A stretch of DNA of 59,726 nt, counting the filler, from Sluysia triapertura (lineage: Eukaryota): assembly GCA_046118255.1 (NCBI GenBank). It is 5 parts of 5 records of this genome, joined end to end, with 100 filler letters (N's around TTAATTAATTAA, not from the genome) between each part and the next. Parts side by side here need not be neighbours in the genome. Positions count along the whole stretch, not along the records: positions 22,392 to 35,358 come from JBJNIA010068288.1; positions 35,459 to 48,708 come from JBJNIA010050339.1; positions 48,809 to 59,726 come from JBJNIA010191529.1; 2 more parts are not named here. One strand, 5' to 3'. Both the position numbers and the translations under genes were made by a program. The notes beneath the pieces are model-generated. The model was not told where the DNA came from and ran no database searches. It was given only the letters and a program-made list of their open reading frames with translations. This document shows, one piece after another, positions 1 to 59,726 of this stretch (the first letter of the stretch is position 1; the number at the start of each line of letters is the position of its first letter).

Positions 1-51
1 GTGATAGCATTATTTTCCTAATATTATATTGCACAAAACGAAAAGCTATTT

Positions 52-170
52 TAAACCTCCAGCATTTTTTATTAATCTACAGCACTTATATTTTAAAATC
101 CAACGCTTGGCCGTTAACTCGGTAAGACCAAGACGTTGGTGGACTCACCTTTTAAGTTACATTTATTCTC
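52..170 (+). repeat. Structured dispersed repeat R2, copy 1
   Basis: aaaatccaacgcttggccgttaactcggtaagaccaagacgttggtggactcac aligns with 46527-46580; nested stems ccaacg/cgttgg, cttgg/ccaag, ccg/cgg. Confidence 0.75.
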
Positions 171-1229
171 GCAGAATAGATACATTTTTTTTTTAATTAC
201 ATTTATTTTTCATAAAATTCTTGCAAAAAGCAATTACGTGACACGTAAGAATTTAGAAATATTCGCATAGTTCTTATATGACGAGTATACGAATAAATCG
301 TCCTTCTTTATTTAACTTTAAGTCAGCCTGTTACGGTCTGACAAATTATATTATAATTTAAAGATAAATTTAAAGAGATTAATGTTTGAGTTATTTAGGA
401 ATAAAATAAACTTAACAAGTATTTAACTATATTTTAATTCACTTTAAACAATAAAATAATTAAAAACAATTCAATAAAAGTATAATAATAATCAGTTTAA
501 CTGGTACTTAAGGGATTGAGTCTCTTAGTACTTAAAAAATTTTAAAATGATTTTAACCTAGTCTTTTGGCGGTCTAAGAAAGTTAATAAAATTTAAGTTA
601 ATTTTAATTTACTATTAGAAATTAAAAAACCTTATACAAACCTATACAAAAGTTTTATTAGTAAAGTGTTACGAAGTAAAACAAAATTTTAGTATTTGTT
701 TAATTTCCGTAGTTAATAAATTTATTGAGTATTGTTTTAATGTTTTATTAAAGACTTTTAATAAATTAATTAATTTTATACATTTATTTCAAGTTATAGA
801 TTATCATAATACCCGAAACACCACTATAGAGAATTCATCAAATAATGGTTTAGCAAATTTAAGATTCTTGTTCATCAGTTTTCTAATTTTCACATATCTA
901 GAGATAAAGATGAAGCCCAAAATCGTATATTAAATGTCAAAAAATTAAGTGAACATATAGCCATCTATCAAATAGTGCGCATCACAGCCGATGCGTGTCT
1001 TTTTTCTAATTATCGAATTGTTCGTTCTCCAAATGATAAAGACAAAATCAATGGAATTAATAATGTTCTTAGGACACAAAATTCAGCATTAATTGCGGCA
1101 ACACCAGCACCATCTTCAAGTGGAATTCATGATTTAACTGACTAAGAACAATTATTAGTATATCAATTGTAAATTATTTTTTGGATGTTCCTAAGAATAA
1201 TATTCAAGCTTGTTGATACCATTTTAAAA

Positions 1230-2150
1230 TTATATAAAATAAGTGACAAAATTATGAATTTTAAATTTAGTCATCGATTTACAATTAAATTTAGTTATAT
1301 ATGTTCGTACCCAAAGGTCTTCAGCGTTAACTTTATTATGAGTACGTATGGCATTACCTAATAAATGACAAATAAAAATAACATCTTGCGAGGATTCAAA
1401 TATGCAGTTATTTAATACGACATCGCTCACTGCAATTTCAAAATCATATAAAATAAAAGTAACAAAATCATTAATTTTAATTTTGCCCATGGATTTACAA
1501 TTGAATCCAGTTATATATGTTCGTACCCAAAGGTTTTTGGCATTAACGTCATTATGAGTACATATGGTATTAACCAATAAATGACATATATCGTCATTTA
1601 ATACATCGTTTACGTCCTCAAAATCGCTCGGTGCAATTGCAACTAATGAACAACTAATAAACAATAAATGCCGTATTCTGTTTGAGTGATAATTACGAAA
1701 TTCATCTAACTTATCAAATTGTTCTAAAGCCTTTGTGAGTCTCGTTGAAATACAAATTTTATCTTTGATAAACGTTGATTCAAACTTGAATGAATCGATT
1801 TCCTCAAATATTTTAAATATTATGGCTGTTTGTGGACATTCTTCGACAATTTCCTTTACAAGGTTAAAAGAATATAAAGATTAAAATGATATATAAAGAT
1901 CAAACCCAAAATCGTTTTTTAATGGTTGACCGCAATTCAAAATTTTTAATAAAGATTTCAAAACGTGACTAAATTTTTTCATAAACGTAGTATGATTAAT
2001 GAAAAATTTAACTCTTTCGAAAAATATTATAACATCTCTTGGAACAATAGTAGTTATATACGTTACTACTTCATCATTGTAGGAAAATCACATAAAATTC
2101 ATCACACTCGGAACAAGAATACGATCTTTTACATTTTAGATATAAAAGCA
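1230..2150 (-). pseudogene. Decayed intronless ORF with an internal 72-aa tandem duplication (cargo F)
   Basis: The frame of ORF 1230-1664 stays open upstream to an in-frame TAA near 1883 and coding-like sequence continues beyond it. HLL..I.THN.VNA..LWVRTYIT.FNCKSM occurs twice, 216 bp apart (1301 vs 1517). The 5' boundary is approximate. Confidence 0.6.
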
Positions 2151-2254
2151 TAAAAATATAAAAGTAAGAAATTGCAAACACAAGTGAGAAAATGGTGCGT
2201 CTTAATGATAATAAAATGACAATGAACTCAGAGTTTAATATTTTGGTAAAAAAT

Positions 2255-2378
2255 ATTAATATAAGAAATTGTACTAGGCATTTTATAATGATGAGTGGTG
2301 TAATGTTGTGAATTATATATTGAGGTTTATGTAGATTATTTATGTGGTATGTAGGTAAGTGTGGGCTGGGCCACCACA
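2255..2378 (-). mobile_element. 5' terminus and C/A-rich arm resembling the cassette family, upstream of cargo F
   Basis: Minus strand reads tgtggtggcccagcccacacttacctacatacc..., matching the TGTGRTGG terminus and strand skew of other copies; hairpins not seen. Confidence 0.45.
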
Positions 2379-3418
2379 GATGCATTTGAATTTTTGTGAT
2401 TTTTACAATTAAGTTGATGCTTTAAAATTTATGACAATCGGTATCTGAATTTTCTAACAGGGGAAGAAAGTACGAAATATTCTCTGCTGTCTGTGTATAT
2501 TAAAGATTTAATATCATTCTTTGCATCATTCAGTACTGCAGCACATCTAATTTTCTGTAAGAATATCATTTGAAAAGTTTGCCTCTTCACTGTTGTATTT
2601 TGATACCTAAAATGTGTGTCTAAAGAGACTAAAGTTGAAAACCATTTAGATTATTGTACTTTTTAATGTTACCTTTAATTTATTTAATTTTGTTTTTAGT
2701 TGCAAAGTTGTGTGCTTAGGTTTTAGTGATTCATTATCCTGAACACTATAAACCGTATTCTTGATAAATTTCATGTTTTCAGACGATACACCTTTAATTC
2801 ACAAATACCTGAATTTAGTAGTGTTTACAGACAGTGACAGTTCCCTAACAGCGAACAGATGGCATCGTTCAATAATTTACAGGTTTTCATATCCACTTCA
2901 TAAAGTGCACTTCACTTTGAATACTGAACTTTGAATCTGACTGCTTTCATTTATTTTCAGGATATACACTTGTTGGTATAATATTCATTGTGGCGCCAGT
3001 ATCAATAGTACATTTCAGAGTTTTGTTAGAGTGACTTTACATTCAGGTAGGTGCATTCTCACTGTGTTTATATTTAACTTATCCAAAGTTACACATTTTG
3101 CTGATTTATTTTACAACATTTGAAACATGCATTTTTAATAATTAAATGGTTCGGTTATCTAGCCTTAACTTTTATTAACTTCGGGTCTCTTCAAATTATT
3201 CAGATTAATATTACGCTTTAAACACGACCTAACTACAGTTTTATCAATATTTAAAGAAATAGTACACTCCATTAATGTCAAAATATGTTGAGATTAAAGC
3301 AGTCCTCTTACGTATTGATTACCATTTAACTTCTCAATTCTTTAATTGTGGTAGAATTAAAATATATTGTGATTTATGAAAATTAAACAATTAAAACTTA
3401 ATATTTTGTAAATTCCAG

Positions 3419-3748
3419 GGTCGAATTGAAACTCCATCTGACATACTATGTATGGCACTTGGTAGTGTTCCAGCAGAAGAACAACGCTGTCGATTTCTCG
3501 CTGTTGGATTGGGTGATCAGACAGTTCGTATTTACCTATTAGATCCATCGAATTGTTTGTCACAATTGACAATGCAGAATTTACCTGTTAATCCAGAAAG
3601 CTTGTGTATTGCAGAATTAGGAGGTGGTGCTAGTATTCCTATCTTTACGGATGAAACAACAACTAATTCTAGTACTCCTGGAACTTTGTATTTAAGTATC
3701 GGATTACAAAATGGAGGTCTTTTGAGAATAGTTATGGACTCAGTTAAG
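3419..3748 (+). CDS. SF3B3: Splicing factor 3B subunit 3 (SAP130), internal exon
   Basis: ttccag|GRIETPSDILCMALGSVPAEEQRCRFLAVGL...LYLSIGLQNG..DSVK|gt; recognisable SF3B3 peptide, phase 0/0. Confidence 0.93.
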
Positions 3749-4021
3749 GTTAGAATCGTTTAATTAAAATAATTAAACAGAAATTATTAGATCCCATAGG
3801 AAGAGATATTAATTAATTCATTGGTGTTAAATATTTTAAATATTTATCTAGATATATTCATAAATATAAGACAAGATTTCTGGAATATCTGAGTTCAAAT
3901 TTTTTAGGTAATTAAAAACAAAAACTAAGTCAAGCACAATAATTTATAATTATTACTGACGAAATAGTTATCCGATGATTAACAAAATAATAATAACTGA
4001 ACAATCCTTATTCAAATTTAG

Positions 4022-4529
4022 GGCGATTTAACTGATACACGTACTCGATATCTTGGCAATCAGCCAGTTAGATTGTTTCGAATTACAGTCCAAAATAGCG
4101 AAGCAGTTCTTGCAGTTGCTACACGCCCTTGGCTTAGTTATTCATATCAGAACAGGTTTAATTTAACTCCATTTAGTTACGAAGCTCTCGAATACGCTGC
4201 CGGATTTTCTTCAGAGCAATGTCCAGAAGGAATAGTAGCGATTTGTCGCAACAGTTTGCGGATTTTAGCGCTAGAAAAATTAGGCACGATTTTCAATCAA
4301 AAAATGACAAATTTGGGATATACACCGAGAAAATTTTCCTTACATCTTCCAACAGGCAATGCAGTCATCATTGAAACAGATCATAATGCGTATACTCGTG
4401 AATCGAAAGAAGAACGAAAGCAGCAAATGGCACAGAAGATGTTGGAATCTCCTGCAGATGATGAAGCTGAAATTGCTAAAGAAATGGCTGCGGCATATTT
4501 AGCAGAAAATTTGGATGAAAAAGTTTTTG
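4022..4529 (+). CDS. SF3B3: SF3B3 internal exon
   Basis: tttag|GDLTDTRTRYLG...FSSEQCPEGIVAI...IIETDHNAYT...EKVF g|gt; phase 0/1. Confidence 0.95.
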
Positions 4530-5546
4530 GTTAGTTTTATATTAAATTTATGTTTGGAAATTTACGGAAAATTGATTTATCTGTAATCGGTACTTTTTGA
4601 ATTAGCAAATTACCAGTATTTTATATCTAAAATATTATCATGAAATTTATATAAAATATCGCAGTTAAAACAATTACACAATCAAAACGAAAACCAATTT
4701 AACTGGCAATAGCGTGGATATTATGTTATTAATTATTTTGAAATCTTCCGAAAATGAAAATTCATTTGACTATTTCATCGTGTTTTGCAATCAAGACTGA
4801 GTGATATTCATATATAAAGCAAAATTCTTAGAATTTGACTAGAATGAATTACTTCTAACTCAAATTGTACCTAAGTTTGAATTTTTCACCTGCATTTACC
4901 GTGCATGAATTTTGGCCGATTAAGCGAAAACCGTTAAGGTAGGGTAAGATATTAATGTTTTTATAAATCTGAGATAATAGACTTATTATTTTGAACGACA
5001 ATAGAATCAGAATTATTAAAGAGGTTTACAGTGTTTGCTTGGTTTGATGATTATTGTTTTAAATTAACTTCAATTGCGAACTTTAGTGGAACTTTAGTAA
5101 AGGTAATTGAGTGGAAGGAATTTTCTTACATTTTTGTTTTGCAGTTTTGCAGTTTTTTCTGATTCAAAAGCGATATAATGCTAATATTTCATTTCTATGC
5201 TTACATGATTAATTCTAAGTTCTTGAAGAGTTGCTAATTTACTTTGTAGATATGGAATTCTTACACTAATAATTTCAGCAATGTCTTGAAATACTGATTT
5301 GGGTTCTATTTTTTATACATACATTTTATAATAAAAAAATAATCCTGTAACAATATGTATATAATGTAATTATTTATAATCTTCTCACTTGCATTTTCTG
5401 AAATTAGCCGAACATTTCTAATTTAAGTTCTTGCAACTGTTGTCTTGCTCAATGCATTGTATCACTTCATGTATGTGGAAAATAAAATGGCTCTGATTGT
5501 AATTTCCTAAAAGTTTTAAATTTATATTAATATTTTTTGGATTTAG

Positions 5547-5685
5547 GAGCTCCCAAAGCAGGTACAGGATTTTGGGCAAGTGTAATTCGTGTTATAAATC
5601 CACTAAGCAGTAATGAATTACAAGTTATAGAGTTGCCACAAAACGAAGCAGCTGTTTCTATGATTATGGGAAAATTCTCATCCAG
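5547..5685 (+). CDS. SF3B3: SF3B3 internal exon
   Basis: tttag|(G)APKAGTGFWASVIRVINP...QNEAAVS...KFSS ag|gt; phase 1 joins the previous exon. Confidence 0.92.
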
Positions 5686-7992
5686 GTATAATTTTATATT
5701 TAACTTCAAAATTCATTTTTTTCTATCAGGTGCTTTTATTTCTAAACATAGAATTTGTTAAAGGTTTTCTTAAGTAAGAGTCCAAAGATTTTCAATATAA
5801 TTCAAATAAAGAAACTTAATATCCCTCTTTACGTTTCAATTTTCAATTCCTCTTCTAAATTTATATAGCTTATATTTAATCTTTGGGTTTCTGTTAATTA
5901 TTCATCTATGATGACCTATTCTTCGTAAGTAGAAATCACTTAGAAGTACCTGTTGCCTTTAGACGTTGCTGGTTTTACAAAATTCTCGTTGAATGTACGT
6001 GGATTTGTCAGTTTTTTCCAATTTCATCATAATTTTATGAGGTCTTACAGAAGATTTGAATTGTTTATAGAATACATACTTTCCATGCCCAATAATTTTC
6101 AGGATAACTGCAGCGAGAGATTATTTTCAATATTTTCTTTATAATTAAATTCCTAATTTTTCTTATTTTTTTTATTAATAACCTACCAATTTTATTTATG
6201 TCTAGAGCCGGCTTAAGGCTAGGCTGATTTTAAGTACATATAAGAGTTGTATCAACGTTTGTTATTTCGTCGTTAAAATACCTTCCATGACAATTTATGG
6301 GTCTTATGCATTTGATCATTAAACTATTTATCTTTCATTTTGAGTGTTAGGAACTTTCTATGACATATCATTATGTTTCATATCTTGTTCAGAATAATTC
6401 ATGAAGCGCCTAGTTTTACATCTTATATTAACAAGGAGATGATCTACCCTACATAATTGAAAACGGCAAGTCACATTAGTGCTTTCTCTTTAAATAATAA
6501 ATAAAATCTCGAACACATACTTGAATTGTGTTATCAGCCTCGTTAAAACTCTGGCTAATTTCAGAATGTTTTCGAATTACACGATCAACTTCGTGGAGAA
6601 CTTCGCATGTTCTCGAGTAAGAAAATACATTTTACGAAGACTATGCGACTTTAAATTGTTTTTGAATTACGCAGTAGATTTTCCGAAGACTTTGGATAAC
6701 TTTAATATGTTTCACTTTATTTCCTATCAATATGCATGATATAAATTTTTCCTAAACATGTTCGAAATTTGTAAACAAACTACTGAATTAACATCTCAAT
6801 GTATCACTTTTACATTGATACTATACTATCATCAAATGTCAGTAACAAACAGTATTTCTCCATATTGTAATCGCGGACTATAAGTAGACTTATCTTAAAT
6901 TTATTAATATAAAATTGGTAGTAAACGTTTTGAGAAATCTGACATAAAAATCTAAAACTATGGTGTTTTTTGATATACGATGAAGTTGGTACTAGCTTTC
7001 ATTACTTTAAATTTAATTGTTGCATACTTACATGTAAACGACTTTGATGATGATGAAGTGATAATAATTAATTATCATGATATAATGATAACTATGGGGG
7101 TGATGACGAAATGACGTAAGGGTGCTGAATAAAGTACTGATGATGATGGCTTGGCAACTCAGATGTGTCAGGTGAAACTGATGCATGGCTTGTAATTTCG
7201 TCTTCATCTTCATAACAGCTAATTTTTTCCAAGTCGAAAATTTGTTCTGATTTTGAACTTTTATTACACCCACCATATAATATAAGTGTAAATTTTATAT
7301 TTATGTTTGCTTATTTCCCAATTATATAAATTCGTCACTATCTTCCTTTAATTATCTTAGTTTTAATTAAAATCTGTTCTTTTATATTCTCTTATTAATT
7401 TAATACAAATTTAATATAGATGTTTGAGTCGTTACTTGTCTCCGATGTAACAGATGGAACTGCAAAATTTTAATAAGTAGATTATATTTTCAAATCTTAC
7501 TTTTCAACACCGAAATTAATGAAACTTTATTTATACAGCGCTATTACTAATAAAATATATACCAATAAATAACTAAAATTACTTATGCCAGATGAATTTT
7601 TTCCTTTAGGGAAATATAAGTTTAATACTTCAATTTTACAATTTAAACTATTAATAAAGAATTAATTTGACTTACGTATTTCGATTAAAAGAAGTTCTGG
7701 TGCAACAATAACATTTCAATCCTTTAAAATATTTTTTCAGTAATCAGTTAATTTCCAACCAATCTATATGTTCGTAGAATAGTTTTTTCGACAAATGATT
7801 TTTCAACAGTGGGATTTCAAATTAAATTTTCGTAGAATTATTCTCGATAAATAAACTTGTAAATTTAAAGCAGTTTTTCGTTAATGAATTAATTTCTAAT
7901 TAATTTGTAAATATCAGTTTAAAAATTCTTTTTTTTGCCTTTTTAAGTAACAGTAAAGAAATAACTATTATAGTGATTTTTATTATGGTTTT

Positions 7993-9250
7993 TGTGGTGT
8001 CTCAACCGCACACGACAGTTTTGTTACCACCTTCACACATAAATTTATACTTAACTCACACAAAACGTTATTAATATATCACTATCTCATTGCACTCAAT
8101 ATAAATTACATTCTAGTTGTCAACAGTAAATTGTTTTATAATTCATGTACAAATTTGTTTTACACCAAATCCACCTTACAAATCCAATAGAATTTACAAA
8201 ATGTAAAATTTACTAAATTAAAATGGTAATAATTAATTATCCTAACATTAATTCTTTTTTTGACATCACCCTTCTTATCCTCATGACCGTCAGTAACGAT
8301 TATCATTGGCTTTCATGTTATTTCCGTAATTTAATTTTTGTTATTTATTTTCACTTTTAATCTTAGATGTCAAATAACATCTGTATATGTAATACATAAT
8401 TAAGGAAGAGTTGAGGGTGAATTAATTCGCCAAATTACTATATGTTGTGCGTGATGAAACATGCTATACTATTACCGCTTATCGAATGTTTTTAGTTCAC
8501 ACAAGAAAAATTTTGAAACCGAAACGAAAGATTTTGATAGACAAATGATTTAATACTAAAAGCTTAACGAATTGAACGCAAGGTACAAGAACAACGCAAC
8601 GCAGAAGAAATACTATCGATAAAATTTCAAATGGATAAACATCGCCACTGAACACGTGGTTACTTCGATCGCAATATTTTTATCGAGGATGATGAAACCG
8701 GCGAAGAGATTTTGATAAAAAAAATTGTGTCATTTGTTTCTTAATCACAACCATGATATTGACTGGATTCAGCTTGTCAAATATGCTTATGGTGAGAGTA
8801 CCTTTTCAATTTTTCGGAAAGAAACAATGCAATCAAATATCGAATAAAATCTGACAATTACAAGGACGAATTATCCAATAGTATTTTGGAAACTCTGCCA
8901 AAGTGAGAGTCATTACTCTATATACTGCAATACTTTTATTAGACCATGACAATGCTAATAAATTGTTATTTTTACTTAGTGTTTTTCACAAAATTAGTTT
9001 ATCACTGCAAAATAACAGAAACACTTACTTTTTGTTTTAGTTATGGAAAATTGTTAATGATTTTATTGTAATATATTGAAATTTTAAAGTGTACAGTTTG
9101 AATTTATTAAAGAGGTTATCTGAAGAATTAAACAATCTGATATTATTTTAGATAGTTATTAACAGCCATAAGATTAATATACATTGTTGGAATCTATTTG
9201 AACTAAAACATGAATTCTTAAAATATCCAATTTCAAGAAAGTGGTCTTAC
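7993..9250 (+). mobile_element. Shortened cassette copy G with decayed PHD-like cargo
   Basis: Starts tgtggtgtctcaacc then a C/A-rich arm. Broken ORF about 8460-8910 has CVICF...DIDWIQ..C. tactttttgttttagttatggaaaatt near 9025 matches the 3' module of copies A, D and E. Confidence 0.5.
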
Positions 9251-10843
9251 GTTCCAAACTCGCTGTGATTTAGTAATTATAATTATGGCAAATATGTTAT
9301 GGTTCAATTTGGTGCTAGTCACGAAAATATTGTATCATCCAGAATGTATGTTAGTAGTCGTCTTCCAGTTTAAGCATATTACCATGAAAGAAGTGGTTCT
9401 AGTTTAATGTTCTGTAGTTATACATATTATAAATTAAAAATAATGGAATTTTGCATTTTTATTTTTTAATAATTGCTTTATGTTTAGTTTTGTAAGGAAC
9501 ATTAAGTCCCCAATATATGTGACTAAGTTAACTAAAAACGATATTCGTAATTCTTTTAAATTAAAATCCATAATGCTAAATAACGAGATTATAAGAGAAC
9601 TAATTTTTTTCTACATTAAATCTATAATATTTAGCCACTTCGCAAATCTGTTCAGTTATAATACAGTTACTATTCAGATGTAATTTCAATGCTTTTATTT
9701 TCACCAAACTTTAAATAAATTCTATATATTATGATTTTCACATAACATACAAAAATAACACATACATAATTAGATATATAATGCAAATAAATGGTTCTAT
9801 TGTAGGGAAATCACATCAAAATTGTAACACTTCTTACATACACAGAACACTAAAAAATACTTGACTCATTCAAAAAACAAACAGTCATTGTACATATGAT
9901 TATCAGAGTATGGTTATTGTTATTATGAACTCAATTGTAATAATAATTTCACATAATTCCTACAACGATATCACAATATCATCAGCATCATCGTATTAAA
10001 ATATAATAATTATATTATTGTTATCATTATGATTTCTGTTCTTTTTACACTTCACATTTTTATTCTTTTGTTTGTGTGAATTTCTATATATGTTCAATTT
10101 ACTTCTGTGCTAGATTCGGCATTCTTCAGAGTTACTATGAAGTTATTAATCAAAAATATGAAATTATGTTATGTAATAAAATGTGTGGATGAAAAGCTAA
10201 TATATTGGGAAGTACTTTTAAGAATTAAGCTGATGATATTTTAATAATAATGATCGAGTTTTAGATTGAGTGGTTCTTTAGCTACCAGTCGAAATTATTA
10301 TAGCAATAATCCGACACGTTCTGGAATCAGTTATGACAATTTAATTAAAACAGCTATTCAAGAATCACAACAATTAACCTTAAATTAAAGAATGATCTAC
10401 TAGATAAGGAATTTTTCCAAAGTGCAAACACAATTAAAAGATCTCAAAATTTCTTTTCGGAACCTTTTTTGGAACCTTATCTTATGAATAAGTGTGAGAT
10501 TAAAATTTAAATACGTTGAATTACAAAAATTTTACAAAGACTTGTAAAACTTGCATTCGATAATTTGTTATTTAAAAGAAAACATAAATACGAACTTGAA
10601 AATTTATTATCGAAAATACACAATTTAATTTATATAATAATTAACATCAAAGTTTGTATAGTGTCATTATATATTTGGACTGTGGAATCCTAAAAAAATA
10701 AATAAAAGATATAAAATAAGTATTCATAAGATAATATAATTATGGTATGTTGTTGTCGTAGTTGTTTGGTAAAATCAAAAAGGTTATGAGTTGCAACATA
10801 TTTTGAGCGTTTAGATCGATTTGGAGAAAAATAGTGTCGATGT

Positions 10844-10943
10844 NNNNNNNNNNNNNNNNNNNNNNNNNNNNNNNNNNNNNNNNNNNNTTAATTAATTAAN
10901 NNNNNNNNNNNNNNNNNNNNNNNNNNNNNNNNNNNNNNNNNNN
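10844..10943. other. Artificial contig spacer (N44-TTAATTAATTAA-N44)
   Basis: Six-frame stop linker inside a 100-bp N block, identical at four places. Confidence 0.98.
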
Positions 10944-12807
10944 CTCCAAGTTTGGTATAAAGCGTATACACTAAGCGAACTGACCCTACAGATAATTTGT
11001 TAAGGTTAAGGAAAAATCTAACAAATCTAATATATAAATATTATGTGTAAAGAGAGGCAATAAAAGTTTATACGATAAAAGTTGAAGTAATTTAAGTCAT
11101 TATTGACGGATAATATATTTAGACTATTACTTACAAACTAAACGTGCATTTTATCGAAAATTCGTTGTAAAATAATTCCAAGCATTGAAGAATAGTAACA
11201 TTTTATAAAGTTTACACTAAAGAGTTTTAATTTTAGTTAAAATTAGAGTAAAGTGAGCATATTGACAAAAGATTTAGAATAGCATTAATAAGAATTCATA
11301 AAGAAAGCTAGAATGATTATAAACACATATAGAATTCATTGATACAAAAAAAAGCATTCAAAGACATTTTAAGTTTTATAAAAAAGTATTACTAAACTTA
11401 CATAATTTTAAAAATTTTACATTATAATTAATAAGATTATTAATTAATATAATTATACTCAAACTTTATAAACTTTAAGCTAGCCAAAAAAATCACATTA
11501 ACTTTTGAATTGGCATACAATTCTTGTATATTTAATATTCTTTCGATCTCTTACTTTATTTCCGTGATATTTAGAATAAAATTATTAGAATTAATAAAGG
11601 AGTTGAAGCATTAATGACAAATAGGTTTAGTTAAATCGAACAAGTTAATTTAATAAGATAAAAGATATTAAATTGTGAAAGGATCTCCCAAAATTCCTTG
11701 AAAAATAAATCTTATGGATACATTCTATAAGATAAACCGCATAATGTAGGCAAGTTCACATTCTATTTTGCTTCAATTTCATAGAGAAACCAAATTGTTT
11801 GACGGGAAACGGTATGTTTATGCACAAAATAGTTGTGTAATATGATTATATGGAAATTATGTATTGATGTTAAAATATTAATTGATACGAAGTGACATTA
11901 AACTGCCAAATGCATCTGACATATGCATCACACAAAATAGAATATGTAAAATTATAAAATCACCAAATGGGAGTACGGTGGCAATGAATGTGTTATGTGC
12001 TAACGTAATTTATGATCGCATTACACTGCATTCATTTGTAGAATTCATTTAGTTATTTTTTAGACAAATAACTCACTTAACTTCTATCAAAGCCTCTTAC
12101 CATATTAACACTTAAAGCGCTATTTTTTTGAAAACTTTATGTATACCTAGGGAATTTAAAGGCGCATGCATTTTTATGCATAAAATGAAATAATTCCTAA
12201 ACAACACGTGATTTTTTATCAAAATTTCACGCGATTTTAATAACTAGATAAACTCTTTTGCTTCTACATGGTTCATGTTAACATGATTACTGCCAACTAC
12301 AAATTATCTTTGTGTTAAACTCAACTAGGAGTTGAACTCATCATTTCCAATGAAGAATTATGACTTGAAATGAATGGTGAACGGAATGATACGCCATTAG
12401 TAATTGTTGGCCATGGTTTAAGCATGAAGACCAAGATGGAGGCTGCTGTTAAATTTAAAGTTCAACAAGTGAATCAAATCGAAAAACAATACGATCTCGA
12501 AAAACAAAATCTAATAAACAAATCAAAATTAAAAATGAACAAAATACTATTTATCTAGGTACATCTGAAGATAGTCTAAATACCCTTATTTTATACATTG
12601 TCTAAAGGTTGTAAAGATTCGGACTGATGTGTTAAGTATGTTATTTTGCATTTGTGTCGACGTTTACAGGATATTGTTCTTGATTTTATCTTAAAGATAA
12701 AATTTTGACTAAAACTAAAATAAACTTTTATATTAAGCAATATAAAAATAGATGGAAGCGTGCCTTGTTAATCTGACTTTTATCTCAATTTTTTAATGTT
12801 TTTGTAA

Positions 12808-13620
12808 GTGTTAGGTTGTTATTCAAAATGCATTAAAATTATTTATAAATATCTAAAATCACTTAAAAAATATTTATTTTCTAAAAAAGAAAATTATTTT
12901 CCAAAAAAGAAAATTTCTACAAAAGAAAATTCGCTTCTACATATATGGAACAGAAGCTTATAGTTTCATTGGCTGATGACTAGTATAGAAACTAGCACCA
13001 ATGTAATGAAAATCACCATTTTATGATTTTCAGCGCCATTTGTAATTTGTATACAAATTTTCTTTATAACCGACAAGATTGTGAATCAACATATTGAATT
13101 TTTAAACATTTCGAACAAATTTAATATACGAGGGATTTTATATTCCATGAAAGTGTAACTTATTTTATTGTTAAGGTGATTTCGATTTTTATAAATCAAG
13201 ATCCTAAAATACAAGAAAAATCAATTGTTAGCTTTAATATTGTAAGAAGCCCTACATATAGGGGGGAAATTTTATACTTAAATTTTAAAAGCAATTAGGT
13301 CGAATATCCCAAGAGGATATAGATCATAAAATAATAATTACTTCTTATTTTGTTTTTTTATTTTTTATTATAACTTATTATTATGTTATTTAGTTTAATA
13401 TAATTGAAAAGTAATTTAGTTTTTTCTTTATTGTTCTATTTAAAATTAAGACACTCGTAACAAAATTGTTAGGAACGTGTTAAAGATAACATTATACTAA
13501 AATTCTTAACTCATTAGTTGCAGAAGCGCCAACTACTAGTTGTAAGATGTTTACTGTAACCGGACCCTGCTCAATTTTTTATTTTTCCTTAGGTTTAGCT
13601 TTAAGAAAACCACAGCATAA
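12808..13620 (-). repeat. Dispersed ~0.8 kb repeat R1, copy 1
   Basis: Reverse complement shares aacctaagg..gagcaggRtccggttacagtaa, tgctagtttMtatactagtcatca and terminal caacctaa with 54113-54932 and 22955-23748. Confidence 0.8.
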
Positions 13621-14456
13621 GGGACTTTAAGTCCACATTGTTTCAACATAATTTTCTAAATGAGTACAATAAACAATTTATTATTTTCTAACGCCTTAAA
13701 TGACTTTATTAATCAATTATTTTTAATTAATAGTTTAATCAATGAACGCAATAATATGACTCAACGAATATTAACCTATCATAATTGGTGTCTTGATACG
13801 TTAATATCAATACAAATGTTCGTGTATTACTTGAAACCGGTTCAACTACCACAATGGTAAATGCAACTCTCTTGAAACGTGATCAAAGATCTACCCTTCA
13901 ACGAAACATTAACAAATAGTATCACTTTCGATGTTGTTGGTGCCAAAGAATTACAATAAATTATTGGTGACAAGAAAGTAATTATAGAAATCTTCATAAT
14001 AATAGTAATAAGAATGGATTCGTCGAATAGAAATTTTTTCGATTTTGATTTTAAACAAACTTTATAAATATCTTAGAAGACATAAAGGAATATCTGAAAC
14101 TGATGGAAGTGGTTCATCAAATATTGCCGAAGAAAAATTACACAACAAAGATGTGCAAGGCATTACGAATACCCAAACTCCTCAATTTATTACCTTCTAC
14201 TCCAAAACCAGAGTAAAACTCAAGTGGAAAGTTTAAGTCATTTTTCCACGCATGTAATGCTCTTTGAAACTTTAATTTTGTAAATACACTACATGTAAGT
14301 TTTATATTTTTTTATTGCATTTACCATTACAAAATTCTTACTCTGAGTTGTAAATTTTTCCCTAACGAGTTAATCGAGAATTCAAAATTCAAGCTTTCAA
14401 GTTAAAATGTTAGTTCAGACATTTTCATCAGATTTCACACTTTATTGTCCGCATAT

Positions 14457-14510
14457 TTATTATTATTATTAATATTATTATTATTATTATTAATTTTATT
14501 ATTATTATTA
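14457..14510. repeat. Imperfect (TTA)n microsatellite
   Basis: Directly visible. Confidence 0.85.
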
Positions 14511-15701
14511 CCGAAACTACATGTAATTTAAATAAAAGATTTAAATTCATTTTATCTAACAATTTAATCATACTTAAATATTGTTATGATAAGATGTCTA
14601 AAATTTCGAAATGTCAATATTATTTCAATTTCGATGATTTAATTTAATCGCAGTTTGTAAAACTAATTTTTGTCGCTTTAAATTCCAAAAATTTAACAAT
14701 AAACAAATTTTAGTCAGTTAGATTTACTTGCAAAATAATTTTTGTATTTGTCCAATAATTTTTTGAATTTCATTCTGCAAATCCTACTTATAGTTAACTT
14801 CAATTGTATGGTCAAATTCTTTCTGAAATCAAAATCATATAAATGATACTAATACATAAAATAATATAGTCCATTCCTATATAATGGTAATTTTTTTATT
14901 GTAGTATTAGTTTGGCCATATAATTTATTTGTTTTTTATACAATATGTTAGTAATTTTGTGCTTATTCGTACTTGTCATTTCTATTCTTGCATATTTTTT
15001 CATTTCTACAACGATTCCGTTTGATGTGTAACATTTTCTGCTTGCTAATAAAGTAGTATTCCACTTCACATTTTTATTTTTCCAATTTTGTTTTCTTTTA
15101 CTTTCTTAAGTTAAATGAACTTTTTGAACTACTTTTTTCTCGATTTTGGTTTTTAAGTATTTTTTATAAAATTACTGAGAATAGTGGAAACTTACAAGTT
15201 TCTTTATAAATTATTTTAAGATTATTATTTCAAATTGTATTCTCCTAATTTATTTATTTAAAACTTTTAAGAGATTCTTGTAACTTCTACCTAATTATTA
15301 AGTGCCACGTTTTCAATTGTTGTTTGTACTTCAAGGAGAATATTAAAATAGCCTTTGTTAACTGCTTTAAATGAAGAGTTATTGAAACCATTTATTAATT
15401 TATATTAATATTTTAATGAACTAAATAAGTTATTTGTTATAATATATATCAATAAATACATTATTCGATATTTTTCTCAAGAGGATGGATAGAAAATTAA
15501 CTAATCAAATGAATTATTCGAGTGAGTTCATCAATCATATGTGCTTTAGATTAGGTGATTGTGTTAAAGACACTTTACTACCACAAAAAATAATTAAAGT
15601 ACAATAATACAAGGCTCAAGAATGGAATTAATTCAAGTTCTTAATGATTAATAATAAGAACTAACATCATAAGAATTAAAAATAAATTTGCCGTGTGTTA
15701 C

Positions 15702-15938
15702 TTGAGAAAAAATAGGATCTGAATCATAATTGTAAATTTTATTACCACTATTTGATCTATTTAACGATTTCTGGTTGGACTGTTTGTATGATTCTGCATT
15801 GAATGATTCAACTTTAACTAACTGTCGTGTTAAATCTTTCACATGAGCTTTATGCTTTTTTTGAATTGCATATATTTGATCGCGTGCATCTGACAACTCT
15901 GTTTTTAACTTTGATACTTCTGATTCTAGATCAATTGT
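15702..15938 (-). CDS. CCDC186: CCDC186-like coiled-coil protein, exon 5
   Basis: tttcag|TIDLESEVSKLKTELSDARDQIYAIQKKHKAHVKDLTRQL...; the KKH...KDLT.QL motif is typical of CCDC186; donor at 15701 is tentative. Confidence 0.75.
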
Positions 15939-16699
15939 CTGAAATGAACATAAAATATTTTAAAACACAAAATGCGGATGTTTGTTTTAACATATAATAA
16001 TTTAATACAATGTATAAAAGATGGGCAATATTAAGTGAAGTTGCGAAGAAGTACTTTTGCTATTGTCAAGGCAGACAGAAATTAACGTTAAAGTGTAAGT
16101 ATAATTAATACATTTCTCTTGTAATAATAATTTAATAATATAATACTGTGTAACACTATAACAATAATAATAATAAACTTAAGGTACTTAAAAATAAAAC
16201 TAAATTAAATAATAATTTTAAATACTTTTTAAGATCCTAAGATTCAAAGTCTCAATTATAAGTACTTTATTAAGACCTTTTAAAGTTCTTAAAAATTTTA
16301 ATGTAAGTAGAAGTTATAAAATACAAAATTATAACCTAAAAGACCATTATAATTTAACTGCTTCGTTTACAACATTTACATTTGATTAAAAAGTTATACT
16401 AATTTATTTTTATCTCGAATTAAAGGCTCTCCTCGAATTATTATCTCTAATTAACGTTGGATTGTGTACCGTAAATTTTCATCACATTTACTTAAAATCA
16501 TTTATTAATTTGTTGAATTTTTTTAAATAGCTACTGAAAATCATAATTTAAAATCATGTTAACATTTTTAAATTAAATTCTTTAAATCTGTAAAATCCTC
16601 TAACATTGTTGTTTATTATAAATTCATTACTTAAATTATATAACCTTAATTTCAAAAAGTCAGTCAATATTTAATTTTCACAACCATTTTAAATAGGTT

Positions 16700-17600
16700 C
16701 TTAAAGAAATATTTTTCACGTCCTATATAAAGGACTTAAAATCACATTTAACTAAACTGGTATCAAGTTTTATAACGAACCTTGAACTCAACTTAATTAA
16801 ATTTTTGAGATTCATATAAAAAATTTTGCAGAGACGTTTGTATTGTACATTGAATTCCGTAATTTTTCTTTCACGCAGTTCTTTTATAAAAATCCTGTGA
16901 AACAGCCTTTAAGTGCGCAATATTTTCAACTTTTAATAAGAAATATTATCATTATAAATTTACATTCAATCGCAAACTAAAACTTTCTTCCATCTTTTCT
17001 GATAATTTGCTTAATGCATTTATGACAGATTTTCTTCCCGAATGCATTTTATCATTTTCACATGATAAACACATCTACCTCAATGGTACTGCATCTTCTG
17101 ATATAAAGTATTTAAGGAAAGTTTTACTATTGCATTTGTATCTCGAATATTTAATTTTACGCTTTATGCTTAGTTTTACTTGCGCAATGTGCTTAAGCTA
17201 CACTTGTGGTATTTTTCTTTTGATTTAACTTCCATATTTTTAGACAAATTATTTGATAATTTTATCATAATTCGAAATATGTTTAGAATGTATTTCTTAT
17301 GTTTGGAAAGTTTTCATTTAATTCATACTGAATAAGAAGTTATGATAGAAAGTTAAGGAGAATTTGAGTTGCTTTTATGGAAATTCCGTTATTATTTTGC
17401 TATATTACAAAATTGTTATTTTAAAGTTGTAGAAATTTTATATATTAATATGTATGGATGTTTTTGAGGTTTTTGAGGTTTTTGAAGTAGGTTTTGTGAT
17501 TTAGATTTAACGTTTTGTTATTATAAATGTGATATTGTTTTTGTAGTTGTGAAGTTTATTTCTTTATGCATGAAATTTTAGATGAAAAGGTTGAACAAAG
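16700..17600 (-). pseudogene. Possible further cassette remnant (C/A-rich arm plus decayed Cys-containing ORF) inside a CCDC186 intron
   Basis: 17400-17590 is G/T-rich on + (C/A-rich on -). Minus strand 17230-16800 reads as a broken ORF (YKCNSKTFLKYF..MCLSCENDK..). Confidence 0.3.
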
Positions 17601-19379
17601 TTTATCTAAATACATTTATAAGCAGCTAAAGGATACGATGATAAAATTATGTGTTATTATGTGTACTACTCAATTATGTATTATTTTACCCGGTCTTGCT
17701 GATCTAGATTCTGACACAATGCATATGCTCAGGACTCTCAAAGTTATGAAGATTATAGTCCAATTTTAACTTTATTAAAATTTTGATTTAGAAAATCAAA
17801 TGATGTTTCCATAAGTAACAAGTGATAATATAGATCATGCAAAACTTGCTAAGTGATGATTTTAATTTCAATTAGTGGTATCTATGAGTCCAGTTCGTTT
17901 GAATTTAAAACCTACATATGGAACGTGATTGGAGTGACCATAACGACGGATTGACCACAGAAGCGGGGAAACACGACTCATCCAGAATCAAAACCTGCCG
18001 ATATCCGGAGGCACCACAGTTTTTAGTTTTTATAAGCTCATTTTTTTGATGGCTATAAAATTTTTATTGAGACAATCCTATTAAATTTCGCCTTCTTCTT
18101 TGAAATTAATACGTATTTGTTGTCTTCTGGTTTGAGTATAAGTGTAAAGCAAATAAATTCAAAGTTTATAAACGTAATGCTTCTAAATGTAAAGCAATTA
18201 AGTTTATTAAAAAATTCGCAAGCATTTAGGATAGAGAATTCTAAACTGAACGTAATAATGAAATTAAAAATTAATACGGTATTGGAAATAGAGATGAAAA
18301 GGTGATAAACAAGTTCGATTCCAATGGGAACACTAGCCTTAAATCACCGAAGTTTTATAAGTGCTACTGCATACGCTCTCAAATTAATAATATAATCGTC
18401 AAGCACCTAAACAAATAATTTTAAACAGGAATTTAAGCATCCTCGACACACAACATTTGTTCGTTTCGGATCACTATGATAAATACAATTTATATACTTA
18501 CTGAAAGTTCTGATTCATTGCAGTATCCTCATATTTACTTGAGTTTTATCGTCGAAACCATATGCACTTTCATCACTTTCACATGAATCTTTCTTAGAAC
18601 ATCTGGTACGATTACCTTAGGTTTATCTACTGAATTTCTTAATGCTTCATTTGAACTGTCTTCATAATTACCTGACTTATCGTTCGCAGGATGAAAACTC
18701 GTTATAGCGTCTGGCAGAGTGGAATAAGAGTTTTATCGCAGGTGAATTCCTTTTAATTTAAATCACTTTGGCAATTAATATTGCAATCATTCTTAATTCC
18801 TGAAGAACCCTTTTGACATGAGAAACCTTGTCGATACTTAACATTTAGGTAGGATGATAATAGATTTATTTATCAAGCAAAATACTACACAAAACTTCAC
18901 ACCTGTTGAATTCGAATACCGTTTATGATACGTCACAAATTAAATAATCGCAAGTCTATATTTCGGATTGTCTTCAGAAAACTGTCTCGGAAATTCTTTG
19001 CTTAATTTTTTCAAGTCTGTTTATTTCACATAAGGAGACATCACATTAATAGGAAGATTGATTGATAGATTGACCTTAAATTATTGCTAATTAATAATAA
19101 TCTCATTCACAACTTATGAAACATTTACAGATAAACATTACACCTTTTAAAAGGATCCATTCTTTGTGACCCCAAATAAGAAGATTATATTTTTCAATTT
19201 GTCACTTATACGAAATATGAACTAACTTATCACTAAAAATTAAACTCTATTTGAATTTCACTTTTATATTAACACAGGAATGTTTGCGCCTTTCTTTGGT
19301 TATGTTTTTATAGCTTGCAACAGTATTATATAATGTATTTAAGTGTTAATTAAAAATAATAATTCCAATTTTTATTAAC

Positions 19380-19677
19380 CTGATTTTGAATTTTTTCTTT
19401 CTCTTTTTGATATGTACATGAATCTGATTTACATTTGTCTTCCCAATAATTCAACTTTATCATTAAATCTTTTCCATTTCGCTCCAATTTCGTTATTTGT
19501 GACTGTAACTTGTTTTGATTATTTAACCATTCTTGCTTTTCAGATTGTAATTCAGCATTTTTGTCGGATAGTGATTGGATAAAATTTAACAATTCAGATT
19601 CCTTAAATTGAAAATTTGAAGCAATATTTTCGTTTTCCTCAATTCGGATTTTAAGTTCTTCATTAGTTTCTTGAAGC
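19380..19677 (-). CDS. CCDC186: CCDC186-like exon 4
   Basis: tacag|g LQETNEELKIRIEE...EKIQNQ|gt; phase 2/0, consistent with neighbouring exons. Confidence 0.8.
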
Positions 19678-20166
19678 CTGTATATTAATAATTAAATAAT
19701 TTTAAATAATATTTTAACGTAACAATAATTCTGCTCTTGATTTCATTGTAGTTCTTTAAGATAAAGTGTTATAAGAGTTCTCTTTTAATTGAAAAATTAT
19801 TCTTATTGAATGATTCAATATAATAGCAATTTTCGTAATTATTTGTGTGAAATGGAAATTTTTTTATAAAATCATATAAATTGATTTTCAGTTTTATTTA
19901 TGAAAATAAAATTCTAAAACGAGATTGATTTGATTTAATTTTATTTGAATGATCGGTGCTTCATTTCATTTAATCCAACGATCACCACAAATTGATACTA
20001 ACTCTATCAATCTATTCCTACTTGAAAAGGAAACTTATATATTTAATATATTTCCAAAATAAAAAAATGACTCCAGAATAATGAATACAAACTAATTTTC
20101 TGAGTTGTTTTCGAAATCTTTAAATACAGAAGTATTGTTTTATATGATGCAAATATAAAAACAAAC

Positions 20167-20366
20167 TTGGAACATTCAAGTTGCAAAGATTCCACTTTCT
20201 TCTCAAAGCTTTCCAAATATTTGATTCTTTCAACTTGCTCTTCTTTTAAAAATGTTAAACTTTTTACATTATCACGAAACTGTTTAATTGATTCTTCTTG
20301 ACATAGTTTATCCGCCTCTGCGTATTTTAAGCGTTCTTTAAGTTTAAGCAAGTCTTGATTTTGTAA
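20167..20366 (-). CDS. CCDC186: CCDC186-like exon 3
   Basis: ttag|LQNQDLLKLKERLKYAE...LECS aa|gt; phase 0/2. Confidence 0.8.
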
Positions 20367-20397
20367 CTAAATATATAAAATTATATTAAAATATTAC

Positions 20398-20619
20398 ACT
20401 AATAGTTTCTTTTTGACTCCTTAATTCAGATAATGACTTTATATGATTTTCATTCAAATCTTTGTATGCTAATTCCTTTTTCCTCAGTTCTTCTTTAATT
20501 GCTTTTAAAGTATTAGTTAAAGAATTTGACTTTATGTCTTCTGAATGTTGATATGTTTTTACAATTTCTTGGCAATTCGTTCTTAATGCATTATTTTCTT
20601 CTCTCAAAACTACCAACAT
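20398..20619 (-). CDS. CCDC186: CCDC186-like exon 2
   Basis: tatag|MLVVLREENNAL...KETIS|gt; 74 codons, phase 0/0. Confidence 0.8.
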
Positions 20620-20674
20620 CTATAAAAACAATTATAATATAAATAATAATATAAATATAAGCAACACAACTAAC

Positions 20675-21298
20675 GCGCTGCATGTCTTCATATTTTTTCT
20701 TTATATCTTTATTTCTATCAATTTCTTCTTTGTATTTCACTTCCTCATTTTTCAATTTTTGTTCTGCGACAGTAACTGAAGCTTTCAGATTAATAAGTTC
20801 CTTTTCGTAACTTGAAGAATCCGTAAATCTATTTTTAACTTCTTTGAGAAGGCGTTCCTTGTCAGAAGTTAAAGAATCAATTGTTACCTTTTGGTCTTTC
20901 AATTTTTGATCTAAATCTTTGGTTCTTTTTTGCAATTCCAGAAACTTTTGTTCAGACTGAGCATATTTTAATACCAATGATTCCTTTTCCTTTTTCATTT
21001 CATCAATAAATTTTTTCGAATTATCAGATTTAGTTTTTAATTGGGACTTTAAATCTTCGTTAAGATTTTTAAGATCATTATTTTCAATTTGTAATTTTGA
21101 GACTTTTGTAAATGACGCCTCAATGCAGCCATTTAGCCTAGTTATTTCACATTTTAATACATTGTAATCATCTGAAACCTCATTCAATGAAGTTTCCCCA
21201 TTATCAGATTCAGGCACCGCATCAGTTTTTGCAGCACAATCTAATTCACTTTGGCCATTAAAATTTGTGTCACATTTTGAGGAATCAATATCATCCAT
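20675..21298 (-). CDS. CCDC186: CCDC186-like exon 1
   Basis: ATG at 21298; coiled coil with KEKESLVLKYAQSEQK resembling the CCDC186 EKE.MVMKY..E motif; ends DMQR|gt after 208 codons. Confidence 0.8.
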
Positions 21299-22291
21299 AA
21301 ATAAAAATTAAAAATAATAGAAGAGTTTTTAAAATGTAAAAGTAAAAATAATTAATTTTATATACTTAAAATTATTATATCTTATAAAAGTAATATTTAA
21401 AATTTGTAAAATATTTATAAATTAAGAATCAAAATTATTAATAATGTGTCGTGTTTAATAAAAGAAAAAACAAAATATTTTTTTGAAAAAATATAAAAAT
21501 GCCAAATAATACATTTTCAATTTTTATTATTGTTTATGTGATCATAGAAAGTGGTTTAGAACTGTTCCATAGTTTAAAAGTTTAAATATTAAGGAATTAA
21601 AAGTTTCGTTTCATTGAGAGCGAAAGTTACTAAAGTTATTATATTTGTTGAATCGGCAGTGATTGTTATTTGAATCTGAGATTGTTTTTTAATCTATGAT
21701 TTGATAATAATGATAATATAATATAATAAAAATAATAATTAGAATTTTAAAACTAATTCTTAGAAATTAGTATGTATTACATATGTATTAAAGCTGGAAA
21801 AGTACCTATTCATTGATAAAATTCAGTAAATGTTCTGAATACAAAAACACAATAAAAAAGAGAGAATATATTCAATGGAAAACGCATTTGACGAGTATTT
21901 AAAAAAACAACTATGAAATAAAATTGTTATAAAATACTACAGACGAAAATTTTTCAAAAATAATTTAAACACAAAACTAAAATAAAAATATCGATTAATT
22001 TACTCATTAATTAAAACCTTTCTAAAGATTTTATTACGACTTAAATTTGCTCTTTATAGAATACTGGTTTACTCATTCACTATTTGTTAAAGGTTATTTC
22101 ATTGTGAGTTTGTATATAATGGTTATATTTATAAAGGGTTAAAATATCTAGTGTGTGACATTTCATTATTTAAATACGTGATATTTCTTATTGTTGAACT
22201 TTACGCACCTTATCATTGTTGTGTCTTTTATACTTTTTATTTCACAAATTATTAATCAAAACCCAATAATTAAACAACTTCAGAATCTCGA

Positions 22292-22391
22292 NNNNNNNNN
22301 NNNNNNNNNNNNNNNNNNNNNNNNNNNNNNNNNNNTTAATTAATTAANNNNNNNNNNNNNNNNNNNNNNNNNNNNNNNNNNNNNNNNNNNN
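22292..22391. other. Artificial contig spacer
   Basis: N block with TTAATTAATTAA. Confidence 0.98.
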
Positions 22392-22499
22392 ATATATTTA
22401 TTTGTTTTATTTTAAAAATTCAATTTAATGATAATTTCAACTACATTAATTTTTTATTTAATAAAATACTAATATTTTAAAATACTATGATCTAAAATT

Positions 22500-22671
22500 A
22501 AAAATACCTTTACAATTGTTTCAAGTTGATTTTAGAATTTAAAAGGTAGGTTTTGAAGGTGAGTGTTATGTTGGCAAAACTTATGTAAAATGAATGCTTT
22601 TGATGAGTGTTTTGGGAAATATTTAACAAAAATTTAATAAAATTTATTAAGGTTATATGTTGGCCGCCACA
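22500..22671 (-). mobile_element. Truncated 5' arm of the cassette family
   Basis: Reverse complement tgtggcggccaacatataaccttaataaattttatt...cataacactca aligns with the start of copy A at 23928. Confidence 0.7.
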
Positions 22672-22954
22672 CTCAAATCATTGACGACTTCATGTTGAAA
22701 ATATAAGATTATGTGTAGAGATGAAACAAAATAATCTTTTTTGTTATATTTACGAAATAAATCGATAGAAAATATAGTTATTTTTTTTCTCTTCATTTTT
22801 TTGATAATTTTTGATAATTTTGCTCCTTAAAACTTTATTAAAATATTTTAATTAGCCAATAATATGTAGGTTAAATGAAACACACTTTTACAATACGAAA
22901 TTTTATTAAATTACTATTTTTGTTTAACGTATTATTTCTGGTGTGATTTTTCTA

Positions 22955-23748
22955 ACATTTAACCTAAGGCAAAATATTTAAAGTAAACTTCTTATGTCAT
23001 AAAGAGGTCGTTTCTGTAACTAAAAAAAGCTAATATTTTATCTGAATAGTAATGCTCCTTAATTAGGGTCTTAACAAATGTTTAATTACTGTGTAATTAT
23101 TAATTCTTTAAAAAACTTATTAATTTACTTTCAATTAGACGACATTTAATTAAATAAATACAAAATACCAGCTATATTATGCAACAATACTAAAACTTTA
23201 TAACAATAATAAGACTAAAGATAAATAGAAAAGTTAATATTTTAAAAATTGAAGCTCCGATAATGTTTCATTTTATATCTGTATTATCCTTCAATATATC
23301 TGGGACTAATAATTAAGAGTTTCAGTAAATTTTATAAGTTCAACTTCGGAATATATATATAAATAATATATAAATAACCAAAGCATGGAACTCTAGACGA
23401 ATATTGAATGATTGTTTCTAGGTGGATGTTGCAAAAGTGTCGAATGTATTGTTAATTGTGATAAATTACGAAGAAATTCCAAAAACACCAAAATTGTAAT
23501 GTAGCAAAATCAAAAATGGTACTTAAAATATTATATTTCAAAATAGCTATTAACTAACATTCAGTAAACTGTAATTTGTTTATTTACTAGTCGTCAGCCA
23601 ATAGGAATCGACTGAATTTTCTAGAACATTCTAGAGCTTCTATTCAATTTTTAGAAGAGAATTTTTTTTGTAAAAATTACTTTTAAAGATTACTTTTTTC
23701 AAAAATACATTTTAAATGATTTTAGAGGGTTGTAATGACAACCTAACA
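22955..23748 (+). repeat. Dispersed repeat R1, copy 2
   Basis: aacctaaggcaaaata, tctgtaac, actagtcgtcagccaat and terminal hairpin ggttgt-aatg-acaacc followed by taa. Confidence 0.7.
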
Positions 23749-24933
23749 TATCCGGAAACACGAATTTTTGAAGGTCTTGCTCAGATCGATAATAAATCAG
23801 ACAATTTAATTTTGATTTAATGCAAAATTTATGGAAATATAATGATTTGAATGTAACGTTTCATTTTGACTATTAAAATAGTTATCTAACTGAAATATGT
23901 TTTTTCATTTTTAATTTCCAATAGTAATGTGATGGCCAACCCATGACCTTAGCAAATTTTATCAAAATTTATTTTAAATATAATACACATTTTCAAAAAT
24001 TTATTAAAAACATTTTTTGCATAACACTCAACCCCAAGATCTACAACTCACATTTTAAATTCACAATTCGATAAAAAAATAACTAACATCATACCACAAG
24101 CTTGTAAAATTCGTCACAACCGTTTTTATATCTTATTCCTTTTCAGATCCACCAAAATCAACTTACATTTTTCAAAACATTTCAAACCTTATAACATACA
24201 AACCACAATGATATTCAAATCCATCAAATTACATTAAAAATTCATCTAAAATATTTTATTCTTCATTTCAACTACAACCACGTTCGAAATTAACTACCAG
24301 ACACCTTCAGATTAATTTGAACATTCTAAATTCGTGATTCGTTATCATTTAATCATTACTTTCACACAAAACTCTAACGTATATTATCATTCATTCTAAA
24401 CACTCATGTTATTTCAAAATAATTAAATTATAACTTTCAATACTCAAGCTCATCTTCAATCAGAGACATTATTTCAATTAGAACATCAAGGTGTATTCTA
24501 ACATCCATATAAAGTATTCATATTGTTTCAAAATATTTAACACCTAAATCTATTTTCACTTGAAATGAGTAAATAGCATTAAAAATTACACCAAAACGCT
24601 TTACACATTATCTTATAACAACAGCCTCACTATTACACCTTAAAACCTGATCCAAGACAGGTAACAATAAGCTGTAACAACACAAGAGAATAGTAGTGCT
24701 TTGAATTGCCAGGATTTTAAATATGTTCAGAAATAATTAAAGAATTAGAAAGAAAGCTTGTGATATAAGTTTCAAAAAGAATTTATGTATTTAGTAATAA
24801 TAGTAATAATAATAACATTCTTGTTATTATTATTACTATCATCAATTTATTTTTCATTATTATTTATTATTATCATCATTACTCTATTTTAATTTCATTA
24901 TTTTTCAACTAAATTAAATTCTATCCGATGATT

Positions 24934-25057
24934 GCCACTATCACTGATGACATTCTTTAGTTGTCATCCTTGATAGTGGCTTATTGTATATTGCAAGAGT
25001 GAATAGTAGTATTACTGGTTGTCCAACCAGAGATTCACTCTGGTTGGACAACCAATC
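24934..25057 (+). promoter_or_regulatory. Twin-hairpin module of copy A (putative promoter or origin)
   Basis: gccactatca-ct-gatgaca / tgtcatc-ct-tgatagtggc stem; perfect 17-bp stem tggttgtccaaccagag-attca-ctctggttggacaacca (25016-25054) running into CCAAT; about 110 bp before the ATG. Confidence 0.65.
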
Positions 25058-25164
25058 AAAGAAAAACCAGAAAAATAGTTTAAAAAATTAAAATTGTAAA
25101 TTTCAAGTAGTAAAAAAAGAGGGTCACTGAAAAATTATCTCTCAAATTTATTGATAACTCAAAA

Positions 25165-26190
25165 ATGAAAATTTATGGTACTGTGAATATTAAAGTTTGT
25201 TATTAGGAGATATTACTAAATTGCCTCTAGAATCTGTAGTTAATTTAATTTTGATGTCTCCTTTTCTAAATAATTATGTGTCTATACCAGGAACCTTAAT
25301 TGGTGCTTTAGAAAGTAATTTGCACTTATGTGTTACTAAATTTTCTGAGGCAAAACATGAAGATATACGAAAACATTGTAATTGCTGGTTATCCAATGAT
25401 TTACCGTGTCACTTACCTTATAAACGTTTATTGTGTTACAACAGGACTTAGCAAATTTTAATTTTCACATTGTTTGTCTAACATTGTGTACAACATTTCA
25501 TCACAAAGACTGGTCTTTAATTACACCTAATTTAGCACTTGTAAATCAGAGAGCTGATAAAGTGGATATGATTAGAACTATAATTAAACCCATCGTTACT
25601 TGGTTGCGTGCCGGCATTCCGTTGGTTAATATGAATATAGTAATCTATAAAAGAGATTTAACTAAATATACATCTCAAAATGATTTAAAGGTAATAGAAG
25701 AATTTGAACGATTAAAGAAATTATTGCTTGATACTCTCATTAATAATATTGATGTACAAATTAAACAAGATATGATTTTTGTATATACGAAGATCTTTTA
25801 CATGTTAATTGATATAATTAGAAAATTGCCCGATAAGCACGAATTTAAATCGAAAAAGTTTTGCTTCAATGAACCACCAGAAAACGATAATGAAGATAAT
25901 GCTATGAATGAAGAGTTTAATGACGTATTAAAATTTAAAGAAAATGTTAAATAAACAACCAATAAAATATAGAAGTCATTTAAGCAGACACTATTCAAGT
26001 CAATTCAGCAAGAATGCTTTTTGCCCATTCAGTAGTGACAACAATGGTGTATGTATAAAGAGTGGAATTGGCTGCATCTATGCTCATACAGTTTACGAAT
26101 CGGTGTTTATCAAGTAAAACGATACAAATTATGATTATCATTCTTCTAGAATAGCAGAACTACTCATGGGTCTCATTCATCGACAATGAA
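25165..26190 (+). pseudogene. Frameshifted Macro-like (Macro-TIR family) domain, TIR-start remnant and CCCH finger
   Basis: GDITKLP..VVN...PGTLIGAL...KHEDIR..NCWLS..LP.HLPYKRLLC and WLRAGIPL...IVIY; later KYRSHL.RHY..FCPF..C.YK..GCIYAH; frameshifts near 25200, 25440, 25950 and 26050. Confidence 0.65.
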
Positions 26191-26714
26191 TTCGACTACC
26201 AACATTTTAATCATGGGCAATCAAGAAGTAAACAATTTTTGTAGTTACATTAATGATATTATAAATTTTTATTGTTATTTAGATAGTGAAATATATCGGA
26301 ATAAATTTTTGTGTGATTTTTATTTGTTTTTTAGTAATGAAGATTTTATAGTTCATTCTCGTTTTGTAATTTTAAAGAATAAAATTTTAATAGATTTTGA
26401 TAATGTGTTCAATAAATATAATGTAGTTAGTAATTTAAATTTAATTTCAAAATTCTTAATTTATCATAAAGCCAACAAGTAACAATGCAATTTGGTCATA
26501 TTATCATACTCAATTAAGACCACTTCAATTAAGCGTTTTAGTGTAACTTTCGTAGCAGCCGGGTAGCATCAATAAACGTTCTGATGAATTTACTTGTTTT
26601 AATAAGCGAATATGTGTTGAGTATACATTGTTTATTTATGTAAGTGATTGGCTATATCACTTGTATCCAGTATTATAGGATATTTTAGATTTGTTTGCAT
26701 CTACTCCATATTTA

Positions 26715-26835
26715 GAATTATGGAAGAATACTTGAGTGACATAGAGAGTAGTGATCGTAGTGATACTAGCAGTGACAATGATGAAGAAACAGTGATGAGT
26801 AGTTTTACTTGGCGAAATATGAACAATTTTTAACG
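26715..26835 (+). other. Acidic N-terminal peptide, possibly a piggyBac-like transposase remnant
   Basis: MEEYLSDIESSDRSDTSSDNDEE...FTW; a similar acidic peptide lies at 53770-53845; no catalytic domain seen. Confidence 0.25.
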
Positions 26836-27599
26836 TTTTTTGCGTCCTGCGAGTGCTATATTGCAAAATGTAGTTGTACTGAAGGGGTTGATTTAGTGAA
26901 TCATTCGGTTCTGTTCATCGAAATTAAACTTAGCAAAGGATAAATTTATGTTACGCCAATTTTTTGCAACCTTAGTTAAATATGTACCGAACAACATTTT
27001 AATTTTTATTGTTATTTGTTAAATTGTACATAGAAAACCTTAAATTTAAATGGTGAATAATGTATCAAGCTAATTATCTGCTTGGTTAGGAATGGCGCTA
27101 TTATTTCAGACGTCATCAATATTAATTCAACTAGAATTTTAATAAGTAAAATAAATAATTTTAATAATGTACACTTTATGACATAGTTATGAAAAATGGT
27201 TTATATATAAATGATCGAATTTATAATTATTCTCTGAAGGTTAGTTCTGAATTTATTCCTGAGGGTAGAGAGAAAAGTGCTATTTTTTATAGTTAAAATA
27301 AGTTTGTTCTAAATTTATTTACTCATAAATGCATTAAACTAATAATACATGTTTGATTGTTGATGATAAAGGTTTATTTAATTTTAGAATTTATTTAAAA
27401 TTATTTAAATTAATTGTATTTAATTTTAATAATTTAAATAATTTATTAACAAATAAAAGACACTCTTGACCAAAAAACATAAATTTATTTAATAAAGATT
27501 GTTAAATTTTCAGTCTGGTTGACCTAAAAATTTTAATTTACTTCTAGTAATGAATTGTTTGTGCGGCAAAAAGATACCATAGGTTTAGTGGTTCTGATT

Positions 27600-28900
27600 T
27601 GAAATTTGTTGACCTTTGGAATGTCGTCTACTTCATTGTTTCTTAATGATGTGATAAGTCTGCTTATTCTATCATATGTTGATTGAAGTTGTCGTCTGTG
27701 GCTTTGCCGCGATCAATTTCTTCAATATTTAGATAATATCTGCATCATTTGCCAAACTTAACACATATTTCAAATTCGTTGATCTGAGTACATTGTGCCA
27801 AACGTTTGTGTTAAAAAAGTGCTGTATTCGAACTAATCATATCCTTATTTTTGTTGTTGAAATCGATGATTGGATTAAATTTATTCCGTTGCTTACTTTT
27901 ATATATCGTAGCTTGTTGCGCTTGGGAGTTTAGCATTCTTTTAAACATTTGACTTTACCGAACATTTTATATGACTGGTACATTACATCTTCGTCTATCA
28001 CTTTGTTATCCAGCATAATGTGATTAACATTACATATAACAATGTTTTGTACGTTGGACTTGAGATCTATATGATCTTGATTATTTAATGATTCAAATAA
28101 CTGTTCAACATATGGTAAATTTCTGTACAACACTTAGCTACTAATTATAGTAATCTAGAACGATTGCTGCGAGCGTTTTTTTCTAATTTTTTTGAATCGT
28201 CTAGACATGATTGTGGAACATACCAATCCAACATTGAATTAAAGACATTTAATTTACCCCAATCTAATTCTGAATAAATTAATTTTATCTTGCGATCTAT
28301 CAATGATATCAATAAGTACTACACAAATAGTCATAATAATTTCTCCATTGTACTTGGTATTTTTGTAAATGATCATTTACTACAAAAGCTGTCATATCAT
28401 GTTTAATAGTTCTATTAAGATCAGATGCATTCATATTGTAGGAATATTTTGAGGGTTCTGACTTATCATTAAAAGAAAATATTTTATTAGCCTATAAAAT
28501 AAAATTAATTTCGAAAACTCAACAATGTATTGTCGTTGATAAGGTATGCTTATCCATTCATATATTTTTCGATTACTATCACTATCTTTTAATTGATGTA
28601 ATGTTGGCAAGACTAAATATAAAATGAAATCATTTTGAGCTTGATTACGAGTACCCATCAAGTCTGTCCATAAAATAGACGATAATTTTAATCGATGTTC
28701 TAAGTCAAGTTTACGGTAACAAATTTTTGTAAACTTTTGAATAAAATTTAGTATTATGATTGAAAATGAATTATCATTGTAAAGGTTTATAAAATACTCT
28801 AATTTAGCATTATTCATTGATGATGACTTTAATCGATTACACATAAACATATCAGTCACAATAACTTTTTGTCTTTAAATTGGAAACTAATTTTTTATAA
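27600..28900 (-). pseudogene. Decayed intronless cargo ORF B, function unknown
   Basis: ORF pieces 28431-28859 and 27930-28133; the frame continues past the stop (TPKRNKLRYIKVS...FFNTNVWHN). Confidence 0.55.
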
Positions 28901-29042
28901 CTGTGTCCAATTACTCTTACTATTATCTTTTCTATTCTACTTGTTCAGTGACTGAGTTTTTCACTGTTTACTTGCTTTTGTAGTACCAAAATTTTAAAAC
29001 TAATTATTTTTTGATTTGAAGGATAATTTTTATAATTTTTGT

Positions 29043-29101
29043 TGATTGGTCATTCAATCAGAAAAGCAGTACAAAAATGAGATTGATTGGATGTCCAATC
29101 A
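29043..29101 (-). promoter_or_regulatory. CCAAT palindrome of copy B
   Basis: tgattggtcattcaatca ... tgattggatgtccaatca; 18-bp arms with 2 mismatches. Confidence 0.65.
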
Positions 29102-29789
29102 CTATTATGATAGGTATGTGTGTATATTAACCATACTGAATTAGCCAACCACAAACATCTAATGAATCAGCAATTGAAAAATTGTGGCAAGCAATTGAAT
29201 TTTTGTGAGAAATCATCTGTCGTAATTGACAGAAATTAAATTAAAATTTTTGCTGTTTACATGTTAATAGTTATATAATAATAATGAAAATAATAAAAAT
29301 GGAGATAATAATGATGAAATGAAAATAATAATAATATCATTAATATAATTATATTAAATACATAGATCTCGTTTTATCTTTTCTTTTTCTTGACATATAA
29401 ATAAATAAAATTAATTTAAATAAGGTTTTATTTGGTTAAGTTGTTAAAAATGATTAGAAGTATGCGTTTAATGTTTTTTAAAAGTGTTGATGTTTGAGTG
29501 TTTAAGAATTGTGAGCTTGAAATGTTTTGGATTGATTTTGAAATATATATTTGGTAGTTTGAAATGTGAATAGTAATTTTAGTGTTGTAGAATTGTGAGC
29601 TAAAAATATTTTAAATGAATTTGAACTGTCCATTGATGATTTTGAATGTAAGTATGATTTTAATGTTATAAAGTTGTGAATTTAAATGTTTTGAAATGTA
29701 AAAAGGTTTTAATAGATCTGAGAAAGTAGGATGTAGATTGTATCTTTTTGTAATTTTAATAGGTTTTGTTTTGAAAATGAAGCCATAAT

Positions 29790-30410
29790 GATGGCGAAAT
29801 TATTTCCAATTAGGAAGATAAGATAATTTTTGATTCTGCTGTAGTTCATGGAAGAAAATATTAATTGTATTGTTAAAAAGTGTAAATATCAATTAAATAA
29901 AGTATCACAGATTCGAAAATTTATTAATAAAGTAACAGCTAAACTTAATGTTCATTCATATACTCATGTACTAAATTTAATATAGAAAAGTGCAGCAAGA
30001 AGATCTCATCAACACCTTATCCTAAGGAATTATATTGGTTGGCAATAAAAGCAAGAATATAATTCAAAATCATCACAATAATTTACAAATGCTTACATTA
30101 AGGAAATCTTGAATATCATTTAGATATAAATCGAAAATTGGAAAGCAAGATGAATATTTCATTGAGACTTAATAATCTGTACAGAATCCCACAATGATAG
30201 GTTGTATACTGTTTATGTATCAAAAATATACAACCAGTTACCAGAGAATGTCAAATTACTAGAAGATTATGAAATACATAAGGAAAAGGTAAAGTTCTTT
30301 CTGTTTCAGAAATACCACAGTGGATGATTCATTTTAAGTGCCTTTGAGTACATACTATTCAGTAGATATGAGCGTAATATAAATTAATATATTATTATTA
30401 ATATCATTAT
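29790..30410 (+). mobile_element. L2/CR1-clade LINE 3' remnant
   Basis: Broken RT C-terminus (MEENINCIVKKCKYQL..IRKFI...AAR...ELYWLAIKARI*FKII.IIYKCL) and an L2-style tail gcctttgagtac...gagcgtaatataaat...tattattatta. Confidence 0.8.
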
Positions 30411-31314
30411 TCAAACCGTATAGAAAATAAAATAAAATCCAAATTATAATAATCTCAACATTTTTCTGGTACCATAGTTACACAATTATTTAACTAAATA
30501 AACGTCATTGTTATTAAAAGTACTTTTTTAAATTACAATAAGTAATAAAAATCATATTAAAAATTAATGTTGTTAATATTATCAAATATTATTATATTTT
30601 CTTAAAATTACATATAAGACTACATTGAATATTAATAATGTTTTTTCTGTATTTGATTCTTCTTATAATAGACTTTCAGCTTTTTTGAATTAATTTCTTT
30701 TACTGCGTTTTGAGTAGTAGGCATTTATAATAGTAATTTTTCTTGCTAAAACAAATTAATAACTATATTTAATTGTAATAATGATATTATCATTTCTCTA
30801 AATTTATCATTATTTATACATATTTTTTCCAGTTTTAGCTTATATTCTATTTTAATGTAATATTTTAACACTTTTTCAAAACTTTTATAATTAAAATTAA
30901 GCGAACTTATAACAAAATCTATTTTCATAATTAAATTAAAGAATATTAAATAAGAATATGTAATATCAGAAACTAAATTAATTTGGTTCTTTTATTTTTT
31001 GGATATTTCAATTTTCAATAATAATTTTCAATATTACTAACAAGATGGATTATCTTCATCTTAAAAACCAATATGATTAATAAATGGGTTTAGTAAATTG
31101 TCACATTTTCAATTGGAATTTTTGAGGAAATCAAGTTATGCTAGAAAAACTAAAACCATTAATAAATTAGTATTAGTTCTGGAATGATAATACTTTCAAA
31201 TAACAAATGAAATAATTCTTAATGCTTGTAATTCTATACCTTTTCTTTTTCGGCTAAGTATAGTGATAATTAATTTAAAAACCGACTCTAAATAAAGAAA
31301 TACAAAAGATTAAT

Positions 31315-31420
31315 AAAATAAAATAAAAATATATAAATAAAAATATATAAATAAAAATATAAAAATAAAAATATAAAAATAAAAATATATAAAGATTAAA
31401 TAAAAATATATAAAGATTAA
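31315..31420. repeat. A-rich minisatellite (aaataaaaatatat-like units)
   Basis: Directly visible. Confidence 0.8.
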
Positions 31421-32099
31421 TTCTGCTTACATTAATCTATTTGCAATAATTTTAAATATTATAATTTTATCAAATGATTTATAATCACTATATGATTAAA
31501 TCGTGCAAGTTGGTTCTGAAATCGTAGTTCATCGTAGAGATGGAAGTGTAAAAATTAAATTAAAGTCTCAAATCTCTCTCTCTCTATACTCAAAAATAAA
31601 TTAAACATTTAACACTCTAAGACATTTGTTTAATAAATAAATTTTATTATTTTATATAAAATTTTATTTTTATCAAAATTTTTCAATTAAAATTAATTTT
31701 CATCAATGACGAATTTGAAACATATTGACAAATACGATTTAAAATTGTTCCATTACACTTGATCAAAGCTATGTAATCTATTTATTAATTCATATATGAA
31801 AAACTTCCATTATATGGTGACGGTACGACCAATTTTATCTTCACATGAATTAATTTTCTTCGAAAGTTATTCAGTATATAAATTCTGTTAGTGGTTATGA
31901 GTTGGTTTGTCTTTATTTCTGTGCCTTAGTATTCATTTTTTCAGTTCTATTTTAATAGAATCATATGCATTTGCGTAATTCTACCAGAATTGCAGCACGT
32001 TTCACTCAAAGTTTCGTAAATTCTGTTTTTGTATCCTTTAGTTTATTTCGTGATTTAAGATCATTTTAAGTTTTTCCTTTTTAGTTTTATTTTCTTTAA

Positions 32100-33625
32100 A
32101 ATTTTATAATAATTTTAATTTATTAAAAAAATCAAATGAATATAAAACAAATAACAATAAATTTAATCAAAAAACGATTAATCTTAATAATACCTACAAA
32201 GTGGTTTTAGTAGCGGGTGAAGATAAAAATAGGGAAAGTATTTTTAAAAACTTCAGAATAAATAAGTCAGCTAATGATGGCATTAACCAATCTCATCTTA
32301 AATACAAGTTCGAAAATCTACCAAAACTTGTAATTAATTTTTTAAGTAATGATATTAGTGATAGTGATTTAAGTACTGATATTACTGATTAAAATATAGA
32401 AACTGAAAGATTAGTTAAAAATGTTGAAACTCTAAACTTCAAGATTTCTAGATCTAATCGAGATGGCTTTTTTAAAAAAGGTTTATATTAAAATAGGACT
32501 CTAAATCAAGGAATGTTTTGATTTGAATGGTAAGTTTTCAATGTATCAATGTATCACTTTAAAACTTTTGGTCACAATGCTTCTAATTACGAATATATAT
32601 TAAATAATCCAATCTGTTTATATAATTCGGACTTTTTCGAATTAACGGAATGAACAATTCTGTAAGTATTCATCATGTAGCTACTTCCCACAAATGTCCA
32701 AAATAAATGAAAATTTTAAAAAATAAGAAAAATTATGACTGTAAATGAAAAACCAAATTTGGAAAAGGTCTAAATTAGTTTTCAAAATATTTCGTCTATT
32801 CAAAATAAAATTATAAAATTATATTTTAAATACATTATATTATTTTCGAAGAAGCCAAAGAAGTTTTGATAACAGGAGTTTTTAATACAAAAATGAATGT
32901 AAAAGATGTTCCATGCAATGAACTGCCAAAAATTAAAACTCATAAATATTGTTAGTAATAATGCTTCTGATGTAAAAGTGAATGACCTGTTAGACACATG
33001 ATGAATAATGTTTGGTATAAAAAATGTCGAATATAAAAACTTATCAAAAGTAACATTGAGGAGCTTCATTAGAATTATCGAGTAAATTGGAAGAAATAAC
33101 AAATTTTATGGATAATGCAGATGTACTTGGAGAATTATGCAACAGAACGTTTACATTTTATTTAGTTAAGCATGTACTTTTAGAGTGCAAAAATGTTGTC
33201 TAAAACATGATCCTAATGAGAAAGTTTGGTTTAATTATTAAATTAGTGAGTTAAGAAGAATAAGACTTAAAAAATAAAAATTAAAAAGCTGAAAGAATAT
33301 AAATCAAATAAATAAATAAATTAAATAAATCAAATATTAAATGAGAAATTCAAAAGAAGTATACCATACATGAATTTGAATTTAAAAAAGTTAATGAAGA
33401 TGATTTAATAAGGATCTATTGACTAAATACCAAATAGATTTATCAGAAACAATTCAATTTCTGGATTTATTAAAAATTAACTTTTCTTCATGTGAAAAAG
33501 TATCTGTTGCATTTAAATAATCACAGACTCGTATCAAATATAACATTATTTCCAAAACTGTTTGAAAAAGCAGTTTACAACAAAAGCGATCAAAGTTCTT
33601 AGGTAAAAATAAACTCATTGCATAA
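32100..33625 (+). mobile_element. Heavily decayed LINE (ORF1 knuckle plus ORF2 fragments)
   Basis: FGHNAS..HHVATSHKCP zinc-knuckle remnants; KVWFN, FEFKKVNEDDL and SNITLFPKLFEKAVY..FLGKNKLI resemble CR1/L2 ORF2 motifs. Confidence 0.6.
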
Positions 33626-35358
33626 ACTGCGATTTTATTTCCGACAAATATGCAGAGTTATTCAAAACCATTCAAACAGTCAACCGATTTACCAGTATAA
33701 AATACAAATTCAATTGTAGACTCGCTAAAAACAAAACTTAGATAAAATAAACATAAAATAAACTTTAAGAACTAAAAACAGCTTAAATTAAATTAAATTT
33801 TTTTTACACATAAAAAGTTTCAACTTTAACTTAAACATTTAAGATTAATAAGATTATTAAACATTTTAGTTTCACTGTATATTTTGCCAGATAGTTTACT
33901 ATTCCTTCCACTTCTCTCTTTATATTTTTAATACCTCTTGATACGTTCCCAGTCATTCAATTCTTATATTTGTAATAAACTTTATTATACAAAATATCAC
34001 TGTCAACCACAAACATATCATATTTTATATACATTTTATAGCGTTCCTTTCCTCAAACAATCACAACGTTAATTCAAACAATAACACATCAGAATCTGAT
34101 TTATTCAAAAAATTAATACTCTACACGCTCAATACGAATTAATATTAGATCAAATATAGAAATAACTTTTCTTCTACGTAATCTATGCTGTTCAACAGAT
34201 TTTCAATATATAATTAATGTTTTACGAGTCCAAGTTGTAACCGATTTTTACTTGTATGATGAGCAGAATTATGTTTTTTGAAAATAAAATATTATTGTGC
34301 AGAGAAATTTGCATTCAAATAAATCGAGAATCTTACAGTCGAAAAACTCAGTAGTAATCTTTTAATATTTTATGTATCCAGTAAAATTTTGTTCAAACCT
34401 TTTAATAAGCATTTTTATTATAAAGTGAGATTTTTTATTGTATATTAAAACAGAGTATCATAATTCATTATTTTTGTTATAATTGAGAAACTTAAATGAA
34501 AAATAATTTTAGTCTATAATAAATTACAGTTTGGAATAAGCAGTATTAAGATTTAAATAAATCTTAAACGAACTTTGATACTAACGTATACTATAATGAA
34601 TTTATAATGAATGACTTCTCTAATGGCCGAGTAGAGAGTTAAACATTTCCTTGAAAAACTAAAATTTAATATGTTAATGTAATTGAAATTAAAACAAAAC
34701 TTTACTATAACAATCTGAGTCAACATAAATTGTTGCATAGTTTTCAATTAGATATAAACAAGGGTTTTGTCATCAAACTATCATCAACCAGAGTATTTTC
34801 ACGGATTTGGGTTAAAATCAAACAATGTTAAAGCTCACTTAATCAGTCTTAAGATAAACAATATCTTTTCATGTTCAGTAAAATCCACTGGGTTCAATAT
34901 CTATATATTCACATTGAAAAATGGTTTCTCATACAACATCGACTAAATAAACCCAAATACTTAACATTAGAGCAGATTATTAAACAGAAACAGCTATTTT
35001 AAGAATAAAGTATGATATTTTAAATGGTTTTCACTGGTTTTAATGTGTTTTTATAGTTATGTTAGATAGAGTAGATCGTGACATTATTTTGTGACGTGTT
35101 TCTCATTTGGTTCAATAAGACGGTTTGAATAATATTTAAAAGAAAGAAGACAACATGTTTTGTAGAATAACGTGAAGACACATGAGGTTTACATATATGT
35201 GGGTTAAAAAAGAGAAAATATTGGAATATCATTACGGAACTCCGTATTTATTTGACAAATGACACCTGAAATAAGAAACACAATTTTAAATTGCTTTTGT
35301 ATTACAGGAAGTGCCCCATTTTTAAATCTGAAAAATTGAATTAACCAGCATTTTCAGC

Positions 35359-35458
35359 NNNNNNNNNNNNNNNNNNNNNNNNNNNNNNNNNNNNNNNNNN
35401 NNTTAATTAATTAANNNNNNNNNNNNNNNNNNNNNNNNNNNNNNNNNNNNNNNNNNNN
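35359..35458. other. Artificial contig spacer
   Basis: N block with TTAATTAATTAA. Confidence 0.98.
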
Positions 35459-35652
35459 TGAGGGCTTGGTTGGACGAATTCTTTGAGTCAAGACCGGGAG
35501 ATTTCTATCGCCGAGGCATCGAAAAACTTATTGAATGATGGGAGGAAGTTGTAAACAACAACGGAGAGTATATTATTGATTAAATCGTTGTAGTATTTTT
35601 GTTTAAAATAAATTTGAAAAAAAACGCTCATGAATTATTCCTCAACCCAATA
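35459..35652 (+). mobile_element. Mariner transposon 3' end with TIR and TA
   Basis: RAWLDEFFESRPGDFYRRGIEKLIE*WEEVVNNNGEYIID* (35461-35583), then aaaacgctcatgaattattcctcaacccaa-TA. Confidence 0.93.
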
Positions 35653-37042
35653 TTATAGAGACTTTTCATTTATACTTGTGATTTATTGAAGAATATATCG
35701 AGATTCTGAATTTATTTAATTATCGAGTTTTAATTTGATAATTTAAAAATGAAAATATAAAAAGATACAACACTTTTTATACAAAATAGATATTTATAAA
35801 AAACGACAAGATAAGTGTTTTAAACAAAAAATAATTAACAATAAATAAGAAAATAAATGTTCATCACATTAGGTGTTTTTTTCTAATGCGTTTCGATGAT
35901 GTTTTAATAAAGATTTTACAACGAGCGCAAAAGTCTTATACCTTATGTAAGTAAGTACAACTTGGGCAACAAAAATTACAAATTCAATTTTAGAAATCAG
36001 TGGAATTCCGGATCGGATATATGACGATAACTTCTTAGCAAAATAGCGTTGAATTTAGTCAATTTTTGTTTGCCGGATTAGAAATAATTTGACAATTTAC
36101 CACTGCTGCTTCGTTGTAGTAAATGATAAACTCTGTCGAATTTGTCAGTTTACCACCAATAGCAAAGTGATGGATTCGTTAATAAGAATCCTCTTTGTTA
36201 ATTTATTCGTCTACTTATTAAGATGAATTAAAATAATCCATTATTTAAAAAGTAAACATTTATTTCCATTCAATATTTTCATTATTTTTTTCTAAAAATC
36301 CATTAAAATTTTCTATTTAATATATTTATTTTTCAATTTCTAAAATTTTTCATTTTGTAAATGCCCTCAAATATTGCTACACTATTTTAATCGTTACGTA
36401 TTTTTAATGTTGATTTGTAATGGAAACAAAACCTGAAAATCTAAATAAATTTTTTAATTTTCAATAAAATTGCTAAATAAATAAATCAATTTATTTGCTT
36501 TTAACTAAATGTAAATAAAATAAAAATTAAAAAACTTAACAGCTGCATAATTAAATATTAGTGTAATATTATTCAAATTAAAAAATAAAGAACAGCTTAA
36601 ATCAAATTTCGAAAAGATATAAAACGACAAAACTAATTCCAATAACAGTGTAATAGAAATTGGAAACAATATTTGTCATAAAGAATTTTAGAGTTAATTA
36701 TTAAAGGATTTTCTGATGTTAATTAGTCAATATCTTATCGAAAAATTAGTAACTGGAGAAAAAAACATTCATTACAGTCAAAAGTAAACAGACTATTCTT
36801 ATTCAAAATTATTTTAATAAGTTTCTTGCTGTTATGTTGACGCATCCTTACGGAAGTAACAAAATATGACTCAAAATCTTAAATTATTTATGCTAGTTTA
36901 AGCTAGCAACAAAATCTTAAATTCAATATTTTAAAGCAATAAAGGAAGACATTGCATAATACCACTTGCTTACTATGCAATTCAACTTTTGAATAATAGT
37001 AACTTAAAGTAATAAAGTAATTTAACATTAATCAAGATAATA

Positions 37043-37112
37043 TAAAATTAGAATTGTTAGACGTCATTAAATGGACTGATCGGAATTCGAACCGTCTAAC
37101 AATTTCATTTTA
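37043..37112. repeat. Isolated inverted repeat
   Basis: aattgttagacg (37052-37063) pairs perfectly with cgtctaacaatt (37093-37104), extending imperfectly outward. Confidence 0.7.
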
Positions 37113-38750
37113 TTATAGTCAATTACACTGTTGGGAAAATGATTGATTAAATCTTACAGAATAAAAGTACATAGGTAAGTCACCAACATATCTAGACCGT
37201 TGGATTTCTAAGAAATTAATATTTTGCGATTAATGATTTTAAATTTAAATTAATTAACGACACAACAATAATAAAGATAATTTAACTAGTTTCACAATGA
37301 AACTGTGATATGCATGAAGATAGTAAGTTAAGAATAACGAATTTTTTATTTTATTTTAGTTAATATTTTGTATGTCTAATATGCAAAAAAAGAACGCAAA
37401 AGTTTAGGCTTAGCAAGTTTAATTAAGATAAATAATACAAATGGAGTATTTTAACTAAGATTGCTAACAAGTTTTGAGGAAAAAGATTTACTTAACTAGA
37501 TGGATGATGGTGCCAACATTGCACATATAGGATTATTAGTAGAAGGAAAATATTAGTAGATACAGATTTGATAAAGATTTAATAATGATAGAAATCGAAT
37601 AAACAATTTGTATGGAGTGACAATTAGCGACAAACAAAGAGTTAATTAAAAAATTTCATCATTCAAATATTACAAGGCAAAAATAAACAAAAAAGGAAAA
37701 GCAGTCAGACCACAATCTTTAAATATTTAAAATCATTGAAATGATTTCGAAATAAAATTATTATTATATTAAGAACAGAGAGGTTTAATGAATTAATAAT
37801 TACTGTGAATAAAGTCGCTGAGTGTTTCTTAGAAAAAGCTTATGGAGGCGCATCTACAAGAATAGTGAGCAACTAGTAACGTAAAAAGTAAATCAAAACT
37901 ACCATTAATCTTTACAGTGCGCCTATGCAATAGCTAATTTGAGGGTCTAATGTAAGTATTTAATTTTCAAAGATCTTTGATTAAATCTTATTAAAATGAA
38001 TCTATTTACGTTTATTTACTAAAAAAGATATTTTTCAAATAATATAACACTAAACAAAATATCAACTGGCCTAAATAATTATAAGAACAAAATTGTTATT
38101 ATCAAAATCAAATTTTATCAATTAAATATAAAAATATAATACCTATAAAAATGTTAGGAACAAATTTTTTGAGGTTTTATTCACCATTATTAATCAAATA
38201 TTTTAATTATGATTTTGTGGCTATCTTAAAGCCAGTCTTAAAAAATCAAATGAGTTTAGGTAATATTTTATGGATCTGTTTGGATTGCTCAACTGTGGAT
38301 CTGGAGACGAATGAAAACATATAAAATCATAAAATGAAGGAGAAACTGATACAAATTGATGGATTGAACATTATAAACATTGTTGAAATAAGAATCATGA
38401 AAAATAAAACATTTATAATAATATTAACAGCTAAAGAATATCTTAAGGTTCCAAAGACCTATATAAGGGTTTGAGATCTTATGGAAACTTGAGATGCATT
38501 AAAAATAACCTTAAAGGTACCTTTGAACATTAGAACCTTTAGATCATTTAAGAACTTAGTAACTTTTAAGTATCTTGGTATATCAATGAGCATTTGAGAT
38601 CCTGTAGTAATCTTATAAAATGTTTAAAATCTTTGAAATAGTTGAGAAATAAAATCATTGTTATTGGAATTAAGAATAAATCTAATATAATAATAATTAA
38701 TATGAAGAAGTAGAAAAGGGAATCAGAGAGGCGAAAGTGAAAACATCTAG

Positions 38751-41723
38751 TGTGATGGCCGGTGTATATTGATAATTGATTTTAAATTAATCATCAACAA
38801 ATTAATATTAAGAAATTTAATATCATTATTGAACTTTATTTTACAAACTAAGAATTTCAAATTACTAAAGAAATAATAATGGAAACACATATATTTAGTT
38901 TGAGTAATAACTTTATAAAAGTACCACAAATCAAATAATTTTGCTACAGCAAAGTATTTAGCGTCGCCACACATTTCATACAATTCGTTCAAATCATTGA
39001 AAAGAATATTAAAAAAATGTTTATATAACATTCTCATTTCTTTAAAACCACCAATGTTATTTATTTCATTACATCTGCTGACTACCATATCCCACAGCTC
39101 GGGTGTTATCTTCTTAAACTCACCACATGCGACATTTTGACTATCCGTAATAACCGCTTGATAGCTTGACGAGATCAACGGTGATTTAGCTGCAAGTGAT
39201 TTGAAAAACGAACTGATAACAGTAAAAGGTTGGCACGTATTTGAAATCATAGGATATTCAGTATTATGATCGTCTTCTATACCATGTTGCAAAAGATTTT
39301 TATAATTACTAAAATCAGAAATGAAAATTCTTCCTTGAAATATATTTCTTTAAACACAAAAGCAACAATAATGCCATTACACATTGATCTGTGAAATTAT
39401 CCAATGCATCTTGGATAAACGTAAGTTTTTTTAAATGTAATATATTCGTTTTTAAATTTGTTTTAAACTGTTACACCACCAACTAATAAATTGTAACAAT
39501 TGAGTACCCTTAATTTAGGGTGGTTATCGATTAAATCATAAAACCAACGTAACCTATGAAAAAATAGTTTTGTAAAGTCACAAATTTCACATTATGTAAT
39601 CTATTTAACAGTTCTTTTTGTATCTGTCGTTTAGACATTTTTAATATGTCTATGTGACGTTCCAAGGCATCTGCTACGTTAAAAGTGTGCAATACAACAG
39701 ATCTACCATCATGATCAACACTATTAGCTAATCTAACTGCAATATCAAGACAACGACGAGACATAAGCACTACCTGATCGAAGTTATGATATTTGTCGTA
39801 TAACATTAAGCAAACTTCATCACAACTTCTAGTTGGATCCATAAACCTGGCGAACTGCCTCGCGCATTCTAATTCACCTTTTCTCTCACTTGAACTACAT
39901 CTACATAATGGTCTCATAACAATCTCTTTAAAATCTAATAATAATATTTGACTAACAATCTCTTTAAAATTTTGAATCTCCCAAGGTATATCCTTCATGT
40001 GCAATGATAAATCACTCATTTCTGATACTAATCTAGTTACTTTAAAAGGCCTTCTTGTATACAATCTTCGACAAACATTGACCACATAAATCTTCTGTAC
40101 AGTAACCTCATGACCTTCTGTTAATTCCTCGACTTTGAGTCACATCTTTATGACGTGCTTGATCGATACTTAAAAGTTTATCATGAGTAGATACACTTTT
40201 GACCAGTACTCTAGACATTTTTGAACAATTTTGAATACTTTTGTATTCTAACTTTATCTTTTTAAAATTCTGATAACTTTTATATTAACCTTTCATAAAA
40301 TATAGTTTTCTGAATCCTACCTAGATTATTCATTAAAAATTCAAAAATCTTTTTTAAAATGCACTCTTTGTTCTTTGAATTCTTATTCCAACTTGCATCA
40401 ACTAACAATTTTTCAAATTTGACCTTCAAGGTTACTTATATATGACAAATTTTTGTTTATAAGATCACAGTGTTTATACAAAAGCTTTTCAATAAAATTA
40501 TTTTTCAATAAATAAATCATTTTAAACTCAAACTTGAGTCAAACATGTTATTTCACTTAAATTTATTTTAGTTCATATATATACATGTAAATAAAAACAA
40601 AATCTTTCTTTTATTCGACAATAGAATAATCAATAGCATTTTGAATATGCATAATTTATTTCATGTTACCGCAATTTTCATATTATTTTATCCAAAATAT
40701 GGAGCAGTAAAATATTTTAGAACCTCGAAAAGTATTTTCAAATGCAAAAATAAGACTGTTTGTAAATTTGTCTAATTTAAATTTTTAAAATTGCTGCATC
40801 ACCAAAATGGTAAACTTGAACTTTTAAACATTTAACGCCTATTATTATTGACTAATGTAAAGTGATCAACACAATAAACAAGATAAACGAAATCATGAAA
40901 CCAATTTTTAATCAGTAATTTTTAAAATTATTTAATATAAGAAATTGAATGATGAATTCAAGATTGTGTCAAAGTTTCACGTAACATCGTGTCTTGATAT
41001 AATTCCGGTTGAATTATTTAACGATAATTTGATGAAATTTCGGGATTGTTAGGAATACCGTTGATGGAATATCCCTTTTTAATATTTATTTTTACTGCTA
41101 CTGGTTAATGAGCTCGGTCCAACTGAAGAACGATAAACAATGTACTTGCTGATATAGTAGATTGTCCTGGGATTTACACCAATCCATAAACCAAACAAAT
41201 TATTGATATATAATGATTCATCTGAAACAGAAGATCCAAATCGATGATATATTTGCGTGAATTATTTATTTTCACTTTGTTTGATGTTCATTGCTACTAA
41301 CCACGAATATATCATAACGTAGGCCTTGTGGAGATTGTGAACCTTGTATGGTCACGGTCATGAATAGACTTGAAAAAAGAAAAAAACTACAAATGAATTG
41401 TTTTTACAAAAATTCGAAATATCTTTATTCATCTTCAAATAATAAAAAGAAGAATGCAAAAATTGACACTATGATGGTGTAGTTGGGTAGAGCGATATTG
41501 ACGGATTGAAATATGGTTATTGGATCACTTACTGTAATTTTAATTGAATTACGTTGTATTTTAGGTAAAGTGTGTTAATATAATATATTTAAAATTGGTA
41601 ATATGTTTGAAATATATTATATTTTATGTGTTATTATGAGTATAAGATGTGGCGGAGGTGTCATGTGTGTTGGATGTTTGCGATTGCGTGTGTTAGGGGT
41701 TGGTGAATGAGTTGAACACTACA
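38751..41723 (-). mobile_element. Cargo cassette copy E (divergent subfamily)
   Basis: 3' end reads ggccatcaca on - (38760-38751). The 3' module YYFFSNLKFLV resembles YLFFSNEDFIV of copy A. Candidate 5' end tgtagtgttcaac at 41723 with a C/A arm. No CCAAT hairpin or TSD seen, so the 5' link is tentative. Confidence 0.5.
38850..40218 (-). pseudogene. Frameshifted intronless cargo ORF E, function unknown
   Basis: ATG at 40218 (MSRVLVKS..), frameshift near 40135 into ORF 39531-40085, further break before ORF 38747-39292; composition is clearly more coding-like than the flanks. Confidence 0.65.
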
Positions 41724-42039
41724 GGATGCATAGATGATTATTGAACTGATTATCACCTGATGGTGCTGCATACCACCAATTTCCATTTTTGTGACCAACG
41801 ACTGGAACAAATGAACGCGGCCTTCCTTCCTTCTACATTGGATTACTAGGAATTAAAAATACTGAATGTTAATTATTTCCAGAAATTATTCTCAAAACAA
41901 TATTGAATAAGGGCTTCAAAACTACGCTTTAATTGAGTAGCATTATGTTTTACTACGAAGAACTTTAGCAAACACACCTAATTTTTAATAACACATTTAA
42001 GAGGGTTACTTGAATCATAAATGTATTTTTAAAAGACTT

Positions 42040-42653
42040 CGGAAAATCTAAGTGAAATATAAGTAACGAATTACGAAAAGCCTGTTTATACATAATTGCT
42101 AAATTTTAACATTGTTATTAATTTTATTACATTGTTTATATTGGACAAAAATTTTCTCATGATGTTCGTTAAAAATAATACTCAAATCGTACATTTTCAA
42201 ACTAAAATAACTATTTAGGATCGCATATATAACACAAATGATGAACATCCAAATAGAAAAATATTTCAATAGGAAATTTAACTGATATTTCAAGCTGCAA
42301 ATGTTACGAAAGTGTTAGTTTAGGGTTCATTGGTTTTGAAAAATAATCACGAAATCTTGGAACACCTTTGCATTTTCCTTTAAAATTCACGGTTATCATT
42401 CAATTTACTGTGTAGTCACAATAAATGTTCGATTTAATTTCTTCTATGAAAATATAAAATTTTTAATCATCGTATCCTTATGAATATCGATCGTTTTCAA
42501 TATTACAATTTATTAATTTTTAAATAATTTTACACAAAATAGTAATAATAATAAAAGAATAACTCAACATTTAATAATTCTTCAACATTAAGTTTTCGAT
42601 CAATTAAAGAATACTTTTGTAATGATTTGTGATTGTAACCGATTTTTACTTCG
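42040..42653 (-). mobile_element. Decayed LINE RT fragment interrupted by cassette C
   Basis: Minus strand RSKNRLQ and YDLSIIFNE resemble the RT motifs SYL.NR.Q and DLG.IFD; ttgtaaccgatttttactt also occurs at about 34235. Confidence 0.45.
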
Positions 42654-43628
42654 TGTGGTGGACAACCTTTATAACTATTAAATTTTATTAAAAAAATTAA
42701 TTTAATTTTTCAACACTTCAACATTCAAATATCTATCTCCTATACACTCACATAATACTTCATCCACCAAAACTAAGTCACATTCACAATCTCATAATAT
42801 ACAAATCTCATTTACACCTAATGTCATCAAATTACATAACAGATCCATTAAAACATGTAACTCTACATTTATAACAATCAAACCTTAACTACTTTTAAAA
42901 TTACCCACTCGACATCTTCGAATCAACAGCAACCTTTCAGATTCATCATTTATTATTGCACAATCACTAACAACACAAAAATAACAACACTCAAAACAGC
43001 AATAAAACAAATCATAATACCAACATGGTACATCAACCTTTCAAATATACTAAGAGTTGTACTATAATTTATCTTTTTACACTTATTAAACCACACTTTT
43101 CTGAATAAATCTTATGGTTACAATCTTCTAACATTCAAATATTACTCTCAATCAAGAACTTGTCCATTTCACTATATGGCATAAAAACTGCTATCGCACC
43201 TTGAAATGTTAAGTACATATGCTAAATTTACTTAGATTAATCTGTACGTGAAGATTTTAACTTTAAACATATTTAAATGCAGTACAATATGTCCAGAAAT
43301 CCTTAGGAGTTAAAGAAAGATTGTTTACAGTTTTTAAGGAGTCCAAAAGTTTATGCAATGTAATAACAACAATAACTTTAACATCGCTATTGCTATTGCA
43401 TTCAGTGCAAAATGTTCAAGAGAAAGAAGGAAAGATTTTGTGGATTCAGAAGAAACGAAGAAATGTATGCGTATATAATAACAATAATTATAATAATAAT
43501 ATCTATAACAAAATAATAATAATAACAATACTAATATCAATAATAATAACAATAATAATGATAATCAAAATAATAATCTAAATGAATAAATTAATAAAAA
43601 TCGTAGTTTAAGCCAACTTTGTTACTTC

Positions 43629-43797
43629 CATCATCATCGGCGACATTTCATTTAACAGTTAAAATTATATGTCAGCGATGACGATGACGGCCATCATGGT
43701 TGACTAAATTATCATCAAGTAATTGCTATATTGATTGTCCAACTAAAATCGTGTATGTATAGACATCATTTACACGATTTGGTTGGATAACCAATCA
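43629..43797 (+). promoter_or_regulatory. Twin-hairpin module of copy C
   Basis: catcatcatcg-gc-gacat / atgtc-ag-cgatgacgatg; tgattgtccaactaaaatcgtgta / tacacgatttggttggataaccaatca. Confidence 0.65.
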
Positions 43798-43957
43798 TTA
43801 ATGTAATTAAAAAAAGAATTTATGTTACAAATTTTAATCATAATTACAAAAAAAGCTCAAAAGTAAATCTTCATTTTGCAATTTTTTGTCGAACCAACAA
43901 AACGAATATTGTTATAAATTTCAACAAAAATTTTGAAAAATTTACAGTTGACAAGAG

Positions 43958-45190
43958 ATGGATGAAAATTCACAGTTCTGTTTCTCACTAAATCCAGAAA
44001 AAAAATCATATTTTCAAATCAATCAAAGAATGAATTTATAAAGTTTTTGCGAGAGAGATATAATCTTATGTGTCGAACTATTGATTTCTATATGAAGTAT
44101 TCTTTAGTATTAACTGAGAACAACAAATTATCTGGTTTAAAAATTGTGCATGTACACAATTCAGGTTGCACATTTCCAAAATTAGAATGGATAAAGAGAT
44201 TGTCACAAGTTAATAGTTTTAAATCATCGGATCTAATTCGCACATGCCATGATAGTTTGTTTTTAATCAAGGAACAAGTTCAGTTATTAACATGCAACTC
44301 GGTAACGAGGTATATTATATATTTCGACAATCGTTTAATTATAAAGACTATATTCAAAAAGGAGAAGAGAAATATTATAGTAAATCAAGTTAATATGGCA
44401 TATGAATTCATTATTTTCTTAATCTATTTTTTAAAAGACCACAATCGTAACAAAGGCAATATCACCGTGGCATTCAACATTTTAATGACCGTTCTTAATA
44501 AAGAAAACATGAAATATACAGTTCAAGATGATATTTTACTAAATGCTACACATCTGTTCATATTCAGTAATTGTTTAGTTTTTTTACATGTTAAAGACTA
44601 AATATGTAATAAATGTTTATAGCTTTCTCACCTATCACATTAATTTTCATAACAACATTATGATTACTGATCTTATGATTACCACAAGTAATCTATGTCT
44701 CATGAGTATTCTAAGAACATCGGGTTTGTCAATACTTTTAAATCATAATAGAAGTACCGTTTTTGAAAAGTTTAAAGATCATAAATTTGCTCAAAGTGTT
44801 CCAGATATTATTGATAATTTTAAAGATGTTTTTATGAGTATTAGTGGACGCGTGAGTAACATAACAATTCATGAATTTTATATTATTGTCACTGAGTTTA
44901 TGTTAGAATTACCCATGTTCGATACTACAGATCTTCTCGCCATGTTTGAAAGATGCTTATTTCAAAATAATAACAAACTTAGTTCTAGAGAAGTCAGTTG
45001 CGCATGCTGCTTGACTTCCCAAAATTCAAATACAAATGTGTGGAATTCGGAAATTTCATGGTATAATAACAGTGTAAATTTTTCTTTTGTAAACTCATTA
45101 TACAATTTTAATTTTAATTATTATTTAGACGATAATATAAAGGCAAGGCCAATGACGTTACACGAGGATGCAGCAATAAATTTTAAATAA
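43958..45190 (+). pseudogene. Frameshifted intronless cargo ORF C, function unknown
   Basis: ATG at 43958, frameshift into ORF 44047-44601, overlapping ORF 44588-45190; no introns apparent. Confidence 0.6.
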
Positions 45191-46459
45191 ATTGTTACGT
45201 TTAAAGATAAAGAAATTTTTACAGTTTAATTTGTTTATTTCATAGACTTTAGTGAATTCTTGATTTTAAACTTGCATAAAGATACTAAATTTAACAGTAA
45301 TAAAAAAATTAGATCAAATGATATGAATAGAGATTATAATTATTTTTATTCCCAAGTTAAAAAACTTATCATTAAAAGAAATTGTCTTCATATAGGTCTA
45401 GCGTCTCAAGACTTAATCATATTATTTCGCTCCAAATTAAAACCTATAATTTATGAAATGAATCAATTAGATTGTTCCCAGTTAAACCTAATATATCAAA
45501 ACATTTTGTTAACATCTCCAAATTGGCATCAGCTAAATTTAATATGTCCAATTCCAACCTCAGTAAACTTTAACACTTTGATTTGTGCATTGATTGTTGT
45601 GATATGATGAACAATTGATGTATTAATATTGTTAGTTATTGATATTTTGCATTGGTAGTGATTTTTTGGTTTCGGATTTTTCAAAAAAAATGTAAGTGAT
45701 TTTAATCATTTAATTTTAATTATTTAATTATTTAACTATAAGTAATTTATTAAACCATTTTAATTTTATAATCAAACTAGAGTAAAATGTTAATAACTAT
45801 TTTAATTATTTTGTTTTAATACATTAAAACTATATAAATAAACATTTTCACAATATTTGCATAACATTTTGATAACATTTTGTAAAATTTTTTGCAACAG
45901 ACTTCGAAATTCTGGCTACGACTCCAGTAGTTTTTTAATATTCTTTAATCATTGTGAATCTACATTTTACGTTAGTTTAATTATTATAAGGTTCGATACC
46001 CTAGAGTATCATTAGTAAAATATACTTAAATTTATTTAATTCATTTGGATCGTATAGTGGATCATTAGCAAAATATATTTTTAAATTATTTTATTGAGTT
46101 AACTAATTAAGTTAGTTCTGTAATTTATTATTATTATTGACAATTCTTATAAATTTTTAATCTTTTGTATAAGTTTTATAATAAAGTTTTTCTTTTTAAT
46201 TCCTTAGTCAATTAAAATAGTTTTAAAATTTGTTAACACTTAAAATTCCCTTGCTTTCGAGAAGCTAGAATTTAAATCTAGCAAATAAAATTTGTTATAA
46301 CGATTCCATAAAACGGAATCTACGTAAAATTACTAAATAAATTTTAATTCTATTTATAATCAAAGTTTTTCTAGATACTACAATACTACAAACTTTCAAT
46401 TATATTTACATCCTAAATTTGATAATTATCAGAGAATCTTAACAATAGGCATTAATAAA

Positions 46460-46600
46460 TTTTACCTCCAGATATGATTGAGCATTAAGGTTCGATTAGC
46501 ATATTTTTGAGACTTATCTTGATTTATAAAATCCAACGGCTGGCCCTAGCTGGTAAGCCCAGTACGTTGGTGAACTCACTTTAAATTAAGTTTTATTCTA
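46460..46600 (+). repeat. Structured dispersed repeat R2, copy 2
   Basis: acctccag...aaaatccaacggctggccctagctggtaagcccagtacgttggtgaactcac matches 52-170. Confidence 0.75.
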
Positions 46601-48404
46601 TCACATTTACTTCACTTTTCTCACAATTATTTATCTATTATTATTTGTCATTTTATTTACTTTATTTGCATCAATTCCATTGTTCATTTAACATTATAGG
46701 AAACGCCGTGTTTCGAATACGGTCGTAAACTAGACTCAAAATTTATTATTAAAGAAAATGTGTTAAAAATTAAGATACCGTTTTTATAATATGGTAATAA
46801 TATATCACTTAAAATAACTTGTTTTGATTAAACTATTTAAAAAAAATATCATTTGATAAAAGGAATAGACCTTAGAAAATCATTTTGTGTAATACAATCT
46901 TTTACGCAATTTATTAATACTAATAATAAGAAAATTATCGACTCTATTTTACGTCCAATTTTTACTTCTGATAATTACTACTTACAACTTAGCCTTTAAG
47001 TATGTAAGACTAAGATTAAGAAAATCATAAATTAAGACATAAATTAAGAAAATCAAAACACAAATCAAACCGAATTCTTGCATTTTGTACATAAGATTTC
47101 CTATATACAAAAAAAACGAATAAGATAATTAATATTTATATAATGTCTTTATATCGTCACTATGTTACTATAAATCGTAAGTTAATATAAGTTCAAATAA
47201 AATTATAAACATCAAAGTAAAAAATTTATGATCAAGTTATTTCAGAATCATTTTAATCACATTGACATATGGCTAATTATCAGATATTGAAAAATTTAAA
47301 ACATAAAACGATAATCTTATTCTAATTTATTGGAATTATTGTTTGGCATTTATATATAATATAAATATTCATTTATTTAAATGAAATTTATTTTATCATT
47401 TCAATCCAGAACTAAAATGAATTAATTGCATTAAATTTTTCAAAAACATTTTAAACATTATTCGAATTACAAAATCAAATAATTACTATTTCAATTTAAG
47501 ATAAAGTAGATAAAACAAAACTATTTAGTAATTAAGCACAATTTATGGATTTTTTAAAAGTAATATGATATATGATATGTTCTTGAAATTAACAACAGTA
47601 AATATTTATGAATTTTATGTATTTAAAATATTGTATTAAAAATGCTCAAACTAGTCATTATATTAGAAATTATTTATAGTGTTTTAATGTGTTCCAAAAT
47701 AATTATACTATTGATAATTATTAACAATGAAAAAGATGAATACAAAATTTATTAATTATAATTCGAACGACGAATAAAATAAATTGTTTTTATTTGTTTG
47801 TTTTTCACAAATTTGACAAACAATATTAGTTTTATTGTCATTTTATGATGGACAAAATTAATACCTTGTCCATTTTTTGTACAAATTTTAATACTTGATT
47901 GCACCATCTCGTGATCTAATTAACTATTTCTGCTACTTGTTTATTTTATCAGAACAAATAACCTTAACAGATTTTATTTCCATCCTAGATTATTAAACAC
48001 CATAAAACATAAGTATTGCTGTGGTTTAAAATAATTAACAATTTAAAATAATTTAAATAATTAATAATTTTCTTAAACGAGTGAGACTGACATTTATCTT
48101 TTATCTTTAATCATGTTTAATTTATTCAACAGATGACCTTATTAAGAAGGTTCAATTACTCTGATCTTTAAATAAAATTAATTATCTTTCACCTTTTCGG
48201 TACCCAATCTACTATAATCCAATAAAAATTATATCAATAACACGAACTTTTATTTTTTTTCAAGAATCGAACTAAAATTTGCAATTGAAGCTGCTCTAGC
48301 TTCTACTTTATGCAACTCAATTTTGTAAATAAGATTTAACCATCAGTAACATATAAATCAGATTGTATAAGGATATTTTATATAAAGTTGAAATATCCTT
48401 AACA

Positions 48405-48492
48405 TGAAATAACTGACCAATTATTTTGAAATAACTGACCAATTATTTTGAAATAACTAATTAACCAATTAACATGAAATAACTGACCAATT
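48405..48492. repeat. 22-bp tandem repeat (tgaaataactgaccaattattt), about 4 imperfect units
   Basis: Directly visible; preceded by inverted pair aaggatattt/aaatatcctt at 48369-48400. Confidence 0.85.
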
Positions 48493-48708
48493 TACAGATA
48501 AATAAACAATTGTGCGACAAGAAGGTCGATTTGTCTCACTTGGAAATGATTTTAGTTACTACGAAATTTAAATGTTCTGCTAAATATAATTTCTGCTAAA
48601 AATTAAACTACAATAAATGCTACTGCAAAAGTCTGGAAATTGATATCTTCAACTTGTTTTTGTCTCGATAAATTATGGTATTAAATTGTGTTATTAAATT
48701 ATGATTTA

Positions 48709-48808
48709 NNNNNNNNNNNNNNNNNNNNNNNNNNNNNNNNNNNNNNNNNNNNTTAATTAATTAANNNNNNNNNNNNNNNNNNNNNNNNNNNNNNNNNNNN
48801 NNNNNNNN
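48709..48808. other. Artificial contig spacer
   Basis: N block with TTAATTAATTAA. Confidence 0.98.
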
Positions 48809-49213
48809 AAAATACTTCAACCTTTCATTAAGTACTTCAAACCATTCTATCTAATGTATAAATCTTGTTTTCAAATTATAAATCTTCAATAAGTTTTAAT
48901 AAATTATTCTAACACTCTTTATTTCATTTACAACCTAAACCACAATATCTTTCAAAAACAAGTTTAAGATAACTTTAAAAACTTCATTATCATACTGCGA
49001 AGCAACAACCACAAATGATACATTATACACTTAGTTACGGTTGTCCCTTCACAGTATAACATTCGTTTCTTTCCTTTTATTTCATTTGTGTAAATAGAAA
49101 GAGAAGAATATAAAGAAAAAGTTCGTGTTTAAGATTTTCAAAGATTTATGCGGTTTTAAATTTTTATAATAATAATAATAACAATAATTTTACCATTTTT
49201 ATTATTATTAATA

Positions 49214-49256
<43 letters not shown>

Positions 49257-49311
49257 CATTACTGTTAATTAACAATTAAAAATAAAATTGTTTGACGGTT
49301 AAACTGTTACT

Positions 49312-49476
49312 GCCATCACCAGTGTTGACAGTCTATGTCACATTTACATTAGGCTGTCAGCCCTGATGATGGTCAGTCATCAGTATTTACATATTACAAA
49401 TTGTATCATTGATTAACACACACACCACCCAATCAGACTATTTTTATCTTACTTACTAGTAATCTGATTGGGTGGA
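49312..49476 (+). promoter_or_regulatory. Twin-hairpin module of copy D
   Basis: ccatcaccag-tg-ttgacagtcta / taggctgtcag-cc-ctgatgatgg (two G-T pairs); ccacccaatcaga / tctgattgggtgg perfect 13 bp. Confidence 0.65.
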
Positions 49477-49630
49477 TTAAAAGTAGCAATAAAGAAAAAT
49501 TAAAAATTTCAATTTTTCAGACTAACTCAATAAACTAATAGAATTTTTTAACAATAACTTTTGGCAATAAAAATACACTGGTGACAAAAATAAAGCAGTT
49601 GATTATACGTTATTTAGCAAGAATTTTAAT

Positions 49631-51204
49631 ATGGAGCATTTACTACGATATTTCAATTTTAAAGGTGTAGAACTTATGAAAAAGAAATTAGTTAGACAAT
49701 GTCGTGAAAACTAATGTTAATCAACTTTACCAATACGTTTTTTGCAGGTTATTCAAGAATATCCTGATTCTAATTTGAAATGGAATCAATTCTTAAATGG
49801 TAAACCTATTTGTAATACTTGTATGAATAAAATAAAATCATCCTTCAATTATGATATACAGTGCCAAGAAATAATGAATTGGAAAAAGGAATGGATTACG
49901 AAGACACGTGATAACAGTTTGATTAATGATTTCAATTCTAATAAATTGTTTTCTGATTGATATCGATGTGTTCGGTGCAATAAATGGTGACAAGTTAGTC
50001 TGTCAGTGGAAATAATGCCTACAGAATTAGATAACTTCTCATGTAGTTTTATAATAAAACATACCAAAGAATTCAGTATATAAAGTCAAATCTAGAAAGA
50101 TTTTTGTTTTCCTTAGTTTATGAATTGCCGTTAGAATCTTCAATTAATTTAGAATGTTTCAATAATTCAGCTTTAAATATTGTTGGAATAAACCCAACTG
50201 TAACTGTACTAGATTTTTCTCTACCTGTAAATTGTAAAGAAGTTCTTCGAAATTTTCATGCTTTCAAGCAGGTGTCACACATTAATTGTGTTGTAGAAGC
50301 TATTAATCCCGTGGTTATGGATGATTGTGAAATAAGCATGTTTCTAGGATTTAAAGCTAATCAGAAATACTTACGTCTTAGTTTTCGAAATCTTATGTTA
50401 TTTTTATGGGTATCCGATGCTAAGATTCTAAAGTCTAGCCCAGATAGCGGCCTAAAAACAAATGAAAAGTTCGAGTTGAATGTAGATGTTCTAAGAAAAT
50501 ACATTATCGTCGACAGAAAATACATAAATCTTTTTTGTAAATTAGAGCATGTTAATTTAGTTAAAACATTTATTAAAAAGACCGGTCTATTTAATAAAGA
50601 TGTATTGCCAAAGGGCAGATTAAGGATTATAAAATTACAAAAATATAATTACGATGAAATTCAAGAGAGTTTAAGAGGTTCAATGTTCATCAGCGAAAAG
50701 GTAAGAAAACTTAGTAATTATGAAAACAATAAAGAAAAACCAGCTATGTTTGGTAGTCATTACGATGGTCGATTATCCTATACAAACTATGATTGTCAAT
50801 GCAAATTATTTCCGATTAATCCTGTTACGTTAGATGATTTTCGTGACTTTATGTTATCAAGTAAGAAGATAATTCTAATTATAAAATTTGCCGACTTATT
50901 CTACATTATGTTTTACTTTGTTAGTTTTAAGTTTACATTTTTATATGATCATCATTTAGATAACAAGCAATCTTACAGGATCCCGAAAATGCAACAAGAA
51001 GAGCGATGGGCAACAGATACTAGAAATTTAGAATCAAAATTCATTATTAGAACAATTTTTAATTTAAAAATTATAATTAACTTTTTTAGTTGTGAAATAA
51101 AATTTTATAATAGTTATCGTTTGTTTATAACTTATTATTTTAATACCAATCTATTAAAATCACGTCGAAATGCTATGCTTAGTTTTGAAATAAACTTTAT
51201 ATAA
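49631..51204 (+). pseudogene. Disrupted zf-CW plus divergent Macro-like domain cargo
   Basis: *YRCVRCNKW*QVSLSVEIMPTELDNFSCS fits zf-CW (W.QC..C.KWR...F/WYC) with W and R codons changed to TGA; frameshift near 50047; LPLESSINL...HINC aligns with LPLESVVNL...HCNC of cargo A. Confidence 0.6.
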
Positions 51205-51561
51205 CGGCAAAGAAAAAATTAAGTAAAGCTATAAGATGCTAAAAAACAAAAGGTTGAGATACTTAATGGAAATTATAAGAATATATTATCTTAACTCCAA
51301 TTCTACCTGCAACCATAGTTGTTCGTAATAAGCACGAACCAAACTTTAAAACATCTACCTTCCTAACAAGTTCATCGCTTAAACATATTTGTTATACAAT
51401 GAGTTTAATTGTGGAACTTTATAACAATATTTATAAGCCCTCAAAGAGAGCCAAAGTTTTAAAACTACATGTTCAAATCATTAATTTACTTCAAAAATTA
51501 TTCTTAAAGCATTATTTTATGTCATATATAACAACCCCATCCACTATAATTTTGATTTTCA

Positions 51562-51562
<1 letters not shown>

Positions 51563-51604
<42 letters not shown>
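51563..51604. repeat. (TTA)n microsatellite
   Basis: Directly visible; explains the poly-Leu in ORF 51399-51809. Confidence 0.9.
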
Positions 51605-51606
<2 letters not shown>

Positions 51607-52801
51607 ATTATTTATTTATAAAAATATTAATATTAATGGCCAAACTTTTAATAAATTATTTTCCAACTTTGTTGTGCTTAGATATCATTGAAAACATAGA
51701 TAATTGTAGATTTATTGTAGAAATAGATGATGACAGTCAATATTATTTCTCATCAAAAGATCTAGAATATAATAATTCAACGATATTTTTGATTTTTTTT
51801 GAATGTTGAAATTTGCATTAAAGATATAATTAAAGATAAAATGGAACTAAAATTAAAAGAAATTAAAAATTTTGTTTGTTTATTTATTATATGTTTTAAT
51901 AATTCATTAAATACCTTGCTTAGAGTTCGGTTTTTGAAAGTGTAAAAGTTTATTTAATAATAAAAAACACAATAACAATTCATAAATTCTGATTATGCCA
52001 ATAATAGTACCAAATATTGTTACAATAATAATACTAATAATAATACAAATATTTGTAATAATGATAATAATAATAATAAAATAATTATTTTTCAATAAAA
52101 CATTGACAAAGCAAAATATTATATTATATTATAATTCCTTTTCTGTTTTCTGTTTACTGTTTTAATAATATTTATTCTTAATATTTTATTTTATCCTTAA
52201 TATTTAAGGACGATGTGTTTATTCTTATTCATTCTATCAATTGCTACAATAATATTTCTGATAAATTAATGTAAATAAATAAATATCAAAAGAAGAACAT
52301 AAGTCAAAATTAATTAAGATTGCACTTAGTTCAAAATTATACAACACTAAAACCTGAATATTATAGTATATTTTATATTATTAAAAATAAACAGTAAAGT
52401 TTAGCTTAGCTTTTGGAAGCACATTAAAAACTAAGTATAATATTAATATAATTCAATTATTAACCTCGAAAATTATTTTAAAGAAAATTTATCAAAGTAA
52501 ACGCAATTAAAATTTGAAATTATTACATATTTTATTTTATTTATATTTCTTACAAAAATAAAAAAATTATAAAACAAATAAGTAATAATTTTTATTTTCA
52601 AATTCTATTAATGAATAATTGATTTTTCTTTAATAATTATTAAAACAGAAACTGTCAATTAATTATGTTTCAAGAAACAAATTATTCATTGTATAAAAAA
52701 GAATCAGTTCCAATTATTACTCACAAAAAGGGATTAATAATTGGACAACATTTTATTTATTTTATTGCCGTTTAAAACAAAACTTTCTTTGGACTTTTAA
52801 A

Positions 52802-52802
<1 letters not shown>

Positions 52803-52844
<42 letters not shown>

Positions 52845-52858
52845 GTAATAATAATAAT
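52803..52858. repeat. (AAT)n microsatellite
   Basis: Directly visible. Confidence 0.9.
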
Positions 52859-54112
52859 GTAAAATTTAAATAAACAAATCTAAATAAAACAAATTTGAAT
52901 TTATAGTCTAAACAAAATGTTTCATATTAACCCCAATCAATCTTGTTTGACATTTTCAATCTTTATTTCATTAGTAAAAATAAATAATAATATTTTATAC
53001 TTTTATAGCTAAATGTAAAGGTCAAGTCAATCTCTAATGGAGAAAAATGATGATACATAAATGATAAATATACATTTCATTGTTTTTGAAATATATTTTA
53101 TTAATATTAACATTAATAATATTAATTAATAAACTTTTAAAAATTAAACATTACTAAATTACAGTATTCATAGTGATGAAATATTAAAAAAAGTAACCAA
53201 TAGATTTTAAATAAGATAAATTTTGATAAATCAAAAACAATTATAAAATTAAATTTTATTTTAATTTAATATTAAAAATATTTAAATACAAAAAATTGCA
53301 TGCATGTGTAGATACAGTTTCAATTTTTTAATATTTCCTATTTTATATTACAAATACGTCATTGCACGTGCAGAAATTACATTTTATATTTTATGATTTA
53401 TATTTTCATTAATTTAAACACGTGCTGGTAGTTGTAGTTTACATTTAAATAATAATAATTATTATATTATACTATTATTATATTATTATTATTATTATAT
53501 ACCGCTACTTCTACAATATTTATGAAAGAATTACATTATATGTGCCTACCACATCGTAAGTGCTTTCGTTCATAGTAAACGTCTTCTCTTGCTTGTGTGT
53601 TATTTAATTTTTGTAGAAATTTGATTGCTTGTAACTTTTTAAATATTAAAATGAATTTACTTTTTATTTTAATAAATTTTTATAACTTAAATAATTTATT
53701 TGGCTCTAATTATTAAATATTATGTAATTAATCTTTTAGAGATTTTGTTTAAGATTTTGAGTATTTTCGTAATTTTGAATCAGAAAGTGATTCAGAAACA
53801 GATATTTATATGAATTCATCGGACGAAGAAGAAACTGGATCGTAGGAAATTTTAAGACACAAAATGCGATTTTCGACGAAAGCCAATATGGTATTGCTTA
53901 AAATGAAAAAAAATTATACATTCAGTACGAAATAAAAGTGATGGAAGAAAGTATAAGGCTAAATAGGAAACCATAGATACCATGATATTTATTTGCTGTA
54001 AATAACAGTTATGCTTATATCCCAAACAAAGGAAGCAAACTAAAGTATTATTGGTCCATTGAGTAAAGTTTCTTGACGGAGAAAATTAGAGTGTTTTTTA
54101 CTTCCGGAAAAA

Positions 54113-54932
54113 ATTGCTGTGGTTTTTATTAATATTTGAGTTTAAACCTAAGGCAAAATAGAAAATTGAGCAGGATCCGGTTACAGTAAGCGTCTTACTT
54201 CGTAAAGAAGGGATATCTGTAACAAAATAAGTTAAACTAAATAAAGAAATTAAATCTATACTCTTATAACTAGAGGGTCTAATAAATTCACAAACAACTA
54301 ACAGAACTATTTCTTAACGAATTAAAACTTTATACAACTTGAATTATAGTACAGAATAAAGATGAAAGAATAAAAGGAATTATGAAATTTATTATTAAAA
54401 CTTCTATGAGTCTTTAATAATTAATGAGTATCAGTTTAAACTAGATTTTACCCCTCAATATATCGGGAACCTTAAGACTAAATTAAACATAAGATGAATT
54501 TACGTAGATTTTATGATATTAGTTTTCTTAGGCAAAACAAATACCAGTCTTAATAAAAACAAATTACTTGTTTCATGGATTGAAAAATAGTTACGAGCAG
54601 ATGATTCGCGATGTTTCTTGAAAGTTTAATTCGCATAGAATGGATGGTAATTTAGATCCGTTTGATAAAAATGTAAACAATGATAATATTGCAGATGGCT
54701 ACTTTCACTACAACTAATATTATTACAAATAGCGATTTTCATTGTATTGATGCTAGTTTATATACTAGTCATCATCTTTTTTAGAAAAAATAATTGTTGG
54801 AAAATAATTGTTTTTTAATTAATTTTAAATGATTTTAGAATATTTTTTATGATTTTAAATAATTTTAAATAACTTTAAGGTGTCATTATGACATCTTAAA
54901 ATTATTTTGTATGGTTGTGATGGCAACCTAAT
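54113..54932 (+). repeat. Dispersed repeat R1, copy 3
   Basis: tgctgtggtttt..aacctaaggcaaaatagaaaattgagcaggatccggttacagtaag..; ends ggttgtgatggcaacc-taa. Confidence 0.8.
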
Positions 54933-56775
54933 ACTTTTAATAAATTCAATAATAAATATAACTACTATGAATTATCCAAAAGCTAATACGATGATTTCCC
55001 ACAGTTATTGGGTTGTATGTTGTGGTATTGGCCACATGAGTATTGATAATGTTAGAGTTTATTTTGTTTTATAATTATAGTTTTAAAAATGGGTTCGAAA
55101 TAGATATTTCCACGTTCAATTGTAAGGTTGGTTGAATTTGTAAAATTTGTTGAAACTTATGATGTTTTTACAAACTGTGATATAATTCTAATTATGTGAT
55201 AGAATCTTTTGTTTAAATGCTAAAATTTATATTGCTAGGTTTTTATTTATCTTTTTAGTTTGTTTAATTATAAAAGAATTATTTTTATGGGGGTTACCAA
55301 CATTAATTGCAAAATTTTTAGATGATTTGTATTTGTTTTACTATTTGATGTTAAAATATTATTTTTTTCTCTTTTTATGATTTACAATTGGTTTATATTT
55401 TTAATCTTATTTTAATGCGCTTAGTGTGCTTTAGTGTGTTTTATCTTATCTTATTGTCTGCGTAAAATTATAAGTGAACGAATATCATAAATTTTTTAAA
55501 TTAACGTGTTTATTTGTTTTGTATTTTATTTTATTTAAAAGTCATTAAAATGGGACAGTACTTTAGAAAACAATATTGAAAGATTGATTAAAGTTGTAAA
55601 ATTGTGTAGATCGATTATGAAAGTGTGAATTGTAATTTTAATAAAGTATAATATTTAAGAATGTAAATTAATCCCTTGTTCATTTTATGTATTTTGAGGT
55701 ATTAAGATGAGAAAATAGAATATTTATGAAAAATCTCCAGAATGGACTTAATTTCATTGTCAGAACATTTTGGTAACTAATTAAAGTTTTGGCGTAACTC
55801 GAATTCATGTTACTGTGCATACTGTGTACCATTTATTTGACATTTAAAAAGCTAGAATTCTGCCTATTGTGGGCAGTTATTTGGTCTACACCTAAAGCAA
55901 TAATTTTTAAAATTTTCCATTTAGTAGTGGCGGTCAATCTTATTATTATCTCAGTAAACAAATAAACAATCAAAGCACCATAAATCTAATATTTACAAAT
56001 TCATTTATGATCATATACAAGATAATATCAGTTGTTTTCAATAATTGTGCGCTTTTCTCGAATTTGTGAAAATTTAGTAAATTTATGGTTATAAAATAAA
56101 GTGCGAAACAATGAATTTAAAAAAATGCGTTCTATGAATTTTTGTTGAATCTTGAAATTAATAAACTTTCGTAAAAACACTAATACTTTTGTTATTTTAT
56201 AGCACCATAATTATTTTCGATTGTACAAAATAGACAGTTTACTATAAGTTTATGTTAAACAATTGCTAAAGCTAATTCAAAAATAAATGTTTTATTTCAA
56301 ATCTATTATAAATTAGACGTTTGTACTTAAAAATCTCTATTTCTTACATTAGTAAATAAATATTAAAAAATACGTTTTCGTGGTAATTCCAAAGATGGTG
56401 AATTATTGGTATACATTTAAAAACATTCTTTTGTAAAGTCAGAAAATTGAAAATCTTAATTTTTTTAAAAACAATGTATTATATAAAGTTGCTTAGTTAT
56501 TTTTTATCATACCGTATTTTCTAACTTCATGATTAGCCTGGCATTGTATCCGACTATGAATTTTTGTTTTATTTGAATTATATCTGAGAATTATACAGTT
56601 CATGTTATTACTTTAACTTTGTGAATATTTCTAGTTTTAATATTGTATATTTTTTGAATATTAGTATTTATATTGCCTGTTAGATAATTTTTTATATATA
56701 TCTTTATTATTTACTAAGAAAATGTTATTTGATGTCGGAGTTTGATCTTGTATTGTGATTATATATAATGTGTGA

Positions 56776-56827
<52 letters not shown>
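56776..56827. repeat. (TTA)n microsatellite
   Basis: Directly visible. Confidence 0.9.
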
Positions 56828-58105
56828 GTAAAATTTAAAAATGTTGGTTAATTAAAATAATTAAAAAGTAGTTCGTAAAAGTCGAATGTCTTTGAATACT
56901 TTATTATATCGATAGATTTATATATGCTTGTAATCAATGTAAGTTTCTTTATGAATTCTTGTAATAATATTCTAATCATTTTATCACTATATTCACCTTA
57001 TTCTAATTTTAATTATGATCTTTTATGTCTGTGAAATTTAGAATTCTTTAATGTAAAGTTTACAATATGTTAATATTCTTCAACGTTTTTGAATTTTTAA
57101 TTTATTCTTAATTTCGGCTAATAGTCTACATTTTTTAAATCATACTTCAATTATTGCTTGTCAGTAACAACTTAAATTCTTTTTCGTAATTATCTCACCT
57201 TTTATCGTATAAGTTTTTATTGTTTCACTTTACAAGAATATTTATACGTTAGAATTGTGAGATTTGATACTCGTTTCGATGACCTGAAGTGGAAACGCGA
57301 AAATAAGTTTTGCTTTTATTTTCTTTTTAGATTTTGTTTTGTTCAGTGAGAATATTTAGATGCACTTTGAATATTATTTTATTTACTTTCTCTGGGGGCT
57401 CTCTTTCAATAATTAGTTTAAAAAATTTATTAAATAAACACGCAATTATTCTAGAAACGAAATTATCAGTTAAATAAATATCAATAAAGTTAACCAATTT
57501 AGATTATTAATAATATAGCAATCTTCAGACTTAAAATAACAGAAGTTACTCACTAACAATTAATCCAAAGCAAGCTAATATCGTTTATTCAAGTTAAATT
57601 GTTCAGATAAATTCCAAGATTGTTATTGATCGTTTGAATATTGCTTGTCAAAGTTAGACTATTCAAATAAATTTGAAGAATGTTATTAATTTTTAGTTGT
57701 TAAATTCCATTATTCCTTTTTGTACACCAAAAACTAATTATCTATATAGATGAAAAAATTTTATGATTATCTAGCTGTTAGTAATTTATAATAATTTCTA
57801 TTTTTTTGAACTATTTATACTACTAGTCCTCTTGTATTTTATAATTTATTTTTATTCTATCAATATTGGTAAAACTAGTGGAAATTCAAATTTTATCAGT
57901 ATATAATACATTAGTATCTGGTAAATAACATAATAAATAATAATTTCGTGATAATATAATTATTTCATTAGTAATAAAATAATATAATAAATGTACAATA
58001 ATAATCAGTAGTAATAAATGAATAGTAATAATATATTAATATAATTAACACGGAATAATAATTTCGTCAGTCATAATAACTAGTATTTTCGACTGAAGTT
58101 GTTAT

Positions 58106-58348
58106 TGTAGTGTTCAACTCACTCACAAACCTTCAATAAACTCAACTACAAATATCCAATACACAGTACACCTTTGCCACACCTTGTACACATAACAACA
58201 CCTAAAATATAACACATCTTAATCATATTATACTAATATCTCTTAACTTAAATAGAGTATAACATACCTAAATTGCAATAATTTATCGAATAACGGTACT
58301 TCAATCCGCTGATATCGTCCCACTCAACTATACCAACATTGTGTGAAT
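58106..58348 (+). mobile_element. Solo 5' arm of the E-type subfamily
   Basis: tgtagtgttcaactcactcac...ttcaatccgctgatatcg...caactataccaacattgtgt aligns with the reverse complement of 41445-41723. Confidence 0.8.
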
Positions 58349-58789
58349 CACTTTTATCATTATTATTATTATCATTATTTGTAACATCATCATTATTATT
58401 ATTATTAAAGTTTTAATACTTAACTTAATCGTTTTCTATATTTTATTTTTGCATAGAACTAAAACTTTAATCATAAATTAATATCTTCGAGTCAAATAAA
58501 TTACAACATTTTAATTGTCAACATTTGAATTAAATAAAAATAAAGTTTATTTGTCTTGTACGATATTTCCTGTCTTTGTTTTTACATATTCTGTATCTTT
58601 ATAATTGTTCTTCGACACAGACTGTAACAAAATGAGTATTGTAATTAACAGACTTTAACGTAATAGAATAAATAGAAAATATTAAATTCATATTCTCCTT
58701 CTTATTATTAATATTAATAACAATAATTATTATTATTAGTGTTCTTATATTTACAAATACCTTTCTTTATTATTATTATTAATTATTAT

Positions 58790-59210
58790 CATTATTATTT
58801 ATATAACTGAAAGACATTTGTTTTAGTTTTCACATTTTGTAGTATTCCCAAGAGATATTCAGGACTTCCATAACGTCACAAATTGGAATTCTACTCTTGT
58901 TTTTATTAGTAATCACTGTAATTTTTAAGACAAGATATTACTTAAAAATTTACCTAAAATGTACCATTCTTATATTCTACATGATAAATGAATAAGTAGT
59001 TTTATACATTATTTTCTAATCGATATTTTTATCTTATCATATTCAAGGCTGTTTTAATTGTTTTAAGATACATGGAAGAGATTTTAACATACTTAGCATA
59101 CCATCGGTTAAGCGTACAAGTATCGCACTATGGAATCTACGCATTACTATTGTGAATTAACTTATGAGACAAACAATATCCGAATTCACTGAAATATTTT
59201 TTTATCTCTA
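58790..59210 (-). mobile_element. Decayed L2/CR1-like LINE 3' remnant
   Basis: Minus strand KLQ*LLIKTRVEFQ...YGSPEYL resembles LHWLPI..RI.FK...G..PEYL. Confidence 0.45.
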
Positions 59211-59438
59211 TTTCAACAATTATAATTGTATAGAATAACACAACTTTATTCAACAAATAACTTTAAATAATCAAATTCATTACATTTATTTAATTGTGCT
59301 AAATTATTTTACCTTGTATTGATTGTAAAACATTCAATGTATTTCATTTCTTTACTAAATCAAGAAGCAATTATGTAGTATAGTTTTTATTGAAATATGT
59401 ACTATTTTATTTACTGATAATGAGTTATTCGTAATGCT

Positions 59439-59440
<2 letters not shown>

Positions 59441-59488
<48 letters not shown>
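59441..59488. repeat. (TTA)n microsatellite
   Basis: Directly visible. Confidence 0.9.
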
Positions 59489-59726
59489 GTTAAGTATTGA
59501 ACTTTATACTTCGTGAACTTTAAACATTGTAATGTTTACTACTGCATTATTTATATTAGTCTATATTTATTTTCTGAAACTTTTTCGTCAATTATAACAT
59601 TTTGGATTTTTATAATTAATTATTTATTAGTTTCGTAAAAATTTTCGGAATTTTTATTTAATCAGTTAATAATTTTAAGTGGACTATTAAAAGTAAGAAT
59701 TTTCATATTTAAATATTTTATTTAAA

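Follow-up and report, generated by a model that had tools for sequence, protein, structure and literature searches.

The 59,726-nt window analysed here, meaning the whole stretch of Sluysia triapertura DNA under study, belongs to an AT-rich animal genome and contains several 2.5-2.9 kb repeats with a common front half. Behind this promoter-like front half each repeat has a different gene, broken and without recognised identity. We give an even chance to the explanation that these units are solo LTRs, left by several kindred subfamilies of Gypsy-type (Metaviridae) retrotransposons, with the gene lying inside the LTR. Four long copies (A, B, C and D) and the further copies E, F, G, J and K were studied in this one window, where, together with the depth in a public run, the results showed that many related copies are present. 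The ends were fixed for only two of the four long units.

We examined the empty sites of unit C (42654..45567, + strand), a single insertion within another repeat, in contigs of one public run (X1). The results showed that three of the 11 joints listed omit the whole of C, with net lengths of 2919, 2919 and 2916, two of which equal 42654-45567 plus 5 bp and so fit a 5-bp duplication. Because these contigs skip all of C, C is one insertion of about 2.9 kb enclosing its gene. All of these contigs belong to a single run, its kind unrecorded, that contains 0.30 of C's words, and they probably represent paralogous sites of the host repeat; among the units, this examination covered C only. The first-pass annotation had proposed a non-autonomous mobile unit enclosing a gene and a promoter-like region, and the empty-site joints bear this out for C, while a 5-bp flanking duplication argues for it more weakly in A. 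By the empty-site contigs C ends at 45567 in ..AGTAAA, not ..ACA, with flanks CTTCG/CTTTA (3/5 matching). By sequence alone an alternative end lies at 45575, reading ACA, with flanks CTTCG/CTTTG. The end of C is thus moved from 45531 to 45567 or 45575, that of A is now 26477, and that of B is undefined.

Within C, the arm (42654..43462, +) had a summed depth of 1459-9911 in run X1, and depth drops about tenfold at the AAT tract (43473..43579, +), to 99-674 past it, these being summed depths good to an order of magnitude only. Hairpins 1 and 2 (43612..43797, unstranded; CCAAT site at 43789) are followed by an orphan coding zone (43966..45190, +) with two overlapping frames of 211 and 203 aa, split at about 44579-44601. 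The cargo of C is itself multi-copy, with a depth of 130-674 in X1 versus 7-22 for single long pieces. Depth is similar across the hairpins, the cargo and the far end of C, so the cargo looks inherited with its subfamily, not freely swapped. Indels of other copies in multiples of three made up 4/6 within the coding zone versus 0/6 outside it (two-sided p 0.06, among 12 listed of 28 indels), and three of 19 listed substitutions in the ORF were silent versus 4.1 expected, so there was no silent enrichment.

Unit A (23928..26477, +; 2550 bp) reads TGT...ACA and has AGTAA on both sides, as identical 5-mers at 23923-23927 and 26478-26482. Such a duplication occurred by chance in 105/2000 near the expected end (~5%) and in 469/2000 anywhere to 5 kb. 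Its C/A-skewed arm (23928..24690, +) has kin in B, C and K (z 9.1, 8.4 and 14.2, respectively). It is followed by an AAT/ATT tract visible in the sequence (24790..24890, +), hairpin 1 (24926..24987, unstranded; z -6.0), hairpin 2 (25016..25058, unstranded; a 17-bp perfect stem, z -8.6), which is closed by a CCAAT site facing the ORF, and a broken orphan coding zone (25194..25954, +; frames of 85 and 176 aa). Unit B (27465..29790, - strand) has undefined ends and weak hairpins. It shows shuffle-tested arm similarity at about 29400-29790 (-), a CCAAT site at 29051 (-) and a broken orphan coding zone with a 147-aa frame at 28431-28874 (-). Unit D (48810..51368, +) has lost its 5' end to an assembly gap, and its candidate far end, CCTAACA (51362-51368, +), is placed by resemblance only. 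It includes an AAT/ATT tract (49159-49265, +), hairpins at 49302-49385 and 49425-49475, and a broken orphan coding zone (49571..51204, +) with a 385-aa frame at 50047-51204.

The front halves were compared by their start motif, arm and AAT tract. The pattern TGT-R-R-Y-G..CA(A/G)C, fitted to these same sites, matches seven starts versus 0.27 expected from 100 local shuffles: 2378 (-; F), 7993 (+; G), 22671 (-; K), 23928 (+), 41723 (-; E), 42654 (+) and 58106 (+; J). A C-skew of 0.46-0.83, absent from the fitted pattern, lies downstream of all seven. The partial copies noted earlier are therefore upheld at their starts, with F and G sharing only the motif and the skew. The CsRN1 5' integrase motif TGTGGYG, taken from Table 3 within the excerpt of PMC3601003, is exact in four of the seven starts and has one mismatch in three. 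Arm similarity exceeded 100 local shuffles in six of 45 pairs (A-B, A-C, A-K, B-C, C-K and E-J), and in 0/9 pairs for the D arm, which is truncated by the assembly gap. Of the four loci at which the arm was described, A, B and C thus have arm similarity beyond shuffles. A (24721) and C (43287) carry exact copies of the atatgtYcagaaa block, B (29398) a copy with two mismatches, and D none. The AAT tract was seen in A, C and D and belongs to the front half as described. Kinship is mosaic, with arms tying A-B-C-K and hairpins tying C-D; this and the roughly tenfold deeper arm relative to hairpins and cargo suggest that modules may have been exchanged between subfamilies at the AAT tract.

Hairpin folding beat all 200 shuffles in six of eight folds, those of A, C and D (z -3.4 to -8.6), and failed in B (z -2.2 and +0.4). 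The CCAAT element was confirmed: ..CCAATCA, a pattern fitted post hoc, occurs five times in the window, always within A-D, with one facing each ORF. Because the hairpins had no consistent strand preference, an RNA role for them is not shown. Both-side changes were found in 6/21 and 6/13 hairpin pairs among 3-4 sequences only, and Rfam gave one sub-threshold miRNA match, on D hairpin 1. A search for relatives of the hairpin-2 pattern matched three loci on two contigs, yet these have no further similarity to the window. At the far end the picture differs: when the last 250/300 bp of the units were compared, 0/15 pairs scored above shuffles (best 13/100). The ordered backbone reported at four loci therefore holds in its 5' part, the 3' module reported as clear in A, C and D is not supported, and the idea of a fixed backbone with interchangeable cargo was overstated, the backbone being 65-75% alike and mosaic.

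In A, B, C, D and F, but not in G, long frames free of stops run on the strand that puts the arm first (0/300 shuffles). The zones had been read as ORFs of 1-1.4 kb and are actually broken into frames of 79-385 aa; all four are mutually unrelated orphans. A likeness between the A and D cargo (LPLES..HxNC, by eye) gave p 0.013 in 1/31 pairs and was not significant after multiple testing. An alternative genetic code was rejected: all three stop codons occur within the cargo zones, so no recoding is indicated. The intronless status of the cargo is insecure: inspection of D by eye gave a candidate intron of 57 nt (49691-49747) that has GT..AG borders and a pyrimidine tract. Among 16 proteins, Pfam gave nothing above cut-off for the cargo or UBR frames. 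Upstream of the D 385-aa frame there was a weak zf-AD-like match below cut-off. PHROGs gave 0/11 convincing matches, a 5.8-billion-sequence set gave no relative for D (near and longer) or for the C first frame, and PDB sequences gave no credible match for 3/3 cargo frames. In the ESM Atlas, D had weak nematode F-box/FTH-type look-alikes (0.87-0.90, low recognition) and F had no match. The single-sequence fold of D had a pLDDT of 31. Viral and metagenome scans for cargo found none. Separately, an SF3B3 exon was the only one of the 16 proteins to pass the Pfam cut-off.

The shorter copies vary in form. Unit E (41047..41723, -; 677 bp), likely an ORF-less relative, reads TGT...CCTAACA with ATCC on both sides (308/2000 by chance). 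It resembles an ORF-less LTR with CCAAT, TATA and AATAAA, compatible with either orientation. A broken UBR1/2 copy lies about 0.9 kb beyond E on the same strand, outside its best-defined ends; a 3.4-kb unit E around this copy, with flanks CATCC/GATCC, is within chance. Unit G (7993..9095, +) is a candidate 1103-bp short form with flanks GTTTT/GTTTG and an uncertain end, and it holds a decayed coding remnant. Unit F (1230..2378, -) has the terminal motif, a short arm and an orphan frame of 216 aa that carries an internal duplication; its far end was looked for and not found. In copy K (22392..22671, -), close to A at z 14.2, the arm start is cut by an assembly gap, and the arm of copy J (58106..58376, +) is kin to that of E (70% over 290 bp).

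We then considered the termini together. A and E read TGT..ACA, and C does likewise only if it ends at 45575. The flanking duplications are exact over 5 bp in A and 4 bp in E and match at 3/5 or 4/5 in C; their length is not constant, being 5 bp in A and C but 4 bp in E, and each is weak by itself, with a chance of 5-34%. No TIRs beyond TGT/ACA were found in six of six unit definitions, whose ends agree at 4-7 of 15 positions. Direct terminal repeats beat 200 shuffles in 0/6 definitions, and TRIM/LARD elements, which need such repeats at both unit ends, were rejected. No PPT or PBS was found at the seven starts or six candidate far ends, which is expected for solo LTRs but leaves LTR identity unproven. 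No two-LTR parent, gag, pol or integrase was seen in the window, and a six-frame Pfam read-through of 35459-48709 gave no matches, the rest having been scanned as stop-free frames or short pieces. Among the three candidates first proposed, gene-bearing solo LTRs fit best.

Under the solo-LTR explanation, a retroviral-type integrase would have made the TG..CA ends and 4-5-bp duplications. Template switching in a parent element would have put the gene into the LTR, where it would have been copied along, and LTR-LTR recombination would later have removed the interior. The CCAAT/hairpin block would be the promoter of the cargo, the subfamilies would have exchanged modules at the AAT tract, and the copies in this window would be dead and decaying. 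We lean slightly towards an orientation with the arm as U3 and sense cargo at the R position; nearly as plausible is a reading from the opposite strand, in which the arm is a GT-rich U5 and the cargo lies antisense in U3. For a gene of 1.2-1.5 kb to sit within R would be unusual, and this counts against the LTR reading.

In a less likely account, the units are non-autonomous DNA elements with unlike ends that a retroviral-type DDE enzyme (Ginger-, Polinton- or Gypsy-integrase-like) would mobilise in trans, each as a single unit, with orphan genes carried as in Pack-type elements. The entry of C as one block including its gene, the unseen two-LTR parent and the recurrence of TGGACAACC, a word of the C start, inside A hairpin 2, as a transposase-binding site might recur, are consistent with it, and the excerpt of PMC2836005 gives TG..CA and 4-5-bp duplications for Ginger and Tdd too. 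However, that excerpt gives Ginger TIRs of about 40-300 bp, versus 0/6 definitions here beyond TGT/ACA, so that membership of the Pack-TIR, Ginger or MITE type, which calls for TIRs of 40 bp or more, fails, and with it the Pack-type candidate first proposed; moreover, the far ends have no common sequence (0/15 pairs), which a single transposase would need.

Another, rather unlikely explanation is that only the front module of about 1.1 kb is mobile (a shorter LTR or HINE-like), the ORFs being adjoining retrocopies or orphan genes using its promoter. It would account for the lack of a common 3' module, for the far deeper arm and for the best-defined ends of E, which leave out the UBR1/2 copy. 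However, the empty-site joints of C lose module and ORF together, the C cargo is multi-copy in its own right, and the flanking duplication of A takes in the ORF. We hold slightly less probable still a one-LTR gene shuttle, in which a reverse-transcription jump onto another RNA would create a promoter-gene-end cassette, integrated and re-amplified as one unit without a two-LTR parent, its subfamilies exchanging promoter plus gene at the AAT tract. Multipartite CRESS viruses have a Rep segment and circular forms, and each of their segments bears a conserved nonanucleotide in a stem-loop. The third original candidate, integration of segments from a nanovirus- or polydnavirus-like multipartite DNA virus with a common region, would suit a single orphan ORF per unit behind a hairpin-rich common non-coding region and cargo without recognisable host relatives, but is very improbable, as viral contigs gave no relatives for 2/2 cargo queries and their sole pattern match had no other likeness, TAGTATTAC occurs once, in A only and outside both stems (1.2 expected, hence at chance), no end-to-start joint appeared among the 11 listed (contigs drop rare forms), and similarity in the common region, which is mosaic, reaches only 65-75%.

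Ordinarily, solo LTRs are debris without coding content that lends promoters to neighbouring genes. If the gene-bearing solo-LTR explanation is true, LTRs that each contain a different protein-coding gene and a CCAAT promoter of their own would leave a complete expression cassette at each solo site. Many orphan genes of a single animal genome could arise by this route, and the range of cargo inside LTRs would grow from small RNAs (Cassandra, Helenus) to include proteins. Full-text literature contained no protein-gene-bearing LTR of such kind that we could find; since Repbase, Dfam and the original Burro paper were outside the comparison, the family may already be catalogued.

Helentron-associated HINE/DINE-1 elements have sub-terminal inverted repeats and a 3' hairpin but no target duplication; the microsatellite and hairpins here are alike, whereas the TGT..ACA ends with flanking duplications are unlike. 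Ginger1 and Ginger2/Tdd, in the excerpt of PMC2836005, resemble the units in TGT termini, 4-5-bp duplications and a length of 2.6-7 kb, but have their own TIRs and transposase, neither found here. Metaviridae (Gypsy) solo LTRs with CsRN1-like ends, as excerpted from PMC3601003, are alike in short inverted TG..CA ends, a TGTGGYG-like motif, a 4-5-bp duplication (putative here), candidate CCAAT/TATA/AATAAA signals, and one conserved and one variable half. Their training lengths are 170-700 bp versus 2.5-2.9 kb here, and unlike them the units include an AAT tract, a pair of long hairpins and a protein-coding zone of 1-1.5 kb. Multi-kb LTRs are known from Ogre and from Burro of planarians (PMC6431247, excerpt); these giant Gypsy elements (Burro/GYPSM1 and Ogre) share with the units multi-kb LTRs, accessory ORFs and thousands of copies, but their accessory ORFs are described there as internal-region, and Burro is likened by description, not sequence. 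LTR-mediated retrocopies, in the part of PMC5131818 consulted, are alike in template-switch gene capture under an LTR promoter; in those cases two LTR-element segments flank the copy and its parent gene is known, whereas here a single repeat encloses the gene, and no parent could be found for it. Cargo-holding LTRs are known from Cassandra and Helenus, and these TRIMs, with Ajax, are alike in cargo within the LTR, survival mostly as solo LTRs and 4-5-bp duplications (PMC10886601, excerpt). These elements, <1.3 kb long, carry a small RNA gene of the Pol III type, whereas the window has no tRNA and the units' cargo codes for protein, preceded by a CCAAT site of Pol II type.

We aligned contigs from one public sequencing run (X1; kind unrecorded, one study, covering 0.30 of the words of C) to 42500-45700, around the long unit C (42654-45567, +). 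Among the 11 listed joints, three spanned 42645-42651 to 45567-45588, with net lengths of 2919, 2919 and 2916. These three joints are empty versions of the repeat hosting C's insertion, probably paralogous sites, and they show that the arm, hairpins and ORF of C arrived together. The right end of C fell at 45567 by the joints (flanks CTTCG / CTTTA, terminus ..AGTAAA) and at 45575 by sequence alone (..TAACA, flanks CTTCG / CTTTG). The host repeat (42634-42653 and 45568-45800), entered by C about 19 bp inside its start TGTAACCGATTTTTAC, has that start again at ~34236 (34236-34255). Unit A (23928-26477, +; 2550 bp) read AGTAA, TGT...GCCAACA, AGTAA, and the shorter copy E (41047-41723, -; 677 bp) read ATCC, TGT...CCTAACA, ATCC. 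In 2000 trials, random flank words matched as well in 5% of cases for A near the expected end and 23% anywhere to 5 kb, in 34% for C and in 15% for E, so each flanking duplication is modest evidence alone. For units B (~27465-29790, -) and D (48810-51368, +), the two ends are not both defined. Neither a TIR nor a terminal direct repeat was found in any of six unit definitions, and no PPT or PBS at seven starts and six candidate far ends. Transposition of each unit as a single DNA element is an unlikely account of the units, and the least unlikely of the alternatives. What the window contributes beyond the front module is a far end plus an empty site.

The first-pass annotation had described a real feature, correctly only in part: of its shared backbone, the front half (motif, arm and hairpins) stood against shuffles, and its common 3' module drew support from 0 of 15 pairs. 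The TGT terminal motif, which was fitted post hoc, occurred at 7 sites versus 0.27 in shuffles, with C-skew following at all seven. Of 45 arm pairs, six (A-B, A-C, A-K, B-C, C-K and E-J; partial copies J at 58106, +, and K at 22671, -) were more alike than 100 local shuffles, and none of these came from the nine pairs with the truncated arm of D. For hairpin block likeness against shuffles, C-D reached z 10.2, A-C gave 0/100 and A-B 1/100; the remaining three of six pairs failed. Six of eight hairpins folded better than all 200 shuffles, both exceptions lying in B, and stem pairs kept by changes on both sides numbered 6 of 21 and 6 of 13, on 3-4 sequences only. Comparison of both strands revealed no consistently better-folding one, so RNA and DNA structure are indistinguishable here. 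All five ..CCAATCA sites in the window, presumably NF-Y sites, lay within A-D, each ORF being faced by one. A C/A-skewed stretch at 54917-55302 (-) starts TGTTGGTAACC, ends with the reverse complement of TGTGATGGCAACC and is not significantly similar to the other arms.

The summed contig depth in X1 was 1459-9911 over the arm of C and 99-674 for the stretch running from its hairpins through to its far end, single long pieces being 7-22 deep. Since summed depth is not copy number, we took it only as an order of magnitude: C-type copies in tens, and arms about ten times commoner. Depth dropped at the AAT tract rather than at the border between promoter and cargo; together with the arms shared by A and B and the hairpins shared by C and D, this suggests a subfamily module, made up of hairpins, cargo and far end, that travels on a more abundant arm. 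Faster divergence of the hairpin-to-far-end part would equally produce this pattern. A mobile front module lying beside independent genes is a somewhat weaker candidate than DNA transposition.

Stop-free frames exceeded 300 shuffles on the arm-first strand in five of the six units tested, and all coding zones were broken. The cargo DNA pairs were unrelated, except for a marginal B-C score (1 of 6), and one of 31 protein pairs reached p 0.013. Family, structure and sequence-database searches returned no relative of any of these kinds, and the cargos are therefore orphans; the searches do not support A-D as host-gene captures. Among the listed indels in C copies (12 of 28), multiples of three made up 4/6 inside the coding zone and 0/6 outside (p 0.06), a hint that the reading frame mattered during family spread. 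Against this hint, 3 of 19 listed substitutions were silent versus 4.1 expected. Most listed substitutions were private to the window's own copy, consistent with neutral decay once it had inserted. The coding zone of D holds a candidate 57-nt GT..AG intron (49691-49747, +), with a sub-threshold zf-AD-like match upstream of it. An orphan 99-aa frame (846-1145, +) converges on the ORF of copy F (1230-2378, -). That the units are viral segments is very improbable.

The sole passenger-like sequence given an identity is a broken UBR1/2 (N-recognin) copy at ~38750-40139, minus strand, on the same strand as E and ~0.9 kb past its best-defined end. It matched P0001, the comparison protein with zf-UBR and ClpS domains, at E 8.7e-19, and was colinear with it along 196 residues, with a frameshift but no intron in between.

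The window has a composition of 25% GC and four assembly gaps. Its host genes split by introns include SF3B3, one exon of which matched PDB SF3B3 chains (E 3e-71), and a coiled-coil gene at ~15.6-21.3 kb (minus). These genes mark the host as a eukaryote, and probably an animal. A strand-biased hairpin cluster at 7040-7200 (+; -32 vs -17 kcal/mol), probably within an SF3B3 intron, resembles hairpin 1. Another repeat family carries a GGTTG-N6-CAACC palindrome and is present in three copies (12818-13021, 54727-54930 and 23635-23726, the last just upstream of A). A 450-bp repeat pair, 68% alike, lies at 11014-11457 and 56791-57265, and a short repeat pair, together with a third look-alike noted by eye, occupies 91-169, 37170-37215 and 46524-46599. 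We take 35461-35580 (+), adjoining an assembly gap, to resemble a mariner transposase C-terminus, and the LLETGS stretch at 13806-13913 (+) to resemble a decayed retroviral protease motif; a Pfam scan gave no match for the former and no support for the latter.

For a unit that has TG..CA ends and a short duplication, and lacks a TIR, terminal direct repeat and enzyme, the simplest reading is a solo LTR, as is well established (PMC10886601). We put the chance that the units are solo LTRs with a gene inside the repeat at about even. Compared with the CsRN1 5' integrase motif TGTGGYG (PMC3601003, Table 3 in the excerpt used), four of seven starts were exact and three had one mismatch. E behaves as an ORF-less form. 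On the arm-first strand CCAAT precedes the ORF, and E's AATAAA lies 44 bp from the end; on E's opposite strand a single TATA (offset 160) is followed by a single AATAAA (394) and a GT-rich stretch, the layout of U5 according to the same paper. R and U5 are described there as more conserved than U3, which fits the abundant arm. The gene sits inside the repeat under either orientation, and would have entered by template switching, as outlined in the part of PMC5131818 consulted. A two-LTR parent, the proving step, was not seen; that the units form a one-LTR gene shuttle, amplified anew with no parent, is improbable.

Full-text literature searches (papers only, not Repbase or Dfam) brought up no account of animal Gypsy LTRs that hold protein-coding cargo, and the Burro supplement may already describe such LTRs. 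The units lack a defining feature of Ginger, as given in the consulted part of PMC2836005, and likewise one of Pack-TIR and one of TRIM/LARD. They share the feature of Gypsy LTR termini, and in how they work they resemble solo LTRs with internal cargo.

Follow-up and report, generated by a model that had tools for sequence, protein, structure and literature searches.

Burro, a giant Gypsy retroelement of planarians, has an internal region of up to 25 kb and a total length above 30 kb (PMC6431247), so that by arithmetic its long terminal repeats (LTRs) measure ~2.5 kb or more, and it carries captured ubiquitination and apoptosis domains (PMC6431247). LTRs of the CsRN1 clade of Gypsy start with the motif TGTGGYG and the general LTR 3′ consensus is YNYAACA (PMC3601003); most LTR elements make 5-bp duplications (PMC6839031), and flatworm solo LTRs that have duplications and transcripts of their own are on record (PMC4558846). 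Among cut-and-paste elements, Ginger1 and Ginger2 have inverted repeats of 40–270 bp and 4-bp duplications at CCGG/CCGT (Ginger1) or RTATAY (Ginger2) (PMC2836005), and GingerRoot has inverted repeats of 100–150 bp, a 6-bp duplication and mostly TA ends (PMC6839031). Host sequence is acquired differently by the two types: DNA-level capture by GingerRoot keeps introns (PMC6839031), whereas LTR-mediated capture uses mRNA, with template switching as the LTR-retroposition model (PMC5131818).

The cassettes described here, found in a window of 59,726 nt of Sluysia triapertura DNA, resemble each of these systems in part. With Burro/GYPSM1 they have in common a probable flatworm host, an implied LTR of at least 2.5 kb, ubiquitination-related cargo and great abundance; the likeness is one of description, not of sequence, Burro cargo lies in the polyprotein or in an upstream accessory ORF whereas cassette cargo lies inside the putative LTR, and UBR and CCCH are not among the cargo listed in the available text (PMC6431247). 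CsRN1-clade LTRs are similar in the TGTGGYG motif (matched by four of our seven 5′ ends, or heads), the TG…CA ends and an AATAAA near the 3′ end, but the LTRs used for training average 330 bp (PMC3601003), and the cassettes are 8–10 times longer and contain ORFs; assignment to that clade needs a reverse transcriptase (RT) or integrase sequence, neither of which lies in the cassettes. In LTR-mediated retrocopies, intron-free host pieces are likewise joined in sense to LTR sequence, although there the retrocopy stands between LTR-element sequences and here the cargo stands within one TGT…ACA unit (PMC5131818). The ta-TRIM solo LTRs of tapeworms are a flatworm precedent with duplications and continued transcription, but they are short and non-coding, mostly with 4-bp duplications (PMC4558846). 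Ginger1 and Ginger2/Tdd agree with the cassettes in TGTNR termini, lengths of 2.6–7 kb and the presence of extra domains (PMC2836005); their long inverted repeats, target motifs and transposase are missing from the cassettes, although non-autonomous copies may lack a transposase, and the PHD, OTU and Ulp1 domains of Ginger1 are fused to the transposase rather than free cargo (PMC2836005). GingerRoot and Pack-MULEs have integrase-like ends and captured gene fragments that vary between copies (PMC6839031); unlike GingerRoot, the cassettes have no long inverted repeat and their UBR piece is uninterrupted, a 6-bp flank match in one copy being the sole partial fit. The available texts of PMC11410931 and PMC8532177 give no LTR structure.

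Copies, heads and leaders

The window consists of five parts (1–10843, 10944–22291, 22392–35358, 35459–48708 and 48809–59726), each 11–13 kb long and separated by four identical spacers (10844–10943, 22292–22391, 35359–35458 and 48709–48808; N44-linker-N44, with stops in all frames), so that adjacency across spacers is not biological. Its GC content is 22–30% in most bins, it includes spliced animal genes, and ~35% of it falls in cassette segments, several of which (X, Y, Z, G and D) reach part ends. The features are as follows.

23928–26477, plus strand: copy A, a complete solo-LTR-like cassette of 2550 bp
23928–23941, plus: attachment-site-like head and 5′ terminus of A, where homology with X and C starts
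23923–23927, plus: left copy of the 5-bp target duplication, AGTAA
26478–26482, plus: right copy of this duplication, directly after …GCCAACA
23928–24900, plus: leader of A, with a C/A-rich, G-poor tract, a purine-rich box and an AAT/TTA microsatellite
24934–24981, plus: hairpin 1, also conserved in C and D
25016–25054, plus: hairpin 2, with a CCAAT box at its end and arms that repeat the GGACAACC core of the head
25194–26482, plus: cargo of A, four adjoining frames of 85, 176, 61 and 110 aa
near 26010–26093, plus: Unkempt-like CCCH finger of A (Pfam, PDB)
27500–29935, minus: copy B, with the leader of A and an ORF at 28431–28874; left coordinate approximate, first ~16 nt of the head missing, 3′ end not found
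42654–45899, plus: copy C, 3246 bp, with the same leader as A and ORFs of 211, 203 and 125 aa
48809–51204, plus: copy D, with the shared leader, its head cut by the part start, containing a Cys-rich piece (49721–49990) and a 385-aa ORF
38751–41723, minus: copy E, 2973 bp if a 10-nt inverted match is its end; no target duplication
39173–40028, minus: cargo of E, a putative UBR1/UBR2 N-recognin fragment, from a ClpS-like domain to a DDH motif
58106–58376, plus: copy G, head and first 290 bp, ~70% identical to E
22392–22671, minus: copy X, with an A-like head, cut by the part end
1230–2378, minus: copy Y, with no 3′ end found; it has a head, a C-rich tract and an ORF of 216 aa that contains an internal repeat of 52 aa
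7993–10843, plus: copy Z, with head, C-rich tract and decayed frames, running to the part end
17202–17775, minus: fragment H of the A/B leader, in an intron of a coiled-coil host gene
22835–23780, plus: repeat II, which ends near a TGT-type motif at 23731; other copies at 54115–54960 (plus) and 12780–13712 (minus)

The seven 5′ ends reported in the first-pass annotation (23928 and 42654 on the plus strand, 22671 and 2378 on the minus, 7993 on the plus, 41723 on the minus and 58106 on the plus) are all present as described, and they mark true element ends in this AT-rich animal genome, since homology begins at TGT and is absent outside it: three of the 21 pairs align inside TGT (E/G, z 11.4, with an alignment that begins exactly on TGT; A/X, z 6.9; A/C, z 3.3) and none outside (largest z 1.7). 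Composition also switches at TGT, the first 250 nt inside being C-rich and G-poor (six of the seven heads reach at least the 97.8th percentile of the window, and X the 90.7th) and the flanks lying at the 29th to 74th percentile of the same measure. All seven heads start with TGT-R-R, and every one is among the top 1–12 sites of the window in leave-one-out profiles; the pattern TGTGRYGGHC has five matches against 0.16 expected from 100 shuffles, a figure that is partly circular because the pattern was built from these sites. The 5′ flanks end in AGTAA, CTTCG, TTGAG, GCATC, GTTTT, CATCC and GTTAT. At least two subfamilies are represented among the heads, with one leader common to A, B, C, D, X and H and another shared by E and G; Y and Z align to neither, and have only motif and composition in common with the others. 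We considered and rejected the heads as primer-binding sites, the TGG not being kept in A, E and G.

Some features of the surroundings were also noted. The heptamer ATGCATC precedes the Y and E heads on their own strands (2379–2385 and 41724–41731), by target preference or by chance, and a TGTGGTG-type site at 18008–18018 (minus) lies just upstream of H and is followed by a GC-richer stretch, with no inside alignment to the heads. Two cassette pairs are head to head (22671/23928, 1256 bp apart, and 41723/42654, 930 bp apart), with spacers that are not mutually homologous, and A and B stand tail to tail, arrangements that suggest clustered or nested insertion. Dispersed repeats unrelated to the cassettes occur at 11014–11457/56791–57265 (68% identical) and 91–213/46524–46641 (72%).

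Homology extending beyond TGT, which had been named at the outset as grounds for abandoning the idea of integrase-made ends, is thus absent from all 21 pairs of the seven heads and is found only in repeat II, a separate family, at the sites 23731 and 54916, neither of which is among the seven ends of the first-pass annotation. There, homology runs for ~800 bp 5′ of the TGT-type motif (z 5.2 outside, between these two sites), with a decayed copy near 12809 (minus). The copies of repeat II measure ~900 bp, are 58–61% identical and have a conserved CCAAT-containing block ~150–200 nt before the TGT-type motif; a purine run precedes the motif at the 23731 site only. This upstream homology, together with the recurrence of the GGACAACC core in hairpin 2 and of a 19-nt piece of the C flank at 34235, is what one would see if the TGT motif were not a terminus but lay inside larger repeats as a promoter or recombination site, the duplications having arisen by chance. 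We regard that explanation as improbable, given the sharp start of homology at TGT in E/G, A/X and A/C between unrelated flanks, and the same upstream sharing is expected if the two sites are starts of 3′ LTRs after shared internal sequence; repeat II may be the 3′ part of an internal region, followed by a 3′ LTR. The 19-nt match itself is exact (42633–42651 against 34235–34253, in another part), and its surroundings do not align.

Copies A, B, C and D have the same order of parts, namely a C/A-rich tract, a purine box, an AAT/TTA microsatellite, hairpin 1, hairpin 2 with CCAAT, and ORFs. In this subfamily a C-rich leader of 1.1 kb, with two hairpins and with CCAAT boxes, precedes ORFs that are unrelated to one another, and an AATAAA lies close to the end. 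Hairpin 2 starts 1089 (A) and 1079 (C) nt from the head, and CCAAT stands at 1124 nt (A) and 1137 nt (C), a place where E and Y do not have it. Compared with shuffles, four of six segments fold better (z −3.1 to −10.2, the last value for both A hairpins folded together), the exceptions being the C hairpin-1 and the B segments. In hairpin 1 of A, C and D, 7 of 24 pairs are changed on both sides; three sequences do not suffice to prove selection.

The leaders of A and B, which face each other, score highest of the 28 pairs compared (258, z 10.9), and X is not followable beyond 280 nt. Both points would fit large foldback or Mutator-like elements: the ~1.1-kb leaders would then be long inverted arms, diverged and with promoters pointing inward, A and B would make up a single 6-kb element as its two arms, and X would be the right arm of another. 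Such arms are improbable, however, when A and B are only ~61% identical though their ORFs are still long, B has no terminal bases, C and D have no facing partner arm, and A is closed by an end and a duplication of its own at 26477.

3′ ends and target duplications

3′ ends were sought by scanning downstream of each head for CA followed by the 5′ flank. Copy A ends at 26477 (…GCCAACA), directly followed by AGTAA, the five bases before its head, and C ends at 45899 (…TGCAACA), followed by one base and then by its six left-flank bases again at 45901–45906. The first-pass annotation had placed these ends elsewhere and had seen no target duplication. Its ttggcatca for C (45523) lies inside the ORF 45230–45607 and its ttggtcat for A (~26492) has no duplication, so both are discarded, and the absence of duplications is contradicted by the exact AGTAA of A and probably by C, but holds for E. 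The C end fits the YNYAACA consensus at all seven positions and the A end at six. When YAACA was required with the 5-bp flank within 0–2 nt, two of six testable heads gave an end, A at 2550 nt and C at 3246 nt; E gave none, and the sequence left for the search was 1.6–2.9 kb for Y, Z and G and 280 nt for X.

The duplication of A is AT-rich, and its weight depends on what is counted with it. ACA followed by AGTAA occurs once only in the 11.4 kb downstream of the A head, but this combination alone arises in 815 of 2000 shuffles; together with the GCCA match to the head of A itself it arises in 1 of 2000, for a pattern that was chosen afterwards. YAACA with the flank was found anywhere in 363 (A) and 21 (C) of 1500 shuffles, and at 2–4 kb in 70 and 9.

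The ggccatcaca given for E is real (38751–38760): it mirrors the first 10 nt of the A head, and no better inverted end lies downstream of E. The match to the A head stops after these 10 nt, and 5 of the 10 bases differ from the inverse of the head of E itself. Two kinds of end are therefore represented, the TGT heads of A and C being paired with CAACA ends and E having TGT…CACA; in the three copies the lengths are 2550, 3246 and 2973 bp, respectively. AATAAA starts 63–100 nt before all three candidate ends, against a background of 14.7% each for an interval picked after looking. The A and E 3′ regions are weakly alike (z ~2, below the best background windows), and neither a shared terminal ORF nor a shared 3′ module was found among the copies. 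In A (26150–26482) and E (38747–39349), the last open frame crosses the proposed terminus and stops 4–5 nt outside it.

Ends of the retroviral-integrase type, as first suggested, are thus borne out by TGT…ACA, a short imperfect inverted repeat and, in A, a 5-bp duplication, and an integrase probably made them via reverse transcription rather than by cut and paste. The proposal of a Ginger- or IS481-type cut-and-paste enzyme did not survive: no inverted copy of the head, and so no inverted repeat of 40–270 bp, was found at the A, C or E ends, where the E match is only 10 nt, and there are no 4-bp targets of the CCGG or RTATAY kind.

Cargo and the search for a parent element

Eleven frames of at least 140 aa are open in the window, against none in 20 shuffles; eight lie in cassettes, two are exons of host genes and one (51279) is unplaced, and all eight cassette frames run sense to the head. 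Outside the cassettes, a 112-aa frame at 32054–32392 (plus) has no Pfam match of note. The host genes comprise three exons of SF3B3 at 3410–5686, which correspond to residues 577–898 of a 1217-aa relative; the best relative by identity is P0002 (77%), named animals reaching at most 68% among the 120 matches listed. As only these three exons lie in a part of 10.8 kb, the introns on either side must be longer than 3.4 and 5 kb, and copies Y and Z probably lie in them. A multi-exon coiled-coil gene at 15648–21307 (minus), perhaps CCDC186-like, has fragment H within one of its introns. Searches for Rfam families and for tRNA genes gave no match.

Among 1.84 billion representatives, a single relative of the 202-aa frame of E was found, P0121 (35% identity, E 9e-19), and the assignment of the frame to UBR comes from this relative and the two-sequence profile: in the PDB the joint profile matched UBR2 (E 5e-21) and UBR1 (E 3e-12), and in a protein search it matched E3 ligases, whereas the E ORF alone has a weak ClpS match (E 0.014) and E ORFs alone had no UBR match in the PDB. 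Three of the four named UBR relatives, including the top two, are flatworms, from which the host would also be a flatworm. The UBR matches are collinear through three frames, from 40028 to 39173, and the piece is thus frameshifted. Two UBR motifs stand 172 residues apart in two relatives and ~174 codons apart in E, which leaves no room for an intron between them. Being frameshifted and far more diverged than host SF3B3, the fragment reads, by its predicted homology, as captured, processed-looking cargo and not as a working gene.

In A, Pfam zf-CCCH_UNK was matched with an E of 2e-6, below the curated cut-off, and Unkempt in the PDB with 2e-4. The second ORF of A offers a weak lead to a dynein-tail-like helical bundle (Atlas 0.95, with low recognition, 1426); a Roquin-like identity was tried for this ORF and dropped, the PDB search giving it no support. 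The ORFs of B, C, D and Y had no recognised relative in profile, PDB and protein searches; the 385-aa ORF of D found none among 2761 candidates or in the PDB, the first ORF of C had no usable Atlas match, and 14 ORFs gave nothing better than E 0.001 against PHROGs. Single-sequence folds of D and C ORFs have a pLDDT of ~30. The link to PHD domains drawn earlier is not confirmed, the Cys-rich pieces of D and Z having no Pfam PHD match; the candidates at ~8720–8800 and 49800–49990 were a resemblance by eye only, and the D piece is a weak zf-AD match (E 0.003).

For the parent element, Pfam was scanned with the 197 stop-free frames of at least 50 aa, and no gag, RT, RNase H, integrase or transposase was matched; the integrase ORF flanked by such ends that had been proposed as a check is accordingly not among these frames. 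A read-through six-frame scan of one of the five parts, insensitive in that it missed the ClpS signal, also had no match at E 0.01. No two copies flank an internal region within the window, neither a primer-binding site nor a clear polypurine tract was found next to any of the seven heads or the three ends, and self-comparisons of the copies gave no direct terminal repeats of the kind that define TRIMs. Decayed retropepsin-like motifs, recognised by pattern only and with no Pfam support, occur at 2941–3050 (minus) and 13800–13880 (plus), with the short protease-like motif at 3009 and 13827, respectively; the first is ~600 bp before the Y head, on the same strand.

That every copy seen is solitary and lacks a primer site, a purine tract and an internal retroelement region, and that the cargo is different in every copy (best z 3.3 of 300 ORF pairs), would also be expected of non-autonomous Pack-type elements whose inverted ends are only short, which an integrase-like enzyme moves in trans as whole units and in which an internal promoter drives the captured cargo. 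The exact 10-nt inverse of the A head at the end of E would suit such elements, and GingerRoot is known to carry gene fragments (PMC6839031). We nevertheless consider this origin unlikely, if the most serious of the alternatives: described Ginger and GingerRoot inverted repeats measure 40–297 bp, and none is seen at the A, C or E ends; their duplications are of 4 or 6 bp in the available descriptions, with 5 bp only in TDD-4/5; and the UBR piece is uninterrupted.

The cassettes as putative solo LTRs

The evidence favours the cassette as the LTR of a larger retroelement, and on balance we take the copies to be solo LTRs of 2.5–3.2 kb, from several old subfamilies of giant Burro-like Gypsy retrotransposons of a flatworm, with captured ORFs within the LTR. 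This is suggested by homology bounded at TGT, by CAACA-type ends after which the 5′ flank is repeated in A (exact) and C (one base off), by the TGTGGYG heads and YNYAACA-type ends, by AATAAA before all three ends, by the uninterrupted UBR piece with its flatworm relatives and by the sense orientation of all eight long cassette frames; the comparison with Burro comes from its giant size and its captured ubiquitination and apoptosis domains. Against it stand the lack, within the window, of paired copies around an internal region, of a primer site or purine tract and of gag, RT, RNase H or integrase, the other end type of E and its missing duplication, the offset of the C duplication, the frequency of the A duplication in shuffles and the weak likeness of the A and E 3′ ends. 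We infer that the cassettes work like an LTR, which does not imply membership of Gypsy or of Burro.

If so, the full element would have been copied through RNA and its cDNA inserted by a Gypsy integrase, giving TG…CA ends and a 5-bp duplication, and recombination between the two LTRs would then have deleted gag-pol, so that a single LTR remained. The C-rich leader and the hairpin with CCAAT may represent U3 and the promoter, the ORF block a long R region into which pieces of host mRNA were gained by template switching, and the AATAAA 63–100 nt before the end may open a short U5. Such a solo LTR would remain a promoter–ORF–polyA unit. To our knowledge, LTRs do not usually have an R region filled with ORFs.

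TG…CA ends are ordinary; what is unusual is a bounded unit with a fixed, structured 1.1-kb leader and exchangeable protein-coding cargo. We tentatively propose, as a possibility that goes further than LTR identity itself, that a flatworm retrotransposon lineage keeps accessory genes inside its LTR, between promoter and polyadenylation signal, and that these are swapped between subfamilies by capture of host mRNA. No description of exchangeable ORFs inside flatworm LTRs was found in the literature searched, although the primary Burro description or Repbase may already have this layout. The cargo so gained would comprise a UBR N-recognin piece, an Unkempt-like CCCH finger and several orphans, and each solo LTR would be a complete expression cassette after the element is gone; many copies could then yield truncated ubiquitin-pathway or RNA-binding decoys or, alternatively, small RNAs against the parent genes. 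If the cassettes are LTRs, captured host genes would be spread, not deleted, when solo LTRs form, flatworm genomes would have in them a dense source of orphan genes and of fragments of host genes, and the idea of planarian giant retroelements as an "evolutionary tinkerer" would become testable through expression and small-RNA data.

Follow-up and report, generated by a model that had tools for sequence, protein, structure and literature searches.

Layout of the window and of the repeat block

The window, i.e., the whole stretch of 59,726 nucleotides of Sluysia triapertura DNA analyzed here, has a G+C content of ~25% and is composed of five contigs joined by artificial spacers (N44, TTAATTAATTAA, N44) at 10844-10943, 22292-22391, 35359-35458 and 48709-48808, so that adjacency across the spacers is meaningless. 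The host is a fast-evolving invertebrate, conceivably a free-living flatworm to go by its composition. Two host genes were recognized in the window. Exons of SF3B3 at 3395-4531 were identified by a Pfam match (63-68% identity to named animal proteins, 77% to P0002), the host introns of the region 3395-5760 being ~270 and ~1000 nt long with GTTAG donors. A multi-exon coiled-coil gene at 15651-21298 (minus strand) gave generic coiled-coil matches only in Pfam and presumably resembles CCDC186; no hairpin module of the kind described below was present within 1 kb upstream of the first of its long exons. A ~150-bp tandem duplication (83% identical, spacing 216) was also noted at 1221-1590 within a 216-codon minus-strand open frame.

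The twin hairpins studied here terminate a non-coding repeat of ~1.1 kb (~1130 bp in copy A and ~1140 bp in copy C, from the left motif to the last CCAATCA), represented in the window by copies A-D and a fragment, E (Table 1). Its parts follow in the order left motif (TGTG..GG..CAAC; found in A, C and E), G-poor tract (3-6% G, 20-24% C), purine-rich stretch, TAA/TTA microsatellite, hairpin 1 and hairpin 2. Searches of the window with profile HMMs and a hairpin-1 covariance model revealed no further copies, and the block gave no phage matches. The four copies in 59 kb, which would amount to ~67 per Mb provided that the contigs are representative, outnumber the two recognized host genes.

Table 1. 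Repeat copies, their hairpins and the cargos that follow them (positions in the window)
Feature	Position	Strand	Description
Copy A left motif and G-poor tract	23928..24460	+	4% G, 22% C, non-coding
Copy A TAA/TTA microsatellite	24792..24902	+	first part forms an extra 18-bp A/T stem (24800-24839)
Copy A hairpin 1	24934..24980	+	arms 19 bp (24934-24952/24962-24980), 2x2 internal loop, GACA/TGTC core, loop 9 nt
Copy A hairpin 2	25016..25058	+	perfect 17-bp stem, each arm quasi-palindromic; terminal ACCAATCA extends past the stem
Copy A cargo	25165..26482	+	short tiled ORFs in alternating frames: 25194-25448, 25424-25951, 25932-26114, 26150-26479
Unkempt-like CCCH zinc finger ORF (copy A cargo)	25932..26114	+	Pfam PF25427, E 2.1e-6, 28 bits, cut-off of 31.1 not reached; PDB 5ELH, E 2.2e-4
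Copy B cargo	28431..28850	-	139-aa orphan ORF, convergent with the A cargo
Copy B hairpin 2	29043..29101	-	two TGATTG(G)-n-CCAATCA units, arms 18 bp, loop 23 nt
Copy B hairpin 1 remnant	29217..29232	-	GACAG core, matching 3' arm lost; no hit with the hairpin-1 covariance model
Copy B microsatellite, purine-rich stretch and G-poor tract	29275..29790	-	3% G
Copy C left motif, G-poor tract, purine-rich stretch and AAT microsatellite	42654..43577	+	
Copy C hairpin 1	43627..43688	+	arms 19 bp (43627-43645/43670-43688), loop 24 nt
Copy C hairpin 2	43732..43797	+	arms ~24 bp, imperfect; terminal ACCAATCA
Copy C cargo	43958..45604	+	tiled orphan ORFs 43966-44598, 44579-45187, 45230-45604
Copy D G-poor tract and TAA/TTA microsatellite	48810..49261	+	tract cut at the contig start
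Copy D hairpin 1	49312..49373	+	arms 19 bp (49312-49330/49355-49373), loop 24 nt
Copy D hairpin 2	49425..49475	+	perfect 13-bp stem, one CCAAT and one ATTGG
Copy D cargo	49631..51204	+	orphan gene, predicted 57-nt intron (49691-49747), 385-codon open frame
Copy E	22527..22671	-	limited to the left motif plus ~145 bp from the start of the tract; adjoins block U and copy A back to back
Block U	22900..23750	+	upstream repeat block joined to copy A; AGCCAAT site; terminal 16-nt hairpin

The block is homologous among the four copies as far as the last CCAATCA in hairpin 2, where the homology stops. Tract identity between copies amounts to 59-69% (A-B, 69%); the tract homology of the A-B, A-C and B-C pairs exceeded 200 of 200 shuffles, the pairs with the truncated tract of D being weaker (8-34 of 200 shuffles reached the score). 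Past hairpin 2, the scores were reached by 7-98 of 200 shuffles, with the proviso that at such divergence a short A-rich homology could escape detection. The GC skew is -0.57 to -0.76 upstream of the hairpins, a level reached in 3.5% of 1128 windows, and mostly about zero or positive just downstream. The G-poor tract has no tandem period and was rejected as a coding sequence, given that its mismatches show no codon-position bias, its gaps break the frame and stops occur in every frame.

Block U (~850 bp, non-coding) was also found at 54080-54930 (+) and 13620-12790 (-), in both cases without the hairpin module. Its copies are 64-66% identical overall, with a ~56-bp core of 91% identity (13542-13597/54143-54198), and two of them carry the AGCCAAT site. 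At the two other sites block U is followed by sequence different from that of A, the two being collinear with each other over 3.6-4.5 kb; consequently, blocks were apparently swapped near the left motif too. A block U motif at 48017, considered as the far end of copy C, did not rise above chance (87/100 shuffles).

Several other repeats occur in the window. Long collinear repeats without long ORFs at 14570-11010 (-) and 52730-57270 (+) comprise a microsatellite, block U and a further 450-bp block, 74% identical. The regions 34215-34320 and 42620-42732 share an identical 18-mer and a similarity of ~107 bp that involves the left end of copy C; at 34 kb it lies after, not before, a C-rich tract. 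A second family of C-rich tracts, 74% identical, was found at 41438-41723 (-) and 58106-58376 (+); the tract at 41 kb is followed by the same-strand orphan ORFs 40139-39534 and 39349-38750, with twin hairpins absent. An array at 48405-48492 repeats a 22-bp unit with TGACCAAT in it 3.8 times, and an isolated perfect 12-bp inverted repeat (loop 29 nt) lies at 37052-37104, outside the hairpin module.

Pairing of the twin hairpins in the diverged copies

Across A, C and D, hairpin 1 can be aligned over 19 bp with no gap. As was claimed in a previous sequence-only reading of this DNA, its pairing is kept in these copies in spite of sequence change, and the inner GACA/TGTC core is invariant: of 57 pair cells, 46 are Watson-Crick, 4 A-C, 2 G-T and 5 other, and in columns 5, 6 and 11 one Watson-Crick pair is exchanged for another. 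Double-sided changes were counted in 4 of the 19 pairs (one via a wobble), a number attained by 20 of 500 shuffles, and the covariation score for A, C and D was equalled in 12 of 500; with three sequences, the covariation is borderline. Changes in the same column of both arms exceeded chance for A-D (p 0.006) and A-C (p 0.03), but not for C-D (p 0.15). Slid-register controls were paired at 18-61% versus 84% in the true register; ~60% pairing persisted after a slide by 3, owing to a CAT/ATG triplet repeat that makes up part of the outer stem. When a perfect ancestral stem was left to decay independently at matched divergence, this reproduced the pairing together with three compensations in 0.01-0.3% of the simulations (100,000 per setting). 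In B, hairpin 1 survives only as a remnant.

Hairpin 2 is present in all four copies, and measurement of its arms (17 bp in A, 18 in B, ~24 in C and 13 in D) and of its unlike loops confirmed the nested CCAAT/ATTGG palindrome with 13-24 bp arms described before. Summed over the copies, it comprises 69 Watson-Crick, 2 A-C, 1 G-T and 3 other pairs and 5 bulged bases; its inner arms differ wholesale between copies, and it can fold either as one long stem or as two short ones. A scan for perfect stems (at least 10 bp, at least 5 G+C, loop up to 30) detected three in the whole window, all of them inside hairpin modules, and none in 30 second-order Markov simulations. Folding z-scores were -10.3 for A, -6.0 for hairpin 2 of C, and -5.5 and -4.2 for D, while both windows of B folded no better than shuffles (z -0.8 and -1.4) and the 150-nt window of hairpin 1 of C folded weakly (z -1.75, 12/200 shuffles). 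Taken together, the four copies demonstrate that the twin hairpins are a real, non-random feature, the stems of which remained paired as identity between the copies fell to 60-70%, in line with the dyad symmetry proposed earlier.

The symmetry looks like a feature of DNA and not of RNA. The sense-strand G-T pairs mentioned in the sequence-only reading proved not to be enriched, 3 G-T standing against 6 A-C mismatches in both hairpins together (an alternative register in hairpin 2 of C adds one more G-T). Neither was a strand favored consistently by MFE (plus/minus: A, -63.4/-63.1; B, -42.4/-51.5; C, -56.3/-57.4; D, -68.0/-64.3). Since neither mismatches nor folding energy prefer a strand, the signal was taken as belonging to DNA. 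Rfam yielded no family at the gathering score (18 generic hairpin matches were all far below threshold) and no tRNAs were found, which, along with the absent strand bias, speaks against known structured RNAs (miRNA, snoRNA, hammerhead, SECIS, tRNA); for the same lack of a strand bias and an Rfam family, and with loops ranging from 5 to 25 nt, the formerly suggested small-RNA precursor found no support. Were the hairpins to act more generally as RNA, i.e., as small-RNA precursors or cis-acting RNA in a sense or antisense transcript, one could understand why hairpin 1 of A, C and D kept its stem length and a mismatch around columns 11-15, and why 4 of its 11 cells without a Watson-Crick pair turn into G-U when read on the minus strand. 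Apart from the points listed above, however, the mismatch types agree with plain transition decay (C/T, 42 of the 84 changes in the A-B tract) and the presumed sense start is downstream of the hairpins, and we regard an RNA role as very unlikely.

The cause of the pairing is a separate matter. Stems are created and repaired by template switching, with multibase compensations (PMC8794818), and the adjacent double change at columns 5-6 of hairpin 1, as well as the wholesale differences between the inner arms of hairpin 2, agree with such a process. Inasmuch as template switching yields the same multibase compensations, covariation here is no proof of selection on pairing. Hence, of the former proposal of selection on structure, the maintenance of symmetry stands, while selection becomes one possible cause only (PMC8794818). 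The extreme version, in which template switching beside a microsatellite re-perfects stems devoid of any function, would gain from the CAT/ATG repeat in the outer stem, from the adjoining TAA/TTA tract, which likewise forms a stem in A and D, and from the loss of hairpin 1 in B. It is nevertheless hardly credible, considering that 9 of the 19 pairs of hairpin 1 are invariant, that position and order are kept in copies merely 59-69% alike, and that CCAATCA is concentrated in the hairpin module.

Unrelated cargos behind a CCAAT-bearing end

The sequence past hairpin 2 is unrelated between the copies, co-oriented and rich in ORFs. Co-oriented ORFs follow hairpin 2 in all four copies and cover 0.54-0.60 of the next 2 kb versus 0.10-0.16 window-wide (p 1.5-2.4e-4); for ORFs of at least 100 aa the cover is 0.54 versus 0.10 (p 2.4e-4), with zero antisense cover, B being the weakest (0.22). 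The cargo ORFs did not match one another. The Unkempt-like CCCH finger of the A cargo is the only clear sign of a host-type domain in the cargos. No relatives of the 385-aa frame of D were found in a word search, among 1.84 billion representatives or in PDB, and a single search with the second ORF of C revealed no homologue. Other leads for D were discarded: look-alikes in Atlas (nematode F-box-associated clusters, 0.76-0.80) were at chance level, the single-sequence AlphaFold model was unusable (pLDDT 32.6), and the zf-AD match was weak (E 0.003 and 0.04).

The first ATG lies 107 (A), 193 (B), 161 (C) and 156 (D) nt downstream of hairpin 2. The distance of ~110-160 bp previously given for A, C and D is thus right, but these ATGs open, unspliced, only 13, 27 and 27 codons, respectively, compared with 139 in B. 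The D cargo appears to be spliced, as judged from the predicted intron, which removes in-frame stops and has a GTTAGA donor, as in a host SF3B3 intron, and a T-rich acceptor; looser splice settings gave a 439-codon model. The same scan did not extend the first-ATG frames of A and C; its splice scores are heuristic, with one of the two host acceptors falling under the strict cut. In A and C, the frames are interrupted after 13 and 27 codons and the later ORFs overlap in alternating frames, for which decay, splicing or an assembly error may each be responsible. As separate observations, the region 27380-27490, where the convergent A and B cargos meet, is very AT-rich with AATAAA on both strands and could be a shared 3' end, and short acidic Ser/Asp/Glu-rich frames occur at 26720-26830 (without a Pfam match) and 53760-53845, both reminiscent, as we assume, of piggyBac N-termini.

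Pfam scans of 121/122 ORFs of at least 58 aa in the window (61 ORFs scanned at E 0.01 and 60 at E 0.001) detected no domain typical of a transposase, RepHel, RT, integrase, NS1 or capsid, and none of these was found on comparing 14 ORFs with PHROGs or in the stop-read-through frames of the four cargos.

Signs of a promoter concentrate in hairpin 2 and just behind it. The word ACCAATCA occurs three times in the window, each time closing hairpin 2 (A, B and C), and 7 of the window's 12 TGATTGG/CCAATCA heptamers lie inside hairpin 2. In A and C, the 3' CCAATCA has remained intact and the 5' partner has decayed; this difference suggests that the site is read as sequence. The leaders after hairpin 2 are A-rich on the plus strand (45-52% A), hence T-rich on the minus strand, and in 4 of 4 no ATG occurs at +30 to +105, where 4-5 would be expected (p ~0.01; for 0-105, p 0.04-0.06; windows chosen post hoc). 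RRCCAATCA, present upstream of the leaders, is what we take to be the NF-Y box consensus, and the TGACA/TGTCA dyad near the CCAAT sites is presumably a TALE-type motif. We know of no requirement of NF-Y multi-CCAAT promoters for 13-24 bp complementary arms. In addition to the sites upstream of a leader, CCAAT in both directions and the neighboring dyad recall such promoters; NF-Y is reported to bind CCAAT boxes borne by repeats and to associate with TALE factors (PBX; PMC4889920). The minimum CCAAT spacing for double NF-Y binding is given as 19 bp (PMC4889920), and two of the CCAAT sites of B are closer than that; canonical CCAAT sites number one each in A and C. What differs from such promoters is that the sites here are embedded in foldable stems with variable loops, and it speaks against the promoter reading that NF-Y binding by itself needs no complementary arms. 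Even so, among the functions listed by the sequence-only reading, an NF-Y-type promoter is the best supported, judging by the ACCAATCA and heptamer counts, the ATG-poor leader and the co-oriented ORFs.

Relation to known mobile elements and the proposed role of the hairpins

Among known kinds, the element would seem by analogy to work most like an end of HINE/Helitron2 elements. The hairpins could be the terminus of a Helentron/Helitron2-type rolling-circle element (HINE/DINE-1-like), serving as single-strand signals for RepHel, with the cargo acquired by end bypass or representing neighboring genes read outward. On the minus strand, the order would then be a T-run, a palindromic subterminal repeat with its inverted copy (hairpin 2), hairpin 1, the microsatellite and the body. 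In A, C and D, hairpin 2 is followed by hairpin 1 and then the microsatellite in a fixed order, as expected of HINE end hairpins, hairpin 1 of B being degenerate. The left end of HINEs consists of subTIR, IR and microsatellite, with subTIRs sometimes palindromic and T-rich targets (PMC4067079, PMC7492417), and the minus-strand flank of hairpin 2 is T-rich here, insertion at T|T without duplication being the rule for such elements. Compensatory changes are likewise reported in Helitron2 ends (PMC3627910), and gene capture by hairpin bypass in Helitrons (PMC6431247). Blocks were shuffled here at small hairpins. The overall likeness thus embraces a non-coding interspersed repeat, end hairpins, a nearby microsatellite, a T-rich flank, compensatory changes, modular blocks and gene capture (PMC4067079, PMC3627910, PMC7492417, PMC11417382, PMC5148889).

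Unlike in HINE/Helitron2 elements, however, both long hairpins are at one end, the stems are longer (13-24 bp versus 5-15 bp in HINEs), and the cargo is placed past the hairpins, in the same orientation and after an ATG-poor leader, which a rolling-circle terminus does not by itself account for. No significant ATIR/subTIR pair (8-15 bp in such elements) was found: when the left motif was compared with the hairpin region, the best asymmetric repeat was matched by 9 of 300 background windows in 20 comparisons, most of which were not significant. A 3' subTIR with a short stem-loop 8-35 bp from the other end was not found either; small GGTTG/CAACC hairpins do occur close to the left motif of C and in block U, but in no fixed layout. 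RepHel was missing from the 121/122 ORFs scanned. CTRR is absent after either hairpin; Helitron1, which has a 5' TC and a 3' hairpin before CTRR, was rejected since none lies 10-12 nt past hairpin 2 (plus strand) or hairpin 1 (minus strand) in the four copies. As the asymmetric repeat is not significant and neither a target site nor a transposase was found, we did not file the element as a Helentron/HINE, and we hold this affiliation to be unlikely, albeit one to be reckoned with.

The ends of Pack-MULE-type elements possess inward promoter activity. Pack-MULEs and other cargo-carrying non-autonomous DNA transposons also resemble our element in having unrelated gene pieces beside a common end (PMC6431247). 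Unlike them, it shows no pair of terminal inverted repeats and no target duplication around A-B, and C and D have no facing copy. A TIR transposon or Pack-MULE was rejected on the 69% identity of the A-B tracts and because the sole flanking repeat of at least 8 bp lies inside the tract of B.

One may also see in the block the U3/R part of a long LTR belonging to a decayed or non-autonomous retroelement. The left motif would then supply the TG with which the LTR starts, block U would be the 3' internal region, and the cargo would consist of accessory ORFs. In agreement with this, TGTG opens the left motif of A, C and E, and the related hairpin at 23728 has a purine-rich stretch in front of it. 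Giant planarian gypsy elements (Burro/Ogre) have long LTRs or control regions, tandem repeats and accessory ORFs in AT-rich genomes (PMC6431247), and double CCAAT boxes occur in LTRs (PMC4889920). But every contig lacks a second co-oriented copy, no primer-binding site is common to the copies after hairpin 2, no gag, RT, integrase or other pol domains were found in the window, and the D cargo is seemingly spliced; moreover, ORFs follow 4 of 4 copies, while 3' and solo LTRs should have none. An LTR retrotransposon was rejected on the missing direct pair, common PBS and gag/pol domain despite the TG start, and a descent from one in the above form is quite improbable.

Equally improbable in our view is an endogenous multipartite or ambisense DNA virus-like element, segments of which would carry differing genes behind a common non-coding region (origin, packaging signal, promoter). 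In PEVE/PIVE, ambisense densoviruses and the common regions of nanoviruses, a hairpin-bearing control region is shared while the coding differs, in convergent units of ~6 kb. By analogy, the block looks like such a common control region, with unrelated, tightly tiled orphan ORFs, with A and B facing each other across ~6 kb and with a hairpin 2 that folds as one long or two short stems. PIVE/PEVE are named planarian virus-like elements, and integrated parvovirus-like elements are reported in a planarian and Hydra (PMC3198968). Against this reading, no Rep, NS1, SF3 helicase or capsid domains were found by Pfam and PHROGs, the facing tracts of A and B are only 69% alike without a flanking duplication, C and D have no inverted partner, and, unlike in these viruses, the cargo carries a predicted spliceosomal-type intron and a host-type zinc finger. 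The nonamer TAGTATTAC, which we assume to be the one of ssDNA virus origins, lies outside any loop in A and is missing from B, C and D. A ssDNA virus-like element of the parvovirus, CRESS or PEVE kind was rejected on the lack of an HUH Rep/NS1, an SF3 helicase or a capsid and on this word being confined to A and not placed in a loop.

Considering all this evidence, we favor, at a probability slightly under one half (about 0.45), the reading that the hairpins are the promoter end of an abundant, old, non-autonomous, cargo-carrying DNA element, the stems of which are kept symmetric by arm-to-arm copying together with selection. Hairpin 2 would be a putative CCAAT (NF-Y-type) promoter, from which transcription would start in the A-rich stretch some tens of bases past it and read the cargo. 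The inverted CCAAT/ATTGG may also fire backwards, or the block may otherwise become single-stranded; either would account for the scarcity of C on the strand opposite to the upstream tract. Once single-stranded, the arms could fold back and copy each other by template switching, whereby the inner arms would be rebuilt and adjacent double changes produced, with selection presumably holding the invariant cores GACA/TGTC and CCAATCA. New cargo would be joined just past hairpin 2 during mobilization, so that a captured sequence would receive a ready promoter. A putative cargo-switch point at hairpin 2, in keeping with the recombination site for cargo exchange considered formerly, would fit the loss of homology right after it. 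No target-site duplication, far end or mobilizing enzyme was found in the window, and the word "mobile" accordingly rests on dispersal and block shuffling.

Probably, the element is a new variant of cargo-carrying non-autonomous elements; a literature search, with most subscription journals outside its reach, gave no description of such an element. It is rather unlikely, but conceivable, that it represents an undescribed modular class of mobile elements, in which the twin-hairpin CCAAT end is both a cargo-exchange joint and a ready promoter, loading whole genes that bear introns or derive from the host, such as the Unkempt-like zinc finger, at tens of copies per Mb and acting as a factory for lineage-specific genes in this animal. 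The hairpins in any case exemplify that apparent compensatory change without strand bias need not imply a functional RNA. Were their end indeed a ready promoter for exchanged cargo, one short repeat end would supply promoters to many unrelated orphan genes, and a repeat family would be tied directly to how lineage-specific genes arise and come to be expressed, a link that could be tested via start sites and breakpoints against a single landmark.

What the first reader, a model, noticed from the sequence alone, without database searches (positions are those of the whole stretch)
49631..51204. Cargo D: zf-CW reader joined to a diverged paralogue of the cargo A domain
Seen: a CxxC segment, then a zf-CW-like motif broken by two TGA codons (49958, 49988) at the expected W and R positions, a frameshift near 50047, then a region that aligns with cargo A (LPLES..NL, N.V.I..T, H.NC, V...T.IK). 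Known: zf-CW domains bind methylated H3K4. Inference: domain shuffling inside the cassette family, with the same core domain carrying CCCH in A and CW in D. The divergence suggests long evolution under coding constraint before decay.
Basis: partly seen in the sequence, partly recalled or inferred. Interest (0 to 1): 0.72.

Follow-up and report, generated by a model that had tools for sequence, protein, structure and literature searches.

The report
Truncated, part-decayed LSD2 gene copy
This is a shortened, partly broken copy of the animal histone demethylase gene LSD2, without its enzyme half, lying behind a hairpin-rich upstream sequence that several other decayed genes nearby share; it is not a new histone-reading domain shuffled onto another protein.

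Summary
The CW motif is real. Read with X at its stops, 49682-50047 matches the C4H2C2 finger plus CW finger of LSD2/KDM1B (E 1.9e-5; next protein 0.12), and the two TGAs fall on Trp and Arg as claimed. The 'frameshift' may be a 41-nt intron.

CxxC and CW thus came in together as LSD2's own tandem, whose CW is reported not to bind H3. The 385-codon ORF that follows is intact and has a weak internal repeat. By recalled motifs it resembles LSD2's linker and SWIRM, but no tool confirmed this. No amine-oxidase domain follows.

A-D similarity is borderline: 16 of 56 identities on one diagonal (P about 0.01), with matrix scores not significant. The cassette family is real: four genes share upstream hairpins.

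Best reading: a non-catalytic LSD2 fragment carried by a pack-type DNA element, whose fingers decayed first. An in-frame splice skipping all four stops is possible but untested.

The parts
49104..49475 (+). Upstream module shared by the cassette family (AAT/TTA microsatellite tract, hairpin 1, hairpin 2)
   Evidence: blastn 72% over 185 nt to 24740-24918, largely microsatellite. The hairpin cores resemble those of C (0 of 500 shuffles reach the score), B (3 of 500) and A (34 of 500).
49309..49377 (+). Hairpin 1
   Evidence: z -4.8, 0 of 200 shuffles. Against A's hairpin: 12 of 19 pairs identical, 3 changed on both sides, 1 on one side, 2 broken, 1 unpaired in both.
49425..49475 (+). Hairpin 2 with inverted CCAAT boxes; likely promoter element (inference)
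   Evidence: z -7.9, 0 of 200 shuffles. CCAA[T/C] and its complement occur in the hairpins of all four cassettes.
49631..49664 (+). ATG and first 34 nt; candidate exon 1, ending at a weak phase-1 donor
   Evidence: no transcript evidence
49682..49830 (+).
   Evidence: phmmer to LSD2 chains E 1.9e-5 over query residues 18-139, repeated. Two His and several Cys are replaced. Rival: weak zf-AD hit, E 0.003, below the cut-off.
49955..50044 (+). Decayed CW finger, TGA at the Trp (49958) and Arg (49988) positions; three Cys aligned, fourth not identified
   Evidence: no Pfam zf-CW hit
50076..50116 (+). Candidate 41-nt intron that would account for the apparent frameshift
   Evidence: GT..AG in the right phase; the acceptor is among the 2 most pyrimidine-rich of 214 YAG sites on this contig. 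It is 1 of 4 frame-bridging GT-AG pairs. The T-rich tract could also come from Phe/Leu/Ser codons.
50047..51204 (+). Intact 385-codon ORF: putative LSD2 linker + SWIRM-like unit (about 50245-50640) + second diverged unit (about 50749-51201); no amine-oxidase domain
   Evidence: The longest ORF in 100 shuffles of the contig is 123 codons. Internal repeat: 0.2-1.7% of shuffles reach the score. SWIRM identity is recalled only; not shown.
50125..50292 (+). 56-codon stretch on a gap-free diagonal with cargo A 25221-25388
   Evidence: 16 of 56 identities. 0 of 400 shuffles at that window length; 6 of 600 when the length is optimised. DNA identity after the first 9 codons is 41 of 141, which is background.

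Best explanation
D is a 3'-truncated copy of an LSD2/KDM1B gene: C4H2C2 finger, CW finger, then (inferred) linker and SWIRM, with the SWIRM-like unit duplicated and the catalytic amine-oxidase half missing. It lies behind a hairpin/CCAAT module that also precedes cargos A, B and C, most simply because a non-autonomous DNA element (Pack-TIR-like) captured gene pieces and drove them from its own terminal promoter (inferred). While intact, the protein would have been a non-catalytic chromatin scaffold or decoy. It would use the linker/SWIRM surfaces by which LSD2 holds the H3 tail and its cofactor, not the CW cage (inferred from LSD2 structure papers). The two fingers decayed first (shown: all 4 stops lie there). 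Today the locus is either wholly dead (about 65%) or makes a finger-less product by splicing or internal initiation (about 35%).
For: LSD2 is the only significant match among 177,635 PDB sequences (4 entries, all one protein; E 1.9e-5 to 1.3e-4; next protein 0.12), and one alignment spans both fingers. The tandem C4H2C2 + CW arrangement is described as unique to LSD2 (PMC11118440 and PMC5453194, passages). The ORF starts right where that alignment ends and is far longer than chance. No amine-oxidase hit in the ORF or in + strand frames 51200-59701. Shared, structurally conserved upstream hairpins. A and B converge inside inverted repeats 24140-24257 / 29603-29724. All 4 stops fall in the first 148 of 509 codons, P 0.007.
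Against: No tool identified the ORF as linker/SWIRM: Pfam, PDB phmmer/hmmsearch, protein collections and the atlas (only unnamed nematode clusters at 0.76-0.90) gave nothing. The resemblance rests on recalled motifs. No transposase, target-site duplication or closing inverted repeat was found for D. D's contig starts only about 800 nt upstream. The LSD2 match is 25 identities in about 120 positions, to the human protein only. No parent gene or transcript could be examined.
Confidence: 0.62

Rival explanations
1. One reading: the cassette family has its own core gene (the LPLES exon, shared by A and D), and in D an LSD2 finger fragment was inserted in front of it, possibly inside its first intron. 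A carries a CCCH instead.
For: The A-D diagonal is the best of 45 pairs of cargo pieces (16 identities, next 14); 6 of 600 shuffles reach it; pairwise phmmer P 0.002. Both LPLES stretches follow a phase-1 AG. The distance from hairpin 2 is 167 nt in A and 198 nt in D once 452 nt are removed. A's CCCH is real (PF25427, E 1.6e-6, below the cut-off).
Against: Matrix-scored alignments are not significant; hhalign probability 1.8%. DNA identity is at background after 9 codons. The 29-nt DNA match is equalled by 13 of 300 shuffles and 8 of 59 other windows. The start of A weakly fits a macro-domain profile instead (P 0.003 unjoined; 3e-4 joined with X; family picked by eye). The ORF's position right after CW and its recalled SWIRM motifs fit plain LSD2 order.
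Confidence: 0.18
2. D is an ordinary decaying duplicate, or the lineage's own LSD2 on its way to loss. The shared upstream module is an independent small repeat or a promoter family, not a cargo-carrying element.
For: LSD2 evolves faster than LSD1 and has been lost in insects and in one annelid (PMC2579438, PMC12153100, passages). No transposase in 58 further ORF pieces. The ORF's second half is strongly AT-drifted (49% FYMINK residues).
Against: The same two-hairpin module lies directly upstream of four different decayed genes on three contigs, in matching orientation. Loss of the catalytic half with a duplicated unit and a long open frame is not simple decay.
Confidence: 0.13
3. The LSD2 match is limited to the fingers and the ORF is an unrelated lineage-specific gene that happens to lie downstream.
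For: All database searches with the ORF were empty.
Against: The ORF begins at the end of the finger alignment on the same strand, with a frame-bridging intron candidate.
Confidence: 0.07

Closest known systems
LSD2/KDM1B (AOF1) histone demethylase; PDB 4GU1, 4FWE, 7XE1
   Same: Tandem C4H2C2 + CW fingers in the same order and spacing; probably linker and SWIRM behind them (recalled).
   Different: No amine-oxidase domain, so no demethylase activity. The fingers carry four stops and lack several Cys/His. The SWIRM-like unit appears twice.
zf-CW H3K4me readers (Pfam zf-CW; e.g. the MORC CW domains in the listing)
   Same: W-x-x-C-x-x-C-x-K-W-R-type core, with the two TGAs at W and R.
   Different: No Pfam hit. 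It belongs to the LSD2 subtype, reported not to bind H3 because SWIRM residues fill the cage (PMC5453194, passages). The first cage Trp is a stop.
Pack-TIR / Pack-MULE elements (PMC8277862, abstract and outline; PMC3310237, listing with abstract start)
   Same: Host gene pieces behind a repeated terminal module; A and B converge inside inverted repeats; TIR promoters are described for Mutator elements.
   Different: No transposase, target-site duplication or closing repeat shown for D. The cargo is far more diverged than the young Pack-TIRs of that paper's outline. The paired hairpins matched no Rfam family at gathering score.

Membership tests
LSD2/KDM1B | N-terminal C4H2C2 zinc finger | tested here: met
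   Homologous by sequence, but broken by two stops and missing both His and several Cys (ligand assignment recalled).
LSD2/KDM1B | CW finger directly after it | tested here: met
   Same alignment, E 1.9e-5; three Cys aligned, fourth not identified.
LSD2/KDM1B | Linker and SWIRM domain | tested here: inconclusive
   No hit in Pfam, PDB, protein collections or atlas. Models had pLDDT 30 and 39. The resemblance is recalled only.
LSD2/KDM1B | FAD-dependent amine-oxidase domain | tested here: not met
   No such Pfam hit in the ORF or in + strand frames 51200-59701. So D is derived from LSD2 but is not a functional member.
zf-CW methyl-lysine readers | Pfam zf-CW match | tested here: not met
   None at E<=1 or E<=10 with X at the stops. 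X and the tool's filters lower sensitivity.
zf-CW methyl-lysine readers | Intact two-Trp cage and four Zn-binding Cys | tested here: not met
   The first Trp is TGA 49958, the second is intact (49985); fourth Cys not identified.
zf-CW methyl-lysine readers | Binding to methylated H3K4 | not testable with these tools
   LSD2's CW is reported not to bind (PMC5453194, passages).
Paralogue of cargo A core | Significant A-D protein alignment | tested here: inconclusive
   Identity diagonal 6 of 600 shuffles; matrix scores reached by 11-83% of shuffles.
Pack-TIR / Pack-MULE | Repeated terminal module flanking host gene pieces | tested here: inconclusive
   The module is upstream of 4 genes and inverted around A and B; no closing copy found after D.
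Pack-TIR / Pack-MULE | Target-site duplication and a related autonomous transposase | tested here: inconclusive
   Ends too decayed to define; no transposase in the ORF pieces scanned; the rest of the genome was not available.
Macro domain (for cargo A, and D as control) | Match to a macro-domain profile | tested here: inconclusive
   Profile of 55 prokaryotic proteins: A matches 19 residues at the profile's start only (6.4 bits joined with X, 3.3 unjoined); D scores -0.4.

The most novel reading that the evidence does not exclude
An animal mobile-element family with double-hairpin CCAAT promoters captured the non-catalytic half of LSD2, duplicated its SWIRM, and diversified it into several cargos (A with a CCCH finger). 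In D it turned the dead zinc fingers into an intron, so that a 373-residue double-SWIRM protein is still made and acts as a chromatin decoy or anti-silencing factor.
Probability: 0.12. Interest if true: 0.72.

Novelty: new variant of a known kind. Interest (0 to 1): 0.38.

Why it matters
As a dead fragment it matters little: gene capture by DNA elements in animals is described (PMC8277862, abstract). It would matter if the ORF is expressed. A demethylase-less LSD2 derivative with two SWIRM units would be a natural test of LSD2's non-catalytic roles, and a mobile element carrying a chromatin-enzyme fragment would be a candidate animal anti-silencing factor. Two paper searches (listings only) showed no description of such a derivative. 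They cover only the open library. No supplements were read, and gene tables in them could list such paralogues.

Tried and rejected
Recoded TGA: rejected. One TGA sits at Trp and one at Arg, and two TAA stops also break the frame.

Pfam zf-CW and SWIRM: no hit.

Homologue searches: all three word-based searches, the full phmmer scan of 1.84 billion representatives and exact look-up of three ATG-started forms returned nothing. These are weak negatives for so diverged a sequence.

PDB searches with the ORF, its parts, a profile of its two repeats and an A+D profile: nothing. The finger piece between the stops alone gave only GATA-3 at E 1.3.

Structure: single-sequence AlphaFold models had pLDDT 30 and 39. 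Fold searches on the second gave best E 0.82 and best Z 3.4, which is uninformative.

Atlas: only unnamed or F-box-associated nematode clusters, with a low recognition score.

An alignment of the two reading frames came out smeared and was not used.

Macro-domain identity of A: weak and chosen by eye, not accepted. A's pieces had no useful PDB or plasmid hit.

Rfam: one match at E 0.77, far below gathering score.

A whole-region X-read Pfam scan was replaced by partial scans. These covered the 17 pieces, 58 ORF pieces (from a filtered list of 80) and X-read frames of 27900-29101 (-) and 51200-59701 (+), so short decayed transposase remnants could be missed.

The primary LSD2 structure paper (PMC3567814) is not held.

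Full report
Setting. The window is five AT-rich contigs (about 25% GC) joined by N-flanked spacers. It is eukaryotic and probably animal: it holds exons of an RSE1/DDB1/CPSF1-family gene that I read as SF3B3 (Pfam hits; name from recall) and an interrupted coiled-coil gene. D lies near the start of the fifth contig (48809-59726).

Checking the observation. TGA 49958 and TGA 49988 are in frame with ATG 49631. An ORF of 385 codons follows in another frame (50047-51204). The longest ORF in 100 composition-preserving shuffles of the contig was 123 codons.

What the N-terminal part is. Reviews describe LSD2 as carrying a C4H2C2 finger followed by a CW finger, SWIRM and the amine-oxidase domain, with the finger pair unique to it (PMC5453194 and PMC11118440, passages). 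One alignment covers both fingers, so they arrived together. Only 25 of about 120 aligned positions are identical, but 11 of 16 Cys/Trp are kept against about 14 of 105 others (Fisher P about 1e-5; counts read by eye, test). That shows divergence under constraint, though the constraint may have acted on the parent gene. Both His of the first finger and several Cys are replaced. Three of the replacements are one base from the expected codon, which fits later decay.

The frame change. Three short introns of 44, 49 and 55 nt can be inferred in the two host genes (from sequence only). A 41-nt GT..AG interval at 50076-50116 bridges the two frames of D. Its acceptor is among the 2 most pyrimidine-rich of 214 YAG sites on the contig. 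It is one of four frame-bridging pairs, and the T-rich tract could simply be Phe/Leu/Ser codons, so a true frameshift is not excluded. The same acceptor is in phase with a weak donor at 49664, upstream of all four stops. That splice would give a stop-free 373-residue product without the fingers. There is no transcript evidence for either.

The ORF. It has a coding-like base pattern in its first 190 codons (GC 0.39/0.25/0.23 by codon position) that flattens at the end. All four stops fall in the first 148 of 509 codons (P 0.007), so the fingers decayed before, or instead of, the ORF. The ORF has a weak internal repeat (units about 50245-50640 and 50749-51201; 0.2-1.7% of shuffles reach the score under three settings; DNA-level test not significant). 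From recall of LSD2, the stretches VGINP, FHAFKQ, INPVVMD, RNLMLFLW, YIIV and KTGLFN of this ORF fit linker and SWIRM motifs in order and spacing. No call confirmed this: Pfam, PDB, protein collections, atlas and folds of unusable models all gave nothing. No amine-oxidase domain was found in the ORF or on the + strand to 59701.

0 of 400 shuffles reach that at this window length and 6 of 600 when the length is optimised. It is the best of 45 pairs of cargo pieces, and pairwise phmmer gives P 0.002. Both stretches follow a phase-1 AG. Against: ten matrix settings give 11-83% of shuffles reaching the score; hhalign probability is 1.8%; DNA identity after the first nine codons is at background (41 of 141); the 29-nt DNA match is equalled by 8 of 59 unrelated windows; and the fourth motif is off the diagonal. 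A's start also weakly fits a macro-domain profile built from 55 prokaryotic proteins, but I picked that family by eye and do not accept the match. I put A-D homology at about 50%. If it holds and the ORF is LSD2-derived, A is the shuffled member.

The cassette family. Four genes on three contigs are preceded by a related module: A (+, hairpins 24934-25054), B (-, about 29040-29105), C (+, 43621-43815) and D (+, 49309-49475). All seven hairpins tested fold better than shuffles (0 of 200 for six, 2 of 200 for one). Hairpin 1 of A and D shares 12 of 19 pairs and has 3 pairs changed on both sides (two sequences only). Hairpin 2 carries inverted CCAAT-like boxes. A and B converge inside inverted repeats. 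No transposase, target-site duplication or Rfam family was found. Because the modules are still alike as DNA while the cargos are not, the module probably spread after the cargos diverged or picked them up separately (inference).

How it most likely works. Shown: LSD2-type fingers, dead; intact downstream ORF; no catalytic half nearby; shared upstream hairpins. Inferred: capture of the 5' half of an LSD2 gene by a pack-type element whose terminal module acts as promoter; a period as a non-catalytic chromatin scaffold or decoy using linker and SWIRM, which in LSD2 form a second H3 site and contact the cofactor NPAC (PMC5453194, passages); duplication of the SWIRM unit; loss of the fingers. Confidence 0.62. 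Rivals: an LSD2 finger fragment set in front of a cassette-specific core shared with A (0.18); an ordinary decaying duplicate or the lineage's own dying LSD2 (0.13; LSD2 evolves fast and has been lost in some lineages, PMC2579438 and PMC12153100, passages); an unrelated ORF (0.07).

Verdict. D is LSD2-derived but fails the catalytic-domain test for membership, and it is not an H3K4me reader. Capture of host genes by TIR elements in animals is known (PMC8277862, abstract and outline), so this is a new variant of a known kind. Two searches (listings only) showed no report of such a derivative. Interest 0.38. The most novel reading, a living finger-less double-SWIRM cargo made by turning dead domains into an intron, has probability about 0.12 and would deserve about 0.72.

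Noticed in passing
window 24934-25054, 29040-29105 (-), 43621-43815, 49309-49475: Two conserved hairpins precede each of four decayed genes; changes on both sides of three pairs suggest selection on the structure; no Rfam family.
   Followed up: partly
window 24140-29724: Cargos A (+) and B (-) converge inside inverted repeats, as in elements with promoters in both ends.
   Followed up: partly
window 25165-26114: Cargo A: a candidate 29-nt intron after ATG 25165 would remove its first frameshift; weak macro-like start; UNK-like CCCH finger near 26010-26093 (Pfam E 1.6e-6).
   Followed up: partly
window 11014-13597 and 54143-57265; 41438-41723 and 58106-58376: Old, decayed inverted repeats of several kb shared between contigs (68-91% in patches); no Pfam hit in the frames scanned.
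   Followed up: partly
window 1221-1590 (ORF 1233-1880, -): 216-nt-period internal duplication (83% identical) inside a 216-codon ORF without a family hit.
   Followed up: no
window 38750-40139 (-) and 43966-45604 (+): Five ORFs of 125-211 codons with protein-like composition and no significant Pfam hit; the + strand ones are cargo C.
   Followed up: partly
window 3395-5758 (+) and 15651-21307 (-): Host genes: SF3B3-like exons and an interrupted coiled-coil gene; inferred introns of 44-55 nt beside longer ones of about 275 nt.
   Followed up: partly
window 48399-48492: Short tandem array of a 16-nt unit at the end of the fourth contig.
   Followed up: no
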